Virus record (IMG/VR): IMGVR_UViG_3300046706_000011
Coordinates: 1-64,000 of that record
Source: a virus
Strand: one strand, 5' to 3'
Length of the DNA stretch: 64,000 nucleotides
In this document: positions 1-64,000 of the stretch, one piece after another
Layout: each line of letters begins with the position of its first letter
How positions within the stretch are numbered: the first letter of the stretch is position 1
Position numbers and translations under genes: made by a program
The notes under the pieces: generated by a model
What the model saw: only the letters and a program-made list of their open reading frames with translations
Database searches by the model: none
Told to the model about the DNA's origin: nothing

Positions 1-80
1 CCCGCCCGGGCCGACCGGGGGGCGCCCCGGGCGGCCCGGCCTGGCCGACCAGCGGTAGGCCACTGGGCGGCGCGGGCAGC

Positions 81-104
81 AAAAAAGGCACCCGAAGGTG
101 CCTT
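81..104 (-). terminator. Rho-independent terminator downstream of the repressor gene
   Basis: Minus strand reads AAGGCACC-TTCG-GGTGCCTT-TTTT: 8-bp stem, UUCG tetraloop and U-tract, about 110 bp past the stop at 217. Confidence 0.8.
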
Positions 105-216
105 CCATGCCGGCCGGCCCGTCGCCGTCCCGGTGTTCGCCGGCCGGGCGGCCCTGGCGCACGTCCGGTACGCCAGGGACCGCGGGCGCCCGGTCGCCGA
201 CCGGGCGCGCGGCCGG

Positions 217-1248
217 TCAGGTCCGGCACATGAACCACACGACCCGGCCCAACACGATGCCCGTCTCCGGGCTGAACCTGACGGCGCGGCCGACGGCGCG
301 CCCTTCCTGGACGACCATGCAGCCGGAGCGCCACATCCCGAGGACCAGCGCCACGGGGTCGCGCTCCGCCGAGAACACGTAGCTGCGGCCCTCCACGAGG
401 TCCCTCTGCTCCGGATCGACCACGACCTGGCTGCCCGCCCCGTCCTCGACGTCGAGGACCAGGGTCTCGTCCGAGACGTCGCGGAACCGATGCCACCCGA
501 GGACCACGGTGTCGTCCTCCAGCTTGCGGAGCCGCGCGGCGGGCAGTTTCTTCAGACCGGACACGTTGAGCCTCCCCCTGGCCACATCCGCCGCAGCGGC
601 GCGCGACAGGACGGGGACATCCCGCCCATCGTCGTTCGGGGGGAAACTTACCCTGGACGCCATGGTGCCGAGAAGCCGTTTCTCGACCTCGCTTCTGGGG
701 ATACCCCGCTTGGCAAGTGGACCGACGAGGTACCTCACGGTCGAGACATCGAAGTAATCCTTCTTGTAATCGTCCTCCAGGTACTGGTAGGAGCTGGTCT
801 TTTGCAGGCCGGTCTCGGCGGCCATCTGCCTGAGCGAGAGCCGGGGGAACCCCTCCTTGTCCCAGACGCTCTCCCGCATTTCCTTCAACGCGACCGAGGC
901 CGGCCCCCGGACGCCCCGCGCCTTCCTGGCGCGACGCTGGGCGGATGCCGCCCGTTCGGCGGCCTCGGCCCCCCCTGCCTCGGCTCCCCCGTCCCCGGCC
1001 GGCCCGGGCGTCGGGTCCGCCGCGTCCTCCGGGTGCTCCGGGTCGTCCGGGTGCGCGGACCGGGGTCCCCCGGCCATGGCCCTGGGGTCCCCGGCCATCG
1101 GCGGCCGGCGGCCGGCGGGCCGGGCGGCGGCGCGGTTGACGGGGCGGTTGACGGGGTGCCGGCCGGGTTCCGGCCGGGGCTGACGCTGAACCACCATCTT
1201 TGCTATCCCTCTTGACACTGGGCCTTGTTGCGGACCAACCTGCGGCAT
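217..1248 (-). CDS. CI-like phage repressor (HTH plus S24-like C-terminal domain); true start probably downstream of 1248
   Basis: HTH-like LSLRQMAAETGLQKTSSYQYLE; S24-like tail VVVDP...IVLGRVVW; divergent from the replication genes. Confidence 0.65.
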   Translation of the reverse strand: MPQVGPQQGPVSRGIAKMVVQRQPRPEPGRHPVNRPVNRAAARPAGRRPPMAGDPRAMAGGPRSAHPDDPEHPEDAADPTPGPAGDGGAEAGGAEAAERAASAQRRARKARGVRGPASVALKEMRESVWDKEGFPRLSLRQMAAETGLQKTSSYQYLEDDYKKDYFDVSTVRYLVGPLAKRGIPRSEVEKRLLGTMASRVSFPPNDDGRDVPVLSRAAAADVARGRLNVSGLKKLPAARLRKLEDDTVVLGWHRFRDVSDETLVLDVEDGAGSQVVVDPEQRDLVEGRSYVFSAERDPVALVLGMWRSGCMVVQEGRAVGRAVRFSPETGIVLGRVVWFMCRT

Positions 1249-1694
1249 GCACGGTTTCTCCGTTTGTCATGCACGGCTTCGGCGTCCGGTCCGGCGCCAT
1301 GCCCCGAGCCCCTGGATCGACCATCGCCGGGCCGGCGCGCCGGGTTCCGGGACAATCCCGGAACTCACGGCGGGGATAATGCTGGTCGAACCGGAATTCC
1401 GTCAACCAAAATCCCACGGGCCGGAAACCGGTCCCGCGCAACAGTTTGCCAATGAAGGACGGTTCCACCGAAGGTTTCAAGGCGCCTGGGCGGGAGCCCG
1501 TGTCCTTGGGAAGGACTTGGAAGACTTCATGGAAACACCCGGCCCAGCGGAAGTGCTCGCCAAGGCTTTGCCGGGGGCCGCCCCAACTGAAGCCGGGGTT
1601 GCGTCCCCGAGAACATCTTCCCCTCTAGATTATTCGGCATTCCTCATCTTCCGGGCGGCGCGGGGCGCTTCCCGGAGTTCTGGCGAAGGACTGG

Positions 1695-2231
1695 ATGACG
1701 GGAATTGGGATAGCGAAACACCATGCGGGCTCCTCCGCGGCGAAAACGGGTTGCCGCCGGGGCGCCGGGGCGGCGGCCGGCGGCGAGGCCCGGCTCCAGG
1801 CGGACTGGGCCGCCTTCCTGGCGCGCGCCCTGCCGCCCGACGCGGTCCACCACCATTCGCCGGGCGAGGGCCGGCGGGGCTGGCGGGCGCAGGCGGCGCT
1901 GAAGTCGAGCGGGTTCACGACCGGCTGGCCCGACAGCGAGATCGTCTGGCGGGGCCGGGTGTTCTTCCTGGAGCTGAAGGCGCCGGGCCGCAGGCCGACC
2001 GAGTCGCAACGGGCCTGCCATGCCAAATTGCTCGCGGCCGGTGCCGAAGTAGCAGTTGGAACAACCCTGGATGAACTGTATGGTCACGTGGCCCGCTGGG
2101 GAATTCCCCTGGCGATGACGGTGGAGGAATACCGGAGGCCGCGGACGGCCTCGCGGATGACGTTGGAGGAGTTCCGCGCGTTGGGGATGGCGCCGGGACT
2201 TCGGACTCGAACCGGAAAACGACGGAGATGA
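1695..2231 (+). CDS. VRR-NUC domain nuclease
   Basis: GWPD...FFLELKAPGRRPTESQ PD-(D/E)xK motif typical of phage VRR-NUC. Confidence 0.85.
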   Translation: MTGIGIAKHHAGSSAAKTGCRRGAGAAAGGEARLQADWAAFLARALPPDAVHHHSPGEGRRGWRAQAALKSSGFTTGWPDSEIVWRGRVFFLELKAPGRRPTESQRACHAKLLAAGAEVAVGTTLDELYGHVARWGIPLAMTVEEYRRPRTASRMTLEEFRALGMAPGLRTRTGKRRR

Positions 2232-2347
2232 GACGGAATGGCACCCGAGACAGGGCGCGGTCGCGCGCCTACCACCTTTTTGCGCCAAGACGCGCGCACG
2301 GTTTTCCCGTATACCCCCGGTCCGGACGAGACGCGCGGGAGGGGGCG

Positions 2348-3784
2348 ATGATCGAGAACGTTATCCGGTTCCCGGCCCAGGCCCGGGAGGTCCCGCACAA
2401 CATCGAGGCCGAGCACGGCGTGCTGGGCGCGATCCTGGCCGGCAACCGGGCCTACGAGCGGGTCGGCGGCTTCCTGCGGCCGGACCACTTCTACGACCCG
2501 GTCCACGGCCGCATCTACGCGGCGGCGGCGGCGGTGATCGACCGGGGCGGGGTGGCCGACCCGGTGACGCTCCGGGGGGCGTTCCGCGACGACCCGGCGC
2601 TCGCGGCGGTCGGCGGGGCGGGCTACCTCGCGGACCTCGCGGCCAGCGTGGTGAGCGTGCGCAACGCCGAGCACTACGGCCGGCTCGTCGTGGACTGCGC
2701 GATGCGGCGCGAGCTGATCGAGGCCGGGCTGGACCTGATCGCGCGGGCGTCCTCGGCGTCGCCGGACGACGCCGGGGCCGGGGCGCGGGGCGTGGTCGAG
2801 GAGACCGAGTCCCGGCTGTTCGGGCTGGCCGAGGACGGGGCGGCGGGCGGCGGGCCGCGCCCGGTCGCCGAGTTCGTGGACGCGCACGTGAAGAACGTCT
2901 ACGCGGCGCAGGACGCGCCGGACGGGATCGTCGGCCTGCGCACCGGCCTGATCGACCTGGACCGCGAGCTGCGCGGACTGAAGCCCGGCGCCCTGGTCAT
3001 CATCGCGGGAAGACCTTCGATGGGAAAAACCGCGTTGGCGCTAAATGTCGCGCATCAGGTCGCGAAGGACGGCGGGTCGCCCCTGTTCGTCAGCGAGGAG
3101 ATGCCGGGCGAGGAACTGGCCGCCCGCCTGGTCGCGGACCTGACCGGCATCCCGGTGCAGGAGCAGTTCTCGCGCCTGACGCCGGAGCAGTTCCGCCAGG
3201 TCGAGGACGCGCGCCACCAGCTCTCCGGGTCGGGCCTCTGGATCGACGACACGCCGTCGCTGACCATCGCCCGGCTGCGCACCGTCGCCCGCCGGCACAA
3301 GCGCCGGCACGGCCTGTCGGCCCTGTTCGTGGACTACCTCCAGCTCCTCCACGGCGGCGGGAAGCACGAGAACCGGGTCCAGGAGATCAGCACCATCAGC
3401 CGGGGGCTGAAGGAGATCGCCAAGGAACTGCACGTCCCGGTCATCGCCCTGTCGCAGTTGTCGCGGGCGGTCGAGAGCCGGGAGGACAAGCGGCCCATGC
3501 TCTCGGACCTTCGCGAGTCCGGCTCAATCGAGCAAGACGCCGACATCGTGGTCTTCCCGTACCGCGCGGAATACTACGTCGCCCGCCAGGAGCCGGTCCG
3601 CGGCGCCAACCAACGCGACGAGGACTTCGCGGAGAAGCGCCAGCAGTGGATCAACCTCCTGGAGGAGGTCTCCGGGACCGCCGAGATCATCATCGCCAAG
3701 TTCCGGCAGGGCAGCGCCACCTCGGTCAAGGTGGCGTTCGACGGTGCCAGGACGAAGTTCTCCGACCTCTACCGGGATCGCTGA
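2348..3784 (+). CDS. dnaB: Replicative DNA helicase DnaB
   Basis: PHNIEAE N-terminus, Walker A GRPSMGKT, DYLQL, LSQLSR, DLRESGSIEQDAD; ATG at 2348 after GAGGGGG. Confidence 0.97.
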   Translation: MIENVIRFPAQAREVPHNIEAEHGVLGAILAGNRAYERVGGFLRPDHFYDPVHGRIYAAAAAVIDRGGVADPVTLRGAFRDDPALAAVGGAGYLADLAASVVSVRNAEHYGRLVVDCAMRRELIEAGLDLIARASSASPDDAGAGARGVVEETESRLFGLAEDGAAGGGPRPVAEFVDAHVKNVYAAQDAPDGIVGLRTGLIDLDRELRGLKPGALVIIAGRPSMGKTALALNVAHQVAKDGGSPLFVSEEMPGEELAARLVADLTGIPVQEQFSRLTPEQFRQVEDARHQLSGSGLWIDDTPSLTIARLRTVARRHKRRHGLSALFVDYLQLLHGGGKHENRVQEISTISRGLKEIAKELHVPVIALSQLSRAVESREDKRPMLSDLRESGSIEQDADIVVFPYRAEYYVARQEPVRGANQRDEDFAEKRQQWINLLEEVSGTAEIIIAKFRQGSATSVKVAFDGARTKFSDLYRDR

Positions 3785-4107
3785 CGTGACCGCCGCGGCG
3801 CCCAGGGCATCGAGCATGAGACAGGACGGCCAGACGGCGCCGCGCCCCACGATACGCCTTGAAGAAACGAAGTTTCCGTGTGAGACTCAAACGGAAACGG
3901 GCGGGGTGCTGACAACACCCCGCCCGCCCGACCATCGAATGGGTCGATGGTTGACCACAGCGGACGGCACGACAAAGAGCACCCGCCATAGCGATACACG
4001 CTCTCATGATCGCAGGTCCGGACCGGGATTTCAAGGGGGTCCGTTCGACCCCCCGGAAGAATTCCGCGACGGGCTTGGTGCCGTCCGCTCCGAACCGGAG
4101 CACGACA

Positions 4108-4436
4108 TGCGCACCCAAGATCCCAAGACCCCCCAAATCTCCCAGGACATCCAAGGCGACGGCGTCGAGACAGAGTACTCCCCGGCCCGGATGACGCGGC
4201 TGACCCGGAACCTGGACAACGTCCAGGCCCTCGCGTACCTCCGGCTCCTGGACCACATCGTCATCGCGGGCGGGTGGCTGCGCGACGACGCCGCCGAGCT
4301 GGCCCGCGTTTCCCGGTGTCCCGAGCGGGAGTGGCCCAGGGTCAAGGCGGCCCTGCTCCGTCGCGGCCTGCTCAGGCTGGGGCGCGACGGCGTCACCTAC
4401 GGGCACCGGCACCCGTTCCGGGGGGGTGCGCGATGA
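4108..4436 (+). CDS. Short DUF1376/YdaU-like protein (start uncertain)
   Basis: AYLRLLDH...LRDDAAELARVSRC..EWPRVKAALL resembles the N-terminal domain of the next gene; its stop overlaps the next ATG. Confidence 0.5.
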
Positions 4437-5722
4437 GCCGGGCGATCCCAGACCCGACCGGCGTCCCCGACGATCGGTATCCGCGCATCCGGAAGACCGC
4501 GACCCTCCACGTCCAGTACTGCCCGAAGGACCTTATGGCGACGGGCCGGAAGGTTGATCCGCAGTCCGACTTCGCCTACCGCCTCGTCCTGGACATGATC
4601 TTCCTGACCGGCGACCGGGTCCCCGACGACGACCATTACCTGGCCGAGGTGACGCGGCGCAGCGTCGCCAAGTGGCGCAAGGCCAAGGCGGTGCTGCTCC
4701 GGTGGGACCTCCTGAGGATCGAGGGCGGCCGGATCACCAGCGGCGAGGCGTTGGAGCGGCTGGACCGGCTGGAGATCCAGATCGGCCAGAAGTCCCGCGC
4801 CGGCTTGGCCTCGGCCGAGGTCCGCGAGGCCGCGCGCCAGTCCGGCCGCGAGCCCGAACACGGTTTCGATGCGAATTCCGATGCGGATTTTTATCGGAAT
4901 TCTGAGGACAACCCATTGGAAAACAACGAAACACGTTCAACGGCTGAACCAACGAACTATAAACTAAGAAAAGAAGATGATGATAATAACCGCGGGCGCG
5001 CGCGCGAGGCGGAGGAAGAGGCGGGGTGCCCCGTGGCCGAGCCCGCGCCGGAGGCTGTCCCGGAGCCTGCCCAGGAGGCTGCCCCGAGCGCCGCGCCGAC
5101 CCCGGCCGAACCACCGGTCGCCCCCGCCGCCGCCGAACCCTTCGTCCCGCCTCCCAAGCCGCCCCGGATGGACCCGAACGTCTGGGCACTCATCCAGTCC
5201 CTGACGGACGCCGTGGTCGAGGCCTACGGCGAGGAGGTCGGCGGCTGGGCACGCAAATTCAACGACGCGACCGATGAATACCACGCCTCCGCGCTGCTCA
5301 AGACGGCGGGCGAGCTGGGGCTCGGGACCGGCGAGGCCATCGACAGGGTACGCGAGCACCTGAGGCGGAAGTGCCGGGACTACGCGGCGGAGGGGCACGA
5401 GGCCCCGACCGCGCTCAAGTGGCTCTCCAAGAGCGCCGCCGGGGATCTCAGGTCCCTCGCCAAGGCACGCGACAAGGCCGCCAAGGGGTTCGGCGGGAGC
5501 TTCGGGAACGGCTCGGGCAGGAACGGGAACGGCGGCGAGCCGGGGGCGCACACGGTCGTCCAGAAGGCCTGGGAGCACGCGGTCAGCAATCTCGCCCGGA
5601 AGCACAGGTTCGCCGAGGTCCGGCAGATCGAGGCGGAGGCGAAGGCCAACGGCGACGCCGCCGCGAACGCCCTGGCCGACCGGCTGGTGGAGGCCGCGCT
5701 GGGAAAAAGGCGGGCGGCGTGA
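4433..5722 (+). CDS. Phage replication initiator, DUF1376/YdaU-like, with an internal AT-rich origin-like segment
   Basis: AYRLVLD...VPDDDHYLA...KWRKAK...KSRAGLASA domain; AT-rich stretch 4860-4990; lies just downstream of dnaB. Confidence 0.7.
   Translation: MSRAIPDPTGVPDDRYPRIRKTATLHVQYCPKDLMATGRKVDPQSDFAYRLVLDMIFLTGDRVPDDDHYLAEVTRRSVAKWRKAKAVLLRWDLLRIEGGRITSGEALERLDRLEIQIGQKSRAGLASAEVREAARQSGREPEHGFDANSDADFYRNSEDNPLENNETRSTAEPTNYKLRKEDDDNNRGRAREAEEEAGCPVAEPAPEAVPEPAQEAAPSAAPTPAEPPVAPAAAEPFVPPPKPPRMDPNVWALIQSLTDAVVEAYGEEVGGWARKFNDATDEYHASALLKTAGELGLGTGEAIDRVREHLRRKCRDYAAEGHEAPTALKWLSKSAAGDLRSLAKARDKAAKGFGGSFGNGSGRNGNGGEPGAHTVVQKAWEHAVSNLARKHRFAEVRQIEAEAKANGDAAANALADRLVEAALGKRRAA
4910..5009 (+). 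repeat. Origin-like element, copy A (related copies at 22441-22550 inverted and 57129-57179)
   Basis: AACAACGAAAC..TTCAACGGCTG..CAACGAACTATAAACTA..AAAAGAAGATGATGATAATAACCGCG is shared with the reverse complement of 22441-22550. Confidence 0.85.
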
Positions 5723-5809
5723 CCGGCGCCGCGTGAACAAAGAAAACACGACCGGGTCGCGGCCGGCCGGTGTGGGCCGGCCGCGCGGGGAAAGGGGGAA
5801 GACAGCCTC

Positions 5810-6505
5810 ATGGTGCAGACACTGGAGTTCGACGACGTGGCGAAGAAGCGGCGTGTATGGGGTGCCAAGACCCGGGCGAAGCAGCGCAAGGCCGAGGCCC
5901 CGCCGTCCCAGGACCTGGGGACCCCCGAGCAGTGGGCCAAGAAGTTCGGCGCGGCCACGATCGACGAGGCGGGCAAGATCCGCCACGAGGTCCTGCGCGC
6001 GCTGGAGATCGAGCCGCGGCTGCTGGTGGGCGAGACGCGCAAGGCCCAGGGGATGGGCGCCCGGAACCGCGCGGAGAACCCGCTCGACGCGCTGTACCTG
6101 CGCGGCCTGCTCGGGAACCTCTCGGACCCGCGCTCGCGGGCCTCGGCCCTGCGCCGCCGCCGGGCGGGCCAGCGCCTGCGGGTGACCCACGACGGGGCGG
6201 GCATCGCCCAGAAGACCACGGTCAACCTCAGCGCGGCGGGCGGGGGCGGCGGCGGGCGCGACCAGACCGACCGGGAGGCCGAGACCGAGATGGTGTACTA
6301 CCGGATGCTGAAGGCCTGCGGGCGGACGTGGGCGCTGGTCCGCGACGTATGCTGCGACCTCCAGGCCCCGGCCGAGAACGCGGTCGTGCTCGGCCAGCTC
6401 ATCGCGGGCCTGGACCTGCTGTCGGTGTACCTCCGCCTGCGCGACGATGACGATGACGAGGTTGCGGGGGCGCCGCCGGCCCCGGAGCGGGCTTCGGTGC
6501 GATGA
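5810..6505 (+). CDS. DUF6456-like phage transcription regulator (Q-like position)
   Basis: NPLDALYLRG...AGQRLR...TVNL...LVRDVCC pattern; last gene of the replication operon. Confidence 0.55.
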   Translation: MVQTLEFDDVAKKRRVWGAKTRAKQRKAEAPPSQDLGTPEQWAKKFGAATIDEAGKIRHEVLRALEIEPRLLVGETRKAQGMGARNRAENPLDALYLRGLLGNLSDPRSRASALRRRRAGQRLRVTHDGAGIAQKTTVNLSAAGGGGGGRDQTDREAETEMVYYRMLKACGRTWALVRDVCCDLQAPAENAVVLGQLIAGLDLLSVYLRLRDDDDDEVAGAPPAPERASVR

Positions 6506-6751
6506 CCGGAACCTTCGGCGGTCCGCTGGAGCGTGGCCCGACGCGGGCGTGGCCTTGACCGGCAGCGGTCGCGGCGGTAGAACAGGGTCCCGTTTTTTTA
6601 GACATCGTGAAAGGCGGGGATCAAGGCCGGCGGACGGACCCAGCGTATCGGGTCCGTCCCTGCCCGCGCGGTTTCCTTGGCGCGGGTGTCGTCAAAGGTC
6701 GGCGTCGATGGCGTTCCAGTATTCATCGATGCAGGTTTCGCTCCCTTTCTG

Positions 6752-6946
6752 TCACTCATCGACATCACTATCGACTTTCTCAAACGCCCAGAACCCGCCC
6801 TCGTTCTCGTTTTCGTCATAATACGCTTTGAGGTTAGCGCCACAGTTCTGGCAAACAGCGGCCTTGTTGTGTTCGTGCTCCCTGAACCAATCCTCCGCAT
6901 CAACGCCTGAGTCTTCTTCGCAGACTGGACAGTATGAACCCGGCAT
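6752..6946 (-). CDS. Small acidic zinc-ribbon protein
   Basis: CPVC and CQNC pairs, 64 aa, D/E-rich. Confidence 0.55.
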   Translation of the reverse strand: MPGSYCPVCEEDSGVDAEDWFREHEHNKAAVCQNCGANLKAYYDENENEGGFWAFEKVDSDVDE

Positions 6947-6963
6947 GATCCGCTCGCTTTCTG

Positions 6964-7584
6964 TCAGTCTTGTTTCGGGGTTACATCCATCTCAAGCTCA
7001 TCCGGCAGTGTCGCCATGACGGCCATGATGGCGTCCTTGTAGTTATAGATCGTAGTCGGCGCGACCCCGACCATTCTCGCCGTATAGCTGCGGCTCTTTC
7101 CTGACTTCATCAGAACCGCTGCTTGTCTAAGTCTGCCGTCATCCATGACCGGCGTGCGACCGAATTTCTGCCCGCGCTGACGAGCGGAAGCTATGCCCGC
7201 CCTGGTCCGCTCCACAATCATATCTCGCTCGAACTGAGCCAGGGAGCCGAGGAAGTGCAGCAGCAAATTGCCAATAGGCGTTGTGGTGTCCATTCCTTCA
7301 GTGAGGCTTTTGAACCCGACGCCGATCTTCCGCAAATCCTCGATTAGTTCCAGCAATTCGATCAGTGACCTTGCGAAGTGGTCCAACTTGAACACGACGA
7401 CCACATCGCCGGATCGCAGGGTTCTGAGCATCTGTGTCAATCCTGGGCGCTTCTGCCTGGACTGATATCCGGTCATGACATCGGTGAAGATATTCTTTTC
7501 TTCCACGCCATCAGCCTTCAACGCATCGGTTTGCGAGTCCAGCCTTTGGTCGGTTGTGGAAACCCTCACGTACCCAAACTTCAT
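6964..7584 (-). CDS. Serine recombinase (resolvase/invertase family) with C-terminal HTH
   Basis: GYVRVST catalytic motif, RPGL, LDHFARS, FERDMIVERTRAG, HTH ARMVGVAPTTIYNY. Confidence 0.95.
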   Translation of the reverse strand: MKFGYVRVSTTDQRLDSQTDALKADGVEEKNIFTDVMTGYQSRQKRPGLTQMLRTLRSGDVVVVFKLDHFARSLIELLELIEDLRKIGVGFKSLTEGMDTTTPIGNLLLHFLGSLAQFERDMIVERTRAGIASARQRGQKFGRTPVMDDGRLRQAAVLMKSGKSRSYTARMVGVAPTTIYNYKDAIMAVMATLPDELEMDVTPKQD

Positions 7585-7760
7585 GTCTCATCCAAGTGTC
7601 AATTCACTGAAGCACTATGACACATGCCCGTGCGGAGATCAACATTTTTGAAGCACTTTTTGAACGGTATTTTGTTGACGGGGCACCGTAGCTATGGCAA
7701 TATGCTTATCAAGGGTTGGGGATCGCGGCACGAAAATGGCTTTGGTTGTATTTTAGTGCG
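7585..7760. promoter_or_regulatory. AT-rich resolvase upstream region, candidate res site/promoter
   Basis: Non-coding and AT-rich, TGAAGCACT occurs twice; res sites usually lie upstream of resolvases (inference). Confidence 0.4.
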
Positions 7761-7825
7761 GAACATTCGCCAACCCCTTTGATGAACACCCAATAGACGC
7801 CCGGCTGCGGGCATAGGAGAACGGC

Positions 7826-8020
7826 GTGGCGACTTGCGAACCGACAACGATGACCGCCTGGGGCCTCCTGGGAGGCATCCTAGGGATGGCGGCGATCATC
7901 CTGGTGTCGGCGGTGCTGTCGAACCTGGGCCTTCTGATCTGGGTTCGCGTGACGATCATGCTGGCAGAGCGCCGCCGGCAATCATCTTCGTCTAAACGAA
8001 ACATCGACACGAGCCTGTAA
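7826..8020 (+). CDS. Small membrane protein
   Basis: AGGAG RBS before the GTG; long hydrophobic segment. Confidence 0.45.
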   Translation: MATCEPTTMTAWGLLGGILGMAAIILVSAVLSNLGLLIWVRVTIMLAERRRQSSSSKRNIDTSL

Positions 8021-8049
8021 ACCAAACGCCCGTATAAACCGAGGATGAC

Positions 8050-8349
8050 ATGACCGATCTCAATGATACGCTGTTCTTTCTCGCTTCGGCGCTCACCGGC
8101 AAGACCGATCGGGAGGTATTCGCTTCAATCCATGAACGCAGCGTTAATTCGCTCGTAGATGGGCAGGAGTTTTACCTTCCGGATGGAGGGTACTCCCGTA
8201 TCGTCGTCAGCGCCTTCTCTGGGAAGGCGTTTCTCACTGACAATAGTCGGGAAGCCGTCAAAGAGGCATGGGGGAGATGTCGGGAACTGATTTCTGATTT
8301 GGAAGAGCAGGTACGCCAAGCCAGAGGCGACGAGCCTACGGTCGGCTAA
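8050..8349 (+). CDS. Hypothetical protein
   Basis: GAGG RBS, globular composition, 99 aa. Confidence 0.65.
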   Translation: MTDLNDTLFFLASALTGKTDREVFASIHERSVNSLVDGQEFYLPDGGYSRIVVSAFSGKAFLTDNSREAVKEAWGRCRELISDLEEQVRQARGDEPTVG

Positions 8350-8515
8350 CTGACAGAAACCGCCCGGAGGATGACGTGCTGATAGAAGTTGGCAAGACCT
8401 ACACAGCCCAGAACCAGGGCGCGACCACCACGCCACAGGCCATCACCGTGGAAGTCGTATGGGTGGACGGGGAGCTTTAGCTAGCTTCCAAAACTCTACG
8501 AGAAAGTGCGCGAAG

Positions 8516-8692
8516 CTACCCGTCACACACACTTTCGCCATTCGCATCAAGGAAGCCTTTTTCGATGCAGTGCGTGCGCAGCAGGAACTCAACAAGGCTG
8601 GTCAGCGTTCGCCCCTCCGCCCTGGCCGCGCGCCCAGCCGCTTCCTTAACCGCAGGATCGAGCCGAGTATTGAAAGTGGCGGATCGAACCAT
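8516..8692 (-). CDS. Ribbon-helix-helix (CopG/Arc-like) DNA-binding protein
   Basis: ATFNTRLDPAVKEAAGRAARAEGRTLTSLVEFLL; AAGGAG RBS; divergent from tnpB. Confidence 0.75.
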   Translation of the reverse strand: MVRSATFNTRLDPAVKEAAGRAARAEGRTLTSLVEFLLRTHCIEKGFLDANGESVCDG

Positions 8693-8707
8693 GGTTTTTC
8701 TCCTTGA

Positions 8708-8730
8708 ATGTAACGCGATTAGCGTTACAT
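8708..8730. promoter_or_regulatory. Palindromic operator between the RHH gene and tnpB
   Basis: ATGTAACGC-GATTA-GCGTTACAT, a perfect 9-bp inverted repeat. Confidence 0.7.
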
Positions 8731-8738
8731 ATAGTGCC

Positions 8739-9950
8739 ATGATGCTCGCACACAAGATCCGCCTCGACCCAACGCCTTCCCAATTGCCCTACTTCGCTAA
8801 GGCAGCCGGGACGGCTCGGTTCGCATACAATTGGGCCTTGGCGGAATGGCAGCGGCAATACAAGGCTGAAGAGAAGCCCAGCGCCAATAAGTTGAAGGCC
8901 AAGTGGAACGAGGTTCGGCGCACGGAATTTCCTTGGAGCCTGGAAACGACGAAGTGCGCAGGCTCTCAGGCCATCATGAACCTTGGGAAAGCCTTCGATA
9001 ACTTCTTCCGTGACATGAAGAAGCCGAAGGGCCAGCGCAAGGCTCAATACCCTCAGTTCAAGCGCAAGGGCCAGCACGACTCCTTCGCGCTGTGGAATGA
9101 CCAGTTCAAGGCCGAAGGCAAGCGCATCCGCATCCCCAACCTCGGCTGGGTGAAGATGCGCGAGGCGCTTCGGTTCACTGGCAAGATCATGTCCGCGACC
9201 ATCTGCCGTGTCGCGGATTGGTGGTTCGTCAGCATCATGGTCGATACCGTCGTCATCCCGCCCGCCCGCGAAAACCAAGCGGCGTCGGTCGGGGTTGACC
9301 TGGGAGTGTCGGCGCTGGCAACCTTGAGCACGGGAGAGACGATCGTCGGGCCGAAGCCGCTCCGCGCGCTGGGAAAGCGGATGCGCCGCTTGAACAAGTC
9401 CCTGTCCCGCAAGGTCAAGGGTTCGGCGAACTTCAGGAAGGCCAAGCGGAAGCTTGGTCGGCTGCACTACCGGATTGGCTGCATCCGCAACGATGCCCTG
9501 CACAAGCTGACCACGGGGCTGACCCGGACCTATACACGGATCGGCATCGAGGACCTGAACGTGGCTGGCATGGTGCAGAACCGCAGTCTGGCCCGGTCGA
9601 TCAGCGATCAGGCGTTCGGTGAGTTCCGGCGGCAGGTCGAATACAAAGCCATCCGCGACCAGTCGGAAATCGTTGTTGCGCACCGGTTCTTTCCGTCCAG
9701 CAAGACGTGCTCCGACTGTGGCCACGTCATGCCGAAGTTGCCGCTTAAGGTTCGCGAATGGGTGTGTCCGTCCTGCGGAACCATCCATGACCGCGACAAA
9801 AACGCGGCCATCAATCTCGACCCCAATCACGCCGCTGGCTTGGCGGTAAAAGTCTGTGGAGCGGGAAGCTCTGGCGATGGGTTCGCGCCCGTCGTGAAAC
9901 TGCCCGCCGTGAAGCAGAAACCGAAATCGCGCACATGTGCGCACGTTTAG
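8739..9950 (+). CDS. tnpB: RNA-guided endonuclease TnpB (IS200/IS605/IS607 family) with intact RuvC
   Basis: HKIRLDPT, ARFAYNW, VGVDLG (RuvC-I), IEDL (RuvC-II), SSKTCSDC..CPSC zinc finger, DRDKNAAIN (RuvC-III). Confidence 0.95.
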   Translation: MMLAHKIRLDPTPSQLPYFAKAAGTARFAYNWALAEWQRQYKAEEKPSANKLKAKWNEVRRTEFPWSLETTKCAGSQAIMNLGKAFDNFFRDMKKPKGQRKAQYPQFKRKGQHDSFALWNDQFKAEGKRIRIPNLGWVKMREALRFTGKIMSATICRVADWWFVSIMVDTVVIPPARENQAASVGVDLGVSALATLSTGETIVGPKPLRALGKRMRRLNKSLSRKVKGSANFRKAKRKLGRLHYRIGCIRNDALHKLTTGLTRTYTRIGIEDLNVAGMVQNRSLARSISDQAFGEFRRQVEYKAIRDQSEIVVAHRFFPSSKTCSDCGHVMPKLPLKVREWVCPSCGTIHDRDKNAAINLDPNHAAGLAVKVCGAGSSGDGFAPVVKLPAVKQKPKSRTCAHV

Positions 9951-9965
9951 GAAAGCAGACGCACT

Positions 9966-18006: not shown

Positions 18007-18097
18007 GTTTCAACCCACGCACCCGTCGGGGTGCGACTGACGTGATGGGCACCTGGGAGGGGGCCGTTTCAACCCACGCGCCCGTGAAGGGCGCGAC
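18007..18097 (-). CRISPR. Orphan type I-C-like CRISPR mini-array: 2 repeats and one 28-nt spacer
   Basis: Minus strand GTCGCGCCCTTCACGGGCGCGTGGGTTGAAAC (18097-18066), spacer GGCCCCCTCCCAGGTGCCCATCACGTCA, then GTCGCACCCCGACGGGTGCGTGGGTTGAAAC (18037-18007); GTCGC...TTGAAAC hairpin repeats are the I-C signature. Confidence 0.88.
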
Positions 18098-18124
18098 TGT
18101 CTAGGGATGCCCCGCCCCGACCTG

Positions 18125-18445
18125 CTAGGCCGCGACCGGGACGAGGTCCCGGAGCCGTTCCAGCTTCGCCTCCACCGCCCCGGCGAAGTCGCGCTCGCCG
18201 TCCCGCCACCCGTGCACGCCCCGGTCCTCCAGCGCGCGTTCCGCCACCGCCTCAAGGTCCGTCGCCTTGTCCACCGAGTATTCGCCCTCAGCGACCGAGT
18301 ACCCGATCTCGTACCGAACGAAACGGCCCGTCCTGTGCGAGTACTCGACCAAGTCGAGCCTCAGCGTCACCCGGTTCATTACCATGTCCATCCGCAGTTC
18401 CGCGAAGAGTTCTTCTGTTCCAAGGAACGCGATTACGTCCGTCAT
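18125..18445 (-). CDS. Acidic hypothetical protein, first gene of the operon (Acr candidate)
   Basis: 106 aa, D/E-rich, AGGA RBS, between the promoter and the mini-array. Confidence 0.7.
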   Translation of the reverse strand: MTDVIAFLGTEELFAELRMDMVMNRVTLRLDLVEYSHRTGRFVRYEIGYSVAEGEYSVDKATDLEAVAERALEDRGVHGWRDGERDFAGAVEAKLERLRDLVPVAA

Positions 18446-18456
18446 TTTCCTGATTT

Positions 18457-18525
18457 CCTCATTGGTGCCGACCAATGAGGGAAGTGTACTTTTCATTGAA
18501 AACAAGGTCAAACGGAAAAACCGTT
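18457..18525 (-). promoter_or_regulatory. Sigma70-type promoter with adjacent operator and 5'-UTR hairpin
   Basis: TTGACC(18511-18506)-17nt-TACACT(18488-18483); AACGG-N5-CCGTT palindrome abutting the -35; CCTCATTGGT-N4-ACCAATGAGG hairpin at 18457-18480. Confidence 0.75.
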
Positions 18526-18833
18526 CGTTAACCATTTTTCCGCGACGCCCGGACGTTCGCCGGGCATTCGTCCGGCATTCGAGGCGCATCCCAGGGACCG
18601 GCGCGGCCATCGATCCCCTTGGCCACATAATCCGTTGCGTCCGCCCGCCCCCGGCGTATCCTCAGTCGCGCGGCTTCCCCTTCACCTTGGCTGCACCAAA
18701 GCTTCCCGGCGTCGGTCCCTCGGCGCCGGGGAGCCCCCCGCCAGGGCCGGCGGGTGCCGGACACGGAAAAGGCGGGACCCTTCGGCCCCGCCCCACATCC
18801 ACCGCACGCACCGCTCGTGGACGGTTTTCCCGT

Positions 18834-19379
18834 TCAGCCCGGCGGCCCGGCCCGCTCGATCCACAAAGGCACGTTGCAGCCGCGCCAGCCCGAGGCATCG
18901 ACCACGGACGCCCGGCCGCATCCCCGTAGCGCCGCGACCGGGTCGTTGTACCGCATCAGGCGAAGCCACACGGCGCCCGCCGCCGGGTCGGCCCCCAGGG
19001 CGTCCCGAAGGCCGTCGGCGACCGCCGCCGTCTCAACCGCGCCCGCGCGCCAGCCCATCGCGTACCCGGCCCCCGCCGACGCGGCCATCCCGGACACCAG
19101 CACGCCCGCCGCCGCCAGCGCCGACCGCCACGCCAGGCGGGACGTGCGCCGCTCGACCATGCCCTCGGCCGCCGCGCCGATGGCCCGCGCCGAGCGCTCG
19201 ACCAGCGCCGCCTCGCCCTCCGGCGTCAGCCCGCGCGCCCCCGCCGCGACCGCCGCCCGGGCCGCCTGCGCCGCGTCGTGGACCGCGAGGAGCACCGCGA
19301 ACAGGGGGCGGTCGTCCCGCACCCCCGCCTGCCGGCACATCTCCCGGAATCCGCCGTCCGGATCGCTCAGGGCAGCCAT
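18834..19379 (-). CDS. TraM/MobE-like membrane mobilisation protein
   Basis: DDRPLFAVL, one TM segment, third gene of the relaxase-divergent operon. Confidence 0.5.
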   Translation of the reverse strand: MAALSDPDGGFREMCRQAGVRDDRPLFAVLLAVHDAAQAARAAVAAGARGLTPEGEAALVERSARAIGAAAEGMVERRTSRLAWRSALAAAGVLVSGMAASAGAGYAMGWRAGAVETAAVADGLRDALGADPAAGAVWLRLMRYNDPVAALRGCGRASVVDASGWRGCNVPLWIERAGPPG

Positions 19380-20170
19380 CCCGAGATCCCCAGCGTCCGG
19401 ATGTTGCGATCCAGGTCATCGAGCCAGTCCTCGGCCATGAACGACTGGACCGGGTCAAGGGGGTCCGGACCCAGGCCCGACGCGGCGTCGTGGATGCTCA
19501 GCCCGTGCTCCCGGACCTCGTCCATGCAGGCCAGCCGGGTCAGCAGGAAGGACTTCGCGCCGGCCTCGACCATCGCGCGGAACCCACGGTCGTTCATCGT
19601 TCCCTCGAACGCCCCGGCAACGGTCCTGCCGTCACGGATCACGCCCTCGTTGAGGACCAGGAGCAGCCTCTTGGGATTGAAGTACCCGGCTTCCCAGATC
19701 GACACGCAGTGCCGAAGGTCCTCCGACTCCGGACCCAGGACGTAGATCGCCAAGGGCTCGATCCCGCGCCTGGAGCAGAACTCGACCAGCTTGAGGTCGC
19801 GCCCGTACTCCAGGAGCACCCGGTCGCCGCCGCCAAGGTCGAGCACCGCCGAGCGCTTCTCCTTCACCATCGCGTTCAGGACGGAGGACAGCCACGCCTT
19901 CACGTCGGGAAGTTCCTCGCTCGACGGCGAGACGGCATCCGGGAACAGGTCGGACAGCGTCCGCGACCGGGCATCGCCGTCCGCCACGATCACCGGGCGG
20001 CCCGCCGCCATGGCCCGCCACGCCAGCTCGGCCAGCAGCGTGGACTTGCCGCCGAACCCGCGCCCCAGGCCGACTGCCAGGACGGGCGCGGGGGACGGGA
20101 CCGTGGACTTCCCCGCCGCTTGGCCGCCGGAGGTCCCGGCCGCCGCTTCAAGGACATCGTTCTTCGCCAT
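19367..20170 (-). CDS. ParA/MinD-like P-loop ATPase (TraL/MobD/StbB-like)
   Basis: Deviant Walker A GRGFGGKST, ADGD, VLDLGG. Confidence 0.75.
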   Translation of the reverse strand: MAKNDVLEAAAGTSGGQAAGKSTVPSPAPVLAVGLGRGFGGKSTLLAELAWRAMAAGRPVIVADGDARSRTLSDLFPDAVSPSSEELPDVKAWLSSVLNAMVKEKRSAVLDLGGGDRVLLEYGRDLKLVEFCSRRGIEPLAIYVLGPESEDLRHCVSIWEAGYFNPKRLLLVLNEGVIRDGRTVAGAFEGTMNDRGFRAMVEAGAKSFLLTRLACMDEVREHGLSIHDAASGLGPDPLDPVQSFMAEDWLDDLDRNIRTLGISGWLP

Positions 20171-20183
20171 GCTAATTTTCCCC

Positions 20184-20636
20184 TTACTTCCTCGATGATC
20201 GTCTGTTCAGCTCGGCCCGCATCCGGGCCAGGGCGTCGTGGGCGGACTCACCCTCCGCCGAGGGCGCCGGCCGGTCCGGTTCCCGGGCGTCCGGGAGAGT
20301 GTCCAGCGAAGGCCCGACGAGCGAGGCATCGCCGCCCCGTTGAACCGAAGCCTTCCTCGCCTTCCTCGCCGCGCGCTTGGCGTGCTCCTTCTGAACCCGC
20401 CACCATGTCACCCGAAGCCGATCGCCGGACGGCGACTTGCCCTTGGTGTCCACGAGGCCGCCTTCCCGGAACTTCTCGGCCAGCATGTCCCAGTTCGGGC
20501 GGCGGTCCTCCACCAGCGCCGCGAACTCGTCATGATTGTCCAGGAACCATTGCGACACCGGGGAGCGCCTGGAACCCCCCTCGCGAAGGACCGACCGGAT
20601 CTTGCCAAGCACGTCGGGTTTGCCATTCTCCGTCAC
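20184..20636 (-). CDS. TraK/MobC/StbA-like accessory DNA-binding protein
   Basis: RRSPVSQWFLDNHDEF...PNWDMLA...TWWRV; position upstream of the ATPase and divergent from the relaxase. Confidence 0.55.
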   Translation of the reverse strand: MTENGKPDVLGKIRSVLREGGSRRSPVSQWFLDNHDEFAALVEDRRPNWDMLAEKFREGGLVDTKGKSPSGDRLRVTWWRVQKEHAKRAARKARKASVQRGGDASLVGPSLDTLPDAREPDRPAPSAEGESAHDALARMRAELNRRSSRK

Positions 20637-20694
20637 CGTCGCCCCCTTGTTTCATCGGGCATTTTCAATTCCTCGTCACTGGGTGAATCCTCGG

Positions 20695-21267
20695 TCATGG
20701 GGTTGTTAAATACGGCTGGTCGATCGCACCATTCAGGTTGGCACCCCTCAGGTCCGCGGCCCCCACGTCGGCCAGCCGCATCTTGGAGCCATCCAGCTTG
20801 GCGCCCCTCAGCTTGGCGCCCCCCAGGTTTGCGAGCGTCAGGTCGCACCCCCTTAGGTCGGAGAGCGTCAGGTTGGCGCCCGTCAGGTTTGCGTCCTTCA
20901 GATTGGCCATCCTCAGGTCAGCGCCCGTCAGGTCCGCACCGCCCAGGTTGACAAGCTGCAGGTTGGCACGCTGCAGGCAGGCGTCCGTCAGGTCCGCACG
21001 CCGAAGGTCCACGTTCATCAGGTCCGCGCCCTCAAGAACCGCATCCGTCAGGTCGGCACGCCGCAGGTCGGCGCTACACAGGTCGGCACACCTCAGGTCG
21101 GCCCGCCGAAGGTCCGCGCCCCTCAGCTTGGCCAGCCTCAGATTGGCACGCATCCCATACGGGTCGGCTGCCAGCCAGCGTGCGTGCCGGGCCAGGATGT
21201 CGGCCAGCGGCTCCCCATCATGCTTCACGCCAGTCATGCGCCGGATCATCCGGATCATTTCAGTCAC
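20695..21267 (-). CDS. Pentapeptide-repeat protein 3
   Basis: ILARHARWL N-cap followed by A(D/N)LxG repeats. Confidence 0.92.
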   Translation of the reverse strand: MTEMIRMIRRMTGVKHDGEPLADILARHARWLAADPYGMRANLRLAKLRGADLRRADLRCADLCSADLRRADLTDAVLEGADLMNVDLRRADLTDACLQRANLQLVNLGGADLTGADLRMANLKDANLTGANLTLSDLRGCDLTLANLGGAKLRGAKLDGSKMRLADVGAADLRGANLNGAIDQPYLTTP

Positions 21268-21280
21268 CTAAAATTCCTCC

Positions 21281-21682
21281 TCACGGGATGATGGAAGCCG
21301 GCGCGTCGATCGCGCCCTCCAGGTTGGCGCCCCTCAGGTCTGCCAACTCCAGCTTGGCGCCCATCAGGTTGACATACCGCAAGTCCGCACCCCTCAGGTC
21401 GGAACGCCGCAGGTCGGTGCCCCTCAGGTCGGAACGACGAAGGTCCGCACCCCTCAGGTTGGCCCGCTTCAGGTTGGAATTCCTCATGTCCGCGCCCCCC
21501 ATGGTGGCACACCACAGGTCTGCACCCGACAGGTCGGCGTCGCTCAGGTCCGCGCCGGACAGGTTGGCGCAGGGCAGGGCGGCACCCTTCAGGTTGGCAG
21601 ACCTCAGGTCGGCCCCCCTCAGGTTGGCCAGCGGCTCCCCTTTGTGCGTCATGCCGGCGATGGCTTCGGTCTTTTCGGTCAT
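21281..21682 (-). CDS. Pentapeptide-repeat protein 2
   Basis: MTEKTEAIAG...ANLRGADLRS repeats; GAGGAG RBS. Confidence 0.9.
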   Translation of the reverse strand: MTEKTEAIAGMTHKGEPLANLRGADLRSANLKGAALPCANLSGADLSDADLSGADLWCATMGGADMRNSNLKRANLRGADLRRSDLRGTDLRRSDLRGADLRYVNLMGAKLELADLRGANLEGAIDAPASIIP

Positions 21683-21696
21683 TTCCAACTCCTCGG

Positions 21697-22122
21697 TCAC
21701 GAGGTCGTGGAAGTCGGCGCGTCGATCGCGCCTTCCAGCTTGGCGCCCCTCAGGTCTGCGTCCGTCAGATTGGCCCGCCGCAGGTCGGCACCCCTCAGGT
21801 ACGCGCCCCCTAGGTCGGCCCCCGACAGGTCCGCTCCCGTCAGGTCCGCACCGCCCAGGTTGGCGTTCCTCATGTCGGCTCTCCGCAGGTCCGCGCCCCT
21901 CAGGTCGGCGTAGGGCAGGACTGCGCCCCTCAGGCCCGCCAACCTCAGATCCGCGCCGGACAGGTCTGCGTGGGGCAGGGCGGCGCCTCTCAGATCCGCC
22001 AGCCTCAGGTCGGCGCCGGACAGGTCGGCACGCCGGCCCTTCGGGTCGCCGGCTATCCAAAGTGCATGCCGGGCCAGGACCTCGGTGATCATCGGGTTCG
22101 TCCGGATGGCTGCGCTGGTCAT
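21697..22122 (-). CDS. Pentapeptide-repeat protein 1
   Basis: [10 protein letters not shown]-cap, [10 protein letters not shown] repeats; GGAG RBS. Confidence 0.92.
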
Positions 22123-22440
22123 GTCGTCGTCTCCGTCCGTTGCGTCTCATTGCTTCCTTGAAACAGACAATAACGCAGCCGTATCACGTCATCAACATAA
22201 AAAGACCATTGGTTAAAAATCCGTATCACATAATATATGCAAAGTTATGTATACGTTATTCGGAGTCAACACGCCGCACCCGGTCGATACACGCCCGTCG
22301 CGGTGCCGCTGCAATTCCGCCTCAACGGCATCTCGCTTCCGTATCGGCTCCGTACCGGTCCCGTATCGAAGACGCGGCCGAAGCAAGCCGAAGCGCAGGC
22401 CCAGGCCCCAGGCGACGACGCAAGCCCAAGGCCGAGCCGC

Positions 22441-22550
22441 CCTCGCGCGCACACGCGGTTATTATCATCATCTTCTTTTTATAGTTTATAGTTCGTTGCC
22501 TCAGCCGTTGGTACAGCCGTTGAACGGGTTTCGTTGTTTATCAACGGTTT
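22441..22550 (-). repeat. Origin-like element, copy B (non-coding, inverted relative to copy A)
   Basis: Reverse complement closely matches 4910-5009 and has two direct CAACGGCTG units. Confidence 0.85.
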
Positions 22551-22689
22551 AGCGCTCAAGAACCGATAATTTCCGTGACGATTTTCCGAGCGTTTTTCGA
22601 TGCGTTTCTTGATCGAAACGCCGGATCGGACAAGGCGGACCGGGGTTGGAGCGGGGGGGGTCGGGATGGGAAGCCGAGGTGTGGGAAAA

Positions 22690-22760
22690 AGGGGTAGAGG
22701 AGGGTAGGGAACAAGATAAAGCCCCCCTCGGCGGGGTGCCAAGCCCCTGCCGGGGCTCGC
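22690..22760 (-). promoter_or_regulatory. Candidate oriT (MOBP-type nic site)
   Basis: Minus strand TATCTTG/T at 22718-22711 fits the YATCYTG/Y IncP-type nic consensus; flanked by an imperfect GC hairpin, between divergent relaxase and traKLM-like operons. Confidence 0.55.
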
Positions 22761-22917
22761 GGTCCGGGCCTCGGCGGCGGGGCGGGGCGGGGGTTTTGCC
22801 GAGGCAATCCAGGGGTTGCCTGGATACCGGAAGTGGGCTACATTGTAGTTCGTTTTGAACGTCCCGCCGCCCCTTTCACCGACCATCCCACCGACCATCG
22901 CGAGGATCAGCGTCCCG

Positions 22918-24930
22918 ATGCCCATCAGCACGCTCCATGACCGGCGCCTCCAGGCCGAGCGGGACTTCCGGCTGCGGTTCGCGCGGGGCGGGGAGGCCTC
23001 GACCCGGGACGCGGGCCGGGGGCGGGTCCTGGGCGGAGGCTGGGGGACGGCGGGGGCGATCTCCCGGCCGGCACCGGTCGCGGCCACCGCAGCGCCGGCC
23101 ACCATAGCGCCGGCCCCTGTGCGCCGTGCCGGTCCGGGGGCTGGGCGGCCCGGGGGCGTCGGCCTGGACGCCGCGTCGGGGATCACGACGACGGGCCGGA
23201 CGACGCGGGGCGTCCTGCTCAAGCCCCCGGCGCCGTGGAAGCAGGCGGTGACGGTCAAGGCCTCGTACAAGGAACGCAAGGGGACCGGGGCGGAGACGGC
23301 GCGTCGGTTCCGGGCCGCGCTGTCGCGCCAGGGAAAGTACAACACGCGGGAGGACCGGGAGAGCGCGCGGGGCGGGACCGAGCCGGTCGAGGCGTTCACG
23401 GCGCGGGACGACGGCGTCGAGATCGGGGCCGCGACGGCGGCGTGGGTCGAGGACCGGCGGTACTGGAAGCTGATCGTGAGCCCCGAGCGCGGGCGTGACC
23501 TGCGGGACATGAAGGGCTACGTCCGCGACCTGATGGCCCAGGTCCAGCAGGACGTCCTGTATCCCTCCGAGCTTCGCCGGGGCCGGGAGGTCGAGTGGGT
23601 CGCGGCGGTCCATGACGACACGGACCATCCCCACGCGCACATCCTGATGCGCGGCCGGCTCGGCGACAAGGACCTCGGCCTGCGCCCGGACTACGTCGCG
23701 CACGGCATCCGGGCTCGGGCGGCGGAGGTCGCGACGCGGGAGCTTGGGCCGAGGACGGGCCTGGACGCGCCCGCGATGGGCGTCGAGGAACTTCGGGAGT
23801 TCGCGGCCCGGGACCCCGAGACGGGACCGGCGGCCGGGCTCGGCGCGATCCCCGAGGGCATCCCGCTCCCTGAGATGGACAGCCGGTTCCGCGCGGCCGG
23901 CTGGCGGGTCCGGGTCACGCTGGACACGGCCGCGCGGGACCGGGTCGCCGTGCTGCGCGAAGACCTGCGGGGAATGAAGGTGGGCGCGAAGATGAACCGG
24001 GAGACCGGCGAGCTGACGCTCTACGCGGGGACCTACATGGGCGCGCAACTGGTCGGCCGGATCGTCGGGAACGGGTACGCCGACATCGTCCGCCCCGCGG
24101 GGGCTGCGGCGAAGGCGCGCGGGCTGGAGATGGCGGACGGGGTGTGGGCGTCCTTCGAGGCGAAGGGCGACGACGACCGGTTCGGCCGCCTGGGCGCGGC
24201 CGGGGTCGTGTTCACGCGGGCCGACGAGCGGCGCATCCTGGAGCCCGGCGCGGACGTGGAGGCCGAGACCGACCGGGCGGTGTTCCGGGCGAACGAATGG
24301 CACAACCATTACCACCCGGAAAGCTTCCTGGGGGCGGGGGCGGCGGAGCGGGGGGACGGACAGCCCGAGGCGGGCTGGGTCCTCAGGGTCCACGCGGGCG
24401 AGGCCGCCGGGGACGTCGTGAAGCTCCTGGGCGTCGTTGACATGCAGTACCGGGTCGTGCCCGGCGGGTCCGTCGATGCGGACGGCCGCCCGGTCGATGC
24501 CGTGGTGGTCTACGCGGGACCCATGGACGCGGCGAACGAGATCGTGGACGCGCTGGAGATCGCGGTTGGGAACCGGCTGGAGAGCCCGGCCGGGGACGGG
24601 TCGGCGCATCGGTTCCTGGACGGGATCGACGGCCGGTACGTCCCGCACAGCATCGCGGAGGGTCAGTTCTCGGACCGCTGGGTCAACGGCGTCCCGCTGC
24701 TGAGCGGGTGGGAGGACTCGGTCGGGTTCCTCGGCGAGGATGCCGTCCTGGACGAAGCCGCCGGGATGCTCGCGGAAATGGACGGGGCGGCGTTCCACGG
24801 CGGGCACGACGACGGCGCCTCGGTCGGCCTGGACGACGCCGACCCCTCGGACCTTGGCCTGCCCGACCCGTGGGAACGGGCCGGCGGGGGAATTCATGAA
24901 ACCCATGCGTGGGAGGGACTGGAACTGTGA
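22918..24930 (+). CDS. Conjugative relaxase (MOBP, VirD2-like) with an unrecognised C-terminal domain; start uncertain (ORF opens at 22855)
   Basis: YWKLIVSPE (motif II), WVAAVHDDTDHPHAHILMRG (HUH motif III), candidate catalytic Tyr in GKYNTRE. Confidence 0.9.
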   Translation: MPISTLHDRRLQAERDFRLRFARGGEASTRDAGRGRVLGGGWGTAGAISRPAPVAATAAPATIAPAPVRRAGPGAGRPGGVGLDAASGITTTGRTTRGVLLKPPAPWKQAVTVKASYKERKGTGAETARRFRAALSRQGKYNTREDRESARGGTEPVEAFTARDDGVEIGAATAAWVEDRRYWKLIVSPERGRDLRDMKGYVRDLMAQVQQDVLYPSELRRGREVEWVAAVHDDTDHPHAHILMRGRLGDKDLGLRPDYVAHGIRARAAEVATRELGPRTGLDAPAMGVEELREFAARDPETGPAAGLGAIPEGIPLPEMDSRFRAAGWRVRVTLDTAARDRVAVLREDLRGMKVGAKMNRETGELTLYAGTYMGAQLVGRIVGNGYADIVRPAGAAAKARGLEMADGVWASFEAKGDDDRFGRLGAAGVVFTRADERRILEPGADVEAETDRAVFRANEWHNHYHPESFLGAGAAERGDGQPEAGWVLRVHAGEAAGDVVKLLGVVDMQYRVVPGGSVDADGRPVDAVVVYAGPMDAANEIVDALEIAVGNRLESPAGDGSAHRFLDGIDGRYVPHSIAEGQFSDRWVNGVPLLSGWEDSVGFLGEDAVLDEAAGMLAEMDGAAFHGGHDDGASVGLDDADPSDLGLPDPWERAGGGIHETHAWEGLEL

Positions 24931-25160
24931 ATTTCGATCCGTTCTTCGGCTACTCGGAAACGACGGCCTTCGCGGCGGCGGGCGGGGCGGTGGCCCTCCT
25001 GTTCGCGCTTCGGTTCGGCGTTCCCGGCCTTTACCGGTCGGTCGTTCGCCGAGCCCGGCGGCGGCGGCACCCGGAGCTTGACCCCGGCTCCCCGTGGGCG
25101 ACGCGGCGGGATCGGGAACGCTACGGCCTGCGCCCGGCGACGCGCTGGTGGAAGCCGTGA
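24927..25160 (+). CDS. Separate N-terminal membrane anchor of the coupling protein
   Basis: TM helix then GSPWAT..D...GL, like the GSARWAT motif after the TM region of TraG/VirD4. Confidence 0.6.
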   Translation: MNFDPFFGYSETTAFAAAGGAVALLFALRFGVPGLYRSVVRRARRRRHPELDPGSPWATRRDRERYGLRPATRWWKP

Positions 25161-26674
25161 GGCCGGGCGGCGGCATCGTGATCGGCGAGGACCCGGACGA
25201 CGGGGAGCTGCTGATCGACAAGAGCCAGGACCACGTCCTGGTCGAGGGGCCGAGCGGGACGGGCAAGACGACCTCGTTCTTCATCCCGACGCTGGCGCGG
25301 ACCTGGGTCGGCTCCGCCGTCGTCCACCTGCGGATGAAGGACCTGTACCTGATGCTCCAGGGGACCCGGAAATGGCGCCACAACCTGATCCTCGCGCCGT
25401 CCGAGCCGTGGTCGGTCCGCTACAATCCGTTCGCGGAGATCGGCACGGGGGCGGACGCCGTGACCGACTGCCAGAACATCGCGCACATGCTGCCCCACGG
25501 CGGGAAGATCAGCGCTCGGGACCCGATCTGGGACACGAACTCGGTCGGGTTGGTGTCGGCGATGATCCTGTTCCTGCTGAACTTCGCCGAGGACGACCGG
25601 AAGAACTTCTCCGGCCTGATCGAGCTTCACGAGCAGCGCATGGAGGGGGCGCAGCGGATGATGCGCAACCTGCATCCCGACCCGTGGGTGCGGAACTTCA
25701 TCGACTACGGCGCGCGCAAGATCTACCAGAACGAGAACGCGCGGTACGCGGACAGCATCGTGGCGACGATCGACGGCTACCTTGAGGCGTTCAACAACCC
25801 GATGGTCAGCGACATCACCCGCGAGAGCGAGTTCCGGATCGCCGACCTCGTGTGCGGGCCGCACCCGGTGGCGCTGTGGCTCTACCTTCCCCCCCACCAT
25901 AGCGACCGTCTGGCGCCGCTGGCCCGGATCGTCACGTCCCAGGTCCTCAAGAAACTGATGGCGGACGACCTCGCCTCGGGGGAACTCAACGTCGATGGGG
26001 TGCGCCGGGAATGGCCGATGCTGTTCTGCCTGGACGAGATGAACCGCATGGGGGTGTTGTCCGAGGTCGAGGGGGCCTACGCCGACATGCGGAACTCGGC
26101 GTGCCGGGTCATGGCCGGGACGCAGTCGATCCCGGTCCTGACCGACCCGAGGATGTACGGTCCCAACTCATTGATCGCGTCGCAGAGCAAGCGGGTGATC
26201 CTGAAACCCAAGGGCCTGGCCGAGGCGCGCAACGCCTCGGCGATGCTGCCGCTCGTGAAGAAGCGCCAGTACTCGGCGTCCGAGAACTTCGGCACGGTCG
26301 AGGAGCGCCGGGGCAGCGGCCTGACGGAAAGCTTGGCGGACCGTCCCCTGATGCGACCCGACGAGATCCTGGCGATGCCGGTCGAGAAGGTGATCGTCCC
26401 GGGGTTCGACAAGCCCTTGTTCGTCAACCGCCCGTCCTGGGGCCACTGGAAGGACCTGCTCGATCCGGTGCCGACGCGCTTGTGGCCCGACCTGCACGTA
26501 CCGTTCCTGCCGGTCCGGGCGGACGGGGCCTACCTGGACCTTCCGAAGCGGACGCTGGGGGCCAACCCGTGGCACGGGGTCCGGCATCCGGTCGAGGGGG
26601 AGCCGGTGACCGTGGACGTGGGCCTGGACGGCGGGGCCGAGACGGGCAGATCGCCCGAGCTTATTTCACTTTGA
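25157..26674 (+). CDS. traG: Type IV coupling protein TraG/VirD4 (cytoplasmic part)
   Basis: HVLVEGPSGTGKT Walker A, RYNPFAEI, CLDE Walker B, TQS, RPLMRPDEI. Confidence 0.9.
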   Translation: MRPGGGIVIGEDPDDGELLIDKSQDHVLVEGPSGTGKTTSFFIPTLARTWVGSAVVHLRMKDLYLMLQGTRKWRHNLILAPSEPWSVRYNPFAEIGTGADAVTDCQNIAHMLPHGGKISARDPIWDTNSVGLVSAMILFLLNFAEDDRKNFSGLIELHEQRMEGAQRMMRNLHPDPWVRNFIDYGARKIYQNENARYADSIVATIDGYLEAFNNPMVSDITRESEFRIADLVCGPHPVALWLYLPPHHSDRLAPLARIVTSQVLKKLMADDLASGELNVDGVRREWPMLFCLDEMNRMGVLSEVEGAYADMRNSACRVMAGTQSIPVLTDPRMYGPNSLIASQSKRVILKPKGLAEARNASAMLPLVKKRQYSASENFGTVEERRGSGLTESLADRPLMRPDEILAMPVEKVIVPGFDKPLFVNRPSWGHWKDLLDPVPTRLWPDLHVPFLPVRADGAYLDLPKRTLGANPWHGVRHPVEGEPVTVDVGLDGGAETGRSPELISL

Positions 26675-26685
26675 CGAGGTACGCG

Positions 26686-27060
26686 ATGAGGAAGGAACGG
26701 AAAGAGGAGCGCACGGTGTCGTTCTTCGCGGGCGACCTGGAGTGGCTTGACCGGCAGGCGGCTCGGCGGAAGGCCGGGCGGAGCGCCCTGCTCGCCGAGA
26801 TGATCGCGGCGGCGCGGGGCGAGGCGGTCGAGGACGACGCGCTGAAGATGGTGGTGGAGCGCCTTGGCCGGGTGGAGGCGATGGTGAAGTCCCTGGCCGG
26901 GATCGCGGTCGGGCTCGACCGCCACGCCCGGCGCACGCGGGCGATGGTGTCGCTGGACCAGCAGGTGGCGATCCTGGGCGAGGCGGCGCGGCCCAGGACG
27001 CTGGAACAATTGAAGCTGAGAACCGAGCAACTTGAGGAGGGATACATCCGTGAGATTTAG
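26686..27060 (+). CDS. CopG/RHH protein
   Basis: RTVSF...LDRQAARRKAGRSALLAEMI; occupies the traG-RHH-trbB slot. Confidence 0.7.
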   Translation: MRKERKEERTVSFFAGDLEWLDRQAARRKAGRSALLAEMIAAARGEAVEDDALKMVVERLGRVEAMVKSLAGIAVGLDRHARRTRAMVSLDQQVAILGEAARPRTLEQLKLRTEQLEEGYIREI

Positions 27061-28027
27061 CCAAACAGCCCGTGCGACGACGTTCAACCTGCTCCTCAAG
27101 CTTCTGGGGAGCGAGATCGTCGGCCACATGACGGACCCGCTGGTCGAGGACATCTTCCTGAACTCCAACGGGGCCGGGTTCGTCCGGTACGCCGGCAAGA
27201 AAACCAAGCTGGGAGTGAGCGTCGATGGCGAGGCGATGAGCCTGATCATCGGCTATGCCGGGACCCTGGTCGGGATGACGGCGGACGGGGTCGCCCGGTT
27301 CGCGGTGGACGGCAAGCTGCCGAGCGGGCAGCGGTTCCACGGGGTCGTCCCGCCCCGCGCGGCCCAGGGTCCGTACATCGTCATGCGAAACCCGCCGCGC
27401 ACGATCCACACGCTGGGCAGCTATGTCGATCAGGGGGTCATGACGGCGGCGGTGGCGGACCAGCTCCGGAGTGACGTGGACGATGCGAAGACCATCGTGA
27501 TCGGGGGCGTCACGGGGGCGGGCAAGACCTCCCTGATGACCTGCCTCGTCAACACGGGCGCGGCGCGGGAAGCGCGCATCGTGCTGCTGGAGGACGCCGA
27601 GGAAGTCAACGTGGACGCCGTCGAGGATCGCATCGTCAAGTCCACGCTGGGCGGGACCATGGACGAGCTGGCCTACGACGCGCTCCGGGAACGGCCCGAG
27701 CGTATCTACATCGGCGAGGTTCGCGACCGGGCCATGAAGACGTGGCTTGAGGTCGTCGGCACGGGGCATCCGGGCTCGATGGTCACGCTCCACGCGGGCA
27801 GCCCGAGGGGTGTGATGGCCAGGGCCGAGCAGCTCGTCTCCGAGGCCGTGGTGGACGTCGCGGGCCAGCGCCCGGTGCTGTGCGACACCATCGACCGGGT
27901 CGTGGTCGTGGCGCTGGGCCGGGACGGGAAGCGCCGCGTGCCGGGCGTCTACGCGCCGGCCGGGCATAAGGACGGCCGCTATGAAATTCGCACTGTCGCG
28001 GGGGACGAAGGTTGTGCTACAACTTAG
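27050..28027 (+). CDS. trbB: T4SS ATPase TrbB/VirB11
   Basis: GGVTGAGKTS, LEDAEE, ALRERPERIYIGEVR, TGHPG..TLHA. Confidence 0.95.
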   Translation: MRFSQTARATTFNLLLKLLGSEIVGHMTDPLVEDIFLNSNGAGFVRYAGKKTKLGVSVDGEAMSLIIGYAGTLVGMTADGVARFAVDGKLPSGQRFHGVVPPRAAQGPYIVMRNPPRTIHTLGSYVDQGVMTAAVADQLRSDVDDAKTIVIGGVTGAGKTSLMTCLVNTGAAREARIVLLEDAEEVNVDAVEDRIVKSTLGGTMDELAYDALRERPERIYIGEVRDRAMKTWLEVVGTGHPGSMVTLHAGSPRGVMARAEQLVSEAVVDVAGQRPVLCDTIDRVVVVALGRDGKRRVPGVYAPAGHKDGRYEIRTVAGDEGCATT

Positions 28028-28028
28028 C

Positions 28029-28045
28029 GGGCTACAATGTAGCCC
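28029..28045. promoter_or_regulatory. Perfect copy of the tra palindromic operator
   Basis: GGGCTACA-A-TGTAGCCC; variants at 22835, 31453, 35477 and 38434. Confidence 0.75.
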
Positions 28046-28079
28046 ATTCCACGCAACACCCTGGAACGAGGATTTCGAC

Positions 28080-28418
28080 ATGCGGAACCTATCCAAGCTC
28101 CGTCACCGCGAGGCCCTGGCCTGGACCTTCGCCCTGTGCCTGTTCGCGCTGTGGAGCGACCCGGCCTGGGCGCAGGTCGGCGGCGAGATACCCGGCGGGA
28201 CGTACCTGATCTCGATGATGGACACGATCGTGTCCTTCATCCGGATGAACCTGGGTCCGATCGTGGTCGTCCTCGTCGTGTTCGCGGGGGTGTTCGGGTG
28301 CGCCGCGGGCGACTGGAACCGCGGCATGGGCCGGGTCGTCATGGGCCTCGTCGCCGGGGCGTTCATCGCCGGCTCGACGCTGTGGTGGCCGTGGGTCAAG
28401 ACGTGGTTCACGGCATGA
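28080..28418 (+). CDS. trbC: Pilin TrbC/VirB2
   Basis: Signal peptide ending PAWA-Q, two hydrophobic helices, position after trbB. Confidence 0.8.
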   Translation: MRNLSKLRHREALAWTFALCLFALWSDPAWAQVGGEIPGGTYLISMMDTIVSFIRMNLGPIVVVLVVFAGVFGCAAGDWNRGMGRVVMGLVAGAFIAGSTLWWPWVKTWFTA

Positions 28419-28708
28419 TCCGGGACGGCAGCATCCAGATCCTGGGTGCCGGCACCCTGCCCTACGTCTGGGGCGGGGTGCGGTTCTCGGTGTGGACGTT
28501 CCTGGCGCTCTGGGTCGTGGGCGCCGGGGCGGTCCAGCTCTACCTGACGCCGTTCGGGATGCTGAGGGGGCTGTCCGGGATCTTCGTGGTCGGGTCCATG
28601 GTCTGGTTCCTGGGCTGGGTCATGACCCAGAGGAACCCCTTCTTCCCGGAGGTCTTCGCGACGTGGCTCTGGCGCACGGTGCGCCGGGCGCATTCACTGA
28701 AGAGCTGA
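28415..28708 (+). CDS. trbD: TrbD/VirB3
   Basis: Two TM segments, NPFFPEV motif, between pilin and VirB4. Confidence 0.75.
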   Translation: MIRDGSIQILGAGTLPYVWGGVRFSVWTFLALWVVGAGAVQLYLTPFGMLRGLSGIFVVGSMVWFLGWVMTQRNPFFPEVFATWLWRTVRRAHSLKS

Positions 28709-28721
28709 GAGGATCTGAGAG

Positions 28722-31241
28722 TTGGGCGTCATCGCAGCGATGAGGGACATGCTCGCCGGAGGCGACTGGTACTTCTGGGACGAGTTGCCGTGGTCGAGCG
28801 GGATCGAGACGGGGGACGGCCCGTGCCGGGTCGTCGAGTGCCGGAACCGGTCCTGGATGTCGTGCCTGAGGCTCGACCCGCCGGACCTGGAGTGCGGGAC
28901 GGAGGCGGACCGCCTGCGCCACGCGCTGCTCTTCCACGGCGCCCTGCGGGCCTTGGGCGGCGGGCACGTGGTCTGGATCGACGAGCACCACGACCCGGAG
29001 CGACCCTACCCGGCGGCGAAGCCGGCGAACCCGGCGGCGCGGCGGTTCGAGGAAGCGCGGGACCGGACCTACGGCGAGGTCGTCGGGCACTGGCGCTCGA
29101 CCCACTACCTGACGGTCCAGTGGCGCAAGCCGCCGCAGTGGATCGAGAAGCTGTCCCGGCTGGTCCTCGTGGCGCACCCCGGGGACCGTGCCCGGGACTA
29201 CGGGCCGGCCTTCCAGGCGTTCAACGACCGGGTCGCGGGACTGGAGGGGCAGCTCGCCTTCCTCGGCGCGAAGGTGCTGGAGGGGGACGGCCTCGCGGCC
29301 TACCTGCACGACACGGTCAGCCGGGTCCGGCAGCCGGTGAGGTTCGGCAACTGGCAGGACTGGATCTCGCCGCAACTGGTGGACATGCCGATCAACGCCA
29401 TGGAGCGGGACGACGGCGGGGCGCTGACCATCGGCGTCGGGGACGACAAGGAATACGTCGTCCCGGTCACGGTCCACAGCTACCCGGCGGGCGTCGATGC
29501 CGGGATACTCGACGGGACGGAGGACTTCGCCGGGGTGGCGTCACTGCCGATCACATACCGCCGCGTCACCCGGATCGCGATCCAGGCGAAGACCGAGGCG
29601 GTCAAGGACATGGCCGCGTTGCGCCGCAAGGCGGAGATGACCCGCCAGAACCTCCTGCGGACGACCCTCCAGCAGTTCTACCCGAACGCGCCCCAACGCC
29701 TGAACTACGAGGCCGACCACGCCGCGCAGGAGGTCGAGGAATGGCTCAAGGACCTTGCGCGGGGCAAGACGCTGCGGTGCCAGAACACGACGACCTTCCT
29801 CGTCTACCACCGGGACGCGGGGGTCGCGATGGAACAGGCGAGGATGATCCTGATGCACCTCCGGGAGACCGCGGGGCTCGTGGCCCAGGTCGGGCGGCTC
29901 GGCGCGCTGGAGAGCTTCCTGGGGACGGTGCCGGGCAACAGCGACCACGACTTCGTCCGGCCCTACACGAACACCTTGGCGAGCGGCGGTCTGGCGCCGC
30001 TGTCGAACACCTGGGGCGGGCGGCGGCACGACCCGGTGCTCAAGGGTCCGCCGCTCCTGGTCGGCACGACGAACGAGTCGATCCGGCACCACGTCGTCCT
30101 GTCGCCCGAGGGCGACGGCATGGCGAGCCACGCGGTCATCACCGGCCCGTCCGGGTCGGGCAAGACGGCCGCCATCAACGAAATGTGCTTCGGTTTCCTG
30201 AAGTACCGGGGCACGCGGGTATTCCGGATCGACAAGGGGCGGTCGGCCTACGTCTCGACCCTGTGCGCCGGGGGGACGATCATCGACCCGGTGCTGTCCG
30301 GCGAGGGTTTCCAGCCCCTGCGTTTCATCGCGGACTGGAAGGAGCGGGTCTGGGCGAAGGCATGGCTGACAGCCTACGTCCGGATGCGCGACCCGGCGCT
30401 GGCCAACGACCCGGCGGTGGACGCGGCGATCAAGGACACGCTGGAGTGCCTGGGCAAGGCGCTCGACCCGGACGACCTGGACATGTCGGCGTTCGTCAAC
30501 GCGCTGTCCCATCCGGGGTTGCAGGCGGCCCTTCGTCCCCTGACCCGCGACGGTTCGCTGGGCTACGTGTTCGACGCCATCGACCGCCGGTCCTACGACG
30601 CCGACTGGACCAGCGTCGAGCTGGACGAGCTGGTCGAGGACGAGGAGGTCGCCGGGCCGCTGATGGCGTACCTGTGGCACATGATCCGGCGGCTGTGCCA
30701 CCGGGACCGCCCGATGCTGATCCCCATCGACGAGGCGTGGATGGCGATGAAGGGACCGTTCAAGGACATGCTGAACAAGGGGATGAGGACGTTCCGGCGG
30801 GAGAACGCGCGGGTCGTGTTCGCGTCGCAGAGTGCGGTGGACATCGCGTCGAGCGAGCTGGCGGGGATCATCGTGAACTCGTGCTCGCTGAAGATGGTCT
30901 TCCCGGACAGCGCGATCGCCTCCCCCGAGGTCGCGGCGGCGTACATGGTCCTCCAGGTCCGCCCCCAGTGGATGGATCGGCTGAACTACCGGTTCCAGGG
31001 CGGGGAGCCCCGTTTCTGCCTCGTGATGCAGGACGGGGGCGCGCGGTTCATGCACTTCGACATGGAGGAGGAGACCGACCCGGAGGCGTTCTGGATGTGC
31101 TGCGCGACCAACAGCGGGGCGGTGGCCGACGCGCTGCGCGTCCGGGACATGGGAGGTTCGTTCCTGGACGACTGGCTCGGCGAGAAGGTGCACGGCAAAC
31201 GGGCGCGGCCTCCGGTCCCGGCCCTGGCGGCAGCCGAATGA
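28722..31241 (+). CDS. trbE: T4SS ATPase TrbE/VirB4
   Basis: DELPW, TVPGN, HAVITGPSGSGKT, IDKGRS, IDEAW, FRRENARVVFASQS. Confidence 0.95.
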   Translation: MGVIAAMRDMLAGGDWYFWDELPWSSGIETGDGPCRVVECRNRSWMSCLRLDPPDLECGTEADRLRHALLFHGALRALGGGHVVWIDEHHDPERPYPAAKPANPAARRFEEARDRTYGEVVGHWRSTHYLTVQWRKPPQWIEKLSRLVLVAHPGDRARDYGPAFQAFNDRVAGLEGQLAFLGAKVLEGDGLAAYLHDTVSRVRQPVRFGNWQDWISPQLVDMPINAMERDDGGALTIGVGDDKEYVVPVTVHSYPAGVDAGILDGTEDFAGVASLPITYRRVTRIAIQAKTEAVKDMAALRRKAEMTRQNLLRTTLQQFYPNAPQRLNYEADHAAQEVEEWLKDLARGKTLRCQNTTTFLVYHRDAGVAMEQARMILMHLRETAGLVAQVGRLGALESFLGTVPGNSDHDFVRPYTNTLASGGLAPLSNTWGGRRHDPVLKGPPLLVGTTNESIRHHVVLSPEGDGMASHAVITGPSGSGKTAAINEMCFGFLKYRGTRVFRIDKGRSAYVSTLCAGGTIIDPVLSGEGFQPLRFIADWKERVWAKAWLTAYVRMRDPALANDPAVDAAIKDTLECLGKALDPDDLDMSAFVNALSHPGLQAALRPLTRDGSLGYVFDAIDRRSYDADWTSVELDELVEDEEVAGPLMAYLWHMIRRLCHRDRPMLIPIDEAWMAMKGPFKDMLNKGMRTFRRENARVVFASQSAVDIASSELAGIIVNSCSLKMVFPDSAIASPEVAAAYMVLQVRPQWMDRLNYRFQGGEPRFCLVMQDGGARFMHFDMEEETDPEAFWMCCATNSGAVADALRVRDMGGSFLDDWLGEKVHGKRARPPVPALAAAE

Positions 31242-31528
31242 GGGGGTCGGAATACCTTGCGCTGCGCGTCGCGGCCTGCACCGCGGTGATGGCGCTGGGC
31301 GGCGGCTTCGTGTTCGCGGTGGCGCGCTGGGTCCTGCCGTGGCTGATGGGTCGGGTTTCGCAGGCGTATCCGGGACCGCTCGCGGCGTTCGCCGGGATCG
31401 TGTTCGGGATGGGGGTGATTGTCCTTGTGAGTCATGGACTTCGGGTGATAGTGGGCTATACTCTACTACGCATCGACCGGCTGGCGGACGGCGGGTCGCG
31501 GATCACCGACGAGGATGGGGGGGATTGA
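31238..31528 (+). CDS. Small two-TM protein
   Basis: ATGA coupling to trbE; hydrophobic. Confidence 0.6.
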   Translation: MRGSEYLALRVAACTAVMALGGGFVFAVARWVLPWLMGRVSQAYPGPLAAFAGIVFGMGVIVLVSHGLRVIVGYTLLRIDRLADGGSRITDEDGGD

Positions 31529-31529
31529 C

Positions 31530-31877
31530 ATGGATTGGCAGAAAATCAAGGCAACGGCTGGAGCCGTGACGGGGTCGGTTTGGCGGAATGGCCGCAATGT
31601 CCTGGCGTTTGCCGGCGCGGTATCCATCGGGGTCGATGCCTTGGTGCGTTCACAATTGGACGTGGCAACGGTCCCGTCGGTAACAATCGAACTAGGCAAA
31701 TTCCTGGAGCTGAAGTACCAGATCGTGGCGATCACCTTGATTCCGTTGTTGGCGTTGATTGCGTTGTTGGCGTTCATTTCCATTACGCGCGGGTTCTGGG
31801 ATGGGTTCATCGCCTTCACCGAGTCCACCGCATGGGACGCAACGAAGTGCGCGTTGGCGAAGCGGTTCCGCCGGTGA
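31530..31877 (+). CDS. Small membrane protein (lower GC)
   Basis: Long hydrophobic segment; coupled to the next gene by GTGA. Confidence 0.55.
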   Translation: MDWQKIKATAGAVTGSVWRNGRNVLAFAGAVSIGVDALVRSQLDVATVPSVTIELGKFLELKYQIVAITLIPLLALIALLAFISITRGFWDGFIAFTESTAWDATKCALAKRFRR

Positions 31878-33193
31878 CGACGGTTTCGCGCCTTGCCGCG
31901 GCGCTCATCGCGGGGACGGTCCTCGCCGGGAGCGGCCCCGCCCTGGCACAGTTCCGGGTCGGCGGGCTCGTCCCGGTCGGAGCCGAGGACGTGGCCGCCA
32001 TCGACGCGGCGCTGGACGAGATGCGGAGCGCCGGATGGACGGCGGAGGAAATGGACATCCGGCTTCGTCGGGAAGGCTACGTGCTGGACCGGGCGGTCCT
32101 GGACGGCGACGTGGCCGTGGCGGACGGCCGGGTCCGGGGCATGGTCGCCGAGGTGGCCGGCGCCGGGGACCCGGCGGGCGGGGACCCGGCGGGCGGGGAC
32201 GGCCGGGCGCCGAACCGGCAGCCGACCCCCTTCGAGCGCGGACTCGCGGGCGTCGCGGGCAACGTCGGGAACACCGACGAGGAAATCCTGCGGGCGATGC
32301 AGGGCGGGAACTCCCAGCTCTGGGCGCGGATGACCGGCATCCTGTCGGGACGCTCGGTCACGAACCGGGCCAACCAAGTGATCGACGGAGCGACCGGTGC
32401 CGCCACGCGCCCGATCCGGGAAGCCGGCGACGCCGCCGTGAACACCGTCATGCAGCCGATCGAGGACACCGTTGACACCGCCGCCCAGTCGGCCATGTGT
32501 TCCCTCGGCTCCGCCGCCCTGGGGGCTGCCGCCTCGCTCGTCAGCGCCGTGTTCAGCGGGGGCAAGGCCACGTACGGCGCCCAGGTCGCGCAATGGCTGA
32601 CGGGGATCAGCAGTCAAGTCTGCCTGGGCCAGCAGCTCGCGGTGCAGAAGCGCATGGTGGCGCTCCAGCAGCGCATGGTGGCGCCAATCGGACGTAACGT
32701 GGTCGGTCAGGCGGGCGGCGTCAGCGGCGTGGTGCTGGATTCCATCGGCCTCCTCGACGCGGAAGAGGTCGCCAGGGGCTACCAGGACGGCGCCAGCGCC
32801 GACCTCGCCCCCGGCGCCTCCCTGGCGATGCAGCGCCTCCTTCGCGCCCGGACGGATCAGGCGCGGCGTGCCGCGCTGGAGACGGCGGCGCTCAACGTCG
32901 CGGCGGAGCGGGCCTATTCGGATATGGCCGACCGGGCGCTCGACCTGAGCCAGTCGGCCCGGGGACAGACCTCGGCCGTCCAGGCGCTGGCCCAGTTGCA
33001 GCGGGCCAATGAGGGGGCGGCGGCGGCGCGGCATTCTTCCCAGATGGCCTTCAGCAACGCGGCCCTGGTAGCGGAAGAGGAGGACCGCGCGAGCGAGCGC
33101 CTTGCCGCCGCCCGCCGGGCGCGGTTCTATTCGGGCCTCGGCCCGTCCGGCAGCCAGGAAGCGGCGGCGCCGGGTTTCAACCTTTTCCAGTGA
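31874..33193 (+). CDS. TrbJ/VirB5-like secreted protein (divergent, extended)
   Basis: Signal peptide ..GPALA-Q; SQSARGQTSAVQA helix typical of the TrbJ C-terminus; position before trbL. Confidence 0.6.
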   Translation: MTTVSRLAAALIAGTVLAGSGPALAQFRVGGLVPVGAEDVAAIDAALDEMRSAGWTAEEMDIRLRREGYVLDRAVLDGDVAVADGRVRGMVAEVAGAGDPAGGDPAGGDGRAPNRQPTPFERGLAGVAGNVGNTDEEILRAMQGGNSQLWARMTGILSGRSVTNRANQVIDGATGAATRPIREAGDAAVNTVMQPIEDTVDTAAQSAMCSLGSAALGAAASLVSAVFSGGKATYGAQVAQWLTGISSQVCLGQQLAVQKRMVALQQRMVAPIGRNVVGQAGGVSGVVLDSIGLLDAEEVARGYQDGASADLAPGASLAMQRLLRARTDQARRAALETAALNVAAERAYSDMADRALDLSQSARGQTSAVQALAQLQRANEGAAAARHSSQMAFSNAALVAEEEDRASERLAAARRARFYSGLGPSGSQEAAAPGFNLFQ

Positions 33194-33202
33194 GGAGTCG
33201 TC

Positions 33203-33469
33203 ATGCGTGTTCGAACATGGGTCTTTGCGGCCGGTCTAGCCTTCTCTGGCATCTCGCCGGCCCTGGCCGGGGACCGGGATGTCCGGGAGCCGGCGCGGGA
33301 ACGCGCGGCGCAGGCGGACCGGGCGGCGGACGCGCTGCCGGACCGGGAAGCGCGGGACGACGCGGAGGACCGCCGCGTCCTGGCCAACCGGGCTCGGTTC
33401 TACCAGGGCCTCGGCCGGCTTCGGGGCGGCGGGCGGCGGATCGACCCGTTCCCCGCCCGGGGGAACTGA
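33203..33469 (+). CDS. Small secreted protein in the TrbK (entry-exclusion) position
   Basis: Signal peptide SPALA; shares RARFYxGLG with the TrbJ-like C-terminus. Confidence 0.55.
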   Translation: MRVRTWVFAAGLAFSGISPALAGDRDVREPARERAAQADRAADALPDREARDDAEDRRVLANRARFYQGLGRLRGGGRRIDPFPARGN

Positions 33470-33472
33470 CCC

Positions 33473-34744
33473 GTGGACGAGTTGCCGGGGTTCACGCTGA
33501 CCCCCGACCTCGGGTCCGGGGTCGGGAGCGCGGCGGCGGCCAGCCTCGACGCCATCGACCACGCCTACCTCATGGTCCAGGACCTGCTCAACGCCGGGTT
33601 CCCGTACCTGGAGGGCGTGGTCTGGGCCTTGTTCGGGATGGCGGCCGGCTGGGCGGTGCTGGTGGGCGTCATCGACGTGGCGTCGGGCGGGAGCAACCCG
33701 GTCGCCCTGGTCACCGGGGCCTTCCTGCGCCTGGGGATCTTCGTGTGGCTGGCGGGGGTGTGGAAGACCTTCATCGACGCGGTCGGCAACTTCGCGCTCG
33801 ACCTGGGCGTCCGGATCAGCGGATCGACGGTGCCGCGCGACCAACTGATGGTGCCGAGCCGCCTGTTCGCGCAGGGAAACGAGCAGGCCGCGAAGGTGAT
33901 GGCGGCGAAGGACGCGCTGTGCGACGCCTGGAAGAGCTGCCTCATGACGTTCGGCGACCAGCTCCTGCTGGAGATCATCGCCATCGCGATCTGGGTGATG
34001 TTCGGGGTCCTGGTCCTGGCCATGGTCATGGCCGCGCTGTGGCTGAAGAAGGCCGGGCTGTTCAGCTTCCTGTTCCTGCCGGCGAGCCAAGTGAAGGCGA
34101 CGGCGTTCCTGGCCGAGGGGTCCATCGCCGGGGTGTTCCAGGCGTTCATGTGGCTGGTCTTCATAACCTTGGTCGCGGGATGGGGGACCCAGGTCCTGGG
34201 GCTCCTGGCGCTGCCGGAGCACCCGGACGCGGCGAGCCTCGTCCCGGCGGTGCTGGTGGTGTCGTTCATGGCGGTGATGGCGTGGCAGTCCCGGAGCTAC
34301 GCCTCGGGGCTGGTCTCGGGGGTCCCTCGGATCGGCGGCGAGGCGGTGACGGCGGCGGCGCGCAACGCGCTGGGCTGGGCGACCGGAGGGACGGCCATCG
34401 CGTCGCGCATGGAGTCCGTCGCCCATCGCGAGCGAAACAGCGTCCTGGGCGCGGCGCGGGACGGCTTCTCGGCCGCCCGCAGCCTCCCGGGCCGGGCGAT
34501 GCAGGCGACGCGGGGCCGGGCGGCGGGGGCCGCTCCGGGTGGTGCACGGGCAGGAACGGCGGCGGCGCGGACCACGTCCCCCGGCGGTGGCGGAGGCAGC
34601 GCCTGGAACAACGGGCCGACGCCGAAGCAACAGCTTGCCGCCCGGCACCGGGGCGTTGACATCTCCGGGATGTCGCGGGGACAGGCGTCGCAGGCCCTGC
34701 ATCGTCAGGGGAACATGGACCAGAGCTGGTACGAGGGGAAGTAA
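33473..34744 (+). CDS. trbL: TrbL/VirB6
   Basis: Multiple TM segments, PSRL, TAFLAE motif, Gly/Ala-rich tail. Confidence 0.85.
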   Translation: MDELPGFTLTPDLGSGVGSAAAASLDAIDHAYLMVQDLLNAGFPYLEGVVWALFGMAAGWAVLVGVIDVASGGSNPVALVTGAFLRLGIFVWLAGVWKTFIDAVGNFALDLGVRISGSTVPRDQLMVPSRLFAQGNEQAAKVMAAKDALCDAWKSCLMTFGDQLLLEIIAIAIWVMFGVLVLAMVMAALWLKKAGLFSFLFLPASQVKATAFLAEGSIAGVFQAFMWLVFITLVAGWGTQVLGLLALPEHPDAASLVPAVLVVSFMAVMAWQSRSYASGLVSGVPRIGGEAVTAAARNALGWATGGTAIASRMESVAHRERNSVLGAARDGFSAARSLPGRAMQATRGRAAGAAPGGARAGTAAARTTSPGGGGGSAWNNGPTPKQQLAARHRGVDISGMSRGQASQALHRQGNMDQSWYEGK

Positions 34745-34746
34745 CC

Positions 34747-35457
34747 ATGGGCATGCCGAAGATCGTCACGCTGTTGACCAACCGCCTGCGCCTGGACCGC
34801 CCCCGGCGCGTCTTCTCGGTGCGCGCCGACGAAGTCCGCTCGACCCGCAGCGTCGGGCGGATGTGGATGGCGGCGGGCCTCGTGTTCGCCTACCTCTACG
34901 TGGACGAGCGCCATGCGCACCAGGAAACCCTGTCGCGGGCGCAACCCGTGCTGGTGTCGGTCCTGGGGCCGGACAGCCGCCCGGTGGCGACGTTCGCCGC
35001 GGACCACATGGCGGACGACGGATGGGTCTCGGTCGCCAAGGCGGTCGCGGCGCAGCACGTCGTCCGGATGCGCGAGATGACGAACCCGATCGACGTGTCG
35101 CTGGCCCGGCTGGACGAAGGGCGGTACTTCGTGAAAGACGCCGCCGCCGCGAAATACGCGCGCTTCGTCGGCTCGCACCCCTACGACGACCTGGCGAAGC
35201 GCCGCCTGAACCGCCAGGTCCGGCTGGAGGAGGTCGGGCCGTCGCTGGAGTCCAGCCAGTCCCCGTCGTCCCGGCGGCTGCGGGTCATCGTCCAGTGGCC
35301 GGAGCGGACCTGGAGCGGGACCAAGCTGGAGCAGCAGGCGACGCGCGTCGGCTGGGTGGACGTCGAGCGGGTGGACCGCGTGCCGCCGGATTACCGGAAG
35401 GCCAACCCGCTGGGGATCTTCGTGGTCGATTACGACACGGACACGCCCACGGGCTGA
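34747..35457 (+). CDS. trbF: TrbF/VirB8
   Basis: Single TM, VQWPE, C-terminal NPLGIFV. Confidence 0.85.
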   Translation: MGMPKIVTLLTNRLRLDRPRRVFSVRADEVRSTRSVGRMWMAAGLVFAYLYVDERHAHQETLSRAQPVLVSVLGPDSRPVATFAADHMADDGWVSVAKAVAAQHVVRMREMTNPIDVSLARLDEGRYFVKDAAAAKYARFVGSHPYDDLAKRRLNRQVRLEEVGPSLESSQSPSSRRLRVIVQWPERTWSGTKLEQQATRVGWVDVERVDRVPPDYRKANPLGIFVVDYDTDTPTG

Positions 35458-35515
35458 TTGCGCCGGCCCGCTGAGCGGGCTATAATGTACTACACTTTCA
35501 AAGGCGGGACGGAAC

Positions 35516-36526
35516 GTGAAGAAACCCCTGGTTCTGATGACGGCCGGGTTGCTCGGGGCCTGCGCGTCGGGCTCGACCGCGCCGCCGCCGCTGGTGACCT
35601 ACGTCCCGGCGATCCCGATCCCCCTGGCCCAGCCGGCGGCCCAGGCGGGCGCGGCGGGACCCCCGGCGACCCTGGTGAACCCCATCCCGACCCCGGAGCC
35701 GACCCGCTACAAGAGCCACGAGGCGGCGACGGCGGCGGCATCGCGCGCGGCGGTCGTCGATGCCCGCAGCGGGACGTTCGAGGGCGAGACCCTGAACTAC
35801 CTGTACCGGACGGGGCAGCGGTACAAGCTGGTGCTCGACGCGCCGAGCCACGAGGAATGGCAGGACGCCGGGGTGACCCAACTGTTCCTGGGACCGGGCG
35901 ACGGGTCCGAGCCGGGGGTCTTCTTCGACGATCCGACGTGGTTCACGCAGGAGAAGCTGGCGAGCGGGATCGACCAGACCTCGATGCGGGCCAAGCGGGA
36001 CCGGGCCCGGCAGGTCAGCGACGGCAAGTACCAGACCATCGTGACCCTCAAGTGCTGGAAGCCGGGCGCGGTGACGAACGCCTCGGTCACGACGCCGCAG
36101 CGCCCATACCTGCTCCGGCTCCACTGCGCGACGCGCAAGGGGACCGGGGGCTACAACGCCACGGTCCAGTTCACCAGCGTCGGGGAGCAGGGCGTGCCCC
36201 CGGCCGAGGCCTTCGCGTCGGCCGAGGCGCCTGTCCCGGCCGGGTCGGGCCCGGTCGTGAAGGACACGGGCTACGCCGTGAGCGGTCCCGCCGAGTTCCG
36301 GCCGAGGGAATGGGCGGCGTGGAACGACGGGGCGGACACCCACGTCCGCCCGCCGGACTCGATACGGACCCGTCCGGTCCCGATGCTGCCGCCCGCGTCG
36401 CAGTTCGGCGTGGACCCGCAGACCGGCGAGTATTTCATCCGGGGGCTGCCGGCCGAGATCCGGTTCCCGTGGGGGCCGGAGCAACAGGTCGTCGTGAGAA
36501 GGACCACCCAGGGAGAACCGCCGTGA
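35516..36526 (+). CDS. trbG: TrbG/VirB9-like lipoprotein
   Basis: LGAC lipobox, TNASVTTPQRPYLLRL, RPREWAAWNDG. Confidence 0.7.
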   Translation: MKKPLVLMTAGLLGACASGSTAPPPLVTYVPAIPIPLAQPAAQAGAAGPPATLVNPIPTPEPTRYKSHEAATAAASRAAVVDARSGTFEGETLNYLYRTGQRYKLVLDAPSHEEWQDAGVTQLFLGPGDGSEPGVFFDDPTWFTQEKLASGIDQTSMRAKRDRARQVSDGKYQTIVTLKCWKPGAVTNASVTTPQRPYLLRLHCATRKGTGGYNATVQFTSVGEQGVPPAEAFASAEAPVPAGSGPVVKDTGYAVSGPAEFRPREWAAWNDGADTHVRPPDSIRTRPVPMLPPASQFGVDPQTGEYFIRGLPAEIRFPWGPEQQVVVRRTTQGEPP

Positions 36527-37794
36527 ACGACACCGACAGGGAAGACGCCGTGACCAAGGGCTCGGCACCGCTGGAGCGCCGGAAGCGGGGCGGGTGGGGC
36601 AGCGTGGTCAACCTGAAGGGGGTCGGCCTGATCGGGGCCGTCCTCGCCACCGGAGGCGTGGGCCTGTGGGCGGCCTGGGGCGTCCACGGGGAGGAGGAGC
36701 CGAAGACGGTGGAAGCGAAGATCAATTCCGTGCCGTTCAACGCGGCGACCGCCCGTCCGATGCTGCCGCCCCCGATGGCGACCTCGGCGGAACCGGGGGC
36801 GTTGCCCCCCGCCGCCGGCCGCCCGGAGGACCGAGGGGGAGGGCGCGCGCCGCCGCCGCCCAAGCCGCCGCCGCCGCCCGTCCCGCGCCAGAACCGCCCG
36901 AAGTCCCTGGTGGCGGCGCCGGGGAACTGGGGGTCCGGGGCCACGCAGGCGACGGCGGTCTCACAGGCCCAGGCCGGGCGGGCGCGGGGTCGAGGCATGG
37001 ACGACGACGGGAACGACGACGGGGCCGCGATGGGATATTCCGGCGACGGCGAGGGAATGGACGACGGGGACGGTCACGGCGGCAGCCTGCGGTCCGAGCG
37101 GCGGCCAAGCGCCCCGGAGCGCGGGCGGGCCGGAAAGGAGCGGTTCTTCCGGGGCGAAGGGATGGGCGGGACGGCGCTCGACGTCCCCGGCGAGCTTCTT
37201 CCCGAGGTGGGCGGCTGCGTCCTGAAATCGGAGGAGTTCATCCCGGTCCAGGCCGAGCGGTTCACCAGCACCGCGCTGCCGGGCCGCATCCGGGTCCGCA
37301 TCCCGCAGCCGGTCATGGGCCAGCACTTCCTCGGGAACGGGCGGGTCGAGGCGTGCGAGGCGATCCCGGCGTTCTCGACGATGTCGCTGGCGATCAACAC
37401 GGCCGGGACGGCGCGCGGCGACACGCGGGTCCAGGCCTGCGCGCTGCGCCTGGACCTGAACGGCGGGGGGCGGCGGGTCCTGGGTTGCCAGCCGTCCCAC
37501 GGCGGGGATGGGGCCGGCGGCATCGAGGCCGGGGTGGACTACGACCTGACCGGCCTGGGGGCGGCGATCCTGCTCGATGCGACGATGTCGGTCATAAATT
37601 CGCTCGGGGACCTGATCGCGGGCATTCCGGGCATCGCGCTCCAGGTCGGCGGCGAGCGGGTGGGTGCGATGGGAGACGAGATCATCCGGCAGGAGTTCGA
37701 GCGCCCCCCGACACTAACGATAGAGGCTGGTGCGTTGTTCGGAATTCAGCTAAATGCTGACCTGTCAATGCCACTGCGCAGGCGAGTCCGCTGA
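36523..37794 (+). CDS. trbI: TrbI/VirB10
   Basis: TM, Pro-rich linker, STALPG, DGAGG, PPTLTIEAG..GIQLNADL. Confidence 0.85.
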   Translation: MNDTDREDAVTKGSAPLERRKRGGWGSVVNLKGVGLIGAVLATGGVGLWAAWGVHGEEEPKTVEAKINSVPFNAATARPMLPPPMATSAEPGALPPAAGRPEDRGGGRAPPPPKPPPPPVPRQNRPKSLVAAPGNWGSGATQATAVSQAQAGRARGRGMDDDGNDDGAAMGYSGDGEGMDDGDGHGGSLRSERRPSAPERGRAGKERFFRGEGMGGTALDVPGELLPEVGGCVLKSEEFIPVQAERFTSTALPGRIRVRIPQPVMGQHFLGNGRVEACEAIPAFSTMSLAINTAGTARGDTRVQACALRLDLNGGGRRVLGCQPSHGGDGAGGIEAGVDYDLTGLGAAILLDATMSVINSLGDLIAGIPGIALQVGGERVGAMGDEIIRQEFERPPTLTIEAGALFGIQLNADLSMPLRRRVR

Positions 37795-38142
37795 ATGCCC
37801 CGGAGAACCGGAAAGATCACCGCCGATACGTCGTTCACGGGATTGCCGAGGGAGATGATCGACGCCGCCCTTGAGATTGCGGACAAGGAGTGGACCTACC
37901 CGAAATATGTATACGCGGACGCCATCCAGGAGTTGATCGACCGGCTGGACCGGGGCGAGGTGATCCAATGGCCCGCGTCTCGACCGAACACGGGGAAGAG
38001 GCCCTACCATGTCCGGATCGATGTCGGGCTGATCAATCGGCTTCGTGAGACGTGCGAGAAACACAACGTCCGAAAGAACATCTTCTTCCTGGTTGCGCTG
38101 CGGGAGCACCTGAACCGCAACGGGTACCGCTTCGAGACTTGA
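37795..38142 (+). CDS. Tandem RHH DNA-binding protein
   Basis: Two strand-helix-helix units (TSFTGLPREM.. and YHVRIDVGLINRL..ALREHL). Confidence 0.6.
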   Translation: MPRRTGKITADTSFTGLPREMIDAALEIADKEWTYPKYVYADAIQELIDRLDRGEVIQWPASRPNTGKRPYHVRIDVGLINRLRETCEKHNVRKNIFFLVALREHLNRNGYRFET

Positions 38143-38167
38143 CCGGGACCGGTCGCCCCTGAGCGGT

Positions 38168-38383
38168 TCAGCCCGGCCCGGGGCGGACCGCGAGACGGCG
38201 TCGGATGCGGCGGGGGGGCCGGTTCTCCCACCGGTCGAGCCAGCCGTCCACCGCGACGCCGACCCGGAAGGACAGCAGGCACACCAGCGCCGCCATGCCG
38301 GCGTCGATGCCGGGCCTCAGGGACGGATCGACCTTCCAGGCCGTGCCGGCGACGGCGAGGGCGAACACCAAGACCAAATACAT
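38168..38383 (-). CDS. Small two-TM protein
   Basis: AGGAG RBS; hydrophobic segments. Confidence 0.55.
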   Translation of the reverse strand: MYLVLVFALAVAGTAWKVDPSLRPGIDAGMAALVCLLSFRVGVAVDGWLDRWENRPPRRIRRRLAVRPGPG

Positions 38384-38667
38384 AACGGCTCTCCTAAGGT
38401 CATATATCGAACGTTTGCGGTGGCGTTCAAACTGGAGTACAATGTAACCCACGGCGGGCCGGCGGGCGAACGAAATCCCTCGCGCAGGGGTGGACACAAA
38501 GTTGCCGCATTTGCTAAGGGAAGACGGATCGGAAGAATATTCGGTGACGGAGGAAGAAATGGTCCTGAATGGACGCCAATTGAGAAGACTTTTCAACACA
38601 GACGGTATAGTTGGAAACCTGTCCGGACCGGGCGAATTCAGGACCGGGAACCTCGGAGGCCTGCGGC

Positions 38668-39357
38668 ATGGCTGACGACGCGCCGGGAGGCGACCCGTTC
38701 GAGGACGGCGACGACGGGGGGTACATCCGGATCGAGGGCAGGGTCCCCAGCGTGGAGGACCGCGAGAAGATCGGGGCGGCGGCGGCGGCCATGGGAATGA
38801 GCAAGTGGCGCTTCGTCGGCCTCGCGGCGCTGGAACGGGCGACCGGGACGAGCCTGGACCCGGCCCGCCTTGAGCACGTCCTGGCGATCCAGGAATACGT
38901 CGAGGTCACCGGCCGAGCGCTGGTCCGGGGACTTGATGCCGTCCGGCGCGAGCTGGCGCTGTCCTCGACCGTCAGCGCCGGGCAGCACGACAAGATCCAC
39001 GTCCGGCTGGGGCGGGCGCTGGACGCGCTTGAGGACGCGCGCCAACAGCTCGACGCATCGATGGCCGCGCACGCCCGCACCCAGGAGCTGCTTCTCGGGA
39101 AGGAGACCCTGGTCGCGAAGCAGGCGCAGCACAACGGCGACCTGCTGGAGATCCTGCTGGAACGCCTGCCGAAGGCTGGCATCCCCGAGGCGGGGGGGCG
39201 GTATTCCTCGGCGCTGGCATCCACCGCCAGCCGCTTGGCGGAGCTCGTGAAGCAGTCGGACGGGAACTTCCGGCCTGCCTCGGCGGCGAGGTCGGACGAC
39301 GGGGCCGACGGGTGCGTGGGTTGCCCGATGGCGACGCTGTCAACAACCGCCAGCTAA
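38668..39357 (+). CDS. RHH-like N-terminus plus coiled coil (MobC-like)
   Basis: IRIEGRV..EDREKIGAAAAAMGMSKWRFV..AAL; GGAGG RBS. Confidence 0.55.
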   Translation: MADDAPGGDPFEDGDDGGYIRIEGRVPSVEDREKIGAAAAAMGMSKWRFVGLAALERATGTSLDPARLEHVLAIQEYVEVTGRALVRGLDAVRRELALSSTVSAGQHDKIHVRLGRALDALEDARQQLDASMAAHARTQELLLGKETLVAKQAQHNGDLLEILLERLPKAGIPEAGGRYSSALASTASRLAELVKQSDGNFRPASAARSDDGADGCVGCPMATLSTTAS

Positions 39358-39416
39358 AGCAGGCGGCTTGTGAACTGAACCGTCGCGCACCTTTGCGCAC
39401 AAATTAGAAGGCAGCC

Positions 39417-40049
39417 ATGGAAGACATCGCCCAAGAAAAGAAGCCGAGGCGGGGCCGGCGTCGGGGCCGCGTGGCCGACCCTGGGGGTCCGGGGGACGAT
39501 GCCAAGACCACGCAGACCACGACGATGCCGCGCTCCTTCTACTACGGCTTCGTCGTGCCCTACCTCGCCAAGAGGGCCGAGGCGGGGCTGCCGTCCACTT
39601 GGAACTGGCTGTCGATCGAGGCCGTGAGGCAGTTCATCGAGGACGACGACGGGGAGCCGGGGCCGGCTCCCGAGGCCGTCCACAACACGGACCGGCGGTT
39701 CGCGACCCTGGAGCACGGCGGCGTGGCGCGCACGGTCTCGGAGTGGTCCAAGGTCCGGGGCATCCCCCGCCAGAAGATCCTCGCCCGGATGTCCCGGGGC
39801 TGGACCAGCGCCCAGGTGCTCGGCCTGGAGGAGGCGCCGACCCAGGCGAGGACGCTCACCGTCAACGGGGAGCGGGGCACCCTCGCGCACTGGACGAGCC
39901 GGTATCCGGTCAGTGCCGATCAGGTCAAGTATCGGCTCCGGCACGGCTGGAGCGACGAGGACGCGGTCCTGACGCCCCCCGGCGAACCCAGGGGGACGCG
40001 GGCGGCGTGGTCGCCGGCCGACATCAAGGCCTCCGGGGACGGCGCCTAG
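39417..40049 (+). CDS. Protein with two repeats of an HNH-endonuclease-associated DNA-binding module, no nuclease domain
   Basis: TLEHGGVARTVSEWS..GI...ARMSRGWT and LTVNGERGTLAHWT...YRLRHGWS. Confidence 0.6.
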   Translation: MEDIAQEKKPRRGRRRGRVADPGGPGDDAKTTQTTTMPRSFYYGFVVPYLAKRAEAGLPSTWNWLSIEAVRQFIEDDDGEPGPAPEAVHNTDRRFATLEHGGVARTVSEWSKVRGIPRQKILARMSRGWTSAQVLGLEEAPTQARTLTVNGERGTLAHWTSRYPVSADQVKYRLRHGWSDEDAVLTPPGEPRGTRAAWSPADIKASGDGA

Positions 40050-40255
40050 TCGTCCGAGTTCAGGATGCGGGTGTTCTCCTCGATCCGGCGCGTGAACCGC
40101 TCAAGGTCCTTCGCGGTGGGCTGGCGCCCCTCCTCCTGCATCGTCTCCAGTTCCCGCCGCCATTCGTCGTAGGAGCGCTTCGCGTGCGGGTAGGCCTTCA
40201 GCGCGGCGATGGTCAGGTCCATGGCGCCGAGGATCAGGGCGACGGGGACGGTCAT
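40046..40255 (-). CDS. Small lysis-cassette protein
   Basis: Hydrophobic N-terminus and charged helix; ATGA coupling. Confidence 0.55.
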   Translation of the reverse strand: MTVPVALILGAMDLTIAALKAYPHAKRSYDEWRRELETMQEEGRQPTAKDLERFTRRIEENTRILNSDD

Positions 40256-40713
40256 GGGGCGGGTTCCTTCTCCGGGCCGTTCTCCGGGCCGTCCTCCAGG
40301 TCGGCGACGACCTTGGCCTCCAGGTCGGCGCGCAGGCTGTCCAGCTCCTCGGTCACGCTCGCCAGGAAAGCGTCGTCGCCCTGGTCGAGCGCCATGTCCC
40401 CGAGTTCCTTCCAGCCGAGCGCCTCGTCGTTGACGCCCCTCAGGTCCAGGACGACCGCCCGGCACCGGGACTGGAGGGCCTTGGGCTTGCGCGAGCAGTC
40501 GCGCCGGTACTCCGCCGCGGCGGCGAGGGCGGCGTCGTAGGCGGCGACCGCCGTGTACCACGACTCGCGCGGGGTCCGCGGGGCCGGCGGGGCGGCGGCG
40601 CAGCCGGCCACCAGCAGGAAGACGGCGCAGGCGACGGCCAGGGCGAGCAGCGCCCACGGGGCGCTTCGGTCGGGCTCTCTCACGGGGGCCTCCGGGTTCG
40701 GGCGGGACGGCAT
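40252..40713 (-). CDS. Lipoprotein, possible spanin component
   Basis: VAGC lipobox; directly downstream of the endolysin. Confidence 0.6.
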   Translation of the reverse strand: MPSRPNPEAPVREPDRSAPWALLALAVACAVFLLVAGCAAAPPAPRTPRESWYTAVAAYDAALAAAAEYRRDCSRKPKALQSRCRAVVLDLRGVNDEALGWKELGDMALDQGDDAFLASVTEELDSLRADLEAKVVADLEDGPENGPEKEPAP

Positions 40714-41528
40714 CAATACTCCGGATAGTCCGGGTAGGCCGGGCGAGGCGGCGGGTACGGCGACCGGTTGCGCGTGAAGTAGGCCGCGAGGTAGGCGGTG
40801 CCGGTGGACGCGAGGGACGCGAAGAAGATCGCGGTCTCGGCGTCCATGGGGGTCTCGGGCATCCACTTGTCCCACAGGGCCTTGGCGACCCACGCGACCG
40901 GGACGCCCGCGAGGCCGCCCAGCGGGATGGCCTTGACCTTGCGCGTGGGCTCCGACGACGGCTGGTCCACGAGCGGCGGGACCGGGCGCTCCCCGGTCAC
41001 GGGGTCCGATGCGGCCACGGCCGGTGACGGTGAGGGGGCCGGGGCCGGCACCCCGGGGACCGGCCGCGGGGCGGGGCGGGGCGGGGCCTCGTTCGACCCG
41101 CCGTAGGCCGCGTTGACCGCCGTCAGGATGGTCTCGTTGTCGTAGGGCACCGACCCGCACTCGACGCGGATCATCGCCGTGACGAGGGCGGCGAGCACGG
41201 ACGGGTTCTCCAGGTCGAGCGCGTCCTCGGCGGCGACGCCGAGCGCCGCGCAGACGCTGGAGACGTAGGCCCCGGTGTCGTTGTCGTCCTCCGGCGGCGC
41301 CCACCGGGAGACGATGCCCTGGACGGTGCACAGCTTGTATTTCCGGTGGTAGGTCAGCAGGTTCCGGGCGCCGGCCCGGATGCCGTGGTGCGCATCGACG
41401 AAGGACAGGAACTCGGCGTCGGCCTGGACCGGGGAGAGACCCTGCCAGCGGTCGGATGACTTCCTCAGGTTGAGCGGGTTCTGATTCCTTATACCCCTAG
41501 GGATGCCCTTGGTCTGGTATGCTTTCAA
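40713..41528 (-). CDS. Endolysin (lysozyme-like) with Pro-rich linker and C-terminal TM helices
   Basis: RGIRNQNPLNL, GIRA, IVSRWAPP..NDTGAY, AMIRVECG; TTG start after GGAGG. Confidence 0.8.
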   Translation of the reverse strand: MKAYQTKGIPRGIRNQNPLNLRKSSDRWQGLSPVQADAEFLSFVDAHHGIRAGARNLLTYHRKYKLCTVQGIVSRWAPPEDDNDTGAYVSSVCAALGVAAEDALDLENPSVLAALVTAMIRVECGSVPYDNETILTAVNAAYGGSNEAPPRPAPRPVPGVPAPAPSPSPAVAASDPVTGERPVPPLVDQPSSEPTRKVKAIPLGGLAGVPVAWVAKALWDKWMPETPMDAETAIFFASLASTGTAYLAAYFTRNRSPYPPPRPAYPDYPEY

Positions 41529-42037
41529 CGGACGTACCTCCGGAGCCCGATGCCGTCCGCCCTTCGGTCGATGAGGAAGGGCACGTCGGGCGGGTCCACG
41601 ATGATGGGGAAGATCCTTTGCAGCGGGTTGCACGCGAAGGTCATGCGGATGCGGTAGGCTCCCGCGCCGTCATGGAGGTCGGGGGGCACCGGGATCGAGA
41701 CCCGCCACGTCATGACCTTCCCGATGTTGGACGCGGGCTCGGGCGGGTGGACGGCGCTCGCGAGCTGCGTGATGTAGCCGTCGATGATCCACCGGTAGGA
41801 GAAGCCGTCGCACAGCCTGAGGCGCCGGCCCGTCCACTCGACCAGGACCGTGGCGGCGCCGTCGTCGCGGACATCGACCGAGATGGCGCGGCCCACCATG
41901 TTCTCGATGGGGGGCTCGTCGTCGGCGGCCCAGGCCGCGAACAGCACCGCCAGCCCCGCGAGGGCGGCGAACAGCAGCGGGGCGAGGACCTGGAACCGGC
42001 GTTCCGCGTACCCGATGCCCCTGGGACAAGCGGTCAT
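41525..42037 (-). CDS. Membrane-anchored protein, paralog 2
   Basis: RFQVLAPLL..RWIIDGYIT..CNPLQRIFP shared with the upstream gene. Confidence 0.75.
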   Translation of the reverse strand: MTACPRGIGYAERRFQVLAPLLFAALAGLAVLFAAWAADDEPPIENMVGRAISVDVRDDGAATVLVEWTGRRLRLCDGFSYRWIIDGYITQLASAVHPPEPASNIGKVMTWRVSIPVPPDLHDGAGAYRIRMTFACNPLQRIFPIIVDPPDVPFLIDRRADGIGLRRYVR

Positions 42038-42603
42038 CGCGGTCGGCTCGACCGGTCGATCGCGAACGGCACGTCGGGCGGGTCGATGACGATGGGGAAG
42101 ATCCTTTGCAGCGGGTTGCACGTGTACTCGACGTGGACCCGGTAGACGCCGACGTCATGGAAGTCCTTCGGGACGGTTATGGGGACCCTCCACCGGATGA
42201 CCTGCCCGATCTCGCCGACTTGGGGCGGCGGGTACTGGATGTCCGGCAGGGGGGTTATGTACCCGTCGATGATCCACCGGACGGAGTTTCCGTGGCAGAG
42301 GCGCCGCCGGATCGCCATCCACTCGACGACCAGCCTGGCCGAGCCGTCCGGGGCGACCTCGGCGGAGACGACCTTGCCGGTCATGTTCTCCACGGGCGGG
42401 CTGGAGTCGAGCGCCCAGTAGGCGAACAGGCCGGAGAGCATCGCGAAGGCGCTGAGCAGCAGCGGGGCAAGGAACCGGAAGCGATGCTCGCCCCGGCCCA
42501 GGACCGGGACGTCCTTCGCCTCGGCCGGGGGATCGCCCGCGGGCAAGCCGGCGGGATGGGTGGGAAGGTCGGCGGGATGGGTGTGACCGGTTGGATCGCT
42601 CAT
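42034..42603 (-). CDS. Membrane-anchored protein, paralog 1
   Basis: RFRFLAPLL..RWIIDGYIT..CNPLQRIFP. Confidence 0.75.
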   Translation of the reverse strand: MSDPTGHTHPADLPTHPAGLPAGDPPAEAKDVPVLGRGEHRFRFLAPLLLSAFAMLSGLFAYWALDSSPPVENMTGKVVSAEVAPDGSARLVVEWMAIRRRLCHGNSVRWIIDGYITPLPDIQYPPPQVGEIGQVIRWRVPITVPKDFHDVGVYRVHVEYTCNPLQRIFPIVIDPPDVPFAIDRSSRPR

Positions 42604-42944
42604 GGCATCGGGGCTCCCTTGAACAGCAGGGTGACGAGGCTCCCGAGGAACAGGGTGACCAGGACGCCCAACGGCGCCAGCATGTAGGTCTCGATCCTCT
42701 GGAACCGCTTCTCGGACGAGTCGCCGATCTCCCGGAGCTCCTTGTCGTAGTGCTCGCGGATCGCCTTGATCTCGCGGTCGTACTGCTCGCGGATCGCCCG
42801 GCAGTCCCGCTCGTTCTGGTCCCGGCAGGACTTGAGGTCGGCCTCGGCCCGCCGCTCGATCTCCTTCATCCGCCATTGGAGGAGGGAGAACTCGGCGGGT
42901 GACCCGGGGGATATCCCGGACCGGTCGTCGTCTCGGTCTGGCAT
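42600..42944 (-). CDS. Holin-like protein (coiled coil plus C-terminal TM)
   Basis: AIREQYDRE/AIREHYDKE repeat, TM MLAPLGVLVTLFLGSLVTLLF; first gene of the lysis cassette. Confidence 0.5.
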   Translation of the reverse strand: MPDRDDDRSGISPGSPAEFSLLQWRMKEIERRAEADLKSCRDQNERDCRAIREQYDREIKAIREHYDKELREIGDSSEKRFQRIETYMLAPLGVLVTLFLGSLVTLLFKGAPMP

Positions 42945-43017
42945 GGCGCTCTCCGGCCGCGGGGGTGCCCGCGGCCCTCGTGTTCGTCGGGTTGGGACGG
43001 TCCCGCCCGGCCGCCGG

Positions 43018-46000
43018 CTAGGCGACGGTGACCGTCCCGATGGCGTTGCCCAGGACGCAGCCGAACGCCGTCCCGGCCACCAGCTCGATCCGGAAGGTCT
43101 CCCCCGGGTCGGCCGCGGCGTCGGAGGAAACCTGGACGGGGATGTTGACGACCGTGTCGGACGACCCGAACGACACCGTCTGGTCCACGGCGGTATAGTC
43201 GGCGCCGGGGGTCGCGGCATGGGCGACGGTCCGGAAGCGCACCGAGCAGGCGCCGGCCCCGGCCTTGGTGACCGGGACCGTCACGGTGCCCCCCTCCGCC
43301 GCGGACAGCGCGGCCGGGATGCCGACGAGCGGCGGGGGCTCCTCCGGCGGGGGCGCGGCGTAGGCGAGGTTCCCCGACCGCGGGGCGGCGTCGGCGTCGG
43401 GCAGCGCGGCGGTCCACTGGCGGACCGCCTGGACGAGGAGGCTCGCGGGGTTGGCCCCGGTCGGCTCGCCCGCCCCGATGCGCAGCGACGTGACCGTGAG
43501 CGGCGAGGCCGCGCCCGCGACGCCGACCGGGGTCTCGCCCCGCTTGGCGCCCGCGTCGAACAGGGCGAACCGGGCGGCGTGGTCCACGACCAGGAGCGCG
43601 GTGTGCGGGGCGCCCCGGACGTTGGCCCCGCCGACCAGGGTCGGCAGGTCCGCTCCCGCGGTGTGGAGGCGGGCGAGGACCACGCCGCCCTCCACGTTGA
43701 CGACGTCGTTGTCCACGCCGCCGCTGGGGATGTCCTTGGACTGGAAGACGCGCTGGACCGTGGGCACGTCGCGCAGCCGGGCGAACCGGATGCCGAGGCT
43801 GTAGGTCCGCCGCTGGAACCACGTCCCGGTCGCGCGCAGGACGTCGGCGGCGCGCACGGTCTTGGCGGTCGCCCCCGGCGCGGGCACGATGGGCGAGCTG
43901 TACCCGGCGCCCGGCTCGACCTGGAGGTGGGCGACGTCGATGCCCGGCGGTTCGGACGGGGCGCCGAACTCCGCCGTGAAGTCGCCGGAGAACTCGTTCC
44001 CCGCCGCGACCGCGGCGGGGTTGCCCAGGGCGTCGGAGGGGAACAGCTCGATCTCGGCCCCGACCCCGGCCGACCCCGCCTGGGCGCGGTCCATGGAGAC
44101 CGTGTACCATCCGGGAAGGATCGGGTCGGCCTCGACGGCGGCGACGGTGCCGGTGTCGGACAGCACGACCGACCCGGCCCCGGACAGGCCGTAGACGGCC
44201 AGCATCCAGACGTTGTCGATGCCCTTGGTGCGCAGGGTCCAGTACGGGAGGCCGCCGACCGGCCGGACGATGGCCGAGAGCGTGAACTCCCCGGTCGGCA
44301 TGTCGCTGTTCGACGCGGACAGCGCGAGCGTCATCTTGTGCGCGGTCGCGGTCCCGTCGATGCGCCAGCGCAGGGACCGGGTCCCGGTCGGGACCGCCGT
44401 CGCGGTGTCCAGGGCCTTGGTCGATGCCGTCGCGACGAAGCCGGGATCGACGCCGTCGTACAGGCGCTGCTCGGCGGCGGCCGGCTCGACCAGGAGTCCC
44501 GACGCGGCGGGGGTGAGGAAGTGGTGGCGGGGGGCGTTGGCCGCGACCGCCACCCAGGCCCCGGCGGCGTTCCGGGCGCGGGCGGCGCCGCCGCGGGTCA
44601 GGGACCACTCGGCGGGGAGGGCGGCGCCGAACGTGTTCGCCACCGCCGCGACGGGTTCCTGACGGGCGGCGCGCCGCAGCGTGACGGCGCAGCGGCGCGG
44701 CCCCAGCACGGCCCCGGCCGGTCCGATCAGGTCGATGAAGAACGTCCGGTCCGCGGCCGTGGAGCGGGAGGCCAGCGCGACGTCGATCCGCGCCGCGTAG
44801 GACCCCGGCGCGAAGGTGACGGCGCCCCGCGCGCCGACGTAATCGACCCCGGCGACGGCGGTGGCGTCCACGGTGCGCCAGGAGACGCCGGGGCCGGTCG
44901 GCACCCCGGTCAGGCCGACGACCAGCGCGACGGTGGTCTCGGACGGCGGGACGGCGCGGGTCGGCTGGATGTCCAGGGCCGGCCGCACCACCTCCCGCCC
45001 CGCGGCGGACAGGTCGGTCGAGAACACCCGGGCCTCCGGGCCGGACAGGGACCGACGCCAGTACTTGAGCCGCCGGAGGACCACGGCCCCGGCGTTCGCG
45101 CCGGACGGCTCCGCGCCGATCCGCAGGGCCGACAGGCTCGACGGGACGGCCCCGGCGCTGTCGGTGGCGAGCACCGTCCCGTCGCTCACGAGCCGGAACT
45201 CGTCGGGTCCGGCGACGACGACGACGGTCCGTTCCGAGCGCACGGCGGGGGACGGCCCGCTGAGTTGCGCCGAGAGGTTGACCTGCCCCGCCGCCGCCCC
45301 CGCGGTCGCGGCGGTGAAGGTCAGGCCGGTGGGTTCCTGGCGCAGGTCCAGCAGGTCCGGGCCGAAGCCGCTCAGGATGGCGGTCGGGGCGTCCGACAGG
45401 GGGGTGTACTGGAGGCCGAAGGTCTTCGCCCCCGGCCCCAGCCAGTCCGGGGCGCAGGCCAGCGCGTCGGGCGCGCGGGTGACGGCGACCGTCCCGTCGG
45501 TGAGGATCGGCGAGGTGCAGTCCGGGCCGATCTCGGCGCCGAGGTAGGCGACCAGGATGCCCGACGTCCCGTCGCCCGCGTGGCTGCGCGTCCCGGACGC
45601 CGGCAGGAGCAGGAGGTTGCAGGCCGGGGCGGTGGTCCCGGCTTGGTAGGCCATGGTCATGCGCAGTTCCCAGAACCCGTCCCGGTCGGGCTCCAGGGAC
45701 GCCGCGACCCGGCTTCCGCCGGGCGTCGCGGCCCCGCCCCCGGCGGTCGTGAACAGGACGGTGGCGGTGGTGTTGGTCCGGTCGGTCAGGATGAACAGGC
45801 CGGTCTCGTACTGGGGGCCGAAGAACCGGAAGACGAACCGGAAGCTGACGGTCGCGTTGTCGCCGATCGGCGACATCAGCGCGGAACCGGAGGGCAGGCC
45901 GAAGCCGTGCTCCGCGGCGGCGGTCGTCGGGACGATCCGGGTGGCCCCGAGCCCGAACGGCGTCTGGACGGCGGGGTCGGTGCCGGCTGTGGCGGCGACC

Positions 46001-46290
46001 GGGGCGATCCCGACCGTGCCGTCCGCCGCGCGGGAGCGGTGGACGAGCTGGGTGCGGGCCTGGGACTCGACCAGGGTCCCCAGGTAGTCGAAGGACGTCG
46101 GGTGCGTGTAGGGCCGCGGGACGTTGGCGGCGAAGGACGCCCAACGCCCGTCCCCGCCGCGCCCGAGCGCCGGCCCGGCCCGCGACAGCGTCCACTCCAG
46201 GGGCACGGTCCCGTCCGCGAACCAGTCCTCGTCGGCGGGCGGCACGGTCGCGGCGGTCGGGAGCGACCCGATGAACAGCCAGGGCGTCAT
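43018..46290 (-). CDS. Tail fibre/adhesin with two Calx-beta-like and LamG-like domains
   Basis: TVDATAVAGVDY..GAVTFAPG and ATPGADY..TVSFG; duplicated GLLVE..TRA-D modules. Confidence 0.7.
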   Translation of the reverse strand: MTPWLFIGSLPTAATVPPADEDWFADGTVPLEWTLSRAGPALGRGGDGRWASFAANVPRPYTHPTSFDYLGTLVESQARTQLVHRSRAADGTVGIAPVAATAGTDPAVQTPFGLGATRIVPTTAAAEHGFGLPSGSALMSPIGDNATVSFRFVFRFFGPQYETGLFILTDRTNTTATVLFTTAGGGAATPGGSRVAASLEPDRDGFWELRMTMAYQAGTTAPACNLLLLPASGTRSHAGDGTSGILVAYLGAEIGPDCTSPILTDGTVAVTRAPDALACAPDWLGPGAKTFGLQYTPLSDAPTAILSGFGPDLLDLRQEPTGLTFTAATAGAAAGQVNLSAQLSGPSPAVRSERTVVVVAGPDEFRLVSDGTVLATDSAGAVPSSLSALRIGAEPSGANAGAVVLRRLKYWRRSLSGPEARVFSTDLSAAGREVVRPALDIQPTRAVPPSETTVALVVGLTGVPTGPGVSWRTVDATAVAGVDYVGARGAVTFAPGSYAARIDVALASRSTAADRTFFIDLIGPAGAVLGPRRCAVTLRRAARQEPVAAVANTFGAALPAEWSLTRGGAARARNAAGAWVAVAANAPRHHFLTPAASGLLVEPAAAEQRLYDGVDPGFVATASTKALDTATAVPTGTRSLRWRIDGTATAHKMTLALSASNSDMPTGEFTLSAIVRPVGGLPYWTLRTKGIDNVWMLAVYGLSGAGSVVLSDTGTVAAVEADPILPGWYTVSMDRAQAGSAGVGAEIELFPSDALGNPAAVAAGNEFSGDFTAEFGAPSEPPGIDVAHLQVEPGAGYSSPIVPAPGATAKTVRAADVLRATGTWFQRRTYSLGIRFARLRDVPTVQRVFQSKDIPSGGVDNDVVNVEGGVVLARLHTAGADLPTLVGGANVRGAPHTALLVVDHAARFALFDAGAKRGETPVGVAGAASPLTVTSLRIGAGEPTGANPASLLVQAVRQWTAALPDADAAPRSGNLAYAAPPPEEPPPLVGIPAALSAAEGGTVTVPVTKAGAGACSVRFRTVAHAATPGADYTAVDQTVSFGSSDTVVNIPVQVSSDAAADPGETFRIELVAGTAFGCVLGNAIGTVTVA

Positions 46291-46293
46291 CGG

Positions 46294-47745
46294 TCACGCC
46301 GTCCGGTAGTAGATGGCGAACGCAAGGTCGGCGCAGTCGGCGGACGGGTTGGACAGGGTCAGGGACAGCTCGCTGCCGGCCGGGGTCGGGATGACCTGGG
46401 AGACCACGGCCTCGCCCGGCGTGGCGGAGGCGGTCCCCGCCAGCCCGCCCGCGCCCTGGGCGTCGGAACCGACGACCACGCCGCCGGCCCGGACCTGGAA
46501 GGCGACGGTGCCGGACGCGGTCCGGGTCCGCACGCTGGTGACGGCGACGTCGGCGGGCGTGCCGAGGACGAGGACGTAGTCCTTGGCCTCCGGGCTCCCG
46601 ACGAGCCCGGGGACCACCCCCGGCAGGCCGAGGATGCGCCGCCCGTTGGTCTCCAGGTCGTTGCCGAGCCGGGGCGCGGGGTCCTGCACGAGGGCCGCGA
46701 GGCCGGCGGGCGGGACGTCGGAGCCGCGCCACGTCCCGTCGTCGGAGCGCCGGAGGTACTGGCCGGGGGTGGCGTCGGCGGACAGGACGCCCGCGAGGTC
46801 GGACAGGGCGGGCGGGCGGAACGTGACGCTGTAGGAGGTGCCGTCCGCCGACAGCGTGGTGGCGAAGCGGGCGGCCTCCAGGGACAGGGTCCGGAACTGG
46901 AGGTCGGCGCCGGACTTCTGGCGGAAGAGCTGGACCGCGCCGGTCCCGACGTTGGACGCGGTGTTGGCCTCGCCGCCGGGGGTCCCGGCCCCCGTGGCGC
47001 TGACGACGACGTCGTTGGCGTCCTGGGTGACGGTGATGCCGACGCCGGGCCGGATGCCGCGGAACTCCAGGTTGGCGCCGGACTTGCGCGCGAACACGCC
47101 GACCGAGGTGCCCGACCCGGCGTTGGAGGCGGTGTTGGCCTCGCCCGGCGCGGGGACGGTGATCGTCACGTCGTCCGGGTTCTCGGCGATGCTCACCGAG
47201 CCGTTGGCCTTGAGGCGGCGGAACTCCAGGGTCGAGCCGTTCCGCTGCTTGAAGACCGTGGCGCCGCCCGTGCCGACGTTGGCCCCGTCCACCGACCCGC
47301 CCCCGGCCGCGCCCGGCCCCCAGCTCCCGTCCGCGAACCGGGTCAGCACCTGCCCGTTCGACGCGCCCGACACGGCGACGTCCTGGAGGTCGTCGAGCAG
47401 CCGGACGCCGCCGCCGGTCGAGGGGATGTCGGCGTCGATCTCCTGGATCGCGCGGGCGATGACGAGGACGGCGTCCACGTCGCCCGGCTCCGGGACCGGA
47501 TAGCCGCGCAGGGGCGTGAAGCTGGTCGTGATCCAGTAGGACGCCCCCGCCCGCGTGACGCCCTGGTACGGCGCGGAGAGCACGACCTCGGTGTCGGACG
47601 GGACGGAGGCGACCGTGTACGAGGCCCGCTCGCCCGACAGGACGAGCATGGCGCCGGGCTCGACGGCGGCCGTCCAGGCGGTCCCGTCGCCCCGGACCGT
47701 CGAGGAGTTGCTGGTGACCGAGACGGTGCCGGCGCGGTATTGCAT
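46294..47745 (-). CDS. Tail fibre protein
   Basis: YRAGTVSVT..VRGDGTAW N-terminus; repeated GEANTASN..K.G..L.FR; LDDLQDV repeat. Confidence 0.8.
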   Translation of the reverse strand: MQYRAGTVSVTSNSSTVRGDGTAWTAAVEPGAMLVLSGERASYTVASVPSDTEVVLSAPYQGVTRAGASYWITTSFTPLRGYPVPEPGDVDAVLVIARAIQEIDADIPSTGGGVRLLDDLQDVAVSGASNGQVLTRFADGSWGPGAAGGGSVDGANVGTGGATVFKQRNGSTLEFRRLKANGSVSIAENPDDVTITVPAPGEANTASNAGSGTSVGVFARKSGANLEFRGIRPGVGITVTQDANDVVVSATGAGTPGGEANTASNVGTGAVQLFRQKSGADLQFRTLSLEAARFATTLSADGTSYSVTFRPPALSDLAGVLSADATPGQYLRRSDDGTWRGSDVPPAGLAALVQDPAPRLGNDLETNGRRILGLPGVVPGLVGSPEAKDYVLVLGTPADVAVTSVRTRTASGTVAFQVRAGGVVVGSDAQGAGGLAGTASATPGEAVVSQVIPTPAGSELSLTLSNPSADCADLAFAIYYRTA

Positions 47746-47803
47746 CAAATCACTCCGGACAGGGGGAGGCCCGCCCCGGGGAGCGGGTCCGGGATGGGGG
47801 AGG

Positions 47804-48247
47804 TCACGCCTTCGGGGGCTCCGGGGGCGGCGTGCCGATGCCGTCGAGGACCGCGGCGGCCTGGGCCACGGCGGCGTCGATGGCGGCGGCGCCGGGGGCG
47901 GCGCGCACCTGGGCCTTGGCCGCGACGCTGACCTGCTCGACGGCGGCGGCGACCTGCTGCCACTGGCGGTTCATGTCCAGCCACAGGGCGGCGAGGTCCC
48001 CGGCGGTCGGCGCCGTGGCGCCGGTCTCCGCCGCGAGGTAGGGGAAGCGGTCCATGTCGATGGGGGTCCCGGCGGCCTGGGCGGCGAGGTAGGCTTCCGC
48101 CTCGGCGCGCTTGTCCGCGTAGATCTGGTGCTTGCCGGGGGTCGCGAACCGGGCGCGGGTGCGGTCGGCGGCTTGGTCGATGGCGACCTCGCCGCGGTGG
48201 CGCAGCAGGGCGAGGTTCTTGGCGGCGACGATGCGGGACAGGGTCAC
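47804..48247 (-). CDS. Tail fibre assembly/chaperone protein
   Basis: IDQAA..R..Y..KRAEAEAY..FPYLAAE pattern; position in the tail module. Confidence 0.65.
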   Translation of the reverse strand: MTLSRIVAAKNLALLRHRGEVAIDQAADRTRARFATPGKHQIYADKRAEAEAYLAAQAAGTPIDMDRFPYLAAETGATAPTAGDLAALWLDMNRQWQQVAAAVEQVSVAAKAQVRAAPGAAAIDAAVAQAAAVLDGIGTPPPEPPKA

Positions 48248-48705
48248 GTCGCGGTGATCTCCACGCGATAGGGCAGGAACGGGAAGTGCCGGACCTCGAC
48301 CACGTAGGTGCCCGGATCGGCGGCGGCGAACACGAAGCCGCCGCCCTCGACCTCCTGGACGGTCGTCTCGACCAGCGGGTCCGGGGCGTCGATGACGATC
48401 GTGCAGGGATCGGGCAGGCCGGTCAGGACGGACTCGTCCACGCCGCCCGCCTCGACGGCGGCCTTGGAGACCTGGACCTGCATCGCGGGGCGGTCGAGCA
48501 CGGCCAGCCGCCCGGCGAGCGTCCCGACGTAGTGGAGGTCCGGGTCGGCGGCCCGATCGATGATGGCGTGCTCCTCCCCGCCCCAGACGGCGAGGTTGGC
48601 GGCGAGCTGCGCGTCGAGCATGTCCGTCCCGCCGGAGATCCCGCCGGCCGACACGACGAGCCCGCTGTCGATGCGGTAGACGGCGAAGGGGACGGCCCCG
48701 GTCAA
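48244..48705 (-). CDS. Tail-associated hypothetical protein
   Basis: TTGA coupling with J; beta-rich C-terminus. Confidence 0.6.
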   Translation of the reverse strand: MTGAVPFAVYRIDSGLVVSAGGISGGTDMLDAQLAANLAVWGGEEHAIIDRAADPDLHYVGTLAGRLAVLDRPAMQVQVSKAAVEAGGVDESVLTGLPDPCTIVIDAPDPLVETTVQEVEGGGFVFAAADPGTYVVEVRHFPFLPYRVEITAT

Positions 48706-51700
48706 CGCTTGTACTCCACGACGGTGATGGTGGCGCCCGCCACCGTCGTCCAGACGCTTCCGGTGTCGAGCTTCTGGTAGATGAAGGTGGTCGTGCTGCC
48801 GGCGGGGCGGTTGGTGACGGCTTGGTCCATGATGACGGTGCCGGACGCGCCGGAGGCGACGGCGATCTGCGCCCCGTTGGCGACGATGCGGACGGACTCC
48901 ACGGTGATGTTCGGGGTCGCGACCAGCCCGTTGGCGATGACGTGCATGGGGCCGCCCGTGGTGCTGACCATGGCGACGGCCCCGGACCGGGAATAGGCCA
49001 TGGCCGTGACGGCCCCGGCGCGGATCTTGCCGGTGCTGACGGCCTCGCCGTTGATGTTGAACTCGCCGACGATGTTGACGCCCAGCCCGTTGGCGGTCAG
49101 CACCTCCTGGCCGAAGCGGTTCCGGACGTAGAGGCCGTCGAGGTCGAGGTTCGGCGTCTGGCTGATCTGCCCGACGATCACGCGGTCGATGCCGTTCGCG
49201 TCGATGAAGAGGAAGCGGCGCCAGCCCGCCCGCCCGCCCTGGATGTGCAGGTGGCCGTAGCCCGGCATGACCTGCCCGACGATGACGTCGTCGGCCTGGA
49301 TGGTCCCGCCCCACAGCTTGTCGAAGGCCATGTTTATGATGTGGCCGTCGTGCAGGACGGCGTTGGCGATGTGCGCCCCGTTGATGGTGGCGGTGCCGAT
49401 CTGGGCGCTGTTGGTGATGAGCGTCCCGGTGCTCAGTTCCCGCGCGCTGATGGTGTTGGCCTGGATGCGGTTGGCGTGGACCGTGCCGGTCCGGATGGTG
49501 TCCCCGTCGATCACGGTCAGGCCGAAGTGGCAGTACAGGAAGACGCCGCCCGCGTAGTAGCCCACGACGACGTTGCTGGGGGATGCCTGGACGGCCGGGT
49601 CGGTCGTCGCGGCGATGCCCCCGGCGCCGGGATACCAGTAGAGGTACAGGAGCGGGCCGGTGAACTGGGCGCTGCCGGCGACGATGCCCTCCGTCGCGTT
49701 GCCGGTCCCGGCGTCGTTCGGATAGGTCGCGAAGCCGGCCGACCACGCGACGGTGTTGGTCTCCTTGCGGGCCTCGAACTGGATGCCGACGAAATCGACG
49801 GCCCGGCTCCCGACGGCGAGGCTGTTGGCGCGGATGCTCCCGGTCGCGATGGTGCCGCCGTTGATCTTGGTGTTGTCGCCGCCGAAGCGCCAGCTCGCCA
49901 GCGTCGTCCCGCCGGATATGGCGATCCGGCCGGGGTCGATCTGGGTGGTGCCGGCGTTGATGGCCAGCGCCGGGTCGCCGCCGCCCTGGACGATCTGCGA
50001 CAGTTGCCGCCCGTCCACGGTGACCGAGCCCGAGAGCACCGAGCCCGCCCGGATCTTGGAGGCGTCGAGGCTCGCGATCTTGGCGTCGTCGATCGTGCCG
50101 TCCTTGATGAAGGCGTTGGATATGCTGAGTTCCTGGTAGTCGGCTTCCTCGACCTTGCGGGCGCGGCCCAGGACGCCGCCGGTCGTCGATGCCGGGTAGA
50201 AGCCCGATCGGTTCCCGGAGCGGTCCACCGCGCGTATCCAGTACCAGCGGGTCTCCCCGGCCGGCATTCCCTCGCGGGCGAAGGTGGTCCCGGGCGCATG
50301 GGCGACGAGTCCGGACTGCGCGCGGTCGTCGGCCGGCGCCTCCCAGACCTCCATGTGGCTGAAGTCGGGGGCCGGGTGCCGGGCCCATTGGAGCCAGACG
50401 GTCCGGAAGCTGGAGACCGCGGCCAGCGTCTCGGGGGTGGCCGGGGCCTCGGTGTCGCCGCCGATGGTGATGGAGACCGGGTCGCTGTAGGGCGAGGCGT
50501 TCGAGATGTTGTCCGTGGCGCGGACCTTGACCGAGTAGGTCGCCCCCGCGTCCACGACCCACTCGTAGGCCGGCTGGTCGGCGAGGTAGTAGACATAGTC
50601 GCCGCCGGCCTGGGCGATGGCGACGCCGTACTGGAGGAAGTCGCCCTCGGTGTTCGCGTTCCAGGTGGCGCGCAGCCGGTACGTCGGGGTGCCGTCCGGG
50701 CCGACCGTCGCGGAGGTCGTGAGCGCGATGCCGGTCGGGACGGCGGGCGGGATGAAGTCGGGCGGCTTGACACCGCCCACGGCGACCCGGAACTCGGCCG
50801 AGACGTTGAGCCCGGTCTTGCCGAAGCTGTCGTAGGCCGCGACGCGGACGAACCGGACGGAGGACTCCGGGACCCGGACCACGGCGTAGGTGCTGTCGCC
50901 CTCGTAGGCCAGGGTCGCGGGGCCGGGGGCGTATCCCGTGGCCTCGCCGAGCCACACCAGGGTGCCGGCGTAGTCCAGGTCCCCGGGGCGGTCGAAGCTG
51001 ACGAAGATGCTCCCGACGCCGGGCAGGATCTGGAGGTTGGTCGGCTGCGCGGGCGCCGGGTTGCTGACGTCGAGGTCGGCGGGGCGCGAGTAGTTTCCCC
51101 ACTTGTCGCGCATCAGCACTTCGAACCGGAAGGCCCGGTAGGGTCCCCCGGCGGACCGGGCGTTCTTCTCGAAGGTGAAGGCGTAGCGGGTCTCGTTCGT
51201 GTGGTCGGTGAAGACGAGCGCCCCGGAGGGGCCGTAGACCCGGACCTCGAAGTCCCGGAAGATCGCGTCGAGGTACCCGGCGCCGGCCGCCGGTTCCTGG
51301 CCGACCGGGTAGGCGCCGCGGATCGCGGTCGCGCGCCACACGAAGACGGGGTCGCGCCCGCCGAAGACGGTGTCGTTGCCCTGGCCCTCAAGCTCAAGCC
51401 CGGTCGGGCGCAGCAGGGTGATGGGGGACTCGTTGAGGATGTCCACCCGGAGGATGGCGGGCAGGCTCATGGAGCCCGCGAAGTTGACCGCCAGGACGTG
51501 GAAGGTGTAGGAGCCGGCGCCCTCGCCGTAGATCGTCGCGGTGGTCGAGGGGTTCTCGGGAAGGGCCTGCCACGCGCCGAGGTTCTTCTGCCAGCGGACG
51601 ACGTAGCCGCGCACGAAGGGGTCGGGGGAACCGGTCCAGGTGACCTGGAGGGCGTCGGTGAAGCCGGTCGGGGTCGAGATGTACTCGCGGGTGACGTTGA

Positions 51701-53609
51701 CGTCGGAGGGCGGCGCGACGACGCCGGGGTTCGGCAGGCGGGTGAACGGGGGGCGCTCGAACTGGATGCCCTGCTCGACGCGGGCGTACTTGGTCGGGTC
51801 GTGGATGATGGCGCTGACCGAGAACTCCAGGTCGTCGTCTTCCTTGATGCCCAGGATCTTGAACGGCCTCGGGGCGAGGAGCGTGGAGGTGACGATCCAG
51901 CTCGACTCGGGGAGGGGTGCGGCGCTGAAAGCCGGCGATACCGTCAGGCTCTCGTGGGTGCCGGGTCCGAGCGCGACGTTGCGGGTCTCGACCGTGCCGT
52001 TCGGCAGGGTCGCCATCAGCTTGTAGCTGCTGCCCGCCTCGATGGGGAAGGGCGCGTCGAGCCGGACGACGGACGGGCTGGCGCTGACGACCTTGCCGCC
52101 CGAGCGGAGGTTGGCGTAGTCGGGGTCCGCGACCGCCGCGACGGTGCCGGGATTGACGTTCAGGTGGTTGAGCGAGCACTTGTACCCAAGTCCCTCCGAC
52201 TGGGTCTTCTCGGTGTCGAGCGTCCACTTGCCGAGCCGGTGGGCCTGCCCGCGCGAGGTGCAGGCGAAGGCGTTGATCTCGACGGGGTTCCAGCCGTAGC
52301 GCTCGATGCCGTCGGCGTCCTCGACGGTCTCGATGCTCTGCTCGTAGCTCGCCTCCTTGTCGAGGTAGCTGACCAGGGCGACCGTGTGGCGGGCCTTGAG
52401 CGCCGCGCCCGTGTACTCGAAGCCGTCCACGGTGTCGGCCTGGGAGACCAGGACGTCCGGGTCGCGCGGCATGTCGGCGACGACCGAGACGGCCCCGGCG
52501 CTCCAGTAGGTCATGGCGCGGAAGCTGGAGGCCAGCGCGTTGATGACCGAGTACGCCTCGGTCCGGGAATTCAGGACGAAGTTCGCGGAGAAGCGGGGCT
52601 CGAACCCGCCGAACCCGTCCGGGACGCGCTCGGTGCAGTAGCGCGAGATCTCGTAGAGCGCCCACTTGTCCACCTGCGAGTCCTGCATCCCCGCGCCGGC
52701 CGGGTGGGTGAGGAGGTGGTAGTAGAGCCACGCCGGGTCGTCGGTCCACTGCCGCTTGAAGGCGCCGTCCCAGAAGGACGACAGGTAGGTGCGCGTCTCG
52801 CCGTCCAGGATGGTCGGGACGCGGACGATCCAGCCCTTCCAGTCGTACGCGCGGCTGGGCACGTTGTTGCCGAACAGCTCGCCGTCCACCTGGACGCCGA
52901 CGAGCGCGGTGCGCCGGTAGGTCAGCGCGAGGTCCACCAGCTCCGTGAAGCTGTCGAAGTTCAGCGTGTTCTGCTCGGTGGCGAGCGTGCTGTCGGGGGT
53001 CAGGCGCCAGACCTGGACGTCCCAGGGGCCGGCGCCGCCGAGCGGGAGGCGGTAGGACTCCTGGTACGCCCCCATGTTCTTGCCGTCGATGGCCTGGGGG
53101 TAGTCGGTCCAGGAGGCGGTCGGGGTGACGCGGCGGATGCGGACGACGAAATCGACGCGGCTGCCGTTGGTGTCGCCCGTGACGGTGTCCTGCCGGAAGA
53201 TCGACGGCAGGCCGACCGTGACCCGCACGGCGTTGGCGTCGAGGTTGCTGATGCGGCGGGTGACGGCGAAGGCGGCGCCGGCCTTGACGGTGACGCCGAC
53301 CGAATGGGGGGTCTCGACCGCCGGGAAGCCCCGGACCCAGTCCTGGTCGGACGTGCCCGTCCGCTGCTCCCACGAGACGCCGGTGAAGTTGAAGCTGCCG
53401 TCGATGTTCTGGAGCGGGGTCCGGTCGAAGAAGATCGACTTGGCACCGTTGGCGAGCCCGACGCACTCGCCCTCGCAGATCGCGTCGAGGATGCGCGCGG
53501 TGGCCTTCGACCGGAGGGTGTTCGCGGCCTCGATCGGAGTTCTTGGCGCCGTGCTTCCGCTCGACGACGACCCGCCCTTGGCGCCGTGGATGCGGTAGCC
53601 GTCCGTCAT
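48702..53609 (-). CDS. Host-specificity/central tail tip protein (lambda J-like) with FN3-like repeats
   Basis: GAKGG, DAICEGE, WTDDPAW, YCTERVPDG..EPRF, CTSRGQAHRLGKW. Confidence 0.95.
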   Translation of the reverse strand: MTDGYRIHGAKGGSSSSGSTAPRTPIEAANTLRSKATARILDAICEGECVGLANGAKSIFFDRTPLQNIDGSFNFTGVSWEQRTGTSDQDWVRGFPAVETPHSVGVTVKAGAAFAVTRRISNLDANAVRVTVGLPSIFRQDTVTGDTNGSRVDFVVRIRRVTPTASWTDYPQAIDGKNMGAYQESYRLPLGGAGPWDVQVWRLTPDSTLATEQNTLNFDSFTELVDLALTYRRTALVGVQVDGELFGNNVPSRAYDWKGWIVRVPTILDGETRTYLSSFWDGAFKRQWTDDPAWLYYHLLTHPAGAGMQDSQVDKWALYEISRYCTERVPDGFGGFEPRFSANFVLNSRTEAYSVINALASSFRAMTYWSAGAVSVVADMPRDPDVLVSQADTVDGFEYTGAALKARHTVALVSYLDKEASYEQSIETVEDADGIERYGWNPVEINAFACTSRGQAHRLGKWTLDTEKTQSEGLGYKCSLNHLNVNPGTVAAVADPDYANLRSGGKVVSASPSVVRLDAPFPIEAGSSYKLMATLPNGTVETRNVALGPGTHESLTVSPAFSAAPLPESSWIVTSTLLAPRPFKILGIKEDDDLEFSVSAIIHDPTKYARVEQGIQFERPPFTRLPNPGVVAPPSDVNVTREYISTPTGFTDALQVTWTGSPDPFVRGYVVRWQKNLGAWQALPENPSTTATIYGEGAGSYTFHVLAVNFAGSMSLPAILRVDILNESPITLLRPTGLELEGQGNDTVFGGRDPVFVWRATAIRGAYPVGQEPAAGAGYLDAIFRDFEVRVYGPSGALVFTDHTNETRYAFTFEKNARSAGGPYRAFRFEVLMRDKWGNYSRPADLDVSNPAPAQPTNLQILPGVGSIFVSFDRPGDLDYAGTLVWLGEATGYAPGPATLAYEGDSTYAVVRVPESSVRFVRVAAYDSFGKTGLNVSAEFRVAVGGVKPPDFIPPAVPTGIALTTSATVGPDGTPTYRLRATWNANTEGDFLQYGVAIAQAGGDYVYYLADQPAYEWVVDAGATYSVKVRATDNISNASPYSDPVSITIGGDTEAPATPETLAAVSSFRTVWLQWARHPAPDFSHMEVWEAPADDRAQSGLVAHAPGTTFAREGMPAGETRWYWIRAVDRSGNRSGFYPASTTGGVLGRARKVEEADYQELSISNAFIKDGTIDDAKIASLDASKIRAGSVLSGSVTVDGRQLSQIVQGGGDPALAINAGTTQIDPGRIAISGGTTLASWRFGGDNTKINGGTIATGSIRANSLAVGSRAVDFVGIQFEARKETNTVAWSAGFATYPNDAGTGNATEGIVAGSAQFTGPLLYLYWYPGAGGIAATTDPAVQASPSNVVVGYYAGGVFLYCHFGLTVIDGDTIRTGTVHANRIQANTISARELSTGTLITNSAQIGTATINGAHIANAVLHDGHIINMAFDKLWGGTIQADDVIVGQVMPGYGHLHIQGGRAGWRRFLFIDANGIDRVIVGQISQTPNLDLDGLYVRNRFGQEVLTANGLGVNIVGEFNINGEAVSTGKIRAGAVTAMAYSRSGAVAMVSTTGGPMHVIANGLVATPNITVESVRIVANGAQIAVASGASGTVIMDQAVTNRPAGSTTTFIYQKLDTGSVWTTVAGATITVVEYKR

Positions 53610-54235
53610 ACCGGCATCTTCTCGGTGTAGATGCCGGCGCTGATCACCAATCCGCCCACCAGCATCCTCCCGCCCACGATGGGAATGGGGTTGCCCTGGA
53701 GGGTGGTGTTGACCTGCCCGCCGAGGAGGAAGGAGGGCCGGTCCTCGGGACGCTCATACCCGCTCAGGCTGGGCGTCTTGGGGATCGGCGTCAGGAGCTG
53801 GGCGATGCCCCCGAAGGTGAGGGCAGCCCCGAACAGGGCGACGGTGCCCCAGGAGAGCGAGGAGAAGACGCCGCCGGTGAGGCCCGCGATGGCGCCGAAC
53901 GTGCCGCCCGACGCGATGGCCGCGACCGAGATCAGGGCGATGCCGAGGATGGTCTTTCCCAGGCCGCTGCGCTTGCGGCCCGTGACGGTCGGGACGATGT
54001 GGACGGGCCTTCCCGGCGGCAGTTGGAAAGCCAGCAGGTCCTCGGTCAGCCTCTCGCCGGTCCTCGCGGCGCCGACGACGATGCGGTAGGCGCCCTTGGC
54101 GAGTTCGGCGCGGAAGCCGGGCAGGTTGGCGGCCAGCGCGCGGACGACCTCCTGGACGGACGAGGCTTCGAACGAGAAGGGTCCCTTGAACCGGGACCGG
54201 AGGCGGCCGTGCAGGAAGACCCGTCGAAGCGTCAT
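53606..54235 (-). CDS. Tail assembly protein (lambda I-like)
   Basis: VFLHGRL, VHIVP, QLLTP, NTTLQGNPIPIVGG. Confidence 0.9.
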   Translation of the reverse strand: MTLRRVFLHGRLRSRFKGPFSFEASSVQEVVRALAANLPGFRAELAKGAYRIVVGAARTGERLTEDLLAFQLPPGRPVHIVPTVTGRKRSGLGKTILGIALISVAAIASGGTFGAIAGLTGGVFSSLSWGTVALFGAALTFGGIAQLLTPIPKTPSLSGYERPEDRPSFLLGGQVNTTLQGNPIPIVGGRMLVGGLVISAGIYTEKMPV

Positions 54236-54243
54236 CGGGACCC

Positions 54244-55044
54244 TTACCCTTCGTAACGGAGGTAGTTCGTGACGTACTCAAGCCACGGCGCGGCGGGCTC
54301 GCGGCGGGACAGGCGGCGGCGCAGGTGGTGAAGTATTGTCCCGTCCCCAAGGTAGACGCCGCCGTGGTTGGTGACCGGGGCCTGGACCTGGGCGAGGAAC
54401 ACGTCGCCCGCGCGCAGCTCGTCGCGCCCGATGGGGCGGAACCCGGCGGCGGCGAAGTTCTCCAGGTACAGGTTCTTGGGCACCAGGGGGTTCCCCGCGT
54501 CGTCCCGGTCGGTCCACCATGCGAAGTCGCGCGGGAAGTCGGGCAGGGCGACGGGGGCGCCGAACGCCTGGGCGACGATGCCGAACTCGTCGGCCCGGTA
54601 GAAGTCCCGGATCAGGGAATAGCAGTCGAGGATGCCGTGGACGAAGGGGCGCCCGACCAGAGGCGCCACGGGGATGCCGTCCCCCCACCACAGGACGGTC
54701 TCGTGGCTGAGTTTGTCAATAACCGTAACCAGCCCCCAGGGGCAAGACATTTGTGCCTGCTGGGCCATGTCGGCGGCGGACGGGCCGGCGAGCAGGGGAC
54801 CGTCCTGGGGGTCGAAGTCGCCCGCGGCCAGCGCGTGGGAGTGGATGACGGCCCTGACTTCGCCCCGGTAGCGGTCCTCGTCGGCGGTGGCGATCGCGAA
54901 CGCCTCGGTGGGCTCGGGGTGGACGTTGTCGAGCGGGACGTACTCCCCGTCCTCGATGACGATGCCGACCGACTCCCGCGGCGCCTCGATCTCGGCATGG
55001 TGGCGGGCGGCGGCGGACGCGGCCGGGAAGATGGCGTCGAACAT
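54244..55044 (-). CDS. Tail assembly protein K-like (JAB plus NlpC/P60)
   Basis: PRESVG, HSH..PSAAD, GRPFVHGILDCYSL, NHGGVY..ILHH. Confidence 0.92.
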   Translation of the reverse strand: MFDAIFPAASAAARHHAEIEAPRESVGIVIEDGEYVPLDNVHPEPTEAFAIATADEDRYRGEVRAVIHSHALAAGDFDPQDGPLLAGPSAADMAQQAQMSCPWGLVTVIDKLSHETVLWWGDGIPVAPLVGRPFVHGILDCYSLIRDFYRADEFGIVAQAFGAPVALPDFPRDFAWWTDRDDAGNPLVPKNLYLENFAAAGFRPIGRDELRAGDVFLAQVQAPVTNHGGVYLGDGTILHHLRRRLSRREPAAPWLEYVTNYLRYEG

Positions 55045-55207
55045 GGCGGGCTTTCTGGCTGCCGGTGGGTGATACCCCTTTATCCTCCGGGGCGTGGGCA
55101 AAAAAAACGGGTTTTCCGTGAAAAAAGTCCTTGGCGCTTCGACATTGTGGGGGTAACGTCCATTTGTTCATTGATTCATTGAACAATCTGTACCCAGGAG
55201 AAACACG

Positions 55208-55708
55208 ATGAAGACGGCCACCGCAGCATCTTCCGCCCCGAACAGGCTCATCGCCCCCGCCCTGGCCGCCTGCCTTCTGGCCGCGTGCCAGCCCCCTGCC
55301 GAGCGGGTCGCCACCACCCAGGACACCGTCACCCTCGACGGCGTGACCATGCACTCCATCGCGTCCCCGCCCCCGGCCGGCGAAGGGCTGACCGGGGCCG
55401 CCGCCGGGACCCTGCTCTCGGCGCTGACGCCCCCCGCCGTCGCCGCCGCGCTGCCCCCGTCGGACATCCCTCTTGTCCAGCGTGCCTTGATCCGCGCCCA
55501 CTCGGCGTCGCCGGGAGAGCGCATCGAATGGAGCAACGGCGACACCGGCAACCACGGCGCGGTGATCCCGTCCGCGATGTTCCGCGACGGCTCCGGCGGC
55601 CCCTGCCGCGCGGTCGTCCACCTAGCCCATGTGGCGGGGCGCGAGCTGTGGGGCGACGCGACGGCGTGCCGGCAGCCGGACGGGACCTGGGCGCGGGGGC
55701 TGTCGTGA
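55208..55708 (+). CDS. Lipoprotein with 17-kDa surface antigen-like C-terminal domain (moron)
   Basis: LAAC lipobox; WSNGDTGNHG..CR..ACRQPDGTW; AGGAG RBS. Confidence 0.8.
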   Translation: MKTATAASSAPNRLIAPALAACLLAACQPPAERVATTQDTVTLDGVTMHSIASPPPAGEGLTGAAAGTLLSALTPPAVAAALPPSDIPLVQRALIRAHSASPGERIEWSNGDTGNHGAVIPSAMFRDGSGGPCRAVVHLAHVAGRELWGDATACRQPDGTWARGLS

Positions 55709-55770
55709 CCGCCCCGGCGCCCAGGCCCTTGCGAACGTCCAGACAAACATCCATGCAGGGAAACGCAGCC

Positions 55771-55941
55771 ATGATCGACATATTCATCGGCAAGCTCGCG
55801 GAGATCGTCACCGGCCTCCTGTGGGCGATCCTGGCGGTCGCCGCGGCTTGGCTCCTGGCGCGATGGCTCCTGGCCCCCGACTACGTGGCCCTGGTCGCTG
55901 CCGACGCGGTGAGGGGTTCGTTCGTCGGGGTCGGGCGTTGA
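55771..55941 (+). CDS. Small TM protein (moron)
   Basis: 56 aa, hydrophobic. Confidence 0.5.
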   Translation: MIDIFIGKLAEIVTGLLWAILAVAAAWLLARWLLAPDYVALVAADAVRGSFVGVGR

Positions 55942-56045
55942 CCGCGCATCGCCGCGGGATCGGGGGCTCCGGCCCCCTTCCCACGGGAGGAACAAACGAA
56001 TTTCCCGTTCACAAACGCCCTCGGGCCTCCCACGGAGAAAATCTG

Positions 56046-56360
56046 GTGACGCACATTCCACGGTACGACGACGAGATCCCGGACGCGGCGACGGCGCTGT
56101 CCAACCTGCTGTCGCGGGTCGAGTCCGAGGTCTGCGACCCGGCCGCCTACGGCTTCCGGATCGAGGACCCGGAGCATCCCTGGCACAGGGACGTGATGGA
56201 GGCGCGCGACGCCCTGTACAAGGCCGAGCGCGACCGGGACCGGAAACGATCCGGCCTGGACGAGACCGTCGATTGGGCGGGACGGGTGATGATGGCGGCC
56301 ACGGGACTGCTCGCCGGGATGCTCCTCGGCGGGATCGTGAACGCGATGATGGCGGGCTGA
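56046..56360 (+). CDS. Hypothetical protein with C-terminal TM (moron)
   Basis: GGAG RBS before the GTG. Confidence 0.6.
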   Translation: MTHIPRYDDEIPDAATALSNLLSRVESEVCDPAAYGFRIEDPEHPWHRDVMEARDALYKAERDRDRKRSGLDETVDWAGRVMMAATGLLAGMLLGGIVNAMMAG

Positions 56361-56370
56361 GGGGGAAGAC

Positions 56371-56553
56371 ATGACGGGAATGGCACGGGTTCGCTCGGCC
56401 GCCGCGTATTGGCGGGCTCGGGCGCTGGAGCACCTGGACCGCATCGAGAAGTTCAGGTTGGATGAGACGACCGAGGACTATCACAACGGCGAGGCCGCGT
56501 TCTGCCTCGCCAACGCCGAACGGCTTGAGCGGATGGGGGACGGGAGTCGATGA
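56371..56553 (+). CDS. Small hypothetical protein (moron)
   Basis: RBS GAGGGG; ATGA coupling to the next gene. Confidence 0.55.
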   Translation: MTGMARVRSAAAYWRARALEHLDRIEKFRLDETTEDYHNGEAAFCLANAERLERMGDGSR

Positions 56554-56936
56554 GACGGATCGCGATCGCCGCCCTGGTCCTGGCCGCGTGGCCGGGACCG
56601 GGAACCGCCGCCCCGCGCGAGAGCCTGGGCAAGGAGGCCTACCGGTGCCTCACCAAGGGGGAGGCCGTCGATATCATGGAGGAGACGGGGAAGCTGATGG
56701 TCCTGCTCGACCGCGAGATCCCGAGGGCGCGGCGGACGGAGCGGGCGGCGGTGCGCCGGGAGATCGAGGGCGCGTGCCTGGAGTCCGGCGCCGAGGCCGA
56801 CTGGTGCCGCAGGATCGTGCTCGGGGGCGACGCCGCCCTGGAGCGCCGCGCGTGCCTGGAGGACGGCCTGGACCCGGACTCCTGCGGGACCGTTTCCCAT
56901 TCGGGGACGCCGGGCGAGGAGGAGGTTCCGCGATGA
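56550..56936 (+). CDS. Secreted Cys-containing protein (moron)
   Basis: Signal peptide and several Cys residues. Confidence 0.6.
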   Translation: MRRIAIAALVLAAWPGPGTAAPRESLGKEAYRCLTKGEAVDIMEETGKLMVLLDREIPRARRTERAAVRREIEGACLESGAEADWCRRIVLGGDAALERRACLEDGLDPDSCGTVSHSGTPGEEEVPR

Positions 56937-57130
56937 CATCGACGTGGACGGCGGACGACGTGGTGACGCTCCGGCGGATGCACCACTGGACCCAGGAGGA
57001 CCTTGCGGCGGTGTCCGGGTACAGCACCAAGACCATCGTCGCGTTCGAGACCGACCGCAGGACCATTCAGAAACGGCACGAGATCCTGTTCGGCTTCCTC
57101 CAGAGATTTGGACCGCTTTGTGATGGCTAA
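56933..57130 (+). CDS. XRE-type HTH regulator (moron)
   Basis: LRRMHHWTQEDLAAVSGYSTKTIVAFE; GGAGGAGG RBS. Confidence 0.8.
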   Translation: MTSTWTADDVVTLRRMHHWTQEDLAAVSGYSTKTIVAFETDRRTIQKRHEILFGFLQRFGPLCDG

Positions 57131-58058
57131 ACCATTGGAAAACAACGAAACCGTTTCAACGGCTGTTCCCCAGCCGTTGGTCCGGCCGGACCCACGGGCA
57201 TACCGGCGAACCATGGACGATGATGACCAGGACCTCTTCCCCGGCATGTCCACCGCACCGGCCCTGGGGCTGCCGGCCGATGGTGACATTGTTCACTCCG
57301 ACGCCTTGGATATCCTGGCGGGGCTCGCCGCGGGGACTGCATCCCTCATCGTCACGGACCCGCCTTACGGAATTGCCTACCACTCAAACTACTATAGGGG
57401 AAGAAACCCGCATGCGCCCATCTCGCAGGATTGGGATTTCCAGATCGGCGCCTTCTTTGCGGAGGCCTCCCGTGCCCTTGTCGATGGCGGGGCCATCTAC
57501 CTGTTCACTCGCTGGGATGTATACCCGTTGTGGTATAAGGAAATTCCAAAGGCCCTCTCCTTGAAGAATGCCATCGTCTGGAAGAAAGACAACTGGTCGA
57601 GCGGCGATCTGTACGGCAACTTTGGCAATCAGTATGAAATCGTCATGTTCTTGACCAAGGGGCGGCACAGCCTGCGCGGCAAGCGATGGCCGAATATCTG
57701 GGAGTTTCCGCGTATCCCCGCCAAACGACTGAGAATGCCGGCGGAGAAGCCGGTCGGCCTGTACGAACGCGCCATCCTGTCATCCAGCGACAAGGGGGAC
57801 TTGGTCGTGGACCCGTTCTGCGGCTCCGGGACGGCGGCCGAGGCCGCCCGCCGAGCAGGCCGGCGCTTTCTCCTCGGTGACATCGACCCGAAGATGGTCA
57901 GCATGGCGCGGGAACGTGTCGGTCTCTCCACCCCGACGGTCCAGGACGAACCGGGACGCAAGGCGCCGCCATGCCCGGTATTCTCGGTGGAACCGCCCGA
58001 TATCTCGCTATGGGGGTTGCATCCGGAAGATGTTCTGCACTCGCGAACGGGGCGGTGA
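57123..58058 (+). CDS. DNA N4-C/N6-A methyltransferase (beta class); start may be 57213
   Basis: TDPPY, IVWKK, EKPVGL, VVDPFCGSGT. Confidence 0.93.
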   Translation: MAKPLENNETVSTAVPQPLVRPDPRAYRRTMDDDDQDLFPGMSTAPALGLPADGDIVHSDALDILAGLAAGTASLIVTDPPYGIAYHSNYYRGRNPHAPISQDWDFQIGAFFAEASRALVDGGAIYLFTRWDVYPLWYKEIPKALSLKNAIVWKKDNWSSGDLYGNFGNQYEIVMFLTKGRHSLRGKRWPNIWEFPRIPAKRLRMPAEKPVGLYERAILSSSDKGDLVVDPFCGSGTAAEAARRAGRRFLLGDIDPKMVSMARERVGLSTPTVQDEPGRKAPPCPVFSVEPPDISLWGLHPEDVLHSRTGR

Positions 58059-58108
58059 AACGCGACGGGCTCCATCAAGCGGGGGAGGAGCGGGAACCCT
58101 CGATAGGG

Positions 58109-58813
58109 TTACGACTTTCCGCTACCGATACCTGGGAAGCCTCCGTACGGAAGTGGTATAGCCCCGAACCGCTTGCGGCAATCCGAAAGGCGTTTCCCGC
58201 ACCGATCCTGGGCGGGGTCGCCAGTCGGGTTGCCGTTCGGCAGGAACATGGCGGCGCCGGCGTAGGGACAGGCATGTGGATCGGATGAATAGGTGAAGCT
58301 ACCACCGTTCCAAAAGCGGTACCTCCATGGGCAGTGGTTCTTGGTCGCGACCCGGCCCGGTATCTGGCGGCCCTGCTGGTCGAGGTCGGCGGCCAGCTCC
58401 CACCGGATCATCGTCTTGTTCTGGAGGACCTTGCGCTCGATGCGGAAGATGTCGGGCGGGAAGTGCTGGTTCGGGTCGGCCTGGGGCTGGCCGTCGAGGT
58501 ACTTGACGAAGGTCCGCCAGCGGATCACCCGCGCGCCGCGCAGGTCGTCGAAGGACACGACCGCCGCCGCGATGAGCACGTCCTTGGCGACGGTCAGGGT
58601 CGGGGTCGGCAGCGAGCCCTGGGCGGCCTTCTCGAAGCCGTCCGCGTCGATCGGCAACGGGATGTATTGCTGTCCCTTCCAGCGCACGGCTTGGCCGTCC
58701 AGGGTTCCGGGGACGTAGTTCAGGACGCCGCCCCCGATGCTGGTCATGTCGATTTGATAGAGCCGGATCTCGGCGCCGGGGTCGAGGCGTTGGATGTCTG
58801 CGGCGATGGGCAT
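58109..58813 (-). CDS. Minor tail protein L-like
   Basis: LPTPTLTV, RTFVKYLD, CPWRY, CGKRLSDC..RFG, YGGFPG. Confidence 0.95.
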   Translation of the reverse strand: MPIAADIQRLDPGAEIRLYQIDMTSIGGGVLNYVPGTLDGQAVRWKGQQYIPLPIDADGFEKAAQGSLPTPTLTVAKDVLIAAAVVSFDDLRGARVIRWRTFVKYLDGQPQADPNQHFPPDIFRIERKVLQNKTMIRWELAADLDQQGRQIPGRVATKNHCPWRYRFWNGGSFTYSSDPHACPYAGAAMFLPNGNPTGDPAQDRCGKRLSDCRKRFGAIPLPYGGFPGIGSGKS

Positions 58814-58820
58814 GGTGGGC

Positions 58821-59177
58821 TTAGGTTCCGAGGTCGTGGACTTGTTCGAGGGAGGCGTCGATGTCCCAGCGGCCTGGCACGTCCTTGACCGGCGACCACG
58901 AGTACTGCGGGCACACCCACTTCTGGGCGGTCGAGTAGCCGGTGGGGACCCACCAGAACCACGTGACGCCCTGGTGGGTCGCGAAGAAGTTCCGCAGCGT
59001 CTGCATCTCCTGGGTGGAGCGCGCCCGCCACTGGACGGAGACCTTGGTGGTGAGGGCGTTCAGGCCGTCCAGGGATCGCAGGCTGTAGCCGTCCTGGAAC
59101 GAGACGACCCGGCGACGCGGCTCCTCCTGGAACGAGGGGCTGTAGGCCATCGGGATTGAGGGAAGGGTCAGCGCCAT
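58821..59177 (-). CDS. Minor tail protein M-like
   Basis: FQDGY..DGLN, FF..HQGV.WFWW.P. Confidence 0.9.
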   Translation of the reverse strand: MALTLPSIPMAYSPSFQEEPRRRVVSFQDGYSLRSLDGLNALTTKVSVQWRARSTQEMQTLRNFFATHQGVTWFWWVPTGYSTAQKWVCPQYSWSPVKDVPGRWDIDASLEQVHDLGT

Positions 59178-59198
59178 GGATTGATCTACCGTATTTTA

Positions 59199-62100
59199 TT
59201 AGGAATTGCTTAAAAGGCCACCGTTCCTACGCTCCTTAATCAGCTTATCGTTCATCGCCTGCTCGATCTGGCGCGCGATGGCCCGGCCCTGGCGCTCGGC
59301 GGCGCCCTGGTCCATGCCCTGCTGGGCGGTGACGTTCACGGTGATGTTGTTGGTCGCCCCGCCTCCGCCGGCCGGCGCGAGGTTGGCCATCTGGCCCGGC
59401 GTGAACACCCCCTCGCCCTTCTTCAGCACGGCGGGGACCTCGTTGCCGGCGAGCCCGCCCGCGTGGTATCGGATCAGAGACGACACCGACGGCATGGGCC
59501 GGAGACCGGGGACCTCGCGCCCGACGACCCCGCCGGCATGGAACGAGGGGATGGCGCGAAGCGGCCCGCCCTCGACGCCGATGATCCCGCCCCCGTGCTT
59601 CTGCGACATCATCATGCCGCCGCCCATCACCGCCGCGTTGGCGGCGAACATGCCCCCGCCGCCGCCGAACATCATGGCCAGGGGTTGGATGATCGCCATC
59701 CGGATCGCCATGCGCGCGAGGTCGGCCGCGATGGACTTCGCCATGTCCGCGAACGCCTCCCGCGCGGACTTCGCCCCCGTGACGATGTCCACGAGCGCGT
59801 CCTCGAAGTGCATCAGCCCGCCGTAGGCCGCCTGCCGCATCGCCTCGTTGCCGGTCATCATCGAGTTGGCGAGCTGGTCGAGCGAGTCGTTCATGCGGGA
59901 CAGGCGGTCGGCCGACACCGCGGTGTCGCCGGCAAGCCGGATCTGGCTCTGGCTCAGTTCGTCGGTCGCCGCCCCGTTGGCCGCGATGAGTTCGTTCTCC
60001 TTCTGGATCTCGGCCATGCGGCGGAGCCGTTCCTCGCCGAACAGGCTCATCGCCTCCATCTGCCGGTTGGTGCCCTCGACCTCCAGTTGGCCGAGGCGGA
60101 TGCGATCCTCGGACTCGCGGGTCCAGTCCCCCATGGCGCGATCGCCCGCGGAGGCGACGAACTGCCGGCCCCGGTCGCTCTCCGGGTCGGCGCCCTGGCC
60201 GAGCAGGTCCTGCCGCGCCCCGGCCTCGGCCAGGGCGCGGATGCGAGCCTCGCCCACCTTATCGTAGGCGGCCCGCACCTCGTCGAGGGAACCAACGTAG
60301 CGTCGGTTGGCCGCGACTTCGCCCGCGATGCGCTCGTCCTGGGCGGCCTCGCGCCGCTTCTCGATCAGTTCCTCCAGGCTCCGGACGGCGGCTTGGTCGG
60401 AGGAGATCCCGAGGTCGGCCGCCATGCGGCGGGCCTCGATGGCGTCCTTCTCGCGGTTGACGGCGTCCACGCCCTGGTCGTGGGCGGCGGCGAGTTCCAG
60501 GACCGCCTTGGTATCCTCGCGCAGGCCGAACTTCGCGGCCTCGAACTTCGTCGCCTTCTGGACGTCGTAGAGGGTCCCGACCAAGCCCTCCAGCGCGGCC
60601 TTCTGGTCCTTGGTCAGCTTCTCGGAGAAGCCGTGGACCTTGTTCATGATCTCCTGGGACCGCGTCGCCTGCTCGACGGCGCTGGCCGTGCCCCCGTAGG
60701 CGGAGGCGAGCTGGCGCTGCGCGTCGATGGACTGCCCGAGTTCTCGGCTCTTTTCCCCGAAGGTGTCCTGGGGCGTCCGGCCGGTCTTGTTCTGCTGGCG
60801 GATGCGGTACTGGAGCCCCGCCCGCTCCCCGCGCTGCTCGACGATCTTCTGGTCCGCCGCGCTCAGCGGTGCGTCCGGGCCGTAGCCCCGTTCGCGCCGG
60901 AGGTCGCCGATCGCGTCCTCGCGGCCCGCCTTGACCGCGGCGGCGACCGACTTGATGCCGCCGACGCCGGCCTGCCGAGCCACCGCGCGGGTCTGGATGA
61001 CCTCGTCCTCAAGCTGCTTCTGGGCCTGGAGGTCGAGGTCGGAAAGCGCCTTTCTTCCCTGCATCATGAACGGCAGGTTCTCGGGCCGGGGACCCGGCCT
61101 GTTGCCGGCGGCGACCTGGGCCGGGAACTGGGCGAGCGCCGCGATGCGCTCCGGCCCCTGCGTGGTCGCCTGGATCTGCGACGCCATGGCGTTGGAGTCG
61201 ATCTCGCGCTGCTGGCTCGCGACCTTGAGCTGGATCGCCTCCAGTTCCTCAGCGCGGTTGTGCGCGGCCACCAAGGCGTAGATGGCCGACGCGGCGCGAC
61301 CCGTGATGTCGATCCCGGCCTCCAGGACCTTGTTGCGCGCGTCCTGGGCGTCCTTCTCGTCCTGGACCGCGTCGGTGCCCTTCTTGTGGGCCTCGGCCAT
61401 CCGGTTGGACAGCTCGATCTCGGAGCGCAGCGTCTGGAGGATCGGGCCGGCCGACAGCATGTCGCGCGCCGCGTTGAGCTGCCGGTAGGACTCGCGAAGC
61501 TTGTCCACGTCCTCGGGCAGCATCTGGCCCTCGGGCAGGCGCTGCTTGCCGGCCACTTCCCCCTGCATGCGCGAGATGTCGCCGCGCAGGGCGTCGTTGC
61601 CGGGATCGGCCCGGAGCTTCGCCTGGGTCTCCTCGATCCGGACGTTCAGGTCCGCGATCTCCTTCTTGGTCTGCTCGGAGACGCGGAACTCAAGCGGCTT
61701 GGTCTGGGAGATGATCTCAAGCTCGCGCTTGACCCCGACCATCGCCTCCTTGCTGGACTGGAACTGCCGCCCGAGCCTTTCCTGGCCCTCGATCTGTTTC
61801 CGGATCTCGGCGGTCTGCTTCTCCAGTTCCTTGGTGGACCGCTGCTGGTCGGTGAGCGCGTCGGCGGCGGGCGAGGCCGCGCCGCTCCCGCCCAGGGCCT
61901 TCTCGGCGGCCTTGCGGCGTTCCTCGGCCTCGCGGATCTGCCGTTCGACCTGGGCGGTGTTGTACATCGCCGCCCGGCTGTCCTCCTGGGTCGGCCCGAA
62001 GGTGGACTGCCCGCCAGGCGAGGCGCGCCGCTCGACGGACGCCTCGGACTCCATCAGGGCGCGGCGCTGCGCCAGCTCTTTCTCAAGCTCCGCCTGGACA

Positions 62101-63695
62101 TCCCTGGACGAGTCCACGATGGCCTTTGCCCGGTCCACCGCCGCCTTCTTCTCGTCGCCGGAGGCCGACGCGATCTGCCGATGGAGCTGCTCGATGTCGG
62201 CGAGCGACTTGGCGTGCCCCTTGGCGGTGGCGTCAACCGCCTGGAGGCCCTTGTTGGTCTGGACCAACGCGAGGACGCCGGCCGCCAGGGCGGCGGCGAG
62301 GGCGAGCAGGGGATGGCCTGCGAGGGCGACGCCGAGGCTGGCCAGCGAGGTCGCAAGGCCGCCGATCGCGCCGACGACACCGATCACCCAGCCGGCCAGC
62401 TTGATGGCGATGAGCCCCTCGACCACCAGCATGACGGTCTGGATGTTCTCGGCGAGGACCTTGAATGCCGCCACGAGGTTCTCGACGGCGGTCTTGAGCA
62501 TGCCGCCCAGTTCCTCCGAGAGCTTGCGGCCCTCGATCCCGTTGAGGAAGCGCGCAAGGTCCTGGGCGCCCTCTGCGGCGGCCTTGAGGAAACCCGCCTC
62601 CGAGACGCGGTTCTTGAACTCATCGAAGGCGTTGGACAGCCGGTTGAACGCCGCCCCGGCCCCGTCCAGCGCCCCGGTGAGCGGGAACTTCTCGGCCACG
62701 GCCCGACCGAAGGTGTCGAAGAACGCGCGCGCGGAGACCTGCCCCTGGTCCATCGCCTTGCCGAGCTGCTCGACGCTCATGCCCATGGCGCGGGCGGCGA
62801 GGTTGACCGCCCCCGGAAGCTGCTCCCCGAGCTGTTCCTTCAGCTCCCCAGCCTGGACGGTGCCGCGGCTGGCGATCTGGGCCAGGGCCAGGAACGCCCG
62901 GCTCGCGTCTTCCGGGCTCTTGCCCAGCACGGACATCGCCTGGGCCACCGCGAAGAACGTGTCCTTGGCCTTGGCCATGTCCACGTTGGACCCCGCCACC
63001 GCCGCCGTGAAGCCGACATACTGCTTGCCGGTCGAGAGCAGGTTGAGGCCGAGGCGCTGGCTCTCGGCGCGCAGGCGCTCCATCTCCTGGGCGCCCTTGG
63101 CGCTTGACCCGGTGGCGACGTCGAGCCCGGTCCGAAGGCTCTGGAAGGCCATGCCGACCTGGGCGACGTCCCGCACCAGGACGCCGGCCCCGATTCCGGC
63201 CAGGACGCCTTTGAGCGACACGACGGAATCCTCAAGGCGTCCAAAGGCATTCCGCAGGTTGTTGACGTGCTGGACGGCGCCGGAGGTGTCCAGGTTCAGC
63301 CTGGGGACGGACGTGGCGGCATCCGCGCCGCTGGTCCTCGGCGGGCGGGGCGCCGTGAGGACCCGCGCGGCGTCGGCCCGCCTCTCGGTGGCGCGGCTCT
63401 CGGCGTTCAGGGCTTCCTGCCGGGCGGCCGACTCCCGCCGCACCGCGTCCGTCTTGCGCTGCTCGGCCTGCTCGACGGAACGCGCCTCCGCCTCGGCCGC
63501 GCGGCTGGCCTGCCCGGCGCCGGGCGCCGGGTCCGGCCGGCGCATGGGGCGGATCGCGTTCAGCTTCTCGACCGCCGCCACGGCCGCCTCGGCGCGGGCC
63601 TTGATGGCGTCGAGCGCACCCTGGACCATGCGGGACCCCGTCAGCGCTCGCGAGGAGTCGATGACGATCTGAAGGGTCTCTTGCCTATCGGCCAT
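59199..63695 (-). CDS. Tail tape measure protein
   Basis: LAQIASRGTVQAGELKEQLGEQLPGA tape-measure domain; long Ala-rich helical body; FHAGG..EVPAVLKKGEGV C-terminus. Confidence 0.95.
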   Translation of the reverse strand: MADRQETLQIVIDSSRALTGSRMVQGALDAIKARAEAAVAAVEKLNAIRPMRRPDPAPGAGQASRAAEAEARSVEQAEQRKTDAVRRESAARQEALNAESRATERRADAARVLTAPRPPRTSGADAATSVPRLNLDTSGAVQHVNNLRNAFGRLEDSVVSLKGVLAGIGAGVLVRDVAQVGMAFQSLRTGLDVATGSSAKGAQEMERLRAESQRLGLNLLSTGKQYVGFTAAVAGSNVDMAKAKDTFFAVAQAMSVLGKSPEDASRAFLALAQIASRGTVQAGELKEQLGEQLPGAVNLAARAMGMSVEQLGKAMDQGQVSARAFFDTFGRAVAEKFPLTGALDGAGAAFNRLSNAFDEFKNRVSEAGFLKAAAEGAQDLARFLNGIEGRKLSEELGGMLKTAVENLVAAFKVLAENIQTVMLVVEGLIAIKLAGWVIGVVGAIGGLATSLASLGVALAGHPLLALAAALAAGVLALVQTNKGLQAVDATAKGHAKSLADIEQLHRQIASASGDEKKAAVDRAKAIVDSSRDVQAELEKELAQRRALMESEASVERRASPGGQSTFGPTQEDSRAAMYNTAQVERQIREAEERRKAAEKALGGSGAASPAADALTDQQRSTKELEKQTAEIRKQIEGQERLGRQFQSSKEAMVGVKRELEIISQTKPLEFRVSEQTKKEIADLNVRIEETQAKLRADPGNDALRGDISRMQGEVAGKQRLPEGQMLPEDVDKLRESYRQLNAARDMLSAGPILQTLRSEIELSNRMAEAHKKGTDAVQDEKDAQDARNKVLEAGIDITGRAASAIYALVAAHNRAEELEAIQLKVASQQREIDSNAMASQIQATTQGPERIAALAQFPAQVAAGNRPGPRPENLPFMMQGRKALSDLDLQAQKQLEDEVIQTRAVARQAGVGGIKSVAAAVKAGREDAIGDLRRERGYGPDAPLSAADQKIVEQRGERAGLQYRIRQQNKTGRTPQDTFGEKSRELGQSIDAQRQLASAYGGTASAVEQATRSQEIMNKVHGFSEKLTKDQKAALEGLVGTLYDVQKATKFEAAKFGLREDTKAVLELAAAHDQGVDAVNREKDAIEARRMAADLGISSDQAAVRSLEELIEKRREAAQDERIAGEVAANRRYVGSLDEVRAAYDKVGEARIRALAEAGARQDLLGQGADPESDRGRQFVASAGDRAMGDWTRESEDRIRLGQLEVEGTNRQMEAMSLFGEERLRRMAEIQKENELIAANGAATDELSQSQIRLAGDTAVSADRLSRMNDSLDQLANSMMTGNEAMRQAAYGGLMHFEDALVDIVTGAKSAREAFADMAKSIAADLARMAIRMAIIQPLAMMFGGGGGMFAANAAVMGGGMMMSQKHGGGIIGVEGGPLRAIPSFHAGGVVGREVPGLRPMPSVSSLIRYHAGGLAGNEVPAVLKKGEGVFTPGQMANLAPAGGGGATNNITVNVTAQQGMDQGAAERQGRAIARQIEQAMNDKLIKERRNGGLLSNS

Positions 63696-64000
63696 CGGCG
63701 GCCTCCTGTGTGGGCGGGTCCGGGGGCGGCGGGGCCTCGCCGCGGCCGGTCGGGCGGACCCTCATGAGCGCGGCCTTCAGGTTCTCGGCGAGGGCGGCCC
63801 TGTCGTCCGTCGTCTTGGCGGGCCTCCGGAGCAGGTCGTCGAGCCTCGGGAAGTGCTTGGCGTCGCAGCGCTGCATGTACGCGCCGTGCCACGCGGCCCA
63901 CAGGTCCCTCTCGCGCGCGGCCCCCTCGGCATCGACGTGGGCCTCGACGCAGATGCGCGTCTCGTTCGGGGTGAGGGACCAGAACGCGCCGGGCTGGATG
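63685..64000 (-). CDS. Tail assembly chaperone (5' end outside the window)
   Basis: IQPGAFWSLTPNE...AAWH...FPRLDDLL; immediately upstream of the tape measure gene. Confidence 0.7.
   Translation of the reverse strand, partial: IQPGAFWSLTPNETRICVEAHVDAEGAARERDLWAAWHGAYMQRCDAKHFPRLDDLLRRPAKTTDDRAALAENLKAALMRVRPTGRGEAPPPPDPPTQEAADGR

Follow-up and report, generated by a model that had tools for sequence, protein, structure and literature searches.

A 64,000-nucleotide stretch of DNA (the window), comprising bases 1–64000 of a 90,506 bp IMG/VR virus contig from a soil metagenome (G000, GC content ∼70%), carries phage genes and conjugation genes together on one contig. This observation, made in a preliminary description of the sequence, was confirmed, and the interpretation offered there was supported, as those of its own refutation tests that were run all favoured it. 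Five related contigs are referred to below as G001–G005. Taking the explanation as a whole, we consider it probable that the window represents about two thirds of a ∼100 kb temperate phage genome with a lambda-like tail, and that a full conjugation module of plasmid type resides in this genome and is not a neighbouring element. The phage may spread both as virions and by cell contact. If this is true, a single genome travels as virus particles and by mating, a combination described as not found in a 2025 review.

Pfam matches and a reading of the relaxase His-triad bore out the relaxase, coupling protein and trb-like genes reported previously. All are encoded on the plus strand. The 691-aa relaxase (22855–24930) carries the His-triad HDDTDHPHAH, matches PF03432 under the cut-off (E = 3e-4) and shares 38% identity with its positional counterpart in the Skermanella plasmid pTT6-3. 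It is followed by a type IV coupling protein (T4CP) of the VirD4/TraG type (25094–26674; PF02534, E = 1e-36; 47% identity to the pTT6-3 T4CP), a VirB11/TrbB ATPase (27032–28027; PF00437, E = 4e-24), a TrbC/VirB2 pilin (27981–28418; PF04956, E = 1.5e-8), and an 83-aa open reading frame (28492–28743) assigned to TrbD/VirB3 from its position only. The VirB4/TrbE ATPase (28722–31241) belongs to protein cluster P0001, with precomputed Pfam assignments PF19044, PF27097 and PF12846; a direct Pfam scan gave one match barely above the cut-off (PF12846, E = 1.2e-6). Its identity to the pTT6-3 protein is 35%, and metagenome relatives are found at 58–61%. The next gene, which encodes a 552-aa protein (31535–33193), had been called TrbJ. 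It is instead a homologue of the beta-helix protein encoded directly after VirB4 in the type IV secretion systems (T4SSs) of Skermanella and G001: it is 38% identical to a pTT6-3 gene annotated as a beta-helix repeat protein, and its G001 counterpart matches PF13229 (E = 5e-28). TrbL/VirB6 (33473–34744; PF04610, E = 1.4e-9), VirB8/TrbF (34747–35457; PF04335, E = 2.8e-8) and VirB9/TrbG (35516–36526; PF03524, E = 4e-7, just under the cut-off; 35% identity to TrbG/VirB9 of pTT6-3) precede VirB10/TrbI (36523–37794), which has a transmembrane segment, a proline-rich region and a TrbI domain over the cut-off (PF03743, E = 8e-10) that was detected only in the correct frame, as chosen by GC3. A small conserved gene (37795–38142), with 30% identity to the gene that comes next to virB10 at the end of the pTT6-3 series, closes the operon. 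Every tra reading frame is intact and has a normal length, and from these assignments the conjugation gene set looks complete, with relaxase, T4CP, VirB11, VirB2, VirB3, VirB4, VirB6, VirB8, VirB9 and VirB10.

Directly upstream of the relaxase gene lies an AT-rich intergenic region (22123–22854) with CCGTATC repeats, a candidate oriT within which no nic site was identified. The co-oriented minus-strand genes that read away from it (18834–22122) form, by their position, a candidate leading region. Two of them encode pentapeptide-repeat proteins (20695–21267 and 21697–22122; PF00805, E = 1.6e-36 and 1.5e-36), and DNA of the pentapeptide repeat (repeat family D1) also spans 21290–21660.

On the other side of the conjugation genes, the late operon runs on the minus strand. 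It includes genes for an endolysin-like protein (40713–41633; PDB 7q47 Endolysin, E = 3e-15) and a 198-aa protein (h198, 41525–42121), both conserved in G001, G003, G004 and G005, and h198 in G002 too. Fibre/adhesin genes identified by Pfam (43018–48247; 1090 aa with a Calx-beta domain, 484 aa and 147 aa) are syntenic across G001–G005 at 36–57% identity. The tail-tip block J (48702–53609), I (53606–54235) and K (54244–55101) matches PF24801, PF13550, PF06805 and PF00877, and has relatives at 50–76% identity. Tail proteins L (58109–58813) and M (58821–59177) and the tape measure (59199–63695) form a further block (PF05100, E = 7e-46; PF05939, PF20155 and PF09718), and the start of a tail assembly chaperone gene reaches position 64000 and runs beyond the window. 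Tape measure, M, L, K, I, J and the endolysin-like protein of the lambda-like tail and lysis module described earlier were recovered, but the tail operon is interrupted at 55.2–58.1 kb by a plus-strand moron. Located between K and L (55208–58058), it comprises a lipoprotein-like gene, small open reading frames and an N6/N4 DNA methyltransferase (57003–58058); the K–L junction of G002, G003 and G005 carries a TnpB gene. G000 also carries a 22-kb fibre and glycanase array.

Missing or decayed head genes had been named as a finding that would count against the interpretation. The right end of G000 falls inside the major capsid protein (MCP) gene, with bases 90403–90501 encoding the last 33 aa of MCP at 82% identity to that of G004, and in relatives terL (with an intein), a DUF4055 portal gene, a scaffold gene and the MCP gene are found directly upstream of the h277 gene. 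A Logan contig from the source run extends 2,979 nt beyond the end of G000, which has no terminal repeat and an estimated completeness of 88% (CheckV). G000 is a truncated phage and not a headless tail cluster. Neither ParA/ParB nor a repABC- or parAB-type plasmid backbone was found in its 90.5 kb. At least about 12% of the genome is missing from the contig, and integrase or partition genes could sit there. A high-GC alphaproteobacterium from soil, of the Skermanella/Azospirillaceae kind, is the probable host.

At the left end of the window, plus-strand genes encode a DnaB-type replicative helicase (2228–3784; PF03796, E = 2e-87; PF00772, E = 2e-27) and two DUF1376 initiator-like proteins (3744–5722; PF07120, weak matches under the family cut-off, E = 2.6e-6 and 1e-3), the second of whose genes contains an AT-rich, origin-like segment (4910–5000). 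Pfam thus upheld the DnaB and initiator parts of what had been described as a repressor/DnaB/initiator module, but the putative repressor had no match in Pfam, PHROG or PDB. This 343-aa CI-like protein, encoded divergently on the minus strand (217–1248), seems from its sequence to have a helical, HTH-like region ahead of a beta-rich C-terminal part, and its AF2 model is of low confidence (pLDDT 47). Composition and Pfam content mark 6500–10900 as a low-GC island (55–60% GC) that is probably a foreign insertion: its tetranucleotide correlation with the rest is 0.52–0.77, compared with 0.84–0.91 for the tra and late blocks among themselves. A small serine resolvase/invertase (6964–7584, minus strand), which had been thought to fit a plasmid-like prophage state, lies in this island together with an IS605-type TnpB (8565–9950, plus strand), and it no longer serves that argument. 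Further features of the left arm are a C5 cytosine DNA methyltransferase (11477–12589, minus strand; PF00145, E = 3e-22) and, from a reading of repeats, a plus-strand CRISPR mini-array (18007–18097) of two repeats and one 27-nt spacer, the repeats of which we take to resemble a type I-C CRISPR repeat. A 19-nt part of the array recurs inverted at 39305–39323; no target of the spacer was found among the loci examined.

Several signals connect the two arms with the conjugation block. As noted in the preliminary description, the origin-like segment of ∼100 bp recurs beside the candidate oriT, as an inverted copy at 22460–22560, ∼300 nt upstream of the relaxase gene; at 57129, within the K–L moron, 37 nt of it are present once more. 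The motif ACGG-N5-CCGT, previously seen in phage modules and at the left edge of the tra block, occurs 10 times in the window versus 3.1 expected. Copies with an A/T-rich spacer, at contig positions 1251, 2298, 18512, 18821, 42281, 55107, 65597 and 65735, are located on both sides of the tra block in AT-rich stretches that are apparently non-coding or at gene edges, and such sites are absent from the relatives. The tra block matches the tail block in GC content and in tetranucleotide usage (tetranucleotide r = 0.91 in G000 and 0.92 in G001), consistent with the earlier impression from GC alone, and composition is uniform across the tra junctions of G000. Signs of a recent ICE insertion were looked for: no tyrosine integrase was found in G000–G004, and neither a clean att junction nor att-like direct repeats were found on either side of the tra block.

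The decisive result is that the phage-plus-T4SS layout recurs, as a search for relatives with the same tail and tra synteny had been meant to reveal. G001, an independent IMG/VR contig from another sample (74 kb, 60% GC), belongs to the same phage clade, is syntenic with G000 from endolysin to MCP (28–63% identity), and has a T4SS at the same place and in the same orientation. The genes found there encode T4CP, TrbB, pilin, VirB3, TrbE, beta-helix protein, TrbL, TrbF, TrbG, TrbI and a TraF-like peptidase, and they include a NikA-like gene as well. Four more metagenome contigs (114,630, 106,412, 88,837 and 60,202 bp) hold J of the clade and VirB4, a pairing deduced from equal size in bp and source as opposed to direct reading of the sequence. 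For three of these, J identities of 75, 67 and 70% correspond, in the same order, to VirB4 identities of 75, 62 and 56%, so that the two proteins co-diverge, as expected of a long-standing linkage. VirB4 proteins of G000 and G001 are only 27% identical, the J proteins of the same pair 51%. Each T4SS has a closer counterpart on a Skermanella plasmid, so the module has been swapped or acquired more than once. Different members carry different T4SS lineages, which look like those found on Skermanella plasmids, and the module has therefore been exchanged with plasmids. The 143-kb relative G004, which is classed as a provirus, lacks VirB4 and T4CP and, except for a resolvase, has none of the left-arm genes of G000.

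These lineage differences, with each T4SS collinear with that of an ordinary, phage-free Skermanella plasmid, also speak for two adjacent elements: a conjugative plasmid or ICE of the Skermanella type, and a prophage of this clade that has inserted into it or become fused to it. The arrangement would be a cointegrate or resemble a phage–ICE tandem, in which the T4SS, relaxase and perhaps the DnaB module are the carrier's and the phage hitchhikes. The point where the tra block meets the lysis end of the late operon is a natural boundary between modules; in G004 this end lies 3 kb from the provirus edge, and the G000 left arm is not shared by that relative. Phage–ICE tandems and one E. coli fusion plasmid are, moreover, documented. 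We nevertheless regard this explanation as unlikely, given that integrase, att-like repeats and a plasmid backbone were not found in the contigs and regions specified above, that element-specific motifs occur on both arms, and that the origin-like repeat occurs in the initiator gene as well as next to the relaxase gene. Contigs with both modules measure 106–115 kb, approximately the size of phage plus T4SS alone, J and VirB4 diverge together, and the T4SS occupies the same side and orientation in two divergent members.

If the T4SS is resident, it might still not move the phage, and could instead mobilise other DNA, secrete proteins, provide an adhesion or receptor pilus, or be a decaying remnant. 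Consistent with this are the relaxase match under the Pfam cut-off and the candidate oriT in which no nic site was recognised; furthermore, 20 kb of tra genes need some benefit, because a ∼100 kb genome is already near fixed capsid capacity. Decay is at odds with the intact frames and with selection on the module. Compared with L004, an 88%-identical contig, VirB11 and VirB4 gave ω values of 0.32 and 0.31 (dS 0.22–0.24), and the small pilin gene was looser (dS 0.47, ω 0.58); tail genes of the J–I–K block gave ω 0.21–0.26 (dS 0.20–0.32) against L006, a contig that need not come from the same genome as L004. By these estimates, which are similar for T4SS and tail genes, purifying selection acts on both the T4SS (VirB11, VirB4) and the tail module. 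Together with the retained His-triad, the T4CP, and the repeat-bearing, AT-rich region next to the relaxase gene, this makes a T4SS without a role in phage transfer improbable. A metagenomic chimera of phage and plasmid is very improbable: G000 is a single short-read contig without a terminal repeat, and the contig-overlap check covered only 76–90.5 kb, a range outside of which the tra junctions lie, but the same juxtaposition is found in G001 and, by equal bp size, in four more contigs, composition is uniform across the junctions, and motifs are shared by both arms.

For a resident conjugation module, the following course of events can be proposed. In a carrier cell the element would probably be a plasmid, because no integrase was found, replicating from the AT-rich origin inside the initiator gene with its own DnaB while the putative CI-like regulator holds the late genes off. 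The relaxase would nick within 22.1–22.85 kb, and the T4CP and T4SS would export the strand such that the block from 22.1 to 18.8 kb enters first, with its pentapeptide-repeat proteins possibly acting as DNA mimics. Induction would then switch on the late operon on the minus strand, with its head, fibre array, tail and lysis genes, and yield virions carrying the entire genome together with the tra genes. Each functional step of this dual transfer is inferred.

Among known systems, alphaproteobacterial phage-plasmids of ∼117 kb, such as pAMS5a of Methylobacterium sp. AMS5, and the large Rhizobium siphophages vB_RleS_L338C and RHEph10 share with G000 a large genome (110–120 kb), a lambda-like tail-tip block M-L-K-I-J (J 36%, L 39% identity) and a DnaB-type helicase of their own. 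pAMS5a, which is a circular plasmid, has all its virion genes but, unlike G000, uses RepC replication and is typed as non-mobilizable; for L338C, the part read has no annotated T4SS gene and no match to the G000 T4SS proteins. Head genes are not homologous, and G000 differs in its fibre/glycanase array, relaxase, T4CP and T4SS. The closest conjugation systems are the Trb/VirB-type (MPF-T-like) clusters of Skermanella sp. TT6 pTT6-3 and Skermanella rosea pSR-1, which have the same order as G000: T4CP, small gene, TrbB, pilin, VirB3, TrbE, large beta-helix protein, small gene, TrbL, TrbF, TrbG, TrbI, small gene. G000 T4SS proteins are 30–47% identical to those of pTT6-3, and TrbE of G001 is 72% identical to that of pSR-1. 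The Skermanella clusters belong to plasmids of 215 kb and 613 kb that carry repABC or ordinary plasmid genes and have no phage genes in the vicinity, whereas that of G000 is flanked by phage genes, those for replication on one side and the late genes on the other.

Phage–ICE tandems (Huang et al., Sci Adv 2026, PMC13651849) place a prophage and a conjugation system next to each other on one DNA molecule with potential joint transfer, and arise by site-specific accretion with integrases and att sites; their authors emphasise that these are not hybrid elements. G000 differs in that no tyrosine integrase or att repeats were found, in its motifs on both arms, and in the co-divergence of J and VirB4. 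Classical phage-plasmids such as P1, N15 and SSU5 (Pfeifer et al. 2021, PMC7969092; review PMC12282955) are, like G000, temperate tailed phages with their own replication module and no integrase. They have partition systems and none is conjugative; in the sequenced 88% of G000 there is no ParA/ParB, but MOB, T4CP and T4SS genes are present. E. coli p1002-1, a fusion-born “conjugative phage-plasmid” (SegMantX preprint, 10.1101/2025.03.14.643293), also unites a phage-plasmid and a conjugative plasmid in one replicon. It goes back to one fusion event, in related isolates, between two parent plasmids that can be recognised, whereas the clade of G000 carries its module at one genomic position, with 25–45% protein divergence since.

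The phage genome under study (G000) is a single contig of 90,506 bp, bases 1-64,000 of which form the window. Its GC content is ~70%, and it is listed in IMG/VR as a "linear" virus record and estimated by CheckV to be 88% complete. No terminal repeat was found in it. Only one public run contains it, a soil metagenome from which it probably came, and a Logan contig from that run extends 2,979 nt past its end. Because GC is high, genes were picked by third-position GC instead of ORF length. Megablast gave no matches, either for the tail half among phages or for the tra half among plasmids, and a PHROGs search of the unknown proteins found none for nine out of ten. Two tRNA calls, over-long and inside coding regions, are probably false.

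The preliminary description had placed a relaxase, a candidate oriT, a coupling protein and trb-like genes between phage modules, and this arrangement was confirmed. The candidate oriT region (22123-22854), upstream of the relaxase gene, is an AT-rich gap of 730 bp containing CCGTATC repeats. The putative relaxase (691 aa) falls under the Pfam cut-off (PF03432, 21.4 bits vs. 24.6); it carries the His-triad HDDTDHPHAH and has a homologue at the matching position in pTT6-3, a plasmid of Skermanella sp. TT6. It is followed by the coupling protein (T4CP; PF02534, E 1e-36, above cut-off), VirB11/TrbB, TrbC pilin, a VirB3-sized ORF assigned from position alone, VirB4/TrbE, a 552-aa protein, TrbL, VirB8, VirB9 and VirB10/TrbI. 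VirB4/TrbE is an 839-aa ORF (28722-31241) whose match to PF12846 is barely over cut-off; its protein cluster has precomputed assignments to PF19044, PF27097 and PF12846, and the protein shares 35% identity, over 96% of its length, with the product of the gene that occupies the VirB4 position in pTT6-3. The accessory proteins (VirB2 pilin, VirB6, VirB8, VirB9, VirB10 and VirB11) match the families PF04956, PF04610, PF04335, PF03743 and PF00437, with PF03524 slightly under cut-off. VirB1, VirB5 and VirB7 were not recognised in this type IV secretion system (T4SS). The frame of VirB10/TrbI (36523-37794, plus strand) was fixed by third-position GC, and an ORF at 36594-37760 was discarded as lying in the wrong frame. 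The entire block is collinear with the pTT6-3 T4SS at 30-47% protein identity.

Genes running from 22.1 to 18.8 kb all point away from the oriT-like gap, a position that suggests a leading region, and pentapeptide-repeat proteins are among their products. The pentapeptide-repeat coding array (20695-22122) adjoins the candidate oriT and comprises at least two ORFs and, at 21290-21660, a third stretch. Its products may be DNA-mimic anti-restriction proteins belonging to a leading region. A mini-array at 18007-18097 consists of two type I-C-like CRISPR repeats and one 27-nt spacer without cas genes; the spacer had no match among the loci compared. An exact 19-nt piece of the repeat recurs in inverted orientation at 39305-39323 (other copy at 18011), and two CRISPR-like loci thus bracket the leading region and the tra block. 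The inverted match belongs to the CRISPR-like repeat, and no evidence was found that it is a transposon end.

Relatives sharing tail and tra synteny had been proposed as a check, and one was found. Homologues of the lambda-like tail-tip protein J, 50-76% identical, were found on metagenome contigs whose lengths range from 75 to 209 kb, with many at 115-137 kb. An IMG/VR scan with an alignment of J relatives yielded 17 loci, and the five records examined in full were all syntenic with the G000 late region where covered (~27-68% identity); in G001 and G004 synteny runs from the lysis genes through the gene for a 277-aa protein. G001 (74 kb, 60% GC), from a different sample, carries a T4SS on the plus strand at 0-16 kb that comprises a cut T4CP, TrbB, pilin, VirB3, TrbE, a beta-helix protein, TrbL, TrbF, TrbG and TrbI, together with a TraF-like S26 peptidase and a NikA-like gene. 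It converges on lysis genes at 18.9-20.2 kb, on the same side and in the same orientation as in G000. G004, a record of 143 kb classed as a provirus and estimated to be 91% complete, has neither a T4SS nor the left arm of G000, except for a resolvase.

Co-occurrence of J and VirB4 homologues was also inferred, by matching the size and source of the longest contig listed for each protein, on contigs of 114,630, 88,837, 106,412 and 60,202 bp; in three of the four, the identities of J (75/67/70%) and VirB4 (75/62/56%) rank the pairs alike. Contigs of 42.7 kb and 43.1 kb, identified by their lengths, probably also carry VirB4 of the G000 type, and scans for it gave a single metagenome contig of 4.1 kb but no hit in IMG/VR or in GTDB genomes. 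The G001-type VirB4 gave no IMG/VR locus besides G001 itself. In GTDB genomes the J scan returned relatives of 33-40% identity only, which does not pin down the host. No T4CP was found in five further head-module fragments, whose short length makes them uninformative here.

Two short contigs closely related to G000 allowed selection to be gauged. One (L004) is 88% identical in DNA from the end of the T4CP through VirB4, and the other (L006) 91% across K, I and J. For VirB11 and VirB4, dS was 0.22-0.24 and omega 0.31-0.32; constraint was looser on the short TrbC pilin (dS 0.47, omega 0.58). For K, I and J, dS was 0.20-0.32 and omega 0.21-0.26. The T4SS and tail modules are therefore under purifying selection and about equally diverged, as judged from two contigs that may come from different genomes. 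Tetranucleotide usage agreed with the initial impression that the tra block resembles the phage genes in GC level: the tra and tail blocks correlate at r = 0.91, equal to the late-region halves against each other, and the value in G001 is 0.92. An integrase and flanking att-like repeats had been reported missing around the tra block, and they were again not found: no tyrosine integrase (PF00589) was detected in G000-G004, and the direct repeats on either side of the block reach at most 17 nt, in a G-run that is at chance level. The integrases and att sites that mark the element junctions of a phage-ICE tandem were not detected in G000.

The history of the conjugation module itself is less uniform. 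VirB4 of G000 and that of G001 are 27% identical vs. 51% for J, and each of the two T4SSs is nearer to that of a Skermanella plasmid, both plasmids having ordinary contexts. A quick tree places the phage-linked VirB4s together with TrbE of pSR-1 (Skermanella rosea) in a fully supported clade, apart from ordinary alphaproteobacterial TrbE. The differing VirB4 lineages, the plasmid-nearer T4SSs and the T4SS-less G004 together argue that the tra module was swapped with plasmids or acquired on more than one occasion. The same observations, including the missing left arm of G004, would also fit a prophage fused to a conjugative replicon, that is, two elements. The failure to find a tyrosine integrase or att-like repeats, the motifs shared by both arms (below), the parallel ranking of J and VirB4 and the recurrence of the arrangement in G001 on the same side and in the same orientation speak for one element, and we regard such a fusion as rather unlikely.

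The late region of this single element, as we prefer to read it, lies on the minus strand and runs from high to low coordinates. It opens with the end of the major capsid protein (MCP) gene, followed by genes for the 277-aa protein, which is disordered, and an Ig-like protein, and then by ~22 kb encoding fibres and LamG, beta-helix and GH5 proteins. Next come a DnaT_2-like protein, a weakly matching head-tail attachment protein and a tail-completion protein, then a candidate major tail gene without a family match, chaperones, tape measure, M and L, a plus-strand moron with an N6/N4 methyltransferase, and K, I and J. The region closes with three fibre genes and the genes for a 198-aa protein and an endolysin-like protein. 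Tape measure, tail tip, chaperones and tail completion are thus all present, and the lysis enzyme (40713-41633) matches a solved endolysin (7q47, E 3e-15). The giant fibre/LamG/beta-helix/GH5 array occupies 68.2-90.3 kb of the contig, between capsid and head-tail genes, and its position is kept in G001-G004. The K-L junction is an insertion hot spot, occupied by the moron in G000 (55208-58058), by a TnpB gene in three relatives (G002, G003 and G005) and by 1.3 kb of unrelated sequence in the 91%-identical L006 (1-1332). Two paralogous small genes where the late operon ends in lysis functions are marked by a 98-nt direct repeat (41565-41662 and 42053-42150; 81% identity).

A scan of all 90.5 kb of G000 found no terminase, portal or full capsid gene, and no homologue of the head proteins of phage L338C. 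The possibility that head genes were missing or decayed, raised at the outset, is not borne out. The last 33 MCP codons are present at 90403-90501 and are 82% identical to the Gp13-like MCP of G004; the contig is cut within the capsid gene. A headless, F-pyocin-like tailocin was considered and rejected in view of this MCP end. Upstream of its 277-aa gene, G004 encodes terL with an intein, a DUF4055 portal, a scaffold and the MCP, in an order shared by other fragments, and relatives that reach far enough have terL and portal in the expected place. Since these genes lie directly upstream of the 277-aa gene in relatives, the G000 contig is missing ~11 kb of head genes, which agrees with its CheckV estimate. 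The G004 large terminase is 1036 aa long, with the intein assigned to PF14890 (71825-74935 of G004, corresponding to 11825-14935 of L031, a piece of that record).

The left arm begins with a putative HTH regulator of 343 aa (217-1248, minus strand), read from its sequence as HTH-like with a beta-rich C-terminal part. It has no match in Pfam, PHROGs or PDB, and its AF2 model (pLDDT 47) is too poor for use. DnaB (2228-3784, plus strand) is transcribed divergently from this gene and is followed by two DUF1376 proteins whose Pfam matches fall under the family cut-off. Within the second DUF1376 gene lies an AT-rich, origin-like stretch of ~100 bp (4910-5000). Its reported recurrence beside the candidate oriT was borne out by an inverted, near-identical copy at 22460-22560, ~300 nt upstream of the relaxase gene, and a 37-nt part occurs again at 57129. 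DnaB, the initiator-like DUF1376 genes and this internal segment could serve in replication of a plasmid type. A low-GC island at 6.5-10.9 kb, encoding a small serine resolvase (206 aa) and an IS605-type TnpB, looks like an insertion; the resolvase, earlier taken to fit a plasmid-like state, says little about lifestyle. Beyond the island lie a C5 methyltransferase gene and numerous small genes on the minus strand. No ParB (PF02195) or ParA (PF13614) was detected in the 90.5 kb of G000, from which ~12% of the genome is missing.

The contig contains 13 copies of the motif ACGG-N5-CCGT, where ~3.8 would be expected. In eight of them (1251, 2298, 18512, 18821, 42281, 55107, 65597 and 65735) the spacer is A/T-rich; these eight occur to either side of the tra block, in AT-rich stretches that appear to be non-coding or to lie at the edges of genes. 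The earlier placement in phage modules and at the left tra edge (18821) accordingly stands. The pattern is absent from relatives and is specific to G000. Together with the duplicated origin-like segment, its distribution joins left arm, tra edge and late region in one regulatory set. The copies at 1251-1263 and 55107-55119 lie 3-6 nt upstream of minus-strand starts (the regulator gene and K, respectively) and are purine-rich and Shine-Dalgarno-like on that strand, so that the motif may act in translation, beside or instead of an operator role. A 21-bp palindrome, TGGCCTACC-NNN-GGTAGGCCA, is found in the coding tails of late genes at contig positions 75653, 88606, 88657 and 89689. A fifth copy with one mismatch (42-62) lies at the contig start, 20 nt downstream of a terminator-like hairpin that follows the regulator gene. 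The palindrome is absent from G001-G004 and is likewise specific to G000.

Taken together, the observation of a phage with its own conjugation machine holds, and that reading is supported at the genomic level. Judged from sequence, G000 is a truncated tailed-phage genome, and a full conjugation set forms part of the genome in its clade, where it recurs, is under selection and matches in composition. It is possible, and we suggest it tentatively, that the clade consists of phage-plasmids of soil Alphaproteobacteria, ~100-115 kb in size, that are truly dual-mode, spreading both as lambda-like virions and through transfer by their own relaxase, T4CP and Trb-type T4SS, with a module exchangeable with Skermanella-type plasmids. 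Phages and conjugative elements are usually treated as two separate routes of autonomous gene transfer, and this division would be blurred by a phage lineage in which purifying selection maintains a complete set of conjugation genes. A dual-mode element would alter models of host range and spread, because particles travel far but are receptor-limited, whereas mating needs contact but reaches more hosts. Its dual nature would also account for wrong assignments by tools that must call a sequence either virus or plasmid.

Among known systems, one E. coli fusion plasmid has been called a "conjugative phage-plasmid" in a preprint (10.1101/2025.03.14.643293), and phage-ICE tandems, formed through integrases, have been described as interplay and not as hybrids (PMC13651849). 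The alphaproteobacterial phage-plasmids represented by pAMS5a (~117 kb) distantly share the tail-tip block of G000; pAMS5a is non-mobilizable, whereas G000 carries conjugation genes. For those genes the counterpart is Skermanella pTT6-3, whose T4SS is collinear with the G000 block at 30-47% protein identity.

Follow-up and report, generated by a model that had tools for sequence, protein, structure and literature searches.

What are two CRISPR repeats doing between two small genes of a mobile element on which no cas genes were found? The question is raised by the IMG/VR virus record IMGVR_UViG_3300046706_000011, the first 64,000 nucleotides of which are called the window here. On the minus strand of the window, two repeats of the type I-C form lie 28 nt apart inside an operon. 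The original prediction, made from the letters of the window, was that these repeats are an element-borne mini-array with one short spacer, and that the host Cas5c would cut it out of the mRNA as a short crRNA acting as a decoy, a non-cleaving transcriptional silencer or a guide against competitors. Below we describe the cassette, compare it with natural arrays and with a relative in which the repeats are absent, and weigh what it may do.

Anatomy of the cassette and its operon

Read along the minus strand, the cassette consists of a canonical type I-C repeat of 32 nt, R1 (18097..18066; GTCGCGCCCTTCACGGGCGCGTGGGTTGAAAC), a 28-nt segment (18065..18038; GGCCCCCTCCCAGGTGCCCATCACGTCA) and a I-C-type repeat of 31 nt, R2 (18037..18007; GTCGCACCCCGACGGGTGCGTGGGTTGAAAC). 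The stems of R1 and R2 are one compensatory pair apart, with a G-C pair in R1 and an A-U pair in R2, and the loops are TTCAC in R1 and the 4-nt CGAC in R2. The repeats, their lengths and the paired stem change are thus all as the original prediction described them, on the minus strand. The 7-bp hairpins of both repeats were present in the predicted fold. A degenerate I-C repeat pattern had one match in the window versus none in 100 shuffles, and R1 and R2 are the sole I-C repeat copies in the complete record of 90.5 kb. Rfam contained no family for the cassette. Profile searches for Cas5d and Cas1 found nothing in the 90.5-kb record, and the claim that cas genes are missing from the window extends in this respect to the whole record.

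R1 begins 27 nt past the stop codon of gene 1 and R2 ends 31 nt ahead of the start codon of gene 2. These 31 nt do contain the RBS of gene 2, as had been proposed (GGAGA, 17987-17983, minus strand; ATG at 17975), and the RBS is kept in the relative described below. The placement of the cassette in sense orientation between genes 1 and 2 of an operon also held, but the upstream gene is one of 106 aa (18445-18125) and not the 167-aa ORF to which the original prediction assigned this place.

Gene 1 (P0001; 18125..18445, minus strand) has a frame with high GC3 and an AGGAAA RBS. It has one relative in the protein collection, P0003, which is 76% identical and is encoded on L086, a metagenome contig of 4,463 bp that carries the locus of this relative. 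Gene 2 (P0002; 17676..17975, minus strand) encodes a protein of 99 aa that belongs to no known family and is 84% identical to its homologue in L086. Past gene 2 there is a run of small orphan genes, followed by genes for a DUF6197 protein, an HNH endonuclease, a Dcm-like methylase and a nuclease. We considered gene 1 as an anti-CRISPR gene and rejected it, as its product had no match in Pfam, PHROG or NCBIfam and its confidently predicted fold (pLDDT 84) had no match in the PDB. Neither the gene 1 nor the gene 2 product resembles a known Acr.

A sigma70-like promoter, TTGACC-17-TACACT (18483..18511, minus strand), was the sole promoter-like site in 17500-19000, where 0.1 would be expected. Between this promoter and the RBS of gene 1 is a palindromic operator-like site, the inverted repeat CTCATTGGT-cggc-ACCAATGAG (18454..18483), which is kept in L086. 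A block of approximately 40 nt that includes the -35 and -10 boxes is identical in the window and in L086, whereas the flanks are just 65-78% identical. From its sequence, the conserved promoter block with its palindrome (within 18454-18540 of the window and 2085-2150 of L086) looks like an autoregulated early promoter. No terminator-like site was found on this strand between the promoter and gene 2. Gene 1 ends directly upstream of R1, and the prediction that the array has no AT-rich leader is correct to the extent that none adjoins it; however, the promoter with its palindromic operator is AT-rich and lies approximately 350 nt upstream of R1 (18511-18454), before gene 1.

Comparison with natural type I-C repeats

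For this comparison we scanned one genome per species for the repeat form GTCGCGCCC-N5-GGGCGCGTGGGTTGAAAC. It occurred in 68 stretches of genome contigs, many of which are arrays of 10-80 repeats beside I-C cas genes. R1, including its loop, is identical at 32/32 positions to the array repeats of Roseateles terrae CECT 7247 (L058) and of a Lautropia MAG (L051), and the R. terrae array sits after a complete cas3-cas5c-cas8c-cas7-cas4-cas1 operon. The A-U stem variant of R2 was found naturally as well (L027), and the ends of R2 are the same as those of R1; the 4-nt loop of R2 was absent among the natural repeats matched in the scan. On these sequence features the repeats are of type I-C, the 32-nt form of which has GTCGC followed by a 7-bp GC stem, a 5-nt loop and a 3' handle ending in TTGAAAC.

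The distance between the two repeats is abnormal, because all 1,072 natural spacers beside this repeat form were 31-40 nt long, with 0 of 30 nt or less. The description of the 28-nt spacer as shorter than usual for type I-C is supported by this sample. Among short-spacer I-C units sought in IMG/VR there were only two matches, both within ordinary arrays.

The same scan also returned solitary copies of this repeat form on MAG contigs of Acidobacteriota, Thauera, Proteobacteria and Oceanospirillales (L011, 6345-6376; L021, 5570-5601; L026, 3910-3941; and L040, on the minus strand at position 4783 of the reverse complement). In each case there is no other copy in the surrounding 400 nt, and these repeats are candidates for units of the Racr type, Racrs being RNA anti-CRISPRs. 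The copy in L021 is approximately 300 nt from the end of the stored locus, and a second copy downstream of it is possible.

The 28 nt between the repeats are native to the locus

L086 is collinear over 4.4 kb with 16.0-20.6 kb of the window, with DNA identity of 65-93%, and the two have the promoter block, the operator, gene 1, the RBS and gene 2 in common. The region between genes 1 and 2 of L086 contains no CRISPR repeat. When this region was aligned with that of the window there were just two gaps, one of 37 nt and one of 38 nt. Relative to L086, the 37-nt insertion is AGACA (18102-18098) plus R1 and the 38-nt insertion is A (18038) plus R2 plus AAACAA (18006-18001), both read on the minus strand. 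Because the two repeat blocks are the only gaps in the intergenic region, the gain at this locus was one of repeats instead of a guide.

Between the two gaps L086 reads GCCCCCTCCCAGGCGCCCATCGCGTC, which matches 24/28 of the spacer, or 24/26 over the aligned core. Because this match is at the same intergenic position in a contig without the repeats, the comparison identifies the 28 nt as native DNA framed by two inserted repeats and not as an acquired spacer. The term of the original prediction, a mini-array with a spacer, therefore does not apply to the cassette in its usual meaning. We estimate that the chance of a segment acquired in trans landing at its own allelic position in the same orientation is approximately 1 in 2,000 on an element of 90 kb.

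The structure of the locus is informative about where the repeats entered. L086 has a perfect 9-bp hairpin, GGAGGGGGC-CTC-GCCCCCTCC, the right arm of which is the start of the spacer-like sequence. In the window, the left arm of this ancestral hairpin (GGGGCGGGGC; 18109..18118, minus strand) is slightly decayed versus L086. R1 seems to have landed in the loop of an existing hairpin, because in the MFE fold this left arm still pairs across R1 with the first 11 nt of the 28-mer, GGCCCCCUCCC. A distant gene 1 homologue on plasmid pSR-1 of Skermanella rosea also has a plain hairpin downstream and no repeats; this homologue has 40% identity over 73 aa, which was significant in local comparison only, and synteny backs the homology. 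Most simply read, these sequences point to an ancestral hairpin and an ancestral 28-nt segment, with R1 entering the hairpin loop and R2 entering 28 nt downstream. The polarity of the change, that is two insertions here versus two deletions in L086, we infer from one close relative and a distant outgroup.

L086 also contains a native 13-mer, TCGCGTCCTTCAC (2520-2532), that matches positions 2-14 in the 5' half of R1 at 12/13 positions, a match reached in 1/500 shuffles. It may be a vestige of an older repeat, which would make the history more complex, or a microhomology that guided insertion.

Several other origins were considered and set aside. Exactly at the insertion point of R1, the opposite strand of L086 has the start of a canonical 35-nt protospacer with a TTC PAM. 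This raised the possibility that a repeat-spacer-repeat unit was captured from a host, which we rejected because the orientation of the repeats, the position of R2 and the 28-nt spacing do not agree with it. Ectopic integration by Cas1-Cas2 was rejected because the target-site duplication expected of it is absent. An adaptive CRISPR array is likewise rejected, as the spacer is 28 nt and native and there is neither an adjacent leader nor a cas gene detected by the Cas5d and Cas1 profiles. That the cassette is the remnant of a longer array is unsupported.

Further relatives were sought in several collections. Contigs of the source soil metagenome, when aligned to this DNA, contained no empty-site allele. 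Searches of IMG/VR with P0001, P0002, the alignment of a ParA-like protein encoded near the cassette and the conserved promoter block returned no relatives, and P0001 had no match among plasmids. In 401 genomes from the order of Roseateles, the DNA from 12.5 to 22.2 kb matched nothing beyond pentapeptide sequences and CRISPR repeats, and the 3-kb region had no match in the phage genome collection.

The carrier element and its plausible hosts

The record is classed as a virus by IMG/VR and has a G+C content of 70.7%. It encodes a conjugation set (an RlxS/MOBP-like relaxase, a coupling protein, and VirB4-like and TrbL/VirB6-like proteins) and a phage tail set (a tape-measure protein, a lambda-J-like tip protein, an NlpC/P60 protein, and beta-helix and head-fibre-like proteins). 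Together, the two sets lie within 22855-37794 and 43018-63695 of the window and 64-90 kb of the record (L081, L082). The tail tip protein is closest to those of Rhizobium siphophages, at approximately 36% identity, and the VirB4-like protein is closest to that of a Skermanella plasmid. No capsid or terminase was found among the scanned ORFs. For the carrier, a conjugative phage-plasmid, a tailocin-bearing plasmid and a chimeric assembly are all conceivable. A protein of 1,090 aa with Calx-beta domains and an extreme GC3 of 0.98 is encoded at 43018-46290, adjoining the tail genes, and the element also has a gene for a complete replicative helicase of the DnaB type (2228-3784; Pfam, E 2e-87).

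The promoter, gene 1 and the cassette come directly after a relaxase-proximal trio of genes (18834..20636, minus strand) that encodes a 150-aa protein, the ParA-like ATPase (19367-20170) and a 181-aa protein. Genes on Skermanella and Roseomonas plasmids encode proteins with 64-71% identity to this ATPase, and on those plasmids the gene sits in a three-gene set that adjoins, and is divergent from, relaxase or coupling-protein genes. By analogy with leader operons beside oriT, the block past the trio, including the cassette, is probably the leading region of the element. Anti-defence genes are known to cluster in leading regions (PMC11541004). Tandem pentapeptide-repeat proteins (20695-22150; Pfam PF00805, E 1e-36 and 2e-30), which may be DNA mimics, are encoded between the trio and the presumed oriT region.

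Because of the resemblance to Skermanella and Roseomonas plasmid genes, the host is likely to be a high-GC alphaproteobacterium of the Azospirillaceae or Acetobacteraceae. Plasmids or chromids with type I-C cas8c genes are found in Acidisoma, Azospirillum, Tistrella, Geminicoccaceae, Rhizobium and Zymomonas. In the source soil metagenome, a contig of low depth (2.1x versus 10x for the element) contains two R1-like repeats with a 35-nt spacer of lower GC between them, and this is a genuine I-C array from the same community. Nothing here therefore points to the refuting case named with the original prediction, in which plausible hosts would be without a I-C system. None of 1,188 natural I-C spacers matched the record or L086. 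This DNA was listed for the source soil metagenome only and for no RNA run.

A tentative reading of the cassette as a repeat decoy

We favour, with somewhat less than even confidence, the idea that the cassette is a Racr-like repeat decoy, a I-C mimic unit built in place. According to this idea, two I-C repeat hairpins would have been inserted 28 nt apart into the native DNA between genes 1 and 2, and the operon promoter would transcribe through both R1 and R2. In a type I-C host, binding of Cas5c to each hairpin would be followed by a cut at the 3' base of that hairpin. This would release a crRNA-like RNA of approximately 60 nt, made up of an 11-nt handle, the 28 nt of native sequence and a 20-nt hairpin. 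The released RNA could then soak up Cas5c, Cas7 and Cas8c in complexes that have no useful guide and that would probably be one Cas7 short (28 = 34 - 6). Such sequestration would blunt I-C interference while the element becomes established.

We rank this reading first because the gain at the locus was of repeats and not of a guide. It is also supported by the identity of R1 to natural repeats and by the R2 hairpin, which is kept by a compensatory pair, as well as by the combination of one promoter, no terminator ahead of gene 2 and no Cas5d or Cas1 in the record. The location of the cassette adds to this, since small orphan genes and the cassette follow the relaxase-proximal trio and leading regions are rich in anti-defence functions. 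Finally, there is a precedent for type I-C in RacrIC1, and I-C systems are present in related hosts. There are also points against a decoy. The Racrs described so far are solitary, and the presence here of two repeats with the spacing of a crRNA unit suggests that the released guide matters. In addition, neither neighbouring protein is like a known Acr, the I-C repeat of the putative host is a presumed one, there is a single close relative, and L086 contains the 13-mer described above.

Alternatives to a decoy

If the released guide does matter, the relatives of the element that lack the repeats are one candidate target. This follows from the in-place origin of the cassette, because the released RNA matches the ancestral, repeat-free allele. 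The host Cascade-Cas3 would then destroy these relatives, whether incoming or co-resident, or prime against them, and the carrier would be spared because its own copy is flanked by a repeat instead of a PAM. The two-repeat layout gives a complete crRNA unit, the spacer matches one known relative (L086), and viral mini-arrays mostly have spacers against kin of the carrier (PMC11656645). Type I-C interference is also permissive, as PAMs other than TTC, such as CTC and TCC, work (PMC5602111). However, the PAM position in L086 is CCT, with CTC reached only by a shift of 1 nt, and there are mismatches at position 1, which is in the seed, and at positions 15, 23 and 28. This would not allow efficient cleavage and priming would be expected at best. 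The length of 28 nt is also below that of all natural spacers of this repeat form.

Searches for other targets likewise argue against such a guide. The exact 28-mer and the 26-nt core pattern had no match in IMG/VR. A blastn search of plasmids with the 136-nt cassette region, comprising the repeats and the spacer, returned only a chance-level match of 25/28 on a Ralstonia megaplasmid (E = 4). In the rest of the record the best match was 19/28, in agreement with the earlier statement that the spacer has no self-match, and the two genomes with the identical repeat contained no match to the 28-mer with three or fewer mismatches. The guide that the original prediction envisaged therefore has a kin match in L086 but no target in IMG/VR, in plasmids searched with the 136-nt query or in the record. 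We consider targeting of repeat-less kin unlikely.

We regard it as similarly doubtful that the cassette is a functionless scar, left without any selected role when the element and a host CRISPR array underwent illegitimate recombination or repair with each other. In keeping with a scar, the cassette is known from one record only, the relative L086 is without it, searches of IMG/VR returned no more relatives and R1 is perfectly identical to natural repeats, as would suit a recent event. Against this, both hairpins are intact and R2 differs from R1 in a compensatory pair, which is unlike random decay; we estimate that two stem changes would be paired and still complementary in approximately 3% of cases. 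It is also unlikely that two separate insertions would by accident have the same orientation and a crRNA-like spacing, and an early operon of small genes fits a function.

There is a smaller chance that the cassette produces a regulatory RNA of the Cracr type, in which a short guide steers the host Cascade, without cleavage, to a partial match in a cas or creT promoter and silences it. A spacer shorter than the canonical length is a hallmark of viral Cracrs, I-C Cracrs exist, and 16/219 candidates are on plasmids (bioRxiv 10.1101/2024.10.29.618823). By contrast with Cracr spacers, which come from host CreR/CreA, the 28 nt here are the intergenic DNA of the element itself, and R1 and R2 are near-canonical and not degenerate. 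There was no PAM-plus-seed match in the I-C locus of R. terrae, which has the identical repeat. Across 638 kb of I-C loci there were 13 seed matches versus 3 for a reversed control; one of the matches has a TTC PAM and none stands out. This reading is the least consistent with a native 28-mer.

Very little probability is given to the idea that the cassette is a host-sensing mRNA switch, in which cuts by Cas5c would part gene 1 from gene 2 and the downstream genes and alter stability or translation only in I-C hosts. The position of the repeats within the transcript and in sense orientation, close to the gene 1 stop and the gene 2 start, is what such a switch would need, and the repeats replace the plain intergenic hairpin seen in L086 and pSR-1. 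Nevertheless, a limited literature search found no precedent, a single repeat would be enough, and any such effect may be a mere by-product of decoy function. Most improbable of all is a self-favouring allele, in which native DNA framed by host repeats would direct Cascade-Cas3 against the repeat-free allele of kin while the carrier is immune, so that competitors are eliminated or are occasionally repaired from the repeat-bearing copy, giving homing or gene-drive-like spread among plasmids.

Relation to known CRISPR-repeat mimics

The three activities named in the original prediction correspond to known categories, a decoy to Racr (PMC10651486), a non-cleaving silencer to Cracr (bioRxiv 10.1101/2024.10.29.618823) and a competitor-targeting guide to mini-arrays (PMC11656645). 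Racrs are RNA anti-CRISPRs in the form of solitary repeat units on phages and plasmids that tie up Cas proteins (Camara-Wilpert et al., Nature 2023, PMC10651486). One of these, RacrIC1, acts as an inhibitor of type I-C and shares a bicistronic RNA with acrIC5, the gene 11 nt upstream of it (PMC10651486). Like a Racr, the cassette mimics a host repeat on a mobile element without cas genes and has an upstream promoter, which here is 350 nt away with gene 1 between. Like RacrIC1, it is of type I-C, the type in which Cas5c is the processing enzyme, and it would be co-transcribed with a small protein gene, R1 following gene 1 by 27 nt where RacrIC1 follows acrIC5 by 11 nt. It differs from Racrs in having two repeats 28 nt apart, at the spacing of a crRNA unit, instead of one. 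In addition, its neighbours are not known Acrs, the carrier is conjugative and plasmid-like, and the activity is putative.

Cracrs (Liu et al., bioRxiv 10.1101/2024.10.29.618823) are viral crRNA-like copies of host CreR/CreA that have short spacers and act by silencing cas or creT promoters. The cassette shares with them a repeat-spacer-repeat structure on a phage or plasmid, a sub-canonical spacer and a predicted Cascade with fewer Cas7 subunits. By contrast, Cracr spacers copy CreR/CreA and match cas or creT promoters, whereas the 28 nt here are native, no promoter target was found and the repeats are not degenerate. The CreR/CreA mini-arrays of hosts (PMC10120712; bioRxiv 10.1101/2023.03.10.532045) are also two-repeat units, and they give a non-immune crRNA-like RNA, as the cassette is predicted to do. 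Those units sit within cas loci, their second repeat is degraded and their pairing with an adjacent promoter is partial; the cassette shares none of these traits.

The spacers of viral mini-arrays mostly target relatives of the carrier, in inter-element competition (2019 work reviewed in PMC11656645). As in these mini-arrays, the repeats of the cassette equal those of natural arrays, cas genes are absent and the spacer matches a relative of the carrier. However, the match of the cassette is at its own allelic position, the spacer was not acquired elsewhere and is 28 nt versus 31-40 nt, and its one known target is without a canonical PAM and has a seed mismatch. Together, these comparisons place the cassette among the CRISPR-repeat mimics borne by mobile genetic elements, with two features that are new, a native "spacer" at its own locus and a conjugative plasmid-like carrier.

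To our knowledge, repeat mimics such as Racrs, Cracrs and mini-arrays are a recently recognised form of counter-defence, and we know of no account of their origin. The empty-site relative indicates that a crRNA-like unit can be assembled in place, from host repeats around native DNA, inside the hairpin that normally lies downstream of the first gene in an early operon. Should the cassette be active, RNA anti-CRISPRs would reach the likely leading region of alphaproteobacterial conjugative elements, and the cassette would provide a natural type I-C guide that is one Cas7 step below normal. If it is active, it would also become testable whether a host CRISPR system can be turned on the repeat-free relatives of the carrier.
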